NCBI GenBank assembly: GCA_000934665.2
Contig: JYFJ02003350.1
Span: forward strand, 1 to 43,297
Source: Catajapyx aquilonaris
Lineage: Eukaryota
DNA length: 43,297 nucleotides
Direction: 5' to 3'
Both the position numbers and the translations under genes were made by a program. Numbering within the stretch: the stretch's first letter is position 1; every line of letters starts with the position of its first letter. The notes beneath the pieces are model-generated. The model had not been told where the DNA came from. It did not search any database and saw nothing but the letters and a program-made list of their open reading frames with translations. Shown here in pieces: positions 1-43,297 of the stretch.

Positions 1-19
1 AATGTGCGTGAAAGTTAGT

Positions 20-130
20 ACATATCTATGTATGTTTGTCCGGGCTACCTAACCCACTTTCACACCTCTGAGAGTGCTGAGATTTGGCACACCATTGTCT
101 TATGTGCCACTGATTCAGAAGAAGTCCTAA
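20..130 (-). mobile_element. Helitron/Helentron-like non-autonomous dispersed repeat fragment
   Basis: tatgtatgtttgtccggg..taacccactttca..gctgagatttggcac is the reverse complement of the motif at about 33452-33530 and 37661-37742. Family assignment is inference. Confidence 0.45.
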
Positions 131-838
131 AACTGCACTTTTTGAGTTGAAATATCCAAAATTTATGATTCTTTGTTACATTTTTTAATGAAGTTTGGTC
201 TTTCATCTGCTAGTTTTGACATAAATATTTTTCATCCTCTGAATGTACAGTATGTGGGTGTCCATTCTAAAGGGTCTAACTTACAGTACAAAAACAATAG
301 CATTTAGCCCCCCAACCCCCTTTGCACATTCGTCCCTTCAGGGTTGGAATTACTGGCAAGGTGAACGGCCATGATGAGACCCCGGATTCATTTCGGCAGG
401 GACTTTCCGTGGGCCTGAGGGTACTGTGGAAAAGGGCGCTGGCCTCTTCCATTCTCCCAAACTGTAGGTTGAAATCCAGTGGTTGGATTGTGAAGAAGAC
501 GAACAACTGGAAGGACCCCTATAAACTCTGTTTCGCCAACAACAACAACAACAAATGGTGTGGGCGTCTCCTTATTTTAACGAGTTGGATGTTGCCCACT
601 ATATTGCTTCAGACGGATTGTAAAATTGTCTTAAGGTAGTAGAGATGTCAGGTAAAATACAGTGTCTGGAATTTTTAAAATTGCGATTAATGAATAGCTA
701 GCGACCTCTTGACCGCCTCTGGGTATTAAAGATCTTGCCCCCCCTGAAGGGTCAATATTAAAGGCAGGAAGGGCGATTCCCGTTCTTGAAATCCACTTTT
801 TGGGAGGGTTTCAGGTGTAATTAAGTGGTGGTCCTTAC

Positions 839-917
839 CTGGTAATTTCCTCTAGGAGTTTGCATGGATCGGCTGCGTAGAACTTGACTCCGAAGTATAG
901 AGTGAAGGGCTCGGTAT
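839..917 (-). CDS. EPB41L4A: FERM-domain band 4.1-like protein, internal coding exon, 79 bp, phase 1/2
   Basis: Minus strand: atgttatttccAG|ATACCGAG...ATTACCAG|GTaagg, translating to (N)[26 protein letters not shown]. The [20 protein letters not shown] string is characteristic of the EPB41L4A subfamily. The gene continues beyond position 1. Confidence 0.95.
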
Positions 918-1837
918 CTGGAAATAACATGGCATCAACGCCCAATTAATAATAGGGTATGAGATTGTAATAATAATTGCGTAAAAGTGCGTGCACACCA
1001 GGAGCATTTCTTTGTGTGTGTAAAAAGTGAGATAAGAACATGGTGACATTTCCTTTCGCTTTTGACCTGCACGAGAACTCCCCTGCTGAGAAATCCTGCC
1101 GAGGACTTAGGCCCGGGATTATATGGAATTGTGTCAGGTCCTTAAACTCATGAAGTGTGGATAAGGATCGAGCTATCACATAAATTCTAGCCAATCGTGA
1201 GCATTTTTGACAAAAAAAAATTTCAGCGGGTTTTGAATAATGCTTATGTTGTGGGGGGGACCTATATACAGTGAAACGAACCTATCAAATAAATTCAAGC
1301 TTGAATCGGATCAGAATCCAACAAAATGTCCCTATTTTGGACCACAACCAATCCTGTGAAGCAACTTCCACCCTGCCGTTCCACAATAGGCATAATCTGC
1401 ATATCCAGGGCTATAACTCAGGATCCACCGGACTCGATGTGTCTAGAATGAATGATGTCCTTATCCTTCCTCCACCTCTCGTCCAACCTCCCCAAAAAAA
1501 TGGTCAATGTAACACAAACTTGATGTATCTTCCCGCCCACGAAGGGACATCACCTGTCCATCCTATCTTGCAAATCCCCTTTTCAGGTTGTGACCATCCA
1601 GAAGAGGCGTGAAATCAGGTAGAGAAGGGGACTTTGGGAAGGGTCGTGGATCAAAATGACGGGCGTTTATCGCTCTAGAAGAGGACGAACACAACACGAC
1701 AACGACAAAACAACAACAAGAGAAGAAGGGTTTTTCTGCACGCTCACTTCCTCAACACAATAAATTTTCTCTGGAGGAGGTTATGCTCCATTAAAGGCGA
1801 CTTCCACCTGGGACAGTAAAGAATGTGGAGTTTCAGG

Positions 1838-2760
1838 ACGAATTTTTGTTGAAAACGGCCGTTAAACCCTGCGCGTCCCATATGTGGACCCTGTAGTCTG
1901 CAGGGTCTACATAGGAACGCGAAGGGACTAACGGCCGTTACTCAGCAAAAATTCGGACCATGGGCGTCCCTGTGTGGACCCTGTAGTCTGCAGGGTCTAC
2001 GTAGGGACGCGCAGGGACTATTAAAAGTCCGTTATTCAACAAAATTTCGGTCCCTGCGCGGACCTTGTAGTCTGCAGGGCCCACACAGGGGACACGCAGG
2101 GACTAACGGCCGTTATTCAACAAATAATAGGACCCTGCGTATCCCTGTGTGGACCCTGTAGTCTAGCTGAAGGGTCCACACAGGAACCGTCCCTGTGTGG
2201 ACCCTTCAGCTAGACTACAGGGTCCTGAGGGACGTGCAGGGACTAACGGCCGTTATTCATTAAAAATTGAGTGCATGTGTGGACCCTGTAGTCTGCAGGG
2301 CCAACACCGTGGACATGAATTGACTAACGACCGTTATTCCACAAAAATCCAGTCCCTAAGCGTCCCTGTGTGAACCCTGTAGTCTGAAGGGTCCAAACAG
2401 GGACTCGCAGGGACCCAATTTTTGTTGAATAACGGCCGTTAGTCCCTGCACGTCCATGGGTGGACCCTTCAGACTACAGGGTTCACACAGGGACGCTCAG
2501 GGACTGGATTTTTGTCGAATAACGGTCGTTAGTAAATTCATGTCCACGGTGTGGGCCCTGCATACTACAAGGTCAGCGAATTTCTCTTGAATAACGGACG
2601 TTATAGTCTCTGTGCGTCCCTATGTAGACCCTGCAGACTACAGGGTCCACACAGGTACTGAATTTTTAATGAATAACGGTTATTCAACAAAAATTGGGTC
2701 CCTGTTTGGACCCTTCAGACTGCAGCAGGGTCCACACAGGGAAGCGCAGGGACTAACCGT
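1838..2760. repeat. Tandem array of self-complementary ~80-120 bp units in mixed orientation
   Basis: Repeated ggaccctgtagtctgcagggtcc...gggactaacggccgttattcaacaaaaatt. The orientation flips near 2410 (cagactacagggt copies follow). Confidence 0.85.
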
Positions 2761-4102
2761 CGACTGTCTGCAACGGACAGACAGAAAGGCGGTTGACAGC
2801 ACCTTTAAATAATCAGAGAAGGGCACACGATTGTTAGTCGAACCCTAATGACTTGGTATTCTTACGTTGGCAGGAACAATTTTTCTGCTGAGATAATCCG
2901 TTGCGTCACATATGTTCGTTAAGTATGGGGGCGTTGCCTGGTACGTGGGAAGGACTGGACATTACAAGAGTCCATTCTCAAGGAAGAAGCATTTCCGCGT
3001 AGGAATCGACATGCAATATGAATGGTGCCGGAAGACCATACCATCGTGTTTTTTTTTTCAATACCGCTATTGTAGAGTATCAGCTCATTAAAATCCAGCA
3101 TGTCTGCCACAATACCCCATATTGCGACGAGCCATTGCACAAAAGGACGTGTAACAGTTAGCATATTTGTTCAGGACTGAAACAGAACGCGCTAATTAAT
3201 AGACTTGCTATGAGAACCAGGGGAGCGAACAACAATTACGGAATTGGATGCTGATTGAAAATTCGCTTTGTGACCTGGCTTTTCAAAAATTTACCCACCA
3301 CAGTGAGAACCAAGCTCTTCAGTGCATAAACAATAGTTACTAGCTGAAAGCTGCTAAATAATTCTCTTGCAAAATTTCGAATATCAGGGCGTGGCAAAGT
3401 CTTGAAAAATGTCAGACTTTGCAACAATGTGATCAAAAGTGATGGTTGGCTATTAGACGTGACAAATTCTCGAGTTCAACAATATAAATGACCCGTATCC
3501 TGCTTCCTGTTCCGGTCCATCTCTCCATGTAATCAGTGTCACAGAAGACATTTAAGTTCCCGAAGGAAAATTGCTTCACTATGAATGGAAGGTCGTGGTA
3601 ACTTATAGCTATCAACTATCATTAATCATGGCATCGACCCTCAAACATGCTTTTTCTCACATTCACGAAGCCTCCACCTTGTCAGTCATTCTATTCTTTC
3701 ATGGATGACCTTCCCTGGAGATGTGACGTTGCTGGCCAAACACTTCTGGTTGGTGAATCATAAAGACCAATGAATTATGGAGTGTGTGTGTGAGTATGTG
3801 TGTTCGTTTTTAAAACGAGGCTTTGCTGTAATGATGTGTTACCCTGATGGGTGGTCTCCCCTCATTATATTAATAGCGCTTTCACTGGTCAGCCTACTCT
3901 AAAATATTGTAGAGTCATGGAGAGCGAAAGTTGCATTAATTATCAGATAAAAATATGCTAATCGTTGTTAAACATGCAACGTATGTCAGTAGGTCACCCT
4001 AATGGTTAAATGGTACACAATGTAAAATAATTCAGACTATATTCAGATCAGGTCAATCATACCCATTAATATCGATACTATTCTGACAGGTAGTTTGCTT
4101 GG

Positions 4103-4195
4103 CCACCTATACACCTATACCTATACACCTATACACCTATACACTATACCTATACACCTATACACCTATACACCTATATACCTATACACCCATAC
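4103..4195. repeat. (ACACCTAT)n-type microsatellite
   Basis: cacctatacacctatacctatacacctat... visible directly. Confidence 0.9.
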
Positions 4196-5110
4196 TATCG
4201 TCGATAATTAATTATAATATGAGCCGCATCAGAAAAACGCAATGTCATTATCAATCCTTCAGATTTAGTAAGTCTTTTCACAACCGTGTGACCTTGCCCA
4301 ATGGGAGGTTGACCCGAGGTGAAAATGTTCCACAGATTGGAAATATGAATTAATCGTTGACACCGTGAGATATCCTGGTTTTGATAATGACCTGCAAATA
4401 TCGATACATTGAGGAAATTGATATCGTTTCGCGGCTCGTGGATCAAATTCTAAGGAATTGTGACCATATAGTAGCCATTCAAAAAATAAGGGGTGATACT
4501 ACCGTTACTACTGACACTTAGCGGACTTCTGGTCAACCCCAGGGGTCTCCACGAACCCCCAAAATGACCAATCGTCCGTATCTGATCCACAAAAAGCACT
4601 GTTACATCCTCAAGGTTCGGATTAAGTCATTCACCACATGAGGTCACTTTCATATTCGAGTCTTCTCTTCGGTATTTTTTTTTGTATGTGTCCAAAGGTG
4701 ATCGTAATCGTCCTGAAGCCATTCCAGGTCCGGCCAGACCCAGTAGGGTGCATACCCTTCTCAAGATATATTTTTCACCACCATCTTATTCTAACTATTC
4801 TTCAAGAAAGGCCTTAGAGGAGCATGTATCAACCTTTCTTCACCGTACAAAGTTTCGTTCCGTTATCTACTCTGAAGAAGAAAAGTTCTTCGGAGCCTTG
4901 AACAGTTAGCAACAATTACCTGAACAATGAGCTGCGGAGATACTGTTGCAAAGTGGATACGATAAGAGGCTGGGCCGGAGGGGTGCAACTAATAGTACTG
5001 GGTAACTATTCAGATTGCAAAATTCAGTAGATGCTCACTTGATTTAAAATTTTAAATTTTAAATAAATCTATTTAACAAATCTTTAACAAATATATATAT
5101 TTTTTAAAAA

Positions 5111-5351
5111 TAACCCATGATAGGGCGGAGCCCTCTTATTGGGGGAAGGGGAGGTTCCAAAGAGAAGTCGCTGTAATTACACCAGACCTTTTCTCCTGGC
5201 CATGGGCAGAGTAGCGAGTGCAATTCTGCCCCGGCATGTCGGGTGAAAAGCGGAAAAAGACCCGGCCAAGCAGGTGACGGGGACGGGATTTGAACCCGGG
5301 CCTCCCGCTTGGCTGGCCAATGGCGTAACCACTAGACCACCATGCCTCCCC
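5111..5351 (-). mobile_element. tRNA-Gly(GCC)-derived SINE, near full length
   Basis: Reverse complement begins ggggaggcatggtggtctagtggttacgccattggccagccaagcgggaggcccgggttcaaatcccg, with A box tggtctagtgg and B box ggttcaaatcc. It closely resembles eukaryotic tRNA-Gly-GCC and continues into a body shared with other copies in the window. Confidence 0.82.
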
Positions 5352-5446
5352 AACAAATCTAATTTTAAAATTAGATGTTTAAAAATTAAAATTTAAAGCT
5401 ACAATGTTACTCACATTAAAGAGCCTCGATGAAGAATCGCCAACTT

Positions 5447-5726
5447 CTGACGTCATGTCTCTGATTGACAGGAGTAATTTTAGAGTGTCTACGTGTCCAA
5501 TGGAGGCCGCCATCTTGCTTTGATATGGAAAGTGGCCGGGTCTGACGTCACGGTCGATTCCGATTGGGTGGAGTAGTTACATGCTTTCTGGCTCCATCCA
5601 ATCAGAGTGAACCGTGACCTCAGAGCCGGCCACTTTTTTCCATATCAAAGCAAGATGGCGGCCTCCATTGGAAGCTTAAACACTCCATAATATTACTCCA
5701 GCCAATCACAGACGATGTGACGTCAC
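5447..5726. mobile_element. Long palindromic (foldback) MITE
   Basis: Imperfect ~130-bp arms, e.g. ccaatggaggccgccatcttgctttgatatggaaa versus tttccatatcaaagcaagatggcggcctccattgg, with tgacgtca near both ends. Confidence 0.75.
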
Positions 5727-5834
5727 AAATTGAACTAAAAGTGCTGGATAACTAATTCAGACTGCACTATTCAGTAGAGGCATTTAAAAATTAAATTTAT
5801 TTTAAAATTTCAAAATTTTAAAAACAACACTCAC

Positions 5835-5877
5835 TCTTCAACTGCTTGGCCACCTTCTTGGTCGGATCCAGCCAGTG
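5835..5877 (-). CDS. EPB41L4A: FERM-domain band 4.1-like protein, internal coding exon, 43 bp, phase 0/1
   Basis: Minus strand: ttgttttacttttcAG|CACTGGCTGGATCCG...TTGAAGA|GTgagt, translating to HWLDPTKKVAKQLK+A. Contains the FERM WLD motif and is in frame with the 105-bp exon. Confidence 0.93.
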
Positions 5878-6392
5878 CTGAAAAGTAAAACAACAAAAGG
5901 CGAGTTAAAATATTTCGCACTTCACTGTGTACATCCACTGTACAGACAACCCATCTGGCAACCATCCAGAGGGTCATAAACTTGCGAAACCCTCAGGGCC
6001 GCCCAAATTGCCTGAAAATGGCCGGTCACGAGTTCCACGTTAGGAAAATCATCCCTGGCAGTAAGAAGACGAGGCAATAAAATAAATAATATCATTACAT
6101 CCTTACAATGCATATACTCTGGTTATACTACAATGAAACAGGCACGCGAATAAGAGACCCATATAGTTAAACGGATGATTTACCACGAATAAGATTCTAA
6201 AAACTGGGTCGGGACTTCTGAAGGTCATATGACCGGTTAAAGTCTAGCTGGTGACAAATTCATGGTCTTGAGAGTAGATAAGGAGGGTACGTTTTTATCG
6301 CCGCTTTATTTTGCCGCCGTTGTCGTATTATGACATTGCTTCGGACACTAGTGATAACCGGTATGCTATAAACTTTAAAAAAAATCCGTTAG

Positions 6393-6866
6393 TCCGTTGT
6401 ACAACGGTCAGTAATGTACAGGACGCCTTTTTCCGGAATCAAGCAGCGTGCGCCACCTACTAATTTTATTCTCAGTTTCCTCAAAGTCTTCAGGTCGAGT
6501 AATCACCCATAGAAACCCAATTCCACCCATCTGCTCATAGTTTGTAATGTCCAAGACGCCTTTTTGCTGAATCAAGCAGCGTGCGCCACCTACTGATTCC
6601 ATTCTCAGTTTCCTCAAAGTCTTAAGGTGGAGTAATCACCCATAGAAACCCAATCTCGCCCGTCTGCTCATATTTTGTGTCATGTCTAAGAATGATGCCC
6701 GTCCGTTGTACAACGGTCAGTAACGTACAAGACGGCTTTTCTCGGAATCAAGCAGCGTGCGCCACCTACTGATTTTATTCCCAGTTTCCTTCAAGTCTTC
6801 AGGTGGAGTAACCACCCTTAGAAACCCAATCTTGCCCATCTGCTCATATTTTGTGTCATGTCTTAA
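6393..6866. repeat. Three-copy tandem duplication (~140-185 bp unit)
   Basis: gaatcaagcagcgtgcgccacctact...tagaaacccaat...ctgctcata occurs at about 6437, 6569 and 6745. Confidence 0.85.
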
Positions 6867-7804
6867 GTGCCCTATAGAGACACTGAGGGTACCAGTGACC
6901 CCGCCCCATCTCCTCCATATTCCGTCTCCTTCAAAAAAAAACAACTGGTCATTAAGACCTGGGCATCGTTTATCAAAAACCCATCCTCTGAAGTTGGCCC
7001 ACGGGCAAATGCTCACCGGTACTGTACATAAGACAGTAATGAGAATACCGGCTCACGAAGAGTTCTCCGTACAAGGAAGGGCGAGGTTCTAAAGGCAAAA
7101 GATGGGGTAGACGACGGTGTCTGGGTCGTTGACACTTTTCGTGATCTGGAACTTCCATCCTGCCGGCTCGTTTCGCGCTTGGCTTGTGGCGAAAGGAAGA
7201 GTCACGGCCGCTTAATCTATCTCGACACCGCTACCTTTACCACCGACCCATGTTTGTTTTGGCGACTCAGGAAGAGAGGAATTGGGGTGACTCACAGGTA
7301 GAGGGCAGGGTGGAGTCGGGTGTACAGGGTGGCATGTATGGGACCAGGGTGGCATATGTGAGTGGGTCATTATCAAAGCCAGGCTGTCTGCTGAATCGTT
7401 TAGAAAAGAGTTCAGATTTAGTGAGTCTTTTCATGGCCCAGATGACCGTGGCCAATGGGAGGTGGATCTATTGTATATCTATTGTATAGATTGGAAATTG
7501 GAATTTAGCCTTAAATAACTGGGAATTAAGACACTTGAGACACCATGAGGCAGCCTGGTTTTGGTAATGACAGGCCAGGGTGACATGTATGTGTCCAAGA
7601 TGGCATGTATGCGTCCATGATGGCATGCATGCGTCCATGATGGCATGCATGCGTCCATGATGGCATGCATGCGTCCATGATGGCATGCATGCGTCCATGA
7701 TGGCATGCATGCGTCCAGGATGGCATGTAGGCGTCCAGGATGGCATGTATGCGTCCAGGATGGCATGTATGTCTAGGGTGGTATGTATGTGTCCAGGGTG
7801 TCAT

Positions 7805-8027
7805 CAGAGCTGGGAAAGCTAACCGAAATTTTAGCTCATCTAACTTCCGCTAACAGCTAATTCGGTTAGTAAACCGTGGGCCGCGCTAAATTGCTAATGA
7901 TAAACAGCTAGAATGGTTAGGGGGGGGGGGGGTTCCACTAACATTTCTAGCTGTTAAGGATTTGGTGAGGTCCATGGTTTTGCTGAGCAAGTTAGCTGTT
8001 ATCCAAAGTTAGCTGTGCCTACCTCTG
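7805..8027. mobile_element. hAT-type MITE (CAGAG ends), 8-bp TSD GGTGTCAT
   Basis: TIRs cagagctgggaaagctaac / gttagctgtgcctacctctg; identical 8-bp flanks at 7797-7804 and 8028-8035. Confidence 0.85.
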
Positions 8028-8049
8028 GGTGTCATGTATGTGTCCATGG

Positions 8050-8229
8050 TAGGGCTGTTTGATATCCGAAATTACATATTATCGACTTTCGCTACTCAAA
8101 AAAATATCGAATCGAAGTCGATATATCTAAAATCGATAAACCGACATCGAACAGACATCGAACCGGCATCGAAAAATATCGAAAATATAGATATCGACAG
8201 TCGATGTATCGAAATATCGCACAGCCCTA
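8050..8229. mobile_element. hAT-type MITE (TAGGGCTG ends), 8-bp TSD GTCCATGG
   Basis: TIRs tagggctgt.. / ..acagcccta; identical 8-bp flanks at 8042-8049 and 8230-8237; ATCGA-rich subterminal repeats; second copy at 14159-14540. Confidence 0.88.
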
Positions 8230-8421
8230 GTCCATGGTGGCCTGCATGTGTCCAGGGTGGCCTGTATGTGTCCAGGGTGTCATGTATATGTCCAGGGTGG
8301 CATGTATGTCTCCAGGGTGTCATGTATGTGTCCAGGGTGGCATGTATGTCTCCAGGGTGGCCTGTGCATGTCCAGAATGGTAGGCTTTTCTAGTAAGCTT
8401 ATAAAAATAAACATCAGTTAC

Positions 8422-8526
8422 CGTTTGCTTAGTGTCGTCCACATAACGTAGTCCAAAATACGCTGTTTCAATCAGGTTGAGATGCTTGAACACGTTGTCC
8501 AGTAGTTCCTGACCAGTGGTGGTATC
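8422..8526 (-). CDS. EPB41L4A: FERM-domain band 4.1-like protein (EPB41L4A/NBL4-like), internal coding exon, 105 bp, phase 0/0
   Basis: Minus strand reads ttttcttcgtAG|GATACC...AAGCAAACG|GTaact and translates to DTTTGQELLDNVFKHLNLIETAYFGLRYVDDTKQT. This matches the FERM F1 lobe motif (LNLxExxYFGLRY). Orthology to EPB41L4A is from recalled sequence similarity, not a search. Confidence 0.93.
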
Positions 8527-10059
8527 CTACGAAGAAAAATATTTAATTAGATTCGGTACCCAGCACGTTTAAGTGTTGTGGGTCACCCCTTCCCAACTCC
8601 TGTTCCACAATTTCGATCCTGTTTCGGAGGAAGGAAATTCCTAGGGGCCACGTCTTCAGCATTCCAACCCATCCGGATGGGGTAGTTTATGTTGGATGAT
8701 GCACTGGCCTCACCACATATATACTTTTTTTTCTTACTATCTCACTCTTCAAGCCCCTAGGTAGTTCCCCTCTAATTGCAGGGGAAAAGAAATTCCAGTC
8801 CGGTCATTATTTTGCCTTCCAAAAACAAGGTGGAGCCACCACTGATTAGGCGTTAGAACAAGGTAGAAGATTCTGTGGAATCATAGAGTTGGTGGGAAAT
8901 TAGGTTATAAGGTCATATACTAGTAGCTTTAAATTATTGTCATATTTCCGATAGTTTTTTAAAAGATTTGCCCCATTAGGGGGGTGGATTACCACCATTT
9001 TTCTTACAAAATTTCTTCGCTATTTTTTGTATTTCCGATAGTTACTACCACAATTGGCTGTACATTAACACATAAGTGAGACTCATTGTCTGCCAACGCC
9101 TTCTTAAAGGGCTCAACCCAGAGGCAAGTGAGAGGTCAGAAAACTCCTTGAGTCATGCAGTCCATTAAGCTTTTCCATTTTCTCTCCTGGAAACGAGGAC
9201 AAGAGCTCTTCAAGATAACGTTTGTCTTTGTAATCTCCCCGAATATATGGCTGGAAATGGAAAACGACATTTTCCTTAGGGCGAACACCATGGTGTTCGC
9301 CCTTTTTCCATTTCCAGCCATTTTATTCGTGCTGAATCTTACACCTTTTTGGAGACAGACAGTGTACCCATATTGCAAACCACGTTGCACAGTTGCATGT
9401 ACCACACGTCCTTCCAAAGACAGAAAACGAGTCGAGTGTGAAGAGAATTTCGTATAGAAATTGGGTTCCATTCCTTCTCACAGCACAAAAGTGCTGACCT
9501 GGGAACCTACAAAAAGTCCTTTTGTGGTCTCTAGCAAACCCCCACAAAATCCCTCGTTATTTCCGCAAAGGAACGTGCCCTCGATGAAACATTTTTTCAC
9601 CATAAGATAAAACTAGTTTTATGTTCCTTCCTGAATTGAAATCTGTTCCTTAGATAAAACTCATATGCAAATTTGGTATATCCGGATTGGACAACGTCGT
9701 GACTACTCTTTTTAACGTACCGCCACCGAAATTTCATGTCGTTAGGACCGGTTTTGTAAGGGTGAAAACAAACCAATTTTATGGGTAATTAAATTGATTT
9801 ACTAGATTTTTCCCTACTGTTTCAATATTTACGTGTGCCTCCAGGGGGGAAGCAATGTACATTTGCTCTAAATAAATTCAAATGGTGGTCGGGGAAATGT
9901 TGCTTCGAGCATTTTTAGTGAAAACCACTTGCATGCATAAAATTTGTAAAGTAAATTGTGCGTTTATGTTCATTAAACATGCTAATAAGCTAAACATTTC
10001 GGATTCGCTTATTAACCGTGGGGAGGTAATAATTATGTCAAAGTAGTTTTAATGCTGAA

Positions 10060-10765
10060 TAGTATAGTGTGTACTGAAAAAGCAGAAATTGTTGACTTTT
10101 GCCCCAGCATCCAACAGAGACCTGGTCCAATAAATATGCTAGCCTCGACCAGGGCTGCTACATGGCTTACTACAAACAGACTAGCTTTCAGATGGCTCAC
10201 AGAAATATTATTTTAATTTAAAATTTAATAGTGTAGTGTATTATAGTGAAAAAAACAGAAATTGTTGACTTTTGCCCCAGCATCCCACAGAGACCTGGTC
10301 CAATAAATATGCTAGCCTCGACCAGGGCTGCTACATGGCTTACTACAAACAGACTAGCTTTCATATGGCTCACATAATCTTATTTAAAAAAATTGTTACC
10401 CCGTGATAGGGCTAGAGGCCCTCTTAGGGGGGAAGGGGAGGTTCCCAAGGGAGGGTGACGTGCGATAGCCATTTCTGACATTCTTTAACACCAGGCCTTT
10501 ACTCCTGGCCCAGAGCAGAGAAGGGAATGCAATTCTGCTCCTGCATATCGGGTGAAATCCGGAAAAATATTATTTTAATTTAAAATTATTTCATAGTGTA
10601 GTGTATTATAGTGAAAAGGCAGAAATGGTTGACTTTTACCCCAGCATCGCACAGAGACCTGGTATAATAAATATGCTAGCCTCAACTGCTACAGCACTAA
10701 TTATGATGTAGCCGCTATAGGGCTTATTACAAACAGGCTAGCTTTTAGATGACTCACATAATTTT
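10060..10765. repeat. Three-copy ~175-bp tandem duplication with a SINE fragment between copies 2 and 3
   Basis: cagaaattgttgacttttgccccagcatc..gagacctggtccaataaatatgctagcctc at about 10083, 10256 and 10620. Confidence 0.85.
10398..10566 (-). mobile_element. tRNA-Gly SINE family, 5'-truncated copy
   Basis: accccgtgatagggctagaggccctcttaggggggaaggggaggttcccaa...ctcctggcc...caattctgc...tcgggtgaaa matches 5111-5255. Confidence 0.8.
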
Positions 10766-11889
10766 TTTTATAAATTTAAATGAGTACATCGTCCGAAACA
10801 AACGTCCTTCTCTCAACAATATACGACCTCATCTGCACGACAAGTGAGACATTAAGCAGCCCATTTTGTCACCGTATACGGAACCCCCGTTTTTTTTTGT
10901 ATATCCCTATGACACCCCCGTACATGGCAAACTGCAGTGTCCCTAGCGACAAACAAGCCAGAGATTCCTTTCAAAGTCATCCAGTTAACAGGTGACATCC
11001 AGTTGTTGCCGAGGTAAATCATGCGGTCCCGTTTTCTTCATCATTTGGTATTCTTAGTGCGATGGCTGTTGCAGTGCAAGGACCTTTCTATGGCCAACAG
11101 CGGAAATTGTCTATTCGGAAACTGGTTACCTCCCTGTTTAAAAAAAAATATGATGGACTAGTTGTAATTAATGCAGTGTATACACAGTGCGGATAAATTC
11201 ACATCAAAGGAACACTGTGTAATGAAAATCTGTGGTATCGTAGGTACCATTGTGTAATATGTTCTGCAATAAACAAGGTGGAATATTATGGTGAAAGCTC
11301 CAGTCACGCCTATAGCGGCCAAGGACCCTCATGGTCAAGCGGATTCGAAGCCCTTGGGCCACTGTTTACGAAGAAATAAGATAAGAAAAAAAAGGGACAC
11401 GCAACGGTAGGGTAGACCATATGGTCCATATGGTCACTTGTACCGTATTTCCGCATGCCTGTCCATCATCAAAAAATTGGCACCTTCTAAAAACACATTG
11501 TTTGTTGTTGTTGTTTACTCTTAGGGCGTACCTATTACTCAACCCTCGTGATCTTGGAAAGGTGGGGTCATTATACTGGGCATCTCGAGTCATGAAACTT
11601 CCTTCTTCAAGGGCTCCGGCTAATGGAAGCTGTGCCATTGCACTCCGCCAAACCCCGGCGTGTCTAAGATGGACGCAGTAGATACGTGCAAGGTATTTTT
11701 TTGTGAGGATATAGACGTAGAGAGGTCTTATTTCAAAAAAGAAAAAAAAAGAAGAGTGGCTTTGTAGAGTGTAGTCAGTGGGTCGATGGTTTGGGGACAG
11801 GTTGGTCATGAGTGTCTCCTTAATGGTTGAAGTGGGCATACCTGCTGGGACACTCATGCAGATGTCTCAAATAATGATTAGGAAAGTGC

Positions 11890-12740
11890 AGGAAATTTCA
11901 TGGAAAATTGTTCGGAAAATTGTTCATGACAATTGTGCCGAAAATTGTTCATGACAATAATTGAATAGGTCATTTTGAAATGGGCAATATTCTTGCCCTT
12001 TTCAAAATCACGGATTCAATTATTGTCATGAACAATTTTCTCAACAATTGTCAGGGAATTGTTTAGAGAATTGTTCAGAAAATTGTTCATGACAATAACT
12101 GCCATGAACAATTTTCTGAACAATTTTCTCAACAATTCCCTGACAATTGTTGAGAAAATTGTCCATGGCAATTATGGCCATGAACAATTTTCTCGACAAT
12201 TTCCTGAGCAATTTTCTAAACCATTTGCACGGAATTGTTTAGAGAATTGTTCAGGAAATTGTTCAGAAAATTGTTCATGACAGTAACTGCCATGAAAAAT
12301 GTTCTGAACAATTTTCAATGAATTGTTCACGGAACTGGTCAGAAAATTGCTGAAAAAGTTGTTCATGAATTTCTGATAAAATTGTTGAGAAAGTTGTTCA
12401 TGAATATAATTGTCGTGAACAATTTTCTCAACCATTTTCTGAACAAATTCCTTGAAAATTATTCAGAGAATAATTGTCCATGGCATTTTTTTTTGTTATA
12501 CCCCGTGCTAGAGCCCTAGGCCCTCTTAGGGGAGTGGAATACCGCCATCCGTGCAGGGGACAGGATAGGGATAATGAGGGGGTTGTCCATGGCAATAATT
12601 GCCCATGAACAATTTTCTGAACAGTTCGGTGAACAATAATTCAGAAAATTGTTCATGTCATTATTATTGCCATGAACAATTTTCTGAACAGTTCCCTGCA
12701 CAATATTGTCATGAACTATTTCCCTGTTCAGATAGTTCAG
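11890..12740. repeat. Degenerate ~12-bp satellite (GAAAATTGTTCA / TGAACAATTTTC) in alternating orientations
   Basis: Visible directly. Contains a short SINE 3'-end fragment at about 12498-12533. Confidence 0.85.
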
Positions 12741-13720
12741 AGTAGTGATTAAATTGTCTTATTGCCCTACAAATTATGTACCATTGTCCATCATCCATCT
12801 TCAGGTGCACCCTTTCCAAAGAAGTAAACAAAGGTACACAATAATGGGCCAACAGAGCCATAAAAGCCTTAGAAAGTCGGTTGCATCCTTAACACCTTAA
12901 AACACGTGTCCACTTCATTTTTACGGTCGTACAATCCCATGATTTCCAGCCATAAAACCAGTTGTCATCGTGGTTTTTGCGCTGAAAAATGTGGTAGTGT
13001 TGAGCCCCTCATCTTCATCAAGCGCATCCAATAATAATCCCCCATATCCAGCCAGCTCTTTGCACATATCATAATGTAAACAAGGCATGCATGAGTTTTA
13101 TTTGTCCTTTTCGCCTGGCCGACTCGACTTGCACACACACACATACTCACATACAGAGGGGACCGTTGTCCCTGAAGCGATTGCATAACCGCTGCTGCCA
13201 GCTGTCATGCCCAGCCAACGGTACTCTTTCCAACACTGCTCGGATCCTGATGAATGATTCGGCAATTGCTGGTGTCCCTATCATAAACTTCCTTGTCGGG
13301 GATGCCGTGAAAACACCCTGCTAATTGAATCCTTAGTCGAGCTGACTCATTTCCTCATTTCCAAGATGGCACCTGCAGTTGGCAACCCTCATTTTCCAAG
13401 ATGGCGCCTGTAGTTGGCAACCCTGGCTGACTGGCCGGAATTTTAATCAAATATTTTGTACTAGCACGGCACCCGGCGCGCGGCGTTGCCCGGGAAGAAA
13501 TGAATGAAGGGAAAACACCTGCCAGTAGCCCCGTCAACTGTCTGTCTGTCTGTCCGCCCACCAATGCCATCTGTGGTCCTGCTACTCCAACACCTTCAAC
13601 CTCTCCCGCCTGTATAACGGCAACGGTCATTTCCCTGTCATCTGTAGTCAACCCCCAACACCTCCATCCTCTCCCGGCCTGGAGGTGGAGCACAGATGGC
13701 AGGCAAGTGATGGTTGGCAG

Positions 13721-13780
13721 GTGGACAGACAGACAGACAGACAGACAGACTCACAAATGGCTTTATTTATATAGAAGATT
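13721..13780 (+). mobile_element. Helentron/DINE-like terminus with (GACA)n
   Basis: gtggacagacagacagacagacagacagactcacaaatggctttatttatatagaagat. A GACA microsatellite followed by a TATATA-rich end is typical of DINE-1-like elements. Confidence 0.45.
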
Positions 13781-13850
13781 TACAACCGTAAGCTGAGGAT
13801 TTATTTTCTGAACGAATTTATCGATGATTTTGGACAAATTCTAATAAATA

Positions 13851-13982
13851 CAGTTGAATCCGGATATAACAGACTTCAAGAAACCTCGAAAATCGGTCTG
13901 TTATAGCCGATTACACAACTTATATAAAACTATGGCGAGACCTCCGTTTCAAGTCTGTTATAACCGAAAGTCTGTTATAGCC
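13851..13982 (+). mobile_element. pogo/Tc1-mariner-type MITE left end
   Basis: TA|cagttgaatccggatataac.. followed by repeated gtctgttata(g/a)ccga subterminal motifs. The right end was not found. Confidence 0.55.
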
Positions 13983-13984
13983 AT

Positions 13985-14154
13985 GGGGGCGTGGTGGTCT
14001 AGTGTAGTGGCTATGCTCCTGGCCAGCCAAGCGGGAGGTCCGGGGTTCAAATCCCGTCGCCTTCGCTTGGTCGCGGGTCTCTTTGCCGCTCTTTCCGCTT
14101 TTCACCCGATATCCCTCATCTGCCCAGGGCCAAGAGAAAATGTCTGGTATTTAA
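13985..14154 (+). mobile_element. tRNA-Gly-derived SINE, 3'-truncated copy
   Basis: gggggcgtggtggtctagtg..ggccagccaagcgggaggtccggggttcaaatcccgtc..ccgcttttcacccga..gcccagggccaagagaaaa is the reverse complement of 5180-5351. Confidence 0.82.
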
Positions 14155-14158
14155 TAGG

Positions 14159-14540
14159 TAGGGCTGTGCGATATCCGAAATTGCATATCGACTTTCGATA
14201 CTCAAAAAATATCGAATCGAAGTCGATATATCGAAAATCGAAAAACCGACATCGCAAAATATCGAATCGAAGTCGATACGGTATATCGAAAATCGAAAAA
14301 CCGACATCGCAAAATATCGAAAACCGACATCGAACCGACATCGAAAAATATCGAAAACCGACATCGAACCGACATCGAAAAATATCGAAAACCGACATCG
14401 AACCGACATCGAGAAATATCGAAAACCGACATCGCGATATTCGGTACATCACACATGCCAAGCGTCGGATATCGCAACTTCGATAGTATTAGGAAAATAT
14501 CGCATCGACAGTCGATGTATCGAAATATCGCACAGCCCTA
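14159..14540. mobile_element. hAT-type MITE (TAGGGCTG ends) with expanded internal repeats
   Basis: TIRs tagggctgtgcgatat / atatcgcacagcccta; flanks ttaatagg / tttataag (6 of 8 match); same family as 8050-8229. Confidence 0.85.
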
Positions 14541-15628
14541 TTTATAAGTATAGACATTTCTTTAAAAATATGGCCTGCTCCACTACAAAACGTATTGTTC
14601 ATACCCTGCATTGTTATCTCCACGAAATGAGGGCGAAAACGCTGTTTAAATACTTAAACAATGTAGCCAACCAGCGCAGTGATCAATCACCAACCGTAAT
14701 TAACTGATCAGTAGGCTCCGGTATAATTGCGGTCGTAAATCCAACGATCTACTAAAGAAGTGGGATTCTGTGCTAATGATTAAAAAAAAACTCCTTTCGT
14801 TTTTCAAAAAAAAACAAACAAACAAACAAAAAAAGTTGTACTCTCTAAAAACAAAAGCAAGTGAGCAACCTCGTAAAACCAGACTTCAAACTACTAATTA
14901 ACTTCTAAACCAGCTGGTAAAATGCACTACAAGTGCGAAAATGTCTGGGTGACAAATGTGCCCTCTGGTAGTATAGGACAAGTACCACTTCCTATAGAGT
15001 TTTGTATGAGGAGGTTCACCGGACTCAAAATGGCTTCAGGCGTGGAATTGGGTACCTTCCTCTCTAGGACACCCAAGTCGCGAATCAAGGTGGGGGAAAA
15101 CTCATTTCCTTGTCGTCTGCTCCTCTGGGCCTTTTGTTGCCCCGGGCCGAGCACATGGGCCGTAAAAAAGGGGGGCAAAAACATGGAACAAATTCAAAAA
15201 AGGGTTCCTGGATTATAAATGGCGACTGATAAAACTGGGTGAGGATTGCCCTTTGAATTGGAGGCCATTTCATATGTTTACGGGCCAGTTTGCTTTGTGA
15301 TGGGGATTATCATAGCCTGGGTGGAGAGTAGTAGTGGGTAGATGGTACCCTGATAGGAGGGTAGAGATCTGTTTTAAATGGGGGCTAACTTGGGATTGGA
15401 TATTAAAAAGTGGTGGGGTAGAATAGAAATGGTAGGAAATTAATAGGGTGGAATAGATCAGTTAGGAAATGAACAAGATTAGAAACGTGAGCGTGATTCG
15501 AGTCGACTTTTTCTCATGGAGCACAGTAGACTGACAACATACTTTGAATACGATACGAATAGAACGTTGTCAGTTTCGCGTCTCGCTGCCAAGGAACCCC
15601 AAAGACACCAGCCTGTAAAACTTAACCT

Positions 15629-15830
15629 TGGCGGATAGAGTGTACCCGGATAACCGGAAGTAGCCGGTCACCGGAAGTTGATCATGAAACCTATTTTGGC
15701 CATGCTAAGTCCGAATCCGAAAACCGTTTGTCGATATCTCTTGCAGTTTAGGCCCTGATACCTGTCCACGGACGGACAGGCGGACAGAGCCGTTCTATAA
15801 GACCTTTTCCAATGAAAAAGAGTCTAATAA
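15629..15830 (+). mobile_element. Helentron-associated/DINE-1-like non-autonomous element
   Basis: ggcggatagagtgtacccgg...gatacctgtccacggacggacaggcggacagagccgttctataagacctttt..aaaagagtct: GAC(A/G) microsatellite plus 3' stem-loop; related sequence at 43062-43270. Confidence 0.55.
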
Positions 15831-15849
15831 GTGGTAAAAATAGTGGAAT

Positions 15850-16180
15850 AAAAATTAATAATGATAAATAAAACCAATGAAAATTAATAATGATAAATAA
15901 AACCAATGAAAATTAATAATGATAAATAAAATCAATGCAAACTCATAATGATAAATAAAATATATGAAAACTAATAATGATAAATAAAATCAAAAATGAA
16001 TAATAAAATGAATAATAAACTGAAAAATTAATAATTAATTAATAATAAAATTAATAATAAAATGAAAATAAATAAATGAAATTAATAATAGATAAACAAT
16101 AAATAAATGAAATTAATAATAGATAAACAATAAATAAATGAAATTAATAATAGATAAACAATAAATAAAATAAATTAATT
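15850..16180. repeat. AT-rich ~29-bp minisatellites
   Basis: aaattaataatgataaataaaaccaatga and aattaataatagataaacaataaataaatga repeats. Confidence 0.85.
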
Positions 16181-17233
16181 GTAAAGGAAAATAGTGGAAT
16201 AGTGGAACTACTGTAGAATGGTTAGGTAATGAATAGCGTAGAATAGCTAGGTATGAAATATGGTATTTCCAAAGCCCCAAAATTTTGGAAAATCTATATA
16301 TTGCTGGAAGGGCATGATCATTTTCATTAATTAAGCATCCTCTGTAAGTTTACATTAATGTTACTTACCCGAGGCATAATATTGGAAATTACTCCCCTAT
16401 ATTTGCATATGCGATAAATAACTTGTGGCAAACAAGGGGTCAAATTATCAATAAATTTAGTGTCCACTCAATACGACAATTGAAAAATGGTGTACCCACG
16501 CATGCGCCAGATCAGACCATATAGGTACATGTAATAATCCCTGGAAATATGTTCAGGTGAGAAAAACAAGCACAATGAACCTGACCATTTCAATATATAA
16601 TAGTGTGGGATGCTTCAAAATTGCAGCTTCTACAAAAACTCATTTACACTTAATTACCCTCAAGGTATAGTTGAGTTCAAGAAAAAAAAAAATCGAATCA
16701 ATGACCGATCATCTCAGCTTCATTACCCCCCATAAGATGCCCCTCCCATAGGTAGGACCGTAAAAGGAACCGCTGTGTACTTTCACTTGACGTGGATGCA
16801 ACTTATAAAGATGGTGGTAAAAACTGTCTGAAGGTGGTTCGTCATAACAAAACGTGGGTTGCCCTTCGACCCGCCCCGTTTCACTCTTCGGTGGCAAGCA
16901 AAGTCATATACACCATCTTTTAGAGGATAAGGGGTGAGTGACCTGTGGGTATTATAGAAGACGGGCAGGGTCGTCTGGTATTTTTTGGACAGACTAACCG
17001 TGGGTGGCGGACCTGACCGTGGTCAGGGATACCACCCACCAGATGGAGGTTTTATCGTTCCAGATTCCAAATTTAATTTTTTTTGTTTGTATTTAAAAAA
17101 AAGTTATTGTGGGGTTAGATTAAAGTGAATTCCCAAATATTAAATATTTTATTTTATTTTAGCAGAATTCCAATTTTCTTTATTGGTTTAAATTAAAATT
17201 AAAATTAATTTAAACTGCATTTTCTAAAAAAAA

Positions 17234-17401
17234 TACCCCGTGATAGGGCTCGAGGCCCTCTTAGGGGGGAAGGGGAGGTTCCCAAGGGAGGGCGCTGTGC
17301 GATAGTCATTTCTGACATATTTTTAAACACCATGCCTTTTCTCCTGGCCCTGGGCAGAGTAGGGAGTGCAATTCTGCCACGGCATGTCGGATGAAAAGCG
17401 G
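17234..17401 (-). mobile_element. tRNA-Gly SINE family, 5'-truncated copy within AT-rich block 17080-17990
   Basis: taccccgtgatagggctcgaggccctcttaggggggaaggggaggttcccaagggaggg...ctcctggccctgggcagagtag..ggcatgtcggatgaaaagcgg. Confidence 0.8.
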
Positions 17402-18919
17402 ATTTGAACTGTATTTGAATTTTCTTTGGATTTAATTTAATTTAATTACGTTATTTAATCTGAAATTTGGATTTTATTTAGATTTTATTTCATATCACGT
17501 GAATTTTATTTCATTTCATTTGATGTTAATTTGAATTTAAATTCAAATTTAATTACAGCACAAATTGTACACTAATACTATTTATTTATTGCATTTTAAT
17601 TTGATGGTATTTATAGAGTATTTTAATTTGATGGTATTTATATTGTATATTGCTATTAATTCCATTCTTAAAATTTATTTCACTCTAATTTGAATTTATT
17701 CAATTTGGATTTATTTGAATTTAAATGCAAATTTAATTACAACATATTGTGCGCCAATATAATTTTATCATATTTTTATTTAATGTCCAATATTTTATTT
17801 ATTTCATTATTAATTCTGATTGCTTTAATGTATTTCATACTCATTTTCTTTTAACTTTAATTTGAAAGTAATTTTATTTTGAACTAATTTCACTGTAAAA
17901 TAATTTTATTTTAACGCAAGTTGTATTTAATATGAATTTGTCTTCTTTTATTTATTTTAATTTTAAATATCAAATATCAAAAAAATGAATGGCCCAATAT
18001 CGACTTGCTGCCTATTTTGAATATCGGCATATCGATTTTTCACAACATTTGCAGAATCACGTTGCGAATGTTCCCCACGCAAAACTTGCATATAGATACT
18101 GGTACGTAATTAGCGACGGGATTAACACACCCCCGTTACGCTTAACACCTTCAAATCCACCCCCCCTCCCCCCCCCCCAAACTGCCGGCAATTACGCTTC
18201 CAAATCTCCGCTCTAAATCTGTTGGCAACAATCAAACGTCTGGCAACCACAAGGAAGACACAATAGAAACTGCTTTTAAAACCTTCAAGTCATTGGGGAC
18301 CCTGGAAAAAGTAGCAAGTAACTCACACCTTTTACAGTCTCACCCACATATCAGATAAAGCACCGCCAATCAAGATGCCACTATGATTACATAGCAATAG
18401 CTATGACACTCTACCGTTAACAGCCGGTCAGATAATAGCGAAAAAAGAGCGGTTCAAATGACCCACATAGGACGGTAAATCCATCAGTTGGAAAAACAAT
18501 AAAAATGGGAACCGTTACTGGTCAGGCATTCAGACAACGCACCGCCTACAATCTCCTTATCCTTTTATCGAGTGTACCTCCTGGGTACTGTCTTGGAAGT
18601 GATCTGATAATAACCCGTACAGAGTGGGTAATTCCTCATTGGAGTGACAGTGGGTTGGAATATACGTGACTTTGTTGCTTTGTTTCTCTGGAAACAATTT
18701 TGAGTCATTGGTCCCCTTAAAAGGAGTCCGATTGGATGGTACAGGGTCACCAAGCTGACCGCTGCAGTCTCATATCACATGGCCTCCACTCAGGCTGTCT
18801 CACGACTGACTACAAGATCTAGCCTCCGCCCGGGGTCCTTCGCACGACAACCGACGCGTCCATGTCATCTAATGGGAGACGTCACAGTTTTTTTTTAAAA
18901 TTGAAAATCGTATAGTTAA

Positions 18920-20075
18920 AATGACTCACTTTATTTAAAAACTTATTATTTGAACTCAAAAACTTGAGTTAAAATAATTATCTCAAGTTCGACTTAAAAT
19001 TTCTTAGCTCCAGTTCGAGTTAAAATTTCTGAGCTCAAATTCGAGTAAAAAAAATGCTGAACACAAATTTGAGGTAACTAAATATCTGAGCTCAAATTCA
19101 ACGTAAAATTTCTGAGCTCAAATTTAAGTTACTCACTTTATTTTAAAACTTATTATTTAAACTCAAAAACTTGAGTTAAAATAATTATCTCAAGTTCGAC
19201 TTCAAATTTCTGAGATCAAACTTGAGTTAAAATTTATTAATTATCTCACATTCCAGTTAAAATAATTACGGTACGTATCTCAAATACGAGTTAAAATTTC
19301 TGAGCTCAAATTCGAGTTAAAAAATTCTGAACACAAATTCGAGTTAAAAAATTCTGAACACAAATTCGAGGTAACTAAATATCTGAGCTCAAATTCGACG
19401 TCAAATTTCTGAGCTCGAATTTGAGTTAAAATTAACTATCTCAAAAGTTGAGCTAAAAATTCTGAACACAAATGAGTTAAAATTAATCATCTCAAATTTG
19501 AGTTCCTCGCTTTATTTTAAAACTTATTATTTGAACTCAAAAACTTGAGTTCAAATAATTATCTCAAATTTGAGTTAAAATTATTGTCTCAAATTTGAGT
19601 TAAAATTATTGTCTCAAATTTGAGTTAAAATTTCTGAGCTCTAATTTGAGTTATCTGAGCTCTAATTTGAGTTATCTGAGCTCTAATTTGAGTTATCTGA
19701 GCTCTAATTTGAGTTAAAATTTCTGAGCTCAAATTTGAGTTAAAATTGATTAATTATCTCACATTTGAGTTCAAATAATGACGCTAAGTACGTATCTCAC
19801 ATACGATTTGAAATTTTCCGAGCTCAAATTCGAGTTAAAAATTCTGGACACAAATCTGAGGTAAAATTTCTCTGAGCTCAAATTTGAGCTAAAATTAACT
19901 ATTTCAAATATGAGCTAAAAACTCTGAGCTCAAATGAGTTAAAATTAACTATCTCAAATTTGACTATTTGAGTTAAAGTTAACTATCTCAAATTTGACTA
20001 TTTGAGTTAAAGTTAACTATCGCAAATGTGACTATTTGAGTTCAAATTAATCTGACTCAAATTTGAGTTCACATT
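18920..20075. repeat. Degenerate ~18-27-bp satellite (AAATTTGAGTTAAAATTTCTGAGCTC)
   Basis: Visible directly, with higher-order duplication of cactttattt..aaacttattatttgaactcaaaaacttgag at about 18927, 19133 and 19508. Confidence 0.9.
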
Positions 20076-21125
20076 AATTTGCTCTCGAGTATTTTCTTTC
20101 AGTTATTCTGTCCAAACTTGAAACGACTGTTTGGCGTGTCAAACACTGCCATTTACCACAGTAAATTTCATTGCAAGTACCCTGTGCTTACAGGCTTTGT
20201 GAGTGACCCTAATTCCATATAGTCCCCCCCATGATTGGCAATATTATTGGGGATGGCCTTATCCGCCATTGGTCACCACACTGACCAAGCAGCCTGATTA
20301 TCAATTTAATACGCGTAATGGCGATTCAAATTGCCTCGTTTTACAGTTAATAAGGTAAACAGTCAAGGTATATGATTTATCGATGATATGCCCACTTTCG
20401 CACTTTCGTCATGACCTCCTCATATTGTTTATGACCATGTACCCATAAAGCGCCAATTTGTTTTCAACACGGATTTCTCCTTCTTTTTTTTCTTATAGGC
20501 TATCAATCTTCATTGTTGCGTATTGTATGACTCTTTGTAGAGGAATGGGCATTATTTTTGATTACGCGGGGGGTGTGTGGTACCATCAGGACCACCCCTC
20601 TCGAAATGCAAATGTAACGATCTGGTATACCCGGCTTCTCTATCGGGTGAGAGCCAGGAGGTCCTAATTACACACAACTACCCCCCCCCCCCCNCCCCCC
20701 AATCCGCCCACCCAACCAATAACAATTTGCATTAACGATCATAGTTGGTCAGATGAAGGCTTTTTGGTACATGACTTATGCATAGGGAGGGGGGTTATAC
20801 TCATCCTCAACAATCATAAAGAAACCGGTCTTGTTCTTTATGGTTGGCGCCAAAATGGTGCCTAATCAATGCTTTTGTTCACTCATTTTCATGTTGTGAA
20901 AGTGGAGGTAACGGAATTAGCTAGTTGTTTACGGATGGGTCTGCCGGTTGATTTTTTTAAAAAGGGTTTGTTTTATTTTTAATTTTTTATATTTTTTAAA
21001 GTTGCGACTGAGGAATCTGCCAGAATTTTCTTTTTAATTTATTTATTTATTAAAACTAAATAAATAATTTAAAATGAAAACTCTGGCAGGTCGCCATCTG
21101 TCGCCATTTTAAATATCAAAAATCA

Positions 21126-22050
21126 CTAAATAAGTAACTAAATAAATAACTAAACTAAAATAACTAAATAAATATAATAAACTGTACTACACTGAAATAA
21201 CTAAATAAATATAATGAACTGTACTAAACAAAACTAACTAAATAAATAATATAAAATAACTAAATACACAAAATAATCTAAAATAATCTGCGTGGCCTGA
21301 CCAGTCACCAGAGGATTCATTATACTGGTCGTTCGAGATGGCCAGGTGGACTGTTCCTACCTGGTCATCGCTGGTAACCCCATCTTGATGGGAATATGCC
21401 GTGAAGGAAATGTATGTATGTATGTAATCTAAAATAACTAACTAAGCAAATTATTTAAAATAACTAAATACACAAAATAATCTAAAATAACTAACTAAGC
21501 AAATTATTTAAAATAACTAACTAAGCAAATTATTTAAAATAACTAAATAAACAAAATAATCTAAAATAACTAACCAAGCAAATTATCTAAAATAACTAAA
21601 TAAACAAAATAATCTAAAATAACTAAATAAACAAAGTAATCTAAAATAACTAAATAAACAAATAAGCTAAAAAATGGGAGTGAAAGCATTACCCAAGAAC
21701 AACAACAACAACAACAACAATAATAATAATAACAATAATAATAATAATAATTGTTGTTGTTGTTGTTGTTGTTACGGTATTATTGATGATGATGATGTCA
21801 TTATTATAAGCTAAAATAACTGAATAAATAATATAAAATTATAAATGATACATTATTAGTTAGTAATTAATAGATACACTATTAGTTAGTACGGTAATTA
21901 ATAGATACATTATTAGTTAGTACGGTAATTAATAGATACATTATCAGTTAGTAATTAATAGATATACATTATTAGTTAGTAATTACTAGGTACATTATTA
22001 GTTAGTAATTACTAGGTACATTATTAGTTAGTAATTAATAGATGCATATT
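21126..22050. repeat. AT-rich satellites (AAATAACTAA; ACATTATTAGTTAGTAATT) and AAC/AAT/TTG microsatellite
   Basis: Visible directly. Confidence 0.85.
21290..21424 (+). mobile_element. 5'-truncated non-LTR retrotransposon 3' end (RTE-like) with (TGTA)n tail
   Basis: GC-rich insert in an AT satellite, ending aaccccatcttgatgggaatatgccgtgaaggaaa(tgta)n and flanked by taatct. A terminal stem-loop plus microsatellite tail resembles RTE-clade 3' ends. Confidence 0.5.
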
Positions 22051-22959
22051 TATTTATTTATTGGTGGTGGTGGTAAATGATAGTCTAGTTTGACATAAAC
22101 TAATAGTAATAAAATTAGTGCTGGATAAACAATGTAGAAACATCGTGCAGCCTTTGTGTCGATATTCTCCGGTCTGTATATCGATATTGGTGGGTGACAT
22201 GAATTTCCCCTTCATATCGACAATGTGAGTCACAATATTGGTCACTATCTACCAATTGGTTTAATAATTAATTTAAAATATTTCTACACCTTCTGTAGCC
22301 TTTTAAATGTAAAAAAAAACTACTATAGCATGCCATCCATAAACAACTAGCTAATTCCACTCTTAAATAGTATATAGCCATCGTATATAGCCACTGCACC
22401 AATATCGTAAATATCAATGGACGTGCAAGAAGGCTTCCCCCCCCCCCCCCTTTTTGNGCAAAACACCTCAACCTATCTTCCCAAACCTGGCGTAACTAAT
22501 AAATGAGCCCAGAGCACCAGTCCACAAATTTTTCTGGACATGGTTCCCCATTCGAGGTTGGGTTCTCACGGTGTAACTTCTTCAGAGCGACCATCCAGTT
22601 TCCCCCTTCTTATCTCTCGGAAGTAGCCACTTAGGATCATCCCAAAGCCTTGGGAAAGTTTGGAAAAAAAAAAAAGAAGCCACTGACCAATCCCATTTCC
22701 AACTACTTTTTTTTTTCACTACTTGTAACTTTTTTTTTTTTTTTTTGTGAAGTTACCTGTCCAGCGGAACCGGAGCATACCTGTGTGCGTAATGTGAACG
22801 CACCACTCAAACAACCTGATTATGAGAGAGTCAATCAAATCAAACCGGGAGAAGTCAACAATGGTGCTTCAGGCCATTGTTTTTTTTTACGGTGGGTTCT
22901 AGAGAGATAAAGGTAAGAGTGAAAACAAGTCGGGTTAGGACATGCTTGAACGATTTTCA

Positions 22960-23880
22960 GGAAGAAATTAATTTTTTATGAAATATTAGCTAGTTTTATT
23001 GGCTATTTTTATTAGTAAAGCTTAGCGTGTACAAGTATTAGTTATGATTTTGTTTGCTTGGCTTATTAGGTTATTAGGTATTATTATATTAGTTCAGTTT
23101 ATTAGTTTATATTAGTTATTATTATAGCTTAATTTAGTTTTAGTTTAAATTTTTATTACAGCTACTTCTATTAATTAAATTTATTTGTTTGTCTTTGAGT
23201 TATTTAATTACATTTATTTATCTGTATTTGATTTACTTAATTAAATTTCTTTATTTGTCTTTGAGCTACTTAATTAAATTTATCTGTATTTGATTTATTT
23301 AATTAAATGTATTTATCTATATTTGATTTATTTAATTAAATATATTTATCTATATTTGATTTTATTCTTATTCAATTTGAATATTTATTTTTATATTTAT
23401 TTAGATAGTTCTATATCTTTCTATTCATCGTTCTATTTCATGTAACTAAATAAAATTAATAACTAAACTAAAATAACTAAATGAATAAAATAAAATAAAC
23501 TAATGAATAAAATAAAATAAACTAATGGATAAAATAAAATAAACTAATGGATAAAATAAACTAATGAATAAAATAAACTAATGAATAAAATAACTAAATA
23601 CACAAATAAAATAAAATAAACTAATGAATAAAATAACTAAATACACAAATAAAATAACAAACTAATGAATAAAATAAATAAATAAGCTAAACTAAACTAA
23701 AATTGATTCAGTTTATGATAGCTTATTAGAGTTCTTACAGCTAGTTTTACTAGTTTATCTTATTAGTTTATCTTATTAGGTTTTGTAGTTATTATTGGGT
23801 TTGCTTATTAGGTTTGTCCATCTATATTTGATTAGTTCAGTTTATTAGTTATATTAGTTATTAGATTTAGTTAGTTTAGG
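22960..23880. repeat. AT-rich low-complexity/minisatellite block
   Basis: ttaattaaatttatctgtatttgattta and aataaaataaactaatg repeats. Confidence 0.8.
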
Positions 23881-24656
23881 ATCGATTTAGGGCAGTCATG
23901 GTTTATAAACAGAGCTGGATATATCAAAAGTAATTTTAAATTGTGTAATCCAAAGTCCAGAAAGGTTTTGAAATAATTCAAAGACAGAAAATCCTAGCTT
24001 GCTGGCTCATGGCTTTCATCAGGATTATAGCAGAAAATTGGCTATTTTGCGGTGTAAATGACTCCAATCGGGCCTTTCTCTTGTACATATTTGCTACTGG
24101 CTATATCTACTGTTATTTTTATCTTATAATTTTAATGGCATCATTGTGTAAAAAAACAAAGTGAGTTTATCGAACATGTAACAAAGGATCACTCTTCATT
24201 TTCAAACTAGTAATTTCCGCATTGTTAACGCCCTTATTGTTCTAATCCTCACCCAATACCGCCAATCACCCAAATGTCCTGTGGTAATACATAGTACGGT
24301 ACATTATCGAACATCCGGATTTACCACCCCCCATCGTACACCCGGAAGTCCTCTCCAGTGTCAACAATGCAACTGGGATTTCCGATGTTCCCTTCAGATT
24401 AAGGTCCGCCAGAGGGTGGTTGGGGTGCAACTGTTCCCACGGCCTGAAAATCGGGGGCGGGTAAAACCAGCCATCAACCAACCGTCCCCAGAAGGCAAAG
24501 AAAAGCTTCTCTATTGCGTGATGGTGTCCAACAGTCAGAACTTCGGAACCGTTCGGAAAACCTATTATTTATGCGAGAGATGGCGCCCACGTGAGGGGAA
24601 TCCGTCACGCCATCTAGGCACAAGGTATGGCGTCTGCACCCAGGATAGGGACTACT

Positions 24657-25068
24657 GGAGGGCCAAGATTTCCACCTATACGGTGGGCGAGCGAAGAGAG
24701 CCTTTCGCTTACGCAACCAATTCGTCGCTGGAGCGACGAAAGGGAGCCTTTGGTCGCGTAACCGAAAGGTTCCCTTCGCTGGGGCGACGAAAGGGAGCCT
24801 TTGTCGCGTAACCGACAGGCTCCCTTCGCTGGGGCTACGAAAGGGAGCTTTTGGTCGCGTAACCGACAGGCTCGCTTCGCTGGGGCGACGAAAGGGAGCC
24901 GTTGGTCGCGTAACCGAAAGGGTCTCTTCGCTGGGGCGACGAAAGGGAGCCGTTGGTCGCGTAACCGAAAGGTTCCCTTCGCTGGGGCTACGAAAGGGAG
25001 CCGTTGGTCGCGTAACCGAAAGGCTCTCTTCGCTCTCACACCGTATCGGTGGAAATCTGGCCATCTAC
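24657..25068. mobile_element. MITE with ~65-bp TIRs and an internal ~51-bp GC-rich tandem array
   Basis: ggccaagatttccacctatacggtgggcgagcgaagagagcctttcgcttacgcaaccaa versus ttggtcgcgtaaccgaaaggctctcttcgctctcacaccgtatcggtggaaatctggcc; about 6 internal copies of cgaaagggagccgttggtcgcgtaaccgaaagg..cttcgctggggcga. Confidence 0.8.
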
Positions 25069-26279
25069 GAATTTTCGCTCACATTTTTCAAGTTCAAATC
25101 TGCTAAAACCCTACCTGAACCTCACAAATCAATCGCCATATTTTTCGCAAACTCCATAACTGTCCCCATAAACTTCCAAAGCACTTATAGGAAACCATAC
25201 TTATCGTGAGTGACACAAGAACCTTTGGAATGTTCCAAACGGTGGAAAATGGTTCAAAAAAGCTAGTTTTTTGGGGGGAGGCCACCCTTTAGCCTTAGGC
25301 CCTAAGGAGGCGTGGTTCTTTCGGCGGTTCTTGGCTAGCACCAAATGAAATGAAATTAAAACTTTGGCCTGGGTGTTAAATCAAACCGTGGCCTCTAGGC
25401 AGGTGTGGCAGGGGGGAAATTGGGCATTTTTTTGAGACAGGAAGGGCCAATGGGGGGTGCATACCTGGAATTAGGTAGGTGAGCCCAAGAGCCAATTAAG
25501 AACAGGTAAAAAAAATTCAAGCAATATTTAGGGCAATACTGTAAAATTGTAGGTCACCTCACATCGTCATAGGTGGCCAACAATCAATTTATTAAACTAG
25601 CCTCGCTCTAAGATACTCATACGACACCTAGCCTCCTCCCATGTCCACCACCCAACATATCGTACTTATTAACAATTTTTAAAAAAATATATATTAGCAT
25701 TGTACGTCCTAGAACCCATTTATCATCCACAACAATGCAACAGACGATCACAGAATATTTTTTCGATATTTTCCGTTCCAAAAAAAAACAAGTAAGTCCC
25801 CCCCTGTCATTTTGAGAAGAAGGTTGTGAGCTATTTGCCTTCAGGCCTCGACCTTTCGTTTTACACGAAAAGCAATTCCCTGGAATCCCAGGTAATTCTA
25901 CCAGCCAACAAACTCAGGTGTGCTCCAGGCTCCTAATAACACCCGTTCGGAAAATGATGATGCTCTGGTATGTTACCGGTACCCCCCCCCCNCCCATTCT
26001 GATTACCATCCTCAAGAAAGATCTAGAAACAAAAACAAAAAAGAGACGGAATTTGAAATGAGACTTAAAAACCAGTTTTGGTTTCCTGGAAAACAGTAGG
26101 GAAGGGTGACAGGTTATTTACTGGGGTTTGAATTTGTTTAATTCATGATTAGGTGGGGTGCAGAGGGTGTAATTATGGAAGAATTATGAGTGAACTAGTA
26201 GGGCACTATTTGAAAGAAATTGGACTAAAATTGTTATTAATTTAACCGTTCATGCAGTCGTACAATAAAAGGATGTCTA

Positions 26280-26880
26280 TTTATTTATTTACTTATTTAT
26301 TTATTTATTTATTTGTGAAAAATTATTATTATAATTTTTCTGTGGAAATTATTTGTATTTATTTGTGAAAAATTATTATAATAATTTTTCTGTGGAAATT
26401 ATTTGTATTTATTTGTGAAAAATTATTATAATAATTTTTCTGTGGAAATTATTTGTATTTATTTGTGAAAAATTATTATAATAATTTTTCTGTGGAAATT
26501 ATTTGTATTTGTTTGTGAAAATTTATTATCAAATTTAGTTATTTATGTATCTGTGGATAATGGATATTATGTATTTATTTATTATTAACTATACTTATTT
26601 ATTAGTAACGATATTTTAATAACTACAGTTTAATAAATCTATTTTAATAACTACATTTTAATAAATCTATTTTAATAACTACATTTTAATAAATATATTT
26701 TAATAAATATATTTTAATAACTACATTTTAATAAATATATTTAATACATATATTTTAATAAATATATTTTAAATAAATATATTTTAAATAAATATATTTA
26801 ATAAATATATTTTAAATGAATATATTTAATAACTATATTTGTAATAAATTTATTGTTGAATTTATTGATCTACCAGGTAT
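26280..26880. repeat. ~50-bp AT-rich minisatellite plus TATTTTAATAAATA repeats
   Basis: atttgtgaaaaattattataataatttttctgtggaaattatttgtattt, about 4 copies. Confidence 0.88.
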
Positions 26881-28479
26881 TTATTTATGAAATATGAGAA
26901 TTGGAGTCTGTGACGTGCCGTTTGTGTGAACTGATCTGCCTCATAGGTCATCCTTATGACCCAGAGTCGTGGTCTAATAATACACAGGCTCTCAACACTG
27001 ATTAATTATCCTAGCCTCGTGTCCGTCTGTCTCACGGCTTATTACAAAGCTAGCCTCCACCCAGGTCCGCCTCCTGTCGCCAGCGTCATCTATATAGTGA
27101 CACTTTTTGACAACTGCGTGTCTAACTTGTATTGCCATAGTTGGTAGCCCCTAAGATTTTGATTCCTTCGGGTTGACACCCGCAAAACTAGAAACCGACA
27201 AAAAAAAGAAACCAGGTCTGATACCATCTTGAAGAAGTTTCTCACGTAATAAACTGTTCCACTCGACGACTCATGAATGCGTGTCGTGGTAGTTGGTCAT
27301 CTATAACGACTTTCATTGACAACTTCCTTTCCTGTTACAAGGTTCAGGAGACGAAACTTGTTATAATGACACTTCCGAAGGGAATTTGTCATATTCCGAG
27401 ACTTGGTGACATCATAGCCCAGACATAATGTGACAAACACGACTGCTGGTTGGTGGACACGTGTATTGATTTTTGTGTTGTAAACTGGGTTCTAAGTGCA
27501 CTGTTGATGGGGGTTGGTATGCTACAGGTGAGATACTATGCATATTGCACTGAATTTGAGCAAAAAATTAATTAAAAATTAATTTTATGCCTAATATACT
27601 GCTGTACTGCCACGAAATGACGGAAATTTGTGAATAACTTGGTCATATTAGCTACAAATTTGGTGCTTTAAATTTTATACCATATTAGTGGATCTCAGCC
27701 AATTTGCATGCCAAGTTTCAGTACTATCAGTAGTCTAAAAGTGGATTAGACAGGCTTTATATAATGAGCTATGTGATACTGGCTCCATTGTTTGTAATCA
27801 GTTCATAGACACCCTGGGTCGAGGCTAGCTGTCCACTTATTACAGGATGTCATCCACTGCACTTTTAAATATCATATCTGTAGTAATTATGAACCTCCCT
27901 CATTTATTTCAAATCCCTTCATTAGTATCAGGCGTTTAATAACCAGCAAGACTTAGCAATAAAATTTCAAACGCGTTCCACTCCAATTCTACTCTTAATA
28001 ACAACACAACGTTCGGAAATACTTAGACCCAAGACTTAATCCCAGGCACAGACTTAATGCAATAATAAAAGCTCCCCAAAAAACACCTCATTAGTTCCAA
28101 CGATCTTTAAGCAGACATTATTGCAGCAAATTAGAGACGAGAAAACATATCTTACGAGTCTCCCATTCCTTTTACTGAGCTTCGTAAAATTAAATATTCA
28201 GAATGGGGGGGAGGGGGGGGGGAAAGATCAGAGAGAAAATCTTGCAAGGAGGAGAAAATATCTTAAGTAATTTTTTTTTTGGAGACTTGATTTCGGCCAG
28301 AAAGTTTATAGCTCTTGGTAGATGGCGCTTCCAGCACTTTGCTTCCAAAAGGGGGGGTCGAAATATCGAGGAATTTTCCATGAATGAAGGATGAGTGGAG
28401 AGATTTTCTATTTAATAGTAGAATATGGTGGAAGAATTTTCAGGAGGCATATTGAAGGTGTAATATTGTTAGATTATTA

Positions 28480-29300
28480 ACCTTTTCCTGGTTTTTTACA
28501 CATTTATTTTTAAATATTTATTTATACATATTACATTTCCTTATTTTCAAATATTTATTCATAGATTACTTTTCCTTATTTTCTAATGTTTATTTATTTA
28601 CGATTACATTTCCGTATTTATTTTTAAACTTCCTTATTTATTTTTAAATGCTTATTCATATTTTGTTTCCTTATTAATTTTTTACATTTCTGATTTGTTT
28701 ACTTTTACATAGTTATCTGTTTTTAAATATTTATTTGTATTTTGTTTCAATATTTTTTTACATTTTTGACTTGTTTACTTTTACGGACTTATCTGTTTTA
28801 CATAGTTATTTTTTGCATACCGATATTTATTTTTAGATATTCATTTTTGTTTAATTGTTTTAAGTCTTTATCTATTTATATATTTATTTACTTGTTTATT
28901 TTACTTATTTGTCTGTTTATTCTTTCAATTATTTAATCGCCTATTTATCCTTTCAATTATTTAATCACCTATTTATCCTTTCAATTATATTACTTCCGCA
29001 TTCTATCCATAATATAACTACATTCTTTCAATTATTAAATCACTTATTTATTTATTTATTATAACTCACTTATTTATTATAATTCATTTATTTATTTATT
29101 ATAATTCACTTACTCTATTTTATTAATTTATTGTTTGCCCATTCGCACTTAAATTCTTATTTCCCAATTTAAATGCCATCTTTTTCGTTTATATTTAATG
29201 ATATATATCCCACTGCATTATTTTACACATTACTGTACTAAGAAAATATTTAAGAGTAAGATTATGTGCAAAAAAATGCATAAAAATGACAATATTATAG
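28480..29300. repeat. T-rich low-complexity block
   Basis: Visible directly. Confidence 0.7.
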
Positions 29301-29919
29301 TTTTTGAAAAGGAAGATTCCTCTACTTTAAAGGAAGATTCCTCTACTTTAAATAAATCAGACTAGTACCCGAAGTGGTCCATAGTTGGCGCTGCTAAAAC
29401 GGGAGACGGAACGGAGCAGTCCGTTTACAGTGGAGACAGGGTGTGAGGCCCAGAATGTAGCAGTCAGAAGGTAAAACGAGGCGGTACACGACATCGGAAT
29501 TGTCCAAACAAGGATATGGAGGTCCGGAGCTGATGAAGGAGAAGAGCCGTTTGAAGATTGAGGGCTTGTCCCATGCCATTAACCCTCTCTTTTCTCTCTT
29601 AGTAAAAAGAAAAACCGGTCCTTCGTGTCCAGGGCCGGAATAATGAGCATCGGGAGGGAAAATTGAGGCGGGAGGGAGGAAAAATTGCCACGCAGGTAGT
29701 AGGGGGGGGGGGGGGGGGGTTNNGTTTACGAGCTTGATTTTGGCTCACTCTAAATTGAATCGATCGTTAGGTGTGTGCAAAGGCCCTTGGAAAAAGCCAG
29801 AAGATGTCTTGCTCCGCGTTTATTTCGGGCTAGTCAGCATGGTTTCCGGGTAATGCTTACTACCTGTGCAATAGGCCGGCCCGATGCGATTAGGTCGTAG
29901 GAGTAGCCTACACACGGAA

Positions 29920-30960
29920 TAGCAGGCTTAGTACTGAACAAATCGTTCAAATATTTGCTTTAATTTTAATGAAATTGGCAAAACCTCAGCCATTTTATAT
30001 CCAACCGCTTGAATCCGCCATCTTGTATCCGCCATCTGGTATCGTAATAGCAGGCCAATACTGAACAAATCGTCATAATTCATATGTTAGCTTTAATTTT
30101 ACTGAAATTGGCAAAACATAATTCATTTTAGATCCGCCAGCTTGAATCTGCCATCTTGGATCCGCCATTTTCCGCCATTTTGGATATTTTTAAATATTTT
30201 AGTTATTTTTAAATATTTATATTTTAGATATTTTTAAATATTTTTAAATATTTATATTTTAGATATTTTTAAATATTTTTAAATATTTATATTTTAGATA
30301 TTTTTAAATATTTTTAAATATTTATATTTTAGATATTTTTAAATATTTTTAAATATTTATATTTTAGATATTTTTAAATATTTTTAAATATTTTCAGATT
30401 TAGTTTTAGATATTTAAAATATTTCAAAGTATCTAAAATATTTTTTAAATATTTTCAGACAGGTTTGTTTTCAGATATTTTCAGATATTTTCAGATATAT
30501 TTTTAACTTTTTCTATGCCCTATTTTAAATATTTTAGATATATTTTGAGTATTTTAGATAATTTTAACTTTTTCAATATTTTAAATATTTTCAGATGTAG
30601 TTTTAGATACTTTTAAATATTTTAAATATTTTCAGATATAGTTTTAGATATTTAAAAATATTTCAAAGTATCTAAAATATTTTTAAATATTTTCAGATAT
30701 ATTTTTAACTTTTCGATACTTTAAATATTTTAGATATATTTAGATATATTTTCAGTAATTTAGATATATTTAGATATATTTTCAGTAATTTAGATATATT
30801 TAGATATATTTTCAGTAATTTAGATATATTTAGATATATTTTCAGTAATTTAGATATATTTTCAGTAATTTAGATATTTTAAAGTCTTTCTTAGCTATTC
30901 TTAACTGTTTTTAGATATTTAATAAATGTTTTAGATATTTGTCAATATTTTAGGTATATT
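29920..30960. repeat. ATCCGCCATCTTG-containing duplication followed by TTTTTAAATATTTTAGATA satellite
   Basis: Two copies of tactgaacaaatcgt..gaaattggcaaaac..atccgccatcttg, then AT satellite at 30180-30960. Confidence 0.82.
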
Positions 30961-31669
30961 TTTAGCCCATCCGTATCAGTGAGCTGGAGTCACGCCATCT
31001 GTCAGAATTCCGACCAACTACCGCCTGCAGTAATAAGGATAATGCACTCTACAGGGTGTGCATAAACGTCACGCTGACGCCTATCAGCCCATTACTAACG
31101 ACTTAAAAAATGTCAATAACTCAATATGATACGCATGCTCACAAGATAAAACAGGAAATCATTAACCTGCCCCGGATTTCCGTCCACCTGACGTTACACC
31201 TGACGCTTTACAACCGGGTCCGACAAAACGTATTCAGGAGAAACGCACCCGACTGTAACGTTGCTTGACAACCCTTTCAGAGCAGCGTATTGCGCTGCGT
31301 ATATGTGCAATGTGCAAAAAAAAAAGTTGGAACCACATCAAAGGGGTACGGGGGTTCTCAATTTGCAAAAGTCCATTCATCGTCGCTCCTTGTCGAACAT
31401 GTGGTTATCCAATTACGCGCCATCAAGAGTTATATACTGTACTTGGATACGGCGCGGCGGTTCTTTGCGCGTCAGTGGGTTGTTTTTAGTGATGCCCTAA
31501 AATCGGATTGCCTGGGAGTGACATGAGGGTGTCGGGTTACAGTATAGGGGAAGAGATAGTATTGAATATCGAGAGATATGTGCTAGGGGTGGATACAATG
31601 CAATGGGCTGTGGGGCATGAAACGCGATTAGAACGTATGAGTACACACGTCGTCAGGTATCGGAACGTC

Positions 31670-32255
31670 GATACGGTGCGTAGAAGTCGTCAAAATTCGT
31701 ATTGTTAGATTTACTGTATGAATATGGTGGTTGCCATATTGAATCCATCAGCTGGATGCGCCATATTGGATACGCCATCTTGTGTCCGCAAACGTACGGA
31801 TTTCTGACCCTGTAATCACGATATGGTGAGTAGAATGCGTCAAAATTCATGTTTTTAGATTTACTGTATGAATGTGGCGGTTGCCATCTTGGATCCATCA
31901 ACTTGGATCTGCCATATTGGATCCGCCATCTTGTATCCGCAAACGTGCGGATTTGTGACCCTGTAGTCACGATATGGTGCGTAGAATTGGTCAAAATTCA
32001 TATTTTTAGATTTACTGTAGGCCTAATAGTGTAGTTAATGTACTGTGCCATGGTGGTTGCCATATTGGATCCATCAGCTGGATCCGCCATCTTGGATCTG
32101 CAAACGTACATATTTTTGCCACTATAAGCTCGATATGGTGCGTAGAATTCGTTGAAATTCATATATTTAGATTTACTGTATGTCTGTTCCACGGGGCGGT
32201 TGCCATCTTGGATCCGCCATTTTGAGTCCCCAAACAAACAGCTTTGACCCTGTAA
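31670..32255. repeat. Four-copy ~150-160 bp tandem repeat rich in GGATCCGCCAT(C/A)TTG
   Basis: aaaattc..ttagatttactgta..ggttgccat..ggatcc at about 31692, 31842, 31994 and 32154. Confidence 0.85.
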
Positions 32256-32919
32256 TCTGGGCCTGAAACCACCGACTTACTGACTCATTTTCCTTCAACC
32301 CCAGAAAGGTATGGGGGGCTCAGAATGAAATCCCTGAAAAACTTTTCCATCCCTCCCCGTTGCTAATCCGCCATTTTCCCAGGCGTCACTCTTAATGAAA
32401 GAGACATGGAGGCTCTGTGGGAAAAGGACCCGTCACACCTCAGCAAGTCCGGACTCAAGAGATCAAAACCCCAGCTTTTGTACAATCCAACCCGTTTTTT
32501 TTCTTCAGGAGAAGCCCGTATTGTCTGGATCAAAAATGGCGGCGATCAATCTAATTTGATCTGAACCACGCCCTGTTTTAAACAATGTTAGGTAACAGTA
32601 CATACAAATTCCATTACCAGGACGTGTACATATGAGTGACCCACATATGTGTGACAATGGAGCAGTATATCTTTTAAGACTAGATAAAAAATGGCGGCCG
32701 TTTAGACTTTTTTTTAAAATCCATGTAATTTTCATGCGATATTAAGCTGTGATCCAGTAAACACGCTGCGAGCGAGGATAAAAAACGTGAGCGTCAAAGT
32801 GAAAGTCACGATTCCCACCATCGAACAGGTGTCAAGCGGAAACTGGCAATTTAAACGTTCACCACCTTGAAGATAACCGCTTCCGTCTGGCCCATCTTCA
32901 CACCTCAACAGATTGTTAT

Positions 32920-34300
32920 ATATTAATATTTATTAGTTTATTATTTTCACATTTTTAATAGTTAACAAGGAACGCCCAGCCGTTTTGTGCGAATAGTGTT
33001 CGGGACATACTGCTGAATCGCTACTAAATGGTAGAAAACTGTCTATAACTGGTCCTATTTCTAACATTAGCGATTATTAAATTTTTGTAGCATATGTTAA
33101 CATATCTGCTATCAACATGCCAAGTTTCAACCCATTCAGTAGCGTAGAAGTAGGTTAGATGTCGTGTTTTACAAACTGCTGTATCGTCACGAAATGCTAT
33201 AAATTTGCCTATAACTGATCCTACAATTAAAATATGCAATTATTAAATTTTTGTAGCATAATGTGACATCAGCTATCATTATGCCAAGTTTCAGCCCATT
33301 CAGTAGCCTAGAAGCACGTTACGTCGTCGTCGTGTTTTGCACACACTGCCGTATCGCCACGAAATGCTATAAATTTGCCTATAACTGATCCTACAATTAA
33401 AATATGCAATTATTAAATTTTTGTAGCATAATGTGACATATGAGCTATGAGTATGCCAAGTTTCAGCTCTTGCAGTAGTCTGAAAGTGGGTTAGATATCT
33501 CGGGCATGCACACAAACGTGCTGCTTTATATGCAGAGACAGAGACCCCCATCGCATACATTGTTATTTATTAATATGTATTAGTTTATTATTTTAAATTT
33601 TTAACTATTAAAATTAAGTGTGCCGAACACTATTAACTATTAAAACTATTAACTATTATTAACTACTAACTATTAAAATTAAGTGTGCCGAACACTATTA
33701 ACTACTAAAACTATTAACTATTATTAACTACTAACTATTAAAATTAAGTGTGCCGAACACTATTAACTATTATTAACTACTAACTATTAAAATTAAGTGT
33801 GACGAACCCTATTAACTATGAAAACTATTAACTACTTTTAACTATTAAAACTATTAACTACTTTTAACTATTAAAACTATTAACTACTTTTAACTATTAA
33901 AACTATTAACTACTTTTAACTATTAAAACTATTAACTACTTTTAACTATTAAAACTATTAACTACTTTTAACTACTAACTATTAAAATTAAGTGTGCCGA
34001 ACACTATTAACTATTAAAACTATTAACTACTTACTATTAAAATTAAGTGTGTGCCGAAAACGACTTATTGACACAAACCCTTTTGTGTGAATAAATCGTG
34101 TTCGCCACACACTGCTGAATCGCCACGAAATGTTATAAATTTGTCTATAACAGGTTCTATTACTAATATTTCCGCTTATTAAATTTTCCTAGCATATTAG
34201 AGCTATGACTATGCGAGGTTTCAGCCCTTTCAGTAGCCTAGTAGGTTATACATCTCGAATATGCATACAAACGTGCTTCGTTATAATTGCATATTTTAAA
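32920..34300 (+). repeat. Helitron/Helentron-like ~170-bp tandem units (33009-33535, 34110-34285) flanking an ACTATTAA satellite (33600-34060)
   Basis: atgccaagtttcagcc..cagtag..aagt(g/a)ggtta motif in each unit; the same motif occurs at 27706-27763 and 37661-37742. Confidence 0.7.
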
Positions 34301-35239
34301 CTGTTATAGCCGTTCGTGCCATATCGCCATTAGCCATCCCGCCTCAGCAGGACATTACTTAATTTTTATTATCCCCACCTTATTACAACCCCCCCTGCTT
34401 AAGAATGCATGAAGTTTAACCATTTTGTTGCTGGAACTAGGAAAAAAATAATTAGACAAAATTGCAGTACCACCGATCTATAAGTCTGGAAAAGTACAGT
34501 GCTGCCCCCACCAAAACTAGTGGCGTTTCAAACTAACAGTTAAGATGCTATTGTCACCTTGTCCTTATAAAGGTGTCACCCAGCACCAATTGACCCAACT
34601 GATTTACAACTAGTGTTGCAACCTATATCCTTGGACCCTACTTGCTTTTTTGTACAATAGAACCCTCCTGCTGGGTTTACTGTGGCCAATCGATGCTTGT
34701 TGTACATAGGCACGTACACTATATGTGGTGAGTTCAAAGGGCAAGGTAAAACTGAACAAAGGAAGTACCTTAAATCATAGTTTATATCCAACATGGGTGG
34801 GTGGAAGAGGCTTAATTTAGCTCTAATTAAATTTTGGGGAAGTTTTAAAAAGAAAATATTTAAACAATAGTCCTATAGAGGGCAAACTATCCCAGGAAGC
34901 TAATTAAGCGTCTATTGTAACCACAACTATAGCTTTAACAATTGTGCAAAAGTTTTAATCAGTATCAGATGTTAAAATCAATGATTTTAAGTTTAAAGGG
35001 CTGCATGGATGGGATATTGTCCAAATAACACCATGGGAACTGTGGCTTCTTCAGTCGGGGTCAAATGTCGCGGCTGAGTGACCAAGAGGAAAAAGAGCCG
35101 TGGCACTTCGCTGTGTGGTCACTTCAAGGCAGCAAAAAACGGAGTTTCCCAGGGAAAACTTTGGCTTTGTGACGTAATTGTTGCCCACAAGACAGGCCAT
35201 GAGACATTTTGTTGGCTCTCAATTAGTTTAAATCATCAA

Positions 35240-36290
35240 AGGCGACGGACCGTGCCTGGCGGGGACAGTAACGGTCATCCAACGGCCATTTCAATATTGT
35301 TGGCTCTCAATTGAAATAATATTTATCTTTCGGGATGTATGGCCGTTGGATGACCGTTACTATCCCTGCCAGGCACGGTCCGTCCCATTTTCCCGATGGT
35401 TTTAATTTCATTTAATTAATTACAATTTTACCTCCCTAAAATTGTAATTAATTCAAATGAAATTAAAACCATCGGAAAAATGGGACGGACCGTGCCTGGC
35501 AGGGACCGTAATGGTCATCCAACGGCCATTTGAATATTGTTGCCTCTCAATTAAAATAATATTTATCTTTCGGGAAGGGAGGTCAAATTGTAATTAATTA
35601 AAATGAAATTAAAATCATCGGGGAAATGGGACTAACCGTGCCTGGCAGGGACAGTAACGGTCATCCAACAGCCATTTCAATATTGTTGGCTCTCAATTAA
35701 AATTATTTATTTATTTATTGGGAAGGGAGGTAAAACTGTAATTAAAATGAAATTAAAATCATCAGGAAAATGGGACGGACCATGCCTGGCAGGGATAGTA
35801 ACGGTCATCCAACGGCTATACACTTGGGATATTTCAATATTGTTGGCTCTCGATTAAGATAATCTTAATAATTTTTTCGTTAAGGGAGGTAAAACTAGAA
35901 TTAATTAAAATGAAATTAAAATCATCGGGGAAATGGGACTAACCGTGCCCGGCGGGGACAGTAACGGTCATCCAACGGCCATTTCAATATTGTTGGCTCT
36001 CAATTAAAATAATATTTGTCTTTCGGGAAGGGAGGTAAAATTGTAATTAATTAAAATTAAATTAAAATCATCGGGGAAAATGGGACGGACCGTGCCTGGC
36101 GGGGACAGTAACGGTCATCCAACGGCCATACACGTGGGATATCTCAATATTGTTGGCTCTCGATTAAAATAATCTTATTTATTTTTTCGTTAAGGGAGGT
36201 AAAACTATAATTAATTAAAATGAAATTAAAACCATCGGAAAAATGTGACGGACCGTGCCTAGCAGGGACAGTACTGGTTCGGTCACCCAA
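35240..36290. repeat. ~146/163-bp tandem array with one inverted unit (about 35337-35435)
   Basis: ggacggaccgtgcctggcagggacagtaacggtcatccaacggcc occurs 7 times forward and once reversed. Confidence 0.9.
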
Positions 36291-37031
36291 CATATTGCTC
36301 ATTAATTGTCCTGCTAATTAGTAACGCCCCCTACCTCATCAGATAGCCATTTACCCATCAAATTCCAGTCTAGCCAACAGTTAATTCATCTTTTCAATCC
36401 CTCCCATTGGATTTCCGAGCTGTTCCAATTTCCCTCATTCCTTGACAAATGATTTCCGCCATCAAAGACCAATCCGGACGTATTGGTCACCAGATGGAGG
36501 TACCGTATGTTTTTTTGTGTCAACCCCCTCCCGCATGGTTGACTCAACAAGGGTGGGGGGGGGGGTCAACCCNTGACTCAACAAGGGGGGGGGGGGGGGG
36601 GGGTCAACCCCCCCCCCCTATCGAAATGGAAAGTTTTTCGCCTCAGTTTGTCTTTTTGGCGAGGATCCAGAGCGAAGTAGATTCACTCGCGTGGAATGGA
36701 AAAAAAAAAAGGTTGAAACAACCAGTTAGGTTCGAGCGTGAAATGATGGAGCGCATCGCAGTGTCCATTTACTGATGAGTACTTTCAAGCTTGGTGTAAT
36801 CATTCAAGCCCGAGGCTTGCTTATTAATTTGGTAAAGCCAACCGGATGGGTACATGCTAAGCACTTGTTTCGCATTTGGATGGGGGACCAGTGGTGCCAT
36901 CTTGGCTTAAAACGGCTTATAAACAGATTTAGGTAGCGTACTGCTGTATTGCCACAGACTAGTGGAAATATGCATATAACTGGTTCTAATGTCACAAAAT
37001 CGGGTGTTTTGGACTGTGATAGGATATAGTA

Positions 37032-37643
37032 CAGTGCTGGACATAATTATATCGAGGCCATGGTCTTAGAACACTCAGGTCTGGTCACTCCCACTTATCG
37101 CCTGCCGCCCCGGCAGGCGATAAGTGGGAGTGACCAGACCTGAGTGTTCTAAGACCCTATAGTCTTATCTCTTATCGCCTGCCGGGGCATTTTGCATGAG
37201 GTGCTCACTTGAGAGCGCCACGAGACAGCTTTCACTGCTGTAATATGTGGCGACCCTACCGGACCGCGCTGAACTTAGGTAGAAGGGAAGTCGCTACATG
37301 CGGGCTCAACATGGCCGCCTGCGACCATGTTGGGTCCCCCAATGTAGCGCTTTCCTTTTGTACCTATAAAGTTCAGCGTGGTCCGGTAGGGTCGCCACAT
37401 ATTACAGCAGTGAAAGCTGTCTCATGGCGCTCTCAAGTGAGCACCTCTTGCAAAACGCCCCCGGCAGGCGATAAGAGATAAGACTATAGGGGTAGTGTCC
37501 GTGGACTGATCGAGGATACTGCTAGCGACAATTTCCGAAGCGGCAGAAGAAGGAATCTTGCTCGCCCGGCTTATCTTCGATTCCTTCTTCTGCCGCTTCG
37601 GAAAATGTCGCTGCCAGTATGCCTCGATTTATGTCCAACATTG
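37032..37643. mobile_element. Composite TA-flanked Tc1-like foldback element containing three hairpins
   Basis: Outer TIRs TA|cagtgctggacataa..atcgaggc / gcctcgatttatgtccaacattg|TA; internal palindromes at 37062-37156, 37155-37491 and 37509-37628. Confidence 0.7.
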
Positions 37644-38659
37644 TACCACCAGACCTATCAGTGTGCCAACTTTCAGCCCCCTATTAGTAGTCTAGAAGTG
37701 GGTTATACAGCCCTGACATACATACAAATTATGGTTTATATAAAAATGTTTTTAATTTTTATTCATTTACAGTCGTATTTATTTACTTGTAGGCGCTTAT
37801 TAATTTATTCATTTGTAGGAGTATTTAATTGGATAATGAATTGAGTAAAAATTAATTTCCAATAGCAAAATAAATTATTTTTTTAAAAAGTTTAAAAGTT
37901 TAAATGAAATGGGAAATTTTCCCGGAGCATAATAATATCGATACAATATTGAATATCGATATTTGTATAAATGCCCCAATAACCCCAGGTTGATGCACAA
38001 AAACCGTCCATTTCCGTTCCCAGCCCCCAATTGGCACCTAAAAAACCGGGCTTGCCTTTTCCCACAATTTAGATCCGACCAGTAGAATCGGCCTTGAAAA
38101 GGAGGTAGCACTGGAGGGCACATGAAGAGACCCCTCGAGGGGGTCAAAAAACCAAACGGCCAAATTTGCATACAATGGAGTACCGAGAGGGCGGGCTTTT
38201 GGCTCCGGTGTTTATATTAAGATCTAATCCGTTCTATTGCCAGGGTGTCTATGCGTATAGAGGTCAGTATCGATGGCCTTGAGGTGGGAAACTACTAGTC
38301 ATTTTCTGAGAACTGCAAATATTATTGTTGGATGCCCCTGAGATAGTACTAAAAGCGTAATAAACATTTAGCAGTATCTAAATTGCATTACAGCTACAAT
38401 CTAAGAAGTAACGTGCCCTTGGGAGAATTGCCAAACTCTGGACCCATTTTGCCCCGGGGCTATGTTGCCCCCTCTATAATTTGACACACCTTGTGTCTTT
38501 GCCCTCATCTGTTTGCTTTTTTTGTTTCATTAAATATGCTTTAAAAGTGCAACTTGTACTGTGTAATTTCACACACCCCCTATACAATGCCTTTGCCCCT
38601 GTTCAGGGCCGTGTCCCCAGGCCACTTCTGGCCTCCTCTCATGATTTTTTTTACTAAAA

Positions 38660-39520
38660 CATATCGGCATATTTTAAAATCTCAAATGTGCAATTTATGA
38701 TTCGAACTATTAGTGATGTGTACGAACCTGAGTTATGTCATAAATCGGCACATACAAATTTGTGTGATAGTTTGTAGTGCAATGTGTCAAATGTGACATT
38801 CCCTGCCCACACGCGCAAATTTTTATTATTAAATCTATGGATAAATATTTACAAATCAAATGTGTAATTTGTGAAGCGAACTATTGGTGATATTTATGGA
38901 CCCTATGGATACCATAAATCTAAATATGCAAATTTGTATGAGAGTATGTAGTATTCTAATATGCTATGCGGTGCTCCAAATGTGACCCATTACTGGAGAA
39001 AATTTTTGTTATTAAATGTATTAAGGTGAAGTGGGGTAAGTGCATACACGGGGTAAGTGCATACACTGGCCGCCATATTGGAATGAAAATGGCTGACGAC
39101 ACCAACCTCTTGTGGGGATGTTATGTGCAGCTACACAACAGAGTGCCTGACGCGTTTGGTGTCGTCAGCCATTTTCATTCCAATATGGCGGCCCGTGTAT
39201 GCACTTACCCCACTTCACCTTACTAAATATTTAAAATTCAAATGTACAATTTGTGAACCAAACTATTGGTGACATTTATAGACCATAGGGATGCCGTAAC
39301 TATGGATAGAAAAATTGGTATGTGGGTTTGGGCGGCGCTCCAAATGTGATTATGCAATGCCCACACACGCAAATTTTTATTATTACATGTATTAGTAAAT
39401 ATTTAAAATTTAAATGTGCAATTTGTGCACCGAACTATTAGTGATATTTATGGACCATCGGTATGCCATAATTCTGAATATGAAAATATGTATGATCGTT
39501 TGTATGCGGACAAATGCAAC
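38660..39520. repeat. ~175-bp tandem repeat, about 4 copies, one interrupted by a MITE
   Basis: aaatgtgcaattt(g/a)tg..cgaactatt(a/g)gtga at about 38685, 38858, 39241 and 39413. Confidence 0.8.
39024..39220. mobile_element. TA-TSD MITE (Tc1/mariner-pogo type), ends AGGTGAAGTGGGGTAAGTGCATACAC
   Basis: Long TIRs; TA at 39022-39023 and 39221-39222; the paralogous empty site tgtattagtaaatat lies at about 39388-39402. Confidence 0.88.
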
Positions 39521-40339
39521 CGTGCCTGGCAGGGACGGACATTTGTGGGGATCGATGTATCTCTAACAAATGTGTTGTCCTTTTTTTCCATCAAGGACCT
39601 TAGCTAGGTCACGACTATCACGAACCATTCATCACGAGGTCCATCGAGCGCGACCCCGGACAGAAGCCACATGTCCCCCCGTCGATACCATCGTCTTGAC
39701 TCTATTGTGTCGCACCTCAAGGTTTCCCAGCGTGAACACTTGTCGCTCATACCAAGGCGATTTCCTGATTTGCTATAGCGAAGAACTCAACAACATAGGG
39801 TTCACTTTCCCCATTAGCACCGGTCCGTCAAGCGTGAAATGGGATTGGTTAAAAAGAAAAAGCCAGTACGTTCAAGAAAATTAACACTTCTCCAATGTTG
39901 TGATTCCGGTTACGCTTCCGTCTACGATCCGTCTGGAATTATTAAGTAGGGACCTACGTGGCCGGTCAGTACCGCTTCACCGTAACATCCGGATCGGTAA
40001 GAGCAACTCCGGATGGGGAAAAAGGGTTTAACATGCAAGAGAGGGCACCTTAGTCCGAAGGGGTCAATGGCAGGGAAGCGCAGGGGTCGTAGGAACAACC
40101 GGACAAAAGAGGTGTAAGGGAAGTGGGCAAGTCTAGTCTTGCATGCTTCATTGCTGCCGGACCCAACTTTACGACCATGATCGATCTTTATCTATGAGAA
40201 TCGGCCGGTTGTATTAAAATATCTGGTGGAGCAAGTGCCGCGATTGAAGATTATGTACGTGTACTACGATAGGCTTTTATTAGTTGGGTTGGTGATACAA
40301 AAACGCCATCTGTAGTGTACTTAGAGAACTTATATATGC

Positions 40340-40900
40340 AAGAAACGGGCCAAAAACCGGATTTACGCCCAGAAATGTGCGGTTTTTGTGTATCTATCTG
40401 AAGTTTTAGCATGTAGGCTATCAGCCTGCAAATTTTCAACATTATAGACATCTTAAAACCGAGTTAAAACTATATATTTCAAACATACAGCATAGCCCTT
40501 TGTGCTATGTAGCGCCAATTGAACTTTTTGTATAGAGCCAAAAAAAACCGGATTTACGCCTAGAAATGTGCGGTTCTTGAGTCGTTATCTGAAGAATGAG
40601 CATGTAGGCTATCAGCCTGCGAAGTTGCAACATCATAGACAGCTTAGAACCAGGTAAAACCCAAATATTTCAAACATACAACATAGCCCTTTGTGCTATG
40701 TAGTGCCAATTTATTTTTATTTTAACCAAAAACCGGATTTTCGCCTTAAAATGTGCAGTTCTTGAGTCGTTATCTACATCCGTAGCATGTCAGCTATCAG
40801 TGTGCCAATTTTCAACATTATAGACAACTTAAAACCGAGTTAAAACCAGATATTTCAAACATACAACATAGCCCTTTGTGCTATGTAGCGCCAATTTCAA
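40340..40900. repeat. Three-copy ~185-190 bp tandem repeat
   Basis: aaaaccggattt.cgcc..aaatgtgc...catagccctttgtgctatgtag at about 40353, 40544 and 40729. Confidence 0.88.
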
Positions 40901-41644
40901 AATTTTCTGTAGAGATCTGTAATAGGTCTATCAAAAATCTGATTTGACCAGCCGAAAGTACACATTCTAACCTACATTAAAACAATATAGTAACATTTTA
41001 AGTCTGCTTTAAAATATTATTAAAAAATTCTGGAATAAAGGCATCCCGATCCCAATCGTCAGATATGGAGACAATGTATCATTTCCTACATATCTCATTT
41101 GGAGCAATGCTAGTGCGCAGGTTCCGGCCATTTTTAACTTCCTCCCCTCCCCCTCCCCCCACCCTTGATGCTCGAACCATCGATTTCATCCCGACAACCT
41201 CCCCGAGCTATAAATTACATCCGGTTACAAGTTGAAAAGCCTTTCTTTTCATCACGGACACGTCAGAAAATCCTGGAATAGAGATTAACCCTTATCAAGC
41301 CTTTATCAATAGTATCGTCTAAAAAAGAATCGTAAAAATCGTCAGAAGAAGATCGATATTTTTTCGCAATGTTACATAGACTCTTTTTCCAATATTTCAA
41401 CCCCCCTTTTTGCTAGCCCCTCTTCTCGTGTATCTCTTCTGTTGTTTGCAAACCGAATGGAGTCTGCTACATTACCAGGAGATCAATAAACACAGGGGGA
41501 AATACAGGGGGGGAGGAAACCCTCCCCTTTTGGAACATGATGGCGAAAGGAACATTTGGTTGTTAATCATCCGGAGGAACATTCAGAACACATGCTGACA
41601 ATTAGATTTTCAGGCCTTTAAATAATATAGGCCTATTGTCAATA

Positions 41645-42490
41645 GGCATGAAATTGATATAAAATAGTATGAAATTTGTATAACATGGGATGCAATGTGT
41701 ATGACATGGCGTGCAATGTGTACGAAAATGCATAAAATGGGTATAACATTGGATGAAAACGGGATTAAATTGCATGCAATTTGTATAAAATGGCATGCAA
41801 TGGGTATCATTGCATACAATGTGCAGGGTATGTCATGCAATTGGCATGAAATGCATGCAATTGGTATGAAATGCATGCAGTGTGTAGGAAATTGCATGCA
41901 GTGGATATAAAATGGCACGCAACAAGTATGAAATGTCATGAAACTGATATCAAATGCATTCAATGAATATGAAATACGTGCAATGTGTATGAAATGCGTG
42001 TAATGTGCATGAAATGGCATGCATTGGGTATCTATTGAATGCAAGGTGTAGGAAATGTCATGCAATGGATATCAAATGCATTCAATGGATATCAAATGCG
42101 TGCAGTGGCATGAAGTGCATGTAATATGTACATGAAATGCTTGCAATGTGTAAGAAATTGCATGCTATTGATATAAAATGGCATGCAATTTTTATGAAAT
42201 GGCATGCATTGGTTATCTATTGAATGCAAGGTGTGGGAAATGTCATGCAATATATATGAAGTGCATTCAATTGACATAAAATCCATGCAGTGTGTAGAAA
42301 ATTACATGCAGTGGATATAAAATGGCATGCAACAAGTATGAAATGTCATGCAATGGATATCAAATGCATTCAATGGATATCAAATGCGTGCAATGGCATG
42401 AAGTGCATGTAATATGTACATAAAATGCTTGCAATGTGTAAGAAATTGCATGCTATTGATATAAAATGGCATGCAATTTTTATGAAATTT
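41645..42490. repeat. Degenerate ~20-bp satellite (ATGAAATGGCATGCAATGTGT)
   Basis: Visible directly; source of the His/Cys/Met-rich spurious ORFs in the track. Confidence 0.88.
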
Positions 42491-43061
42491 GCAAAAAAAA
42501 TGTATAAAATGCGCATAAAACCGCCAAATAACGAAACAAACGAACACAATAATTGCCCTTTTATTAGGGGCAGTACACCGAAATGTAGGCTAACAATTGA
42601 CATTTTGATGGGTTAATGGCTCATTTTGAATGATCCATAGCTTGATTTTAATTGACGGTTTACCCTTCGAGTCGGATCACGATTATCGGCACTTTCTTAT
42701 CGAGATTGCAATACCAACTTTCCTATTGGCTGAAAAATTCTGCACTATACTCTTGTGCAAAAAAGATTTTCCGGGACCCTTCTCCCCATAAATCCTACAG
42801 GACTAAGATAAAAGAGAAGTGGAGTTTCCTTGCCTTAGAGTAATAACTCACACTATTTTTTTTCCTAGCGTATTCTATTTATTCTGCTAGAAAATAGTTT
42901 TCCAGATTTTTCGCTCGGAATTTAGCCAAAGATGGGAGTAGATATGTCATTATCAGGTGAGGTACCTGGTTAGAGGCTACCTGCTTTGTTAACAGCCCTA
43001 ATATATGAGACTAGTAAGTAAATAGTAAGTTTTATAGTTTTTCGTAGAAAAAAGTATTATA

Positions 43062-43270
43062 AAACGGCTCTGTCTGTCTGTCTGTCTGTCAGTGGACAGG
43101 TATCAGACAGACAGACAGAGCCGTGTTATAAGACCTTTTTCGAGCCCCCTGGCTGCTCCCACCCCACCACCCCGACCCCTGACAGCCCATTCCCCCAGAC
43201 CAGATAGACAGACAGAGCCGTGCTATAAGACTATTTCGATTTTCGGGTTCCGGGTTCATTCTATCCGCCT
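43062..43270. mobile_element. Rearranged Helentron/DINE-like fragments, same family as 15629-15830
   Basis: acggctc(tgtc)n..tggacaggtatcag (reversed), gacagagccgtgttataagacc (forward, two variants) and cgggttcattctatccgcc (reversed). Confidence 0.55.
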
Positions 43271-43297
43271 ATTCCCCCTGGCTGCTCGCCTCCCCCC

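Follow-up and report, generated by a model that had tools for sequence, protein, structure and literature searches.

The window, by which we mean the whole stretch analysed, comprises 43,297 nt of Catajapyx aquilonaris DNA (GCA_000934665.2, contig JYFJ02003350.1, positions 1-43,297, forward strand). Three exons of a Band 4.1-like 4A (FERM) gene lie on its minus strand (Table 1). The exon encoding the FERM_N domain is 85% and 79% identical in sequence to two collembolan proteins and is bounded by an AG acceptor and a GT donor. The upstream coding exon of this gene was found neither in the window nor by a genome search. Most of the window is upstream of the gene or within one of its introns, and a large part of it is probably intronic. 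Searches for tRNA genes and Rfam families returned no tRNA gene and no Rfam match.

The pattern is built from single-copy, GC-richer islands about 0.5-1.3 kb long. Between them lie AT-richer linkers, in which tandem duplications and mobile elements collect. The median island length is 779 bp (CV 0.29, 27 window blocks), and the spacing is about 1.5 kb. Island GC is about 0.45 and CpG o/e is 0.65 at the centres and 0.78 at the edges; thus, these are not CpG islands. Unmasked blocks of 1.3-2.5 kb resemble two modules (15 blocks). Such a pair adjoins at about 25554, where a repeat-free, unmasked G-to-C joint has a skew of +0.36/-0.49; another repeat-free flip in unique DNA is located at 1315. The two halves of 27890-28460 have skews of -0.39 and +0.48. 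The island at 14436..15588 belongs, to the right of about 15470, to the neighbouring repeat family, other matches starting at query base 933. The adjoining repeat gave 1,251 first-look candidates and at least 57 matches with 40 candidates scored; it may resemble DINE-1/HINE elements.

Table 1. Coordinates of the gene exons, islands and repeats in the window (paired values are GC skews)
Feature	Position	Strand	Evidence
Third FERM-gene exon	839..917	-	tblastn 100% over 26 aa; CAG acceptor
Next FERM-gene exon	5835..5877	-	tblastn 71% over 14 aa; GTGAGT donor
Band 4.1-like 4A (FERM) gene exon, FERM_N domain	8422..8526	-	Pfam PF09379, E 1e-12
Single-copy island, C-rich to G-rich	6864..7353	.	first/last 200 bp -0.19/+0.18; 6880-7330 matches itself alone genome-wide
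Single-copy island, C-rich to G-rich	10782..11888	.	-0.30/+0.46; 1 match genome-wide (self)
Island, C-rich to G-rich	14436..15588	.	-0.11/+0.38
High-copy interspersed repeat adjoining island; microsatellite and terminal hairpin	15589..15840	.	
Two adjoining C-to-G modules	25066..26277	.	-0.32/+0.51; no other match among scored candidates (25066-26270)
AT-rich tandem-repeat linker (example)	26278..26854	.	TRF; left part G-only, right part C-only; +0.67/-0.56
Single-copy island, C-rich to G-rich	27754..28492	.	-0.16/+0.36
Single-copy island, C-rich to G-rich	30941..31667	.	-0.16/+0.42; 1 genome-wide match (30941-31660, self)
Unmasked island, C-rich to G-rich	34286..35226	.	-0.26/+0.13
Unmasked island, C-rich to G-rich, absent from the original prediction	36293..37057	.	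-0.44/+0.25
Counter-example block, polarity reversed	37740..38672	.	+0.27/-0.31
Unmasked island, C-rich to G-rich	39505..40349	.	-0.12/+0.18
Unmasked island, C-rich to weakly G-rich	40915..41644	.	-0.16/+0.12

Repeats were masked using all-versus-all blastn (the window together with 0.8-1.0 Mb of further sequence from this genome) and TRF. Flank GC skew, (G-C)/(G+C) read toward the repeat, was pooled over the unmasked unique blocks. In the window, 23 of 28 unique blocks of at least 300 bp are more G-rich at their end than at their beginning (sign p 9e-4). The pooled flank skew of 27 window blocks is 0.116, and none of 1,090 circular shifts of the mask reached it (sd 0.025, maximum 0.089; the shifts overlap and are therefore non-independent). 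The original prediction was that unique blocks open C-rich and close G-rich around nearly every repeat block, with a rotational symmetry that one-directional transcription does not explain and more strongly than with shuffled boundaries. The symmetry was confirmed, since G exceeds C outward on both strands, and so was the excess over shifted boundaries; transcription in a single direction cannot produce such symmetry. Nine of the 11 examples named go from negative to positive, but 41140-41520 (-0.45 to -0.07) and 12780-13720 (-0.25 to -0.21) do not. Neither of the two blocks called poor fits (29300-29930 and 37950-38650) flips.

The skew is a diffuse excess of G over C. AT skew on the G-rich strand is close to zero, -0.014 in the window and 0.000 outside it. 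The single-base skew accounts for the asymmetries of di- and trinucleotides (residuals up to 0.10 and 0.26 log2), and a motif search comparing C-to-G with G-to-C jumps yielded no convincing motif (top z 3.2). The excess is a diffuse single-base bias with no oriented motif. Neither homopolymer runs nor the ends of mobile elements account for it. After deletion of G/C runs of 5+, 4+ and 3+, the window flank skew is 0.103, 0.090 and 0.061, so a run artefact was rejected. Unmasked inverted element ends were rejected as well, because the flanks are not multi-copy in the six islands searched genome-wide: three match themselves alone, and three (searched as 14540-15470, 25066-26270 and 27760-28490) have no other match among the 40 candidates scored for each. 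Splice-site composition, a C-rich acceptor and a G-rich donor, was also rejected, as none of the three known exons lies within a plus-strand C-to-G flip. It is further disfavoured by the absence of a Pfam match in all ten window ORFs and by the lack of correlation between AT skew and the GC gradient (r 0.001).

The excess of G over C on the strand leaving the island, present on both strands, climbs from about 0 in the middle of the island to some 0.15 at its outer shoulder. Over 74 islands of three domains (the window and the loci C250 and C900, which are similar), the ramp from centre to edge is 0.003, 0.070, 0.109, 0.151 and 0.116; the G-rich outward strands thus flank a GC-richer element on both sides, and polarity reverses within about 0.5-1 kb. 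The skew is highest in unique DNA and fades over about 100 bp inside repeats. In CpG-high loci, with no masked repeat within 300 bp, it correlates with the GC gradient at r -0.116 (4,067 windows). This repeat-free correlation is negative in 61 of 90 loci (p 3e-6), and in the window r is -0.34 (n=52). Since the skew is present without repeats, the repeats seem to mark AT-rich linkers passively. The flip itself was correctly seen, but it tracks the GC-richer unique islands and not the repeat blocks. Exon edges may account for part of the repeat-free correlation where loci are gene-dense.

The pattern does not extend across the whole genome. Outside the window, 126 of 198 blocks are positive, but the skew is just 0.028; among 19 other contigs it is 0.10 in two and negative in four. 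Held-out continuations of the two strongly skewed contigs, C900 and C250, gave 0.084 and 0.118, with 17 of 21 flanks positive. A class of repeat-dense, CpG-high loci was not reproduced, its skew of 0.099 in 10 discovery loci being 0.030 in 11 held-out ones. In 45 loci beyond the three domains, flank skew was uncorrelated with CpG, density and motif load, and 41 islands in other CpG-high loci show no ramp. The excess of C-up jumps in repeat-poor loci is marginal (p 0.02-0.15). The skew is domain-specific, that is, strong in some contigs and weak or absent elsewhere.

The three domains also differ from the rest of the sampled genome in motif content. GCCATHTT occurs 4.0-8.0 times per 10 kb in them versus 2.1-2.4 elsewhere. 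In their unique DNA GCCATTTT ranks 1 of 840 permutations (40 versus a median of 2), and the bases upstream of it are C/G-biased, a bias absent elsewhere. We assume that the GCCAT-type consensus is a Pho/YY1 site, a feature of Polycomb response elements.

Substitutions were assessed in repeat copies beside islands under 16 filter settings, which share data and are thus non-independent; many statistics were tried. In CpG-high loci the net drift to G on the outward strand is positive in 15 of 16 settings (p<0.05 in four). A>G exceeds T>C on this strand in all 16 (p<0.05 in three). In the best setting the counts are 69 versus 32, and the ratio reverses with the side of the island (32/15 and 17/37). 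The leading substitution type depends on the filter, T>G and C>G under loose filters and A>G under others. T>G together with C>G is a uracil/Rev1-type signature (PMC6063437). This signature was rejected: it is seen with loose filters and lost with strict ones, and is probably an alignment-edge effect. CpG-low control loci gave a nominal signal as well, A>T exceeding T>A, in 5 of the 16 settings. Overall, the repeat copies show a weak, filter-dependent drift to G on the outward strand. One source named at the outset, cytosine deamination at breaks centred in repeats, is not supported by these data. It predicts T over A, in conflict with the AT skew of the window; C>T over G>A has p<0.05 in none of the 16 settings, and a repeat-centred source does not fit a skew that fades inside repeats.

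We infer that the islands are candidate cis-regulatory elements because they are free of repeats and coding signal, lie within a large intron or upstream of it, and carry a YY1/Pho-like motif. Our preferred reading, held tentatively and at somewhat less than even probability, is that the skew may reflect strand-biased mutation from low-level, germ-line divergent transcription at these elements. A strand-asymmetric process would start inside the island and run outward both ways in the germ line, divergent transcription being the likeliest such process. The outward-reading strand would be the non-template strand and would gain G, chiefly by an excess of A>G over T>C, as the repeat copies weakly indicate. 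C>A exceeding G>T, likewise weakly indicated, would hold AT skew near 0. Starts scattered over the island would give a ramp instead of a step. A ramp that peaks at island edges suits a linker-wide source equally well, which speaks against the preferred reading. A broader version appears rather unlikely to us: that domains with dense putative regulatory islands (YY1/Pho-site-rich, perhaps Polycomb-type) each drive outward, sub-kb, strand-asymmetric germ-line mutation, that GC skew alone would map every element, and that adjoining repeat copies would acquire polarity. Should divergent transcription or replication starts have left the skew as their mutational footprint, regulatory elements could be found from sequence alone without functional data, and the human CpG-island pattern would extend to non-CpG, sub-kb invertebrate elements. 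Why just some domains carry the ramp is the question this raises.

Related asymmetries are described in several papers. At human CpG islands (Polak and Arndt 2009, PMC2817419), A>G is asymmetric and C>T symmetric. As in Catajapyx, the asymmetry flips at the island; A>G over T>C outward with C>T/G>A symmetric is weakly indicated in Catajapyx as well. The human effect, however, is about 1.09-fold, constant over hundreds of kb with a sharp flip, whereas the Catajapyx islands show a sub-kb ramp every 1.5 kb or so at o/e 0.65-0.78, with a weakly measured rate asymmetry. Human CpG-island promoters (Ginno et al. 2013, PMC3787257) share the G-rich strand leaving the element. Polycomb targets are over-represented among their 'reverse' Class IV promoters, which are likewise C-rich upstream. 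The human elements are annotated promoters for which R-loop data exist, whereas the Catajapyx islands are dense, non-coding and known from sequence alone. At vertebrate gene 5' ends (PMC2927911) GC skew above 0.1 arises near the start on the non-template strand via substitution bias; that skew is one-directional and accompanied by TA skew, in contrast to the two-directional skew here with AT skew near zero. Drosophila conserved elements (Kenigsberg and Tanay 2013, PMC3671938) share GC-raised non-coding patches of a few hundred bp with symmetric skew. They are defined by conservation, however, and have more A and C downstream, the opposite G/C polarity. Human meiotic break hotspots (Hinch et al. 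2023, PMC7615360) share the kb-scale rotational symmetry, A>G and C>G, and show an insertion excess, but they have strong C>T and are centred on mapped breaks, unlike the C>T-symmetric, sequence-defined islands. In the open-licence literature searched by word matching, no arthropod report of such a pattern was found.

Alternatively, mutation may be unbiased and the G-rich outward shoulders retained for island function, such as nucleosome placement, G-quadruplexes or R-loops. The concentration of skew in unique DNA and its loss inside repeats would suit this, as would the fly conserved elements in GC-raised flanks under weak selection (PMC3671938). G4-like motifs in 186 half-islands number 33 on the outward strand and 21 on the inward one; such an excess is expected from the skew itself. 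Moreover, the bias is diffuse and not motif-based, and presumably neutral repeat copies drift likewise, if weakly, so we consider retention unlikely. Islands could also be preferred replication starts, for example in rapid early-embryo or germ-line cycles, with the outward strand as the lagging-strand template. Bidirectional initiation in unique blocks had been proposed, and the polarity and the weak A>G signal agree with it, but replication and divergent transcription are indistinguishable in the present data. In PMC2817419 a matching polarity and spectrum are attributed to origins at human CpG islands. The A>G excess continues more than 200 bp into repeats (42 versus 19), and A7+/T7+ runs are a little more frequent in the centres of islands (30) than at their edges (13). 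With the observed spacing, however, every island must fire in turn; the human signal is not sub-kb, and AT skew is absent. We regard replication as improbable.

Break repair, in which double-strand breaks across AT-rich linkers expose resected 3' tails to asymmetric mutation and yield tandem duplications, is improbable as well. It fits the polarity, the maximum of skew at island edges and the large number of repeat blocks that consist of local tandem copies; at human meiotic hotspots, C>N and A>N changes are strand-asymmetric and insertions are in excess (PMC7615360). It is opposed by the lack of both a significant C>T excess and a T-over-A skew and by a skew of about 0 at GC-trough centres in repeat-free DNA. 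Strong G-to-C jumps are without repeat enrichment (0.13-0.15, flat), a measure weakened by the fact that inserted DNA would blunt them. That elements insert or are retained, or duplications arise, at existing G-rich/C-rich joints is very unlikely in our opinion. In dense CpG-high loci closeness to a repeat raises the skew above what the GC gradient predicts (t 6.1), a point in favour of such a preference and against the divergent-transcription reading, and GC islands with a nearby repeat are polar in 99 of 139 cases (mean 0.127) versus 126 of 216 (mean 0.027) without one. Yet 20 held-out loci chosen for carrying one window repeat family gave 0.025 (81 versus 60, p 0.09), repeat-dense CpG-low loci are at about 0, and the origin of the skew would stay unexplained. 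The remaining proposal, that G:C pairing in the pre-mRNA loops out repeat blocks, seems scarcely credible, although much of the window is probably intron. K-mer stems and matches were compared across repeats (80 pairs), and cognate flank pairs have more complementary k-mers in common than pairs drawn at random (permutation p 0.001-0.024). However, reverse-complement matches reach 1.13x and 1.58x over shuffles, which does not exceed the 1.20x and 1.83x of direct ones, and the excess is not above that across islands. The longest stems are 7-13 bp, the longest being mostly AT-rich edge remnants.

As a gauge of DNA methylation, transitions in repeat copies were compared between CpG and non-CpG sites, giving 0.075 versus 0.043 in the three domains (305 CpG sites), 0.051 versus 0.037 in CpG-high loci and 0.115 versus 0.033 in CpG-low loci.

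In the window, single-copy islands, the GC-richer unique blocks between AT-richer, repeat-bearing linkers, pass from C-rich to G-rich, as the original prediction held: 23 of 28 blocks are G-richer at the end than at the start. The flank skew, (G-C)/(G+C) of an island flank read toward the repeat, was 0.116 (27 blocks), and none of 1,090 shifted masks reached this value. It is not only a matter of G/C runs, since the skew persists at 0.103–0.061 when the runs are removed. Among the eleven blocks put forward as examples, a sign flip was found in nine and none in two. Of six islands used as queries against the genome (285.6 Mb, 20,583 contigs), three matched only themselves; for the remaining three, none of the scored candidates was a further match. 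The compositional polarity of single-copy islands is real and domain-limited; its mechanism is a proposal.

The ramp was measured in 74 islands of 500–1300 bp from three strongly skewed domains, the window and contigs C250 and C900 of the same genome. On the outward strand, which leaves the island centre, the GC skew from centre to edge was 0.003, 0.070, 0.109, 0.151 and 0.116. Over the same course, GC dropped from 0.45 at the centre to 0.37 at the edge, with an AT skew always within 0.025 of zero. The ramp is present in each domain separately and absent in 41 islands of other CpG-high loci and 46 of CpG-low loci, classes defined by CpG level. Within repeats, the skew decays over about 100 bp. 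It is a single-base bias, from which the dinucleotide and trinucleotide asymmetries derive.

Repeats are unnecessary for the skew. With no masked repeat within 300 bp, it follows the GC gradient in 61 of 90 loci (p 3e-6), is about zero at the centres of 202 GC peaks and 211 troughs, and reaches its maximum 200–350 bp from the peaks. Clean G-to-C joints lie inside unique DNA at window positions 1315 and 25554. Repeats are scarcer at strong C-to-G jumps than 600 bp away (0.07 vs 0.2), and strong G-to-C jumps show no repeat enrichment. The flip had been described as lying around repeat blocks, but it also occurs in repeat-free DNA. What counts against a purely island-based view is that nearness to a repeat brings additional skew in dense CpG-high loci (t 6.1) and that the repeat mask overlooks low-copy families. 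The AT-rich tandem blocks 22984–23703 and 26278–26854 have G with little C on the left and C with little G on the right, and show the island polarity from the linker side. Tandem block 28493–29132 is without this polarity.

Beyond the window, about 980 kb was sampled in 102 loci. The initial 80 loci (19 contigs) have the same direction in 126 of 198 blocks, but the skew is 0.028. Twenty additional loci, chosen by the presence of one window repeat family, gave 0.025, with 81 of 142 flanks positive, 60 negative and one zero (p 0.09). By contig, the flank skew is 0.10 in C250 and C900, 0.07 in C10, and below zero (-0.03 to -0.09) in C1, C60, C1000 and C30. C250 and C900 were chosen post hoc from the data, and the independent check is their new 10-kb continuations, with skews of 0.118 and 0.084, respectively, and 17 of 21 flanks positive. 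The weak skew in most loci and the strong skew in these continuations show that the strong form belongs to certain domains. Repeat density together with CpG level failed as a predictor of skewed domains on held-out loci. Across the 102 loci, CpG depletion is a mosaic (unique-DNA o/e 0.26 to 1.05). Relative to other C/G, CpG loss in repeat copies runs 3.5x as fast in CpG-low loci and 1.4x in CpG-high loci. This uneven loss points to patchy germ-line methylation.

For the substitution test, repeat-copy differences were polarised by majority vote and oriented from the nearest island, leaving aside CpG sites and any position lying almost midway between two islands; block-level sign flips served as the null. 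In CpG-high loci, 16 overlapping filter settings were compared. The net drift was toward G in 15 of them and reached p<0.05 in 4. A>G was commoner than T>C in all 16 (p<0.05 in 3), an excess of C>A over G>T reached p<0.05 in 4, and C>T/G>A was significant in none. These settings imply an equilibrium GC skew of +0.06 to +0.37. For CpG-low loci, no setting gave a significant net drift, but A>T over T>A was significant in 5 of 16; this last signal means that the substitution tests are noisy. An excess of T>G and C>G seen under loose filters was gone under stricter alignment filters. The repeat-copy substitutions hint at a mutational origin of the skew and are not proof. Selection on structure appears doubtful as its source.

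In the reading that we favour, the islands would be regulatory elements at which a germ-line process starts and proceeds outward in both directions, so that mutation on the outward strand is biased toward G. The linkers would tolerate insertions and duplications, and for this reason the flip was first seen at repeats. Divergent transcription is our tentative candidate for this process. It is favoured over replication starting at the islands, which we consider improbable, because the skew range is short and the islands are densely spaced. The shape of the edge-peaking ramp alone fits a source in the island or in the linker and cannot tell them apart; breaks in the linkers seem quite unlikely. 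Passages of a report on human break hotspots (PMC7615360) describe a rotational asymmetry that includes C>T. Under deamination on resected ends, as originally suggested, the G-rich strand should carry more T than A and more C>T than G>A; neither was seen. Pre-mRNA pairing across repeats is not supported either: it predicts specific complementarity, and the enrichment of reverse-complement matches does not exceed that of direct matches.

Human CpG islands, in passages of PMC2817419, switch in A>G/T>C from 0.93 to 1.09, with C>T/G>A symmetric. Parts of PMC3787257 describe CpG-island promoters marked by GC skew, among them a reverse class in which Polycomb targets are abundant, and parts of PMC2927911 describe transcription generating GC skew >0.1 at gene starts. 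Our islands work like these human CpG-island, promoter and gene-start skews but are not members of those classes, because they are not CpG islands and their range is <1 kb. In flies, the flanks of conserved elements are raised in GC, and their local polarity, as reported in passages of PMC3671938, is opposite to that of the window islands. The passages of a strand-asymmetry review (PMC10030826) contain no enhancer-centred GC skew.

The word GCCATHTT occurs 4.0–8.0 times per 10 kb in the three domains vs 2.1–2.4 elsewhere. In their unique DNA, GCCATTTT occurs at 40 sites and ranks first among the 840 permutations of its letters, with C and C/G favoured just upstream. We take this motif to resemble the YY1/Pho consensus. 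GCCATHTT words are also dense inside repeats of the skewed domains (10 per 10 kb).

Features of the window
Feature	Positions	Strand	Remarks
GCCATTTT sites, unique DNA (seven)	6015, 15027, 29989, 32370, 32533, 32688, 41127		
Band 4.1-like 4A FERM gene, three exons	8422-8526, 5835-5877, 839-917	minus	
Four-copy family	about 5097-5351, 10377-10567, 13981-14148, 17225-17402		A and B boxes like those of tRNA genes, by eye
Elements with short terminal inverted repeats	8050-8228, 14160-14539		internal ATCG-rich tandem units, by eye
Large palindromic repeat blocks	1839-2757, 11889-12707, 37058-37739		inverted arms 90-140 nt

The top named homologs of FERM exon 8422–8526 are collembolan (85% and 79% identity); this and the 7tm_7 chemoreceptors and thioester proteins on other contigs mark the animal as arthropod-like. 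The exon begins at a splice acceptor (8526) and no coding exon upstream of it was found within the window, so the stretch from 8.5 to 43 kb is intronic or upstream. The gene would have either a non-coding first exon or an intron that may reach 35 kb or more. The repeat mask covers about 42% of the window, which is a whole contig (C1711); part of the masked DNA is interspersed and much is local tandem duplication. The four-copy family, with 7 copies in an 843 kb sample, is probably a SINE; ARAGORN found no tRNA gene. The excess of the DRE-like TATCGATA in repeats probably stems from the elements with terminal inverted repeats. Window 32823–33309 matches the small contig C16522 with 94% identity across 486 bp; this contig may represent the second haplotype, in which case heterozygosity would be high. 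On other contigs, the genome encodes thioester proteins, and 7tm_7 chemoreceptor-like ORFs form a tandem cluster in one sampled locus (L025:984-8755).

Follow-up and report, generated by a model that had tools for sequence, protein, structure and literature searches.

Single-copy islands and repeat blocks alternate between 10 and 43 kb of the 43,297-nt Catajapyx aquilonaris contig JYFJ02003350.1 (the whole contig is referred to as the window), and this alternation was confirmed as genuine. The tract contains 21 repeat blocks and 20 islands, and its rhythm of approximately 1.7 kb is the sum of island size and block size, without a fixed ruler. The alternation is limited to a minority of gene-poor regions and is not genome-wide. 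We give about an even chance to the reading, made from sequence, in which the islands would be constrained cis-regulatory-type modules and the repeat blocks tolerant, expanding joints between them.

The tract is poor in genes, non-coding and CpG-retaining, and it lies upstream of three exons of a FERM gene:

839..917, (-) strand, third FERM exon, 79 nt
5835..5877, (-) strand, second FERM exon, 43 nt, phase in agreement with the adjacent exons
8422..8526, (-) strand, FERM_N exon of a band 4.1-family gene, 35 codons, AG/GT ends

The FERM_N exon matched Pfam PF09379 (E value 1.8e-12) and, in the PDB, band 4.1-like protein 3 (E value 3e-4). Being upstream of this exon, the tract is either intron or 5' flank; the first exon of the gene was sought and not found. 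A looser alternation goes on within 1-10 kb, where three unique stretches carry the FERM exons. An earlier sequence-only reading of this DNA had overlooked the gene, and likewise that the islands run from C to G and that the arrays described below are of local origin. The islands, with the GC skew of their left and right halves, are as follows:

10791..11877, 1087 bp, skew -0.06, +0.15
12733..13342, 610 bp, skew -0.17, -0.19; flip absent
14571..15596, 1026 bp, skew -0.09, +0.33; single-copy except for a piece of ~100 bp by the right edge
16219..17080, 862 bp, skew +0.01, +0.05
17991..18890, 900 bp, skew -0.30, -0.03; single-copy except for a 34-48-bp piece
20088..20950, 863 bp, skew -0.17, 0.00; single-copy, allele-like contig C16147 being the sole other match
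22101..22960, 860 bp, skew -0.25, -0.01
23890..24655, 766 bp, skew -0.07, -0.03
25077..26247, 1171 bp, skew -0.04, -0.01
26877..27545, 669 bp, skew -0.11, +0.11
27784..28467, 684 bp, skew -0.33, +0.38
29329..29940, 612 bp, skew +0.16, +0.30; single-copy
30966..31652, 687 bp, skew -0.18, +0.28
32255..32915, 661 bp, skew -0.18, -0.04
34286..35196, 911 bp, skew -0.17, +0.18; single-copy
36293..37027, 735 bp, skew -0.12, +0.21
37838..38660, 823 bp, skew 0.00, -0.13; polarity reversed
39505..40343, 839 bp, skew -0.10, +0.21
40927..41636, 710 bp, skew -0.32, -0.06
42533..42999, 467 bp, skew -0.02, -0.02; flip absent

The repeat DNA between them consists of:

10053..10790, block 1, units of ~190-200 bp; SINE-like copy nested at 10377-10567
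11878..12732, block 2, quasi-palindromic fold-back array, 12/76-bp
13343..14570, block 3, dispersed-element cluster: Helitron-like copy 13459-13775, tRNA-like SINE ~13985-14150, and a further ATCGA-rich element, 14157-14540, which has a 34-bp tandem
15597..16218, block 4, A-rich minisatellite and dispersed element 15627-15831
17081..17990, block 5, T-rich tract; SINE-like copy 17225-17404 missing in allele-like contig C14503
18891..20087, block 6, 26-bp quasi-palindromic array; two other contigs have weak relatives (68-75%)
20951..22100, block 7, A-rich minisatellites and trinucleotide run; 135-bp insert 21290-21424 missing in C16147
22961..23889, block 8, T-rich/A-rich/T-rich minisatellites
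24656..25076, block 9, GC-rich 51-bp x 6 array with terminal inverted repeats around it
26248..26876, block 10, AT-rich arrays, 50-bp x 4.6 and 14-bp x 17
27546..27783, G-to-C joint with a lone dispersed element, 27598-27753
28468..29328, block 12, T-rich minisatellites, units 20-76 bp
29941..30965, block 13, GCCATC-type 14-bp units, then AT-rich 35/30-bp arrays
31653..32254, block 14, 151-bp unit x ~3.5; private to the locus except for one 54-bp match elsewhere
32916..34285, block 15, 170-bp units and 65/26-bp arrays
35197..36292, block 16, 146-163-bp units; private except for a 36-76-bp motif; left end in direct-inverted-direct order, inverted piece 35339-35430
37028..37837, block 17, fold-back MITE-like copy ~37165-37510 in older repeat DNA; at least 37 close copies elsewhere
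38661..39504, block 18, units of ~190 bp; palindromic element nested at 39022-39222
40344..40926, block 19, unit of ~185 bp x 3
41637..42532, block 20, 144-bp higher-order array of 21-bp units
43000..43297, block 21, dispersed elements and GTCT/GACA microsatellite; truncated where the contig ends

Of the 20 block starts listed in the sequence-only reading, 19 fall within ~70 bp of repeat edges seen by self-comparison or in the sequence; the start placed at 13700 truly lies at 13342-13459, and the 156-bp lone element had been passed over. The statement that every block has its own family largely holds, with a short core common to a few blocks. Block DNA consists largely of local duplications, tandem or inverted, in which SINE, MITE and Helitron-like copies are nested. 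Direct repeats of at least 40 bp occur in 19 of 21 blocks and in none of the 20 islands, and inverted repeats of that length in 12 of 21 blocks, both partly by definition. Both long-unit arrays that were searched (blocks 14 and 16) are private to the locus, and 10 of the 19 blocks compared have a relative in a 0.9-Mb sample, mostly via the nested part only. Insertions avoid island interiors in the window: of 17 dispersed-repeat segments, 13 are inside or beside other repeat DNA, three more are in element clusters, and one is solitary. The solitary element halves a 1.6-kb gap into 669 and 684 bp, each of which flips from C to G. No motif common to the block boundaries was found.

The mean block-to-block spacing was 1.64-1.76 kb (1737 bp, CV 0.17, for the block starts of the sequence-only reading), and the spacing proved non-random, as had been proposed. 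Relative to a null of identical blocks placed at random under an unchanged merging rule, gap CV in 10-43 kb was 0.23-0.31 versus null means of 0.48-0.81 (P<=7.3e-4 in six of six settings). In a second test P was <=8.1e-4 with eight of ten masks, seven of which reached P<=5e-5; the other two, both TRF-only, did not show significant island evenness (P 0.12 and 0.24) because three diverged blocks are missed by them. Island length averaged 0.72-0.93 kb with a CV of 0.23-0.30 across masks, and block lengths were less even (CV 0.35-0.41, range 238-1453 bp). The window was chosen by eye among many, and correction for the ~7000 windows of comparable length would leave the weaker masks non-significant. 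Significance that varies with the mask would fit ordinary short-period interspersion in a repeat-dense patch, its evenness being the lucky extreme of thousands of windows, as would the systematic 20-kb samples, in which none of the 16 testable was significant (20 were drawn, four with too few blocks; the sole look-alike among the 20, C3300, had P 0.067). We consider this explanation improbable, since it is opposed by the P values of <=5e-5 in seven masks, by island polarity as a second, independent regularity, and by the renewed scarcity of short gaps in regions not picked by spacing.

These were seven independent regions selected solely by common block types. They show a weaker form of the alternation, individually significant in two of the seven; short gaps numbered 2 versus 11.7 expected (P 1e-4), and gap CV was 0.57 versus 0.72 for the null (P 0.015). 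With the same pipeline, gaps under 400 bp made up 1 of 64 in the selected regions versus 14 of 153 elsewhere. The window and the selected regions belong to the high-CpG class (CpG o/e 0.70-0.82).

The alternation is also apparent in the autocorrelation of the local-repeat mask over 10-43 kb, which was -0.43 at 0.9 kb, +0.34 at 1.8 kb, +0.12 at 3.6 kb and +0.22 at 5.4 kb. These peaks, along with two alleles whose length is held within 53 bp (below), would suit the previously inferred periodic lattice, that is, a phase-locked chromatin lattice of fixed period that positions islands and blocks. Shuffled block and gap orders, however, fit a ruler equally well with the full mask (P 0.67; the 0.065 of the local mask leans toward the lattice), block length was not clearly compensated in the gap that follows (rho -0.19, P 0.42; with the local mask, rho -0.47, P 0.05), three other alleles differ by 173-208 bp, and spacing in other regions is shorter or looser than in the window. 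A lattice is thus very unlikely, and the rhythm is explained by constrained island size in the absence of phase.

With edges adjusted by hand, 18 of 20 islands run from C-rich to G-rich (P 4e-4); with automatic edges 17 of 20 do, and the polarity is significant island by island in nine of 20. The same polarity was seen in 44 of 64 cases in the selected regions (P 0.004), where repeats sit at G-to-C joints in 47 of 69 cases. The islands are 43% GC with a CpG o/e of 0.71 and are enriched in poly-C/G and poly-A/T runs. A weak C-left/G-right bias occurs near GC-rich patches in every region class (z ~3), to which exons may contribute. AT skew has no pattern in the window and is A-rich outward in the selected regions, so that no single model applies.

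A mutational architecture without selection on the islands, which we rate as somewhat unlikely, could also generate this polarity. In each island a two-way process would be centered, be it replication start, divergent transcription or nucleosomes in a phased array, and the convergence points would be hot spots for Okazaki-scale duplication, both tandem and inverted, and for the landing of elements, and islands would be spared by where errors occur rather than by purging. The repeats at G-to-C joints in the window and the selected regions are in its favor, as are the two searched arrays, which arose in place, the 133-191-bp units in seven of the 16 long-unit arrays of the window, and the density of such arrays (37 per 100 kb in the window versus 3.5 in other samples). 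The direct-inverted-direct junction of block 16 also resembles small inverted triplications, which have been tied to Okazaki fragment ends (PMC13334657). Against it, the G-left/C-right flank rule was absent elsewhere from young MITE-like and Helitron-like copies (15 of 36), long-unit arrays of the selected regions are mostly 60-130 bp and not nucleosome-sized, and GC profiles anchored at island edges had no clear oscillation. A replicon of 1.7 kb would also be very small.

The islands are mutually unrelated in sequence, and each of the five searched in the assembly was single-copy. By Pfam, Rfam, codon and splice-site scans they are non-coding, apart from possible small exons. None of the 119 frames taken from 19 of the 20 islands reached the Pfam cut-off, and no Rfam match was found in 12-43 kb. 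Acceptor-like sites numbered 10 (+) and 13 (-) versus 8.5 and 10.9 expected, donor sites were below expectation, and the coding score had P<0.05 in two of 20 islands, although that score is low-powered (a true exon scored 9.3, close to the null). The Pfam, Rfam and splice-site results make it distinctly improbable that the islands conceal small exons with constrained flanks, whether these belonged to a nested gene, a long non-coding RNA or the 5' end of the FERM gene, or that they are decayed elements of great age, as does the lack of relatedness among islands. Such exons would be in keeping with the unique stretches that hold FERM exons in 1-10 kb, the missing first exon, the weak codon score and the two islands with coding P<0.05, and exon flanks can yield pyrimidine-left, purine-right polarity on either strand.

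Five allele-like contigs retain the block DNA with length changes of -208 to +178 bp. In C14814 the T-rich part of block 8 is longer and the A-rich part shorter (net +53 bp), C16522 lacks one 170-bp unit of block 15, and C15321 has one additional unit of ~185 bp in block 19. In two alleles, large internal turnover changed the total length by no more than 53 bp. Differing aligned sites were 5/791 (0.6%) in islands and 158/3004 (5.3%) in blocks, a contrast that is biased because the contigs exist through block divergence and tandem units mis-pair. It had been speculated that the blocks are excisable, germline-limited segments; G-rich flanks would then serve as guides for removal from the soma. 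Some ciliate eliminated sequences have polypurine flanks, the polarity of which is matched by the G-rich left and C-rich right of the blocks. Copepods excise repeats (PMC4029161). This proposal is unsupported and scarcely credible here: every block is in the main contig, the allele-like contigs vary by ordinary insertions and unit counts, and block flanks are not mutual inverted repeats (mean score 19.5 versus 19.4 for the control) and share no boundary motif. Five island searches of the assembly, all candidates scored, found no contig joining one island to the next, assemblies being prone to drop rare forms. The DNA that copepods eliminate consists mostly of young elements in high copy number, unlike the private arrays of blocks 14 and 16.

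Short-period ("Xenopus-type") interspersion alternates repeats of a few hundred bases with ~1-2 kb of single-copy DNA. The tract is similar in having repeats of some hundred bases and ~1 kb of single-copy DNA between them, but its single-copy lengths are under-dispersed and polarized, many of its blocks appear to be private local duplications and not dispersed families, and the pattern is restricted to a minority of gene-poor regions. CpG islands have GC above ~50%, of which the islands, at 43%, fall short.

Like clusters of conserved non-coding elements (CNEs) at developmental genes and distance-constrained CNE pairs (PMC6161761, PMC5585340), the islands are non-coding, apparently insertion-poor and near a gene, with seemingly constrained spacing. 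The DNA between paired CNEs is transposon-poor (PMC6161761), whereas spacers in the window are the repeat-filled part. Bidirectional strand asymmetry at CpG islands has been attributed to replication start or transcription (PMC2817419, PMC3787257) and likewise places C-rich left and G-rich right around a GC-richer, CpG-retaining patch; the islands differ in composition (43% GC, CpG o/e 0.71), in occurring once per 1.7 kb, and in a bias that extends hundreds of bases only. In vertebrates, nucleosome inhibitory energy barriers (NIEBs) are AT-rich, lie on average 1.3-2.0 kb apart and attract SINE insertion, and their distances have a Poisson-like tail with 140-153-bp steps (PMC6028776). The mean spacing in the window is within that range (Table 1 of PMC6028776), but window gaps are narrow near 0.8 kb and under-dispersed, with no Poisson-like tail, and repeat patches of 0.4-1.4 kb, several of them not AT-rich, make up the spacers. 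Oyster Cg_HINE Helentron elements carry short satellite-like arrays, and their families number from hundreds to more than a thousand arrays (PMC7492417). Resemblances are the short arrays of 140-190-bp monomers (blocks 1, 14, 15, 16, 18, 19 and 20), GTCY-type microsatellites, the scan matches of which were in elements other than these arrays, and landing in T-rich DNA without target duplication; the arrays of blocks 14 and 16, unlike Cg_HINE, lack any full-unit relative in the rest of the assembly.

The constrained-module reading is weakened by the choice of the window by eye, the non-significant TRF-only masks, significance in only two of seven selected regions, the 15/36 flank rule, the weak skew in every region class and the inconsistent AT skew. 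Its support comes from even island size without phase coherence, the C-to-G polarity of most islands, long direct repeats that occur in blocks and in no island, five single-copy islands, fewer allele differences in islands (a biased sample), selected regions that lack short gaps and have the same polarity, the clustering of dispersed segments in repeat DNA, the high-CpG class, and the poly-C/G and poly-A/T enrichment of islands. The islands are more even than by chance probably because they are protected control regions, with repeats accumulating only between them. Each of these ~20 mutually unrelated, even-sized modules of ~0.8 kb, which have no internal duplication, would be a cis-regulatory or open-chromatin unit that purges insertions and duplications, and its polarity may be the strand bias of a two-way process, either divergent transcription or replication start, centered in the module. 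Local duplication, tandem and inverted, would enlarge the joints, as would small mobile elements that land in AT-rich DNA where repeats are already present, and slippage or unequal exchange would drop units from them, so that their size would stay at ~0.4-1.4 kb and the 1.7-kb rhythm would follow from module plus joint size without any phase lock.

The repeat blocks listed by the sequence-only reading were recovered by self-comparison and a local k-mer mask, and 19 of its 20 block starts agreed with ours within about 70 bp; one block begins 250-350 bp earlier than it stated, and one 156-bp element had been overlooked. The blocks as now defined are 21 repeat patches at 10-43 kb, and the 20 single-copy stretches between them are here called islands. 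Autocorrelation of the mask was negative at a lag of 0.9 kb (-0.43) and positive at a lag of 1.8 kb (+0.34). When identical blocks were placed randomly under an identical merging rule, the CV of the gaps was 0.48-0.81, against an observed value of 0.23-0.31 at 10-43 kb (P<=7.3e-4 in all six settings), which bears out the earlier claim that the spacing is narrower than random insertion would give. Alternative masks yielded P<=8.1e-4 in 8 of 10 cases and P<=5e-5 in 7 of 10; with both TRF-only masks, which are blind to three diverged blocks, gap evenness was not significant (P 0.12 and 0.24). Because the window was picked by eye among many, the weaker P values would fail genome-wide correction and the stronger would survive it. 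The alternation is a real, statistically non-random feature, and we consider it improbable that chance accounts for the pattern.

The same reading had proposed an underlying periodic lattice. A fixed-period ruler fitted shuffled orders of blocks and gaps equally well (P 0.67 with the full mask, 0.065 with the local mask), and compensation between block length and the next gap was not clear (rho -0.19, P 0.42; local mask rho -0.47, P 0.05). Neither kind of test was more than borderline, and phase locking was rejected; a true lattice is not supported and appears very unlikely. The rhythm is what results when islands of even size (CV about 0.25) alternate with blocks of moderately even size (CV 0.35-0.41).

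The assembly comprises 285.6 Mb in 20,583 contigs, of which the window is one entire contig. As a comparison set we used one 20-kb sample per contig from 20 contigs taken at regular contig-number steps, together with 193 kb of three further contigs (C1, C4 and C1208). Local repeats make up 31% of the window and 3-13% of the comparison samples, with the exception of one contig, C3300 (24%). Gap evenness was significant in none of the 16 systematic samples (of 20) with enough blocks, C3300 giving P 0.067; among the three extra regions tested, C4 was significant (P 0.006, 2.4-kb gaps). Eight regions were selected solely for block types common with the window, of which seven were testable, C1177 being left out of the gap test with 3 blocks. 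Pooled, these had 2 gaps under 450 bp versus 11.7 expected (P 1e-4) and a CV of 0.57 versus 0.72 by chance (P 0.015); two of the seven were individually significant. Short gaps are not hidden by the pipeline, which returned 14 under 400 bp among the 153 gaps of the other samples.

The unique DNA of the samples falls into two classes, one CpG-poor and TpG-rich (o/e 0.40-0.60) and one CpG-retaining (0.67-0.92). Many systematic samples have a CpG o/e of 0.40-0.60 with excess TpG/CpA, and values of 0.70-0.82 hold for the window, for C3300 and for the regions selected by block type. We infer that the classes correspond to methylated and unmethylated DNA, a split as expected of gene-body methylation. 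High CpG is insufficient for the pattern, as C4, C1208 and C2700 are high in CpG yet have few repeats.

Repeats of at least 40 bp were direct in 19 and inverted in 12 of the 21 blocks. An array of 151-bp units (31653-32254) has one 54-bp match elsewhere in the assembly, and an array of 146-163-bp units (35197-36292), which carries a direct-inverted-direct junction, has merely 36-76-bp motif matches; since both match elsewhere over short pieces only, these two arrays grew in place. Nested inside blocks are copies with many relatives, which from their structure we take to be SINE-like, MITE-like and Helitron-like, and 13 of 17 dispersed segments lie within or beside other repeat DNA. The motif GCCATnTT, presumably YY1/Pho-like, occurs at 1.68 per kb in blocks, 0.44 in islands and 0.33 in background unique DNA (the blocks at 29941-30185 and 31653-32254 are rich in it), and was rejected as an island signal because the enrichment is in blocks. 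At 24656-25076, a GC-rich array of six 51-bp units lies within terminal inverted repeats and is without a relative among the scored candidates or in a 0.9-Mb sample.

In alignment, five small contigs behave as alternative alleles. One (C14503) lacks the SINE-like copy at 17203-17404 and has gained duplications, for a net +19 bp; this empty allele also has a few base differences at the site and no clear target duplication. In the others, a 135-bp insert is missing (C16147, -208 bp), A-rich units are traded for T-rich ones (C14814, +53 bp), or one tandem unit differs (C16522 and C15321, -173 and +178 bp). Allelic differences numbered 5 at 791 island sites and 158 at 3004 block sites, a contrast inflated by ascertainment and unit mis-pairing. 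Four further contigs (C13657, C14372, C11934 and C11875) were rejected as alleles, having low-complexity matches only. It had been suggested, more speculatively, that germline-limited segments are excised here; elimination of blocks is not supported and is scarcely credible, none of the five allele-like contigs, three of which end inside a block, showing a block deletion.

Of the 20 islands, five were each compared on their own with the complete assembly; every one proved single-copy, other matches being limited to fragments of 34-100 bp at the edges or to an allele-like contig. None of the 20 islands contains a 40-bp repeat, direct or inverted, and their pairwise similarity is limited to short runs; they are mutually unrelated and not a repeat family. 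That the islands hide exons or are old elements we consider quite unlikely. Neither coding exons nor splice-like sites, including candidate recursive ones, are in excess, although the codon score has too little power against small exons; of 119 frames, drawn from 19 islands, none reached a Pfam cut-off (three matches below their cut-offs were taken as chance), and no Rfam or structured RNA family was found in 12-43 kb. The reading of islands as arms of old fold-back elements was rejected, flanks scoring like controls with 1 of 19 pairs high (47 against a control maximum of 38). That pair, 20600-20950 and 22101-22450, is the sole one above all controls.

GC skew rises in the right half of 18 of the 20 islands with eye-adjusted edges (means -0.125 left and +0.084 right; P 4e-4) and of 17 with automatic edges, and 9 of the 20 flips are individually significant. 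The same C-to-G polarity was found in 44 of 64 cases in the selected regions; the other samples were without the bias (74 of 153). A skew periodicity across the whole genome was rejected, pooled skew autocorrelation being flat over 23 other regions. A weak C-left/G-right bias surrounds GC-rich patches in all region classes, to which exons possibly contribute. The sole solitary element lies in a 1.6-kb gap, with 669 bp on one side of it and 684 bp on the other; both halves flip, and this single case suggests that the module, the island taken as a putative functional unit, exists independently of repeats. A general rule of insertion at G-to-C joints (the repeat-filled places between islands) was rejected, as 15 of 36 flanks of young MITE-like or Helitron-like copies elsewhere showed the polarity (40 loci fetched, 4 dropped for insufficient flank). 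In two repeat-poor, CpG-retaining stretches (C4, 100-150 kb; C1208, 10-53 kb), skew autocorrelation is negative at 450-600 bp and no gap is under 755 bp; these may be modules without filled joints. The hexamer TATCGA, which we take to be DRE/BEAF-like, occurs 22 times versus 4.5 expected; it was rejected as a module signature, being clustered near a few island edges, missing from 6 of 20 islands and outside the top words in the selected regions. AA/TT periodicity at 10 bp gave a weak, uncalibrated peak. A G-run/C-run palindrome at 36545-36620 contains an N. Homopolymer runs hold several more of the window's N's, which probably reflect assembly uncertainty.

Part of a FERM domain (Pfam FERM_N, E 1.8e-12; PDB matches to band 4.1-like proteins) is encoded by three exons:

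8422-8526, minus strand, FERM exon with AG/GT ends and phase matching its neighbours
5835-5877, minus strand, FERM exon with AG/GT ends and phase matching its neighbours
839-917, minus strand, FERM exon with AG/GT ends and phase matching its neighbours

These exons mark the window as animal DNA and appear to resemble EPB41L4A. In a DDX56 search the best matches, at 53-67%, were spread over a wide range of animal phyla. As far as found, the first exon and the remainder of the gene are not on the window contig, so 8.5-43 kb is intron or 5' flank. Contigs C3542 and C586 carry two paralogous exons. The intronic array at 1839-2757 is a fold-back structure resembling blocks 2, 6 and 16, built of self-complementary 90-bp units that vary in orientation. 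Between 81 and 86% of the words of 8300-18299 were present in four DNA runs of one sample, which are possibly the source of the assembly and hence not independent; no RNA run was among the listed runs containing these words.

The joints vary and were made by duplication in place and by nested insertion. The islands may be constrained regulatory or open-chromatin modules whose joints take up change, a reading to which we give about an even chance. A broader and clearly less probable proposal is that part of the gene-poor, CpG-retaining DNA would be tiled end to end by strand-polarised functional modules of about 0.8 kb, each centring a two-way process, with local duplication and element landing persisting solely at convergence points; genome growth would then be channelled into joints, exposing the module map in the raw sequence of one genome. 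The main rival is mutational: the joints would be hot spots where two-way processes converge and the islands neutral, which we likewise put at a distinctly minor probability. Selection and mutation cannot be told apart by sequence alone. According to PMC2817419 and PMC3787257, a C-to-G skew flip arises from replication as well as transcription, and since both produce it, these two are likewise inseparable here.

Short-period interspersion works in the same way; the window pattern differs in being local, even and polarised. Vertebrate NIEBs share its mean distance, but their spacing is Poisson-like, unlike that of the window (PMC6028776). Oyster Cg_HINE arrays are alike in unit size (PMC7492417), but neither of the two window arrays tested belongs to a family. 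The literature listings searched contained no invertebrate description of such architecture.

Should the islands turn out not to be conserved, and no excess appear across the genome, the region would be ordinary repeat clutter. If the islands are regulatory modules, enhancers would be marked by size, polarity and repeat-filled joints, chromatin data would not be needed to map them, and the size and spacing of modules could be tested directly. Were the joints mutation hot spots instead, the region would be a natural record of sites where replication or transcription converges. On either reading, the old observation of short-period interspersion becomes a sharper, testable structure.
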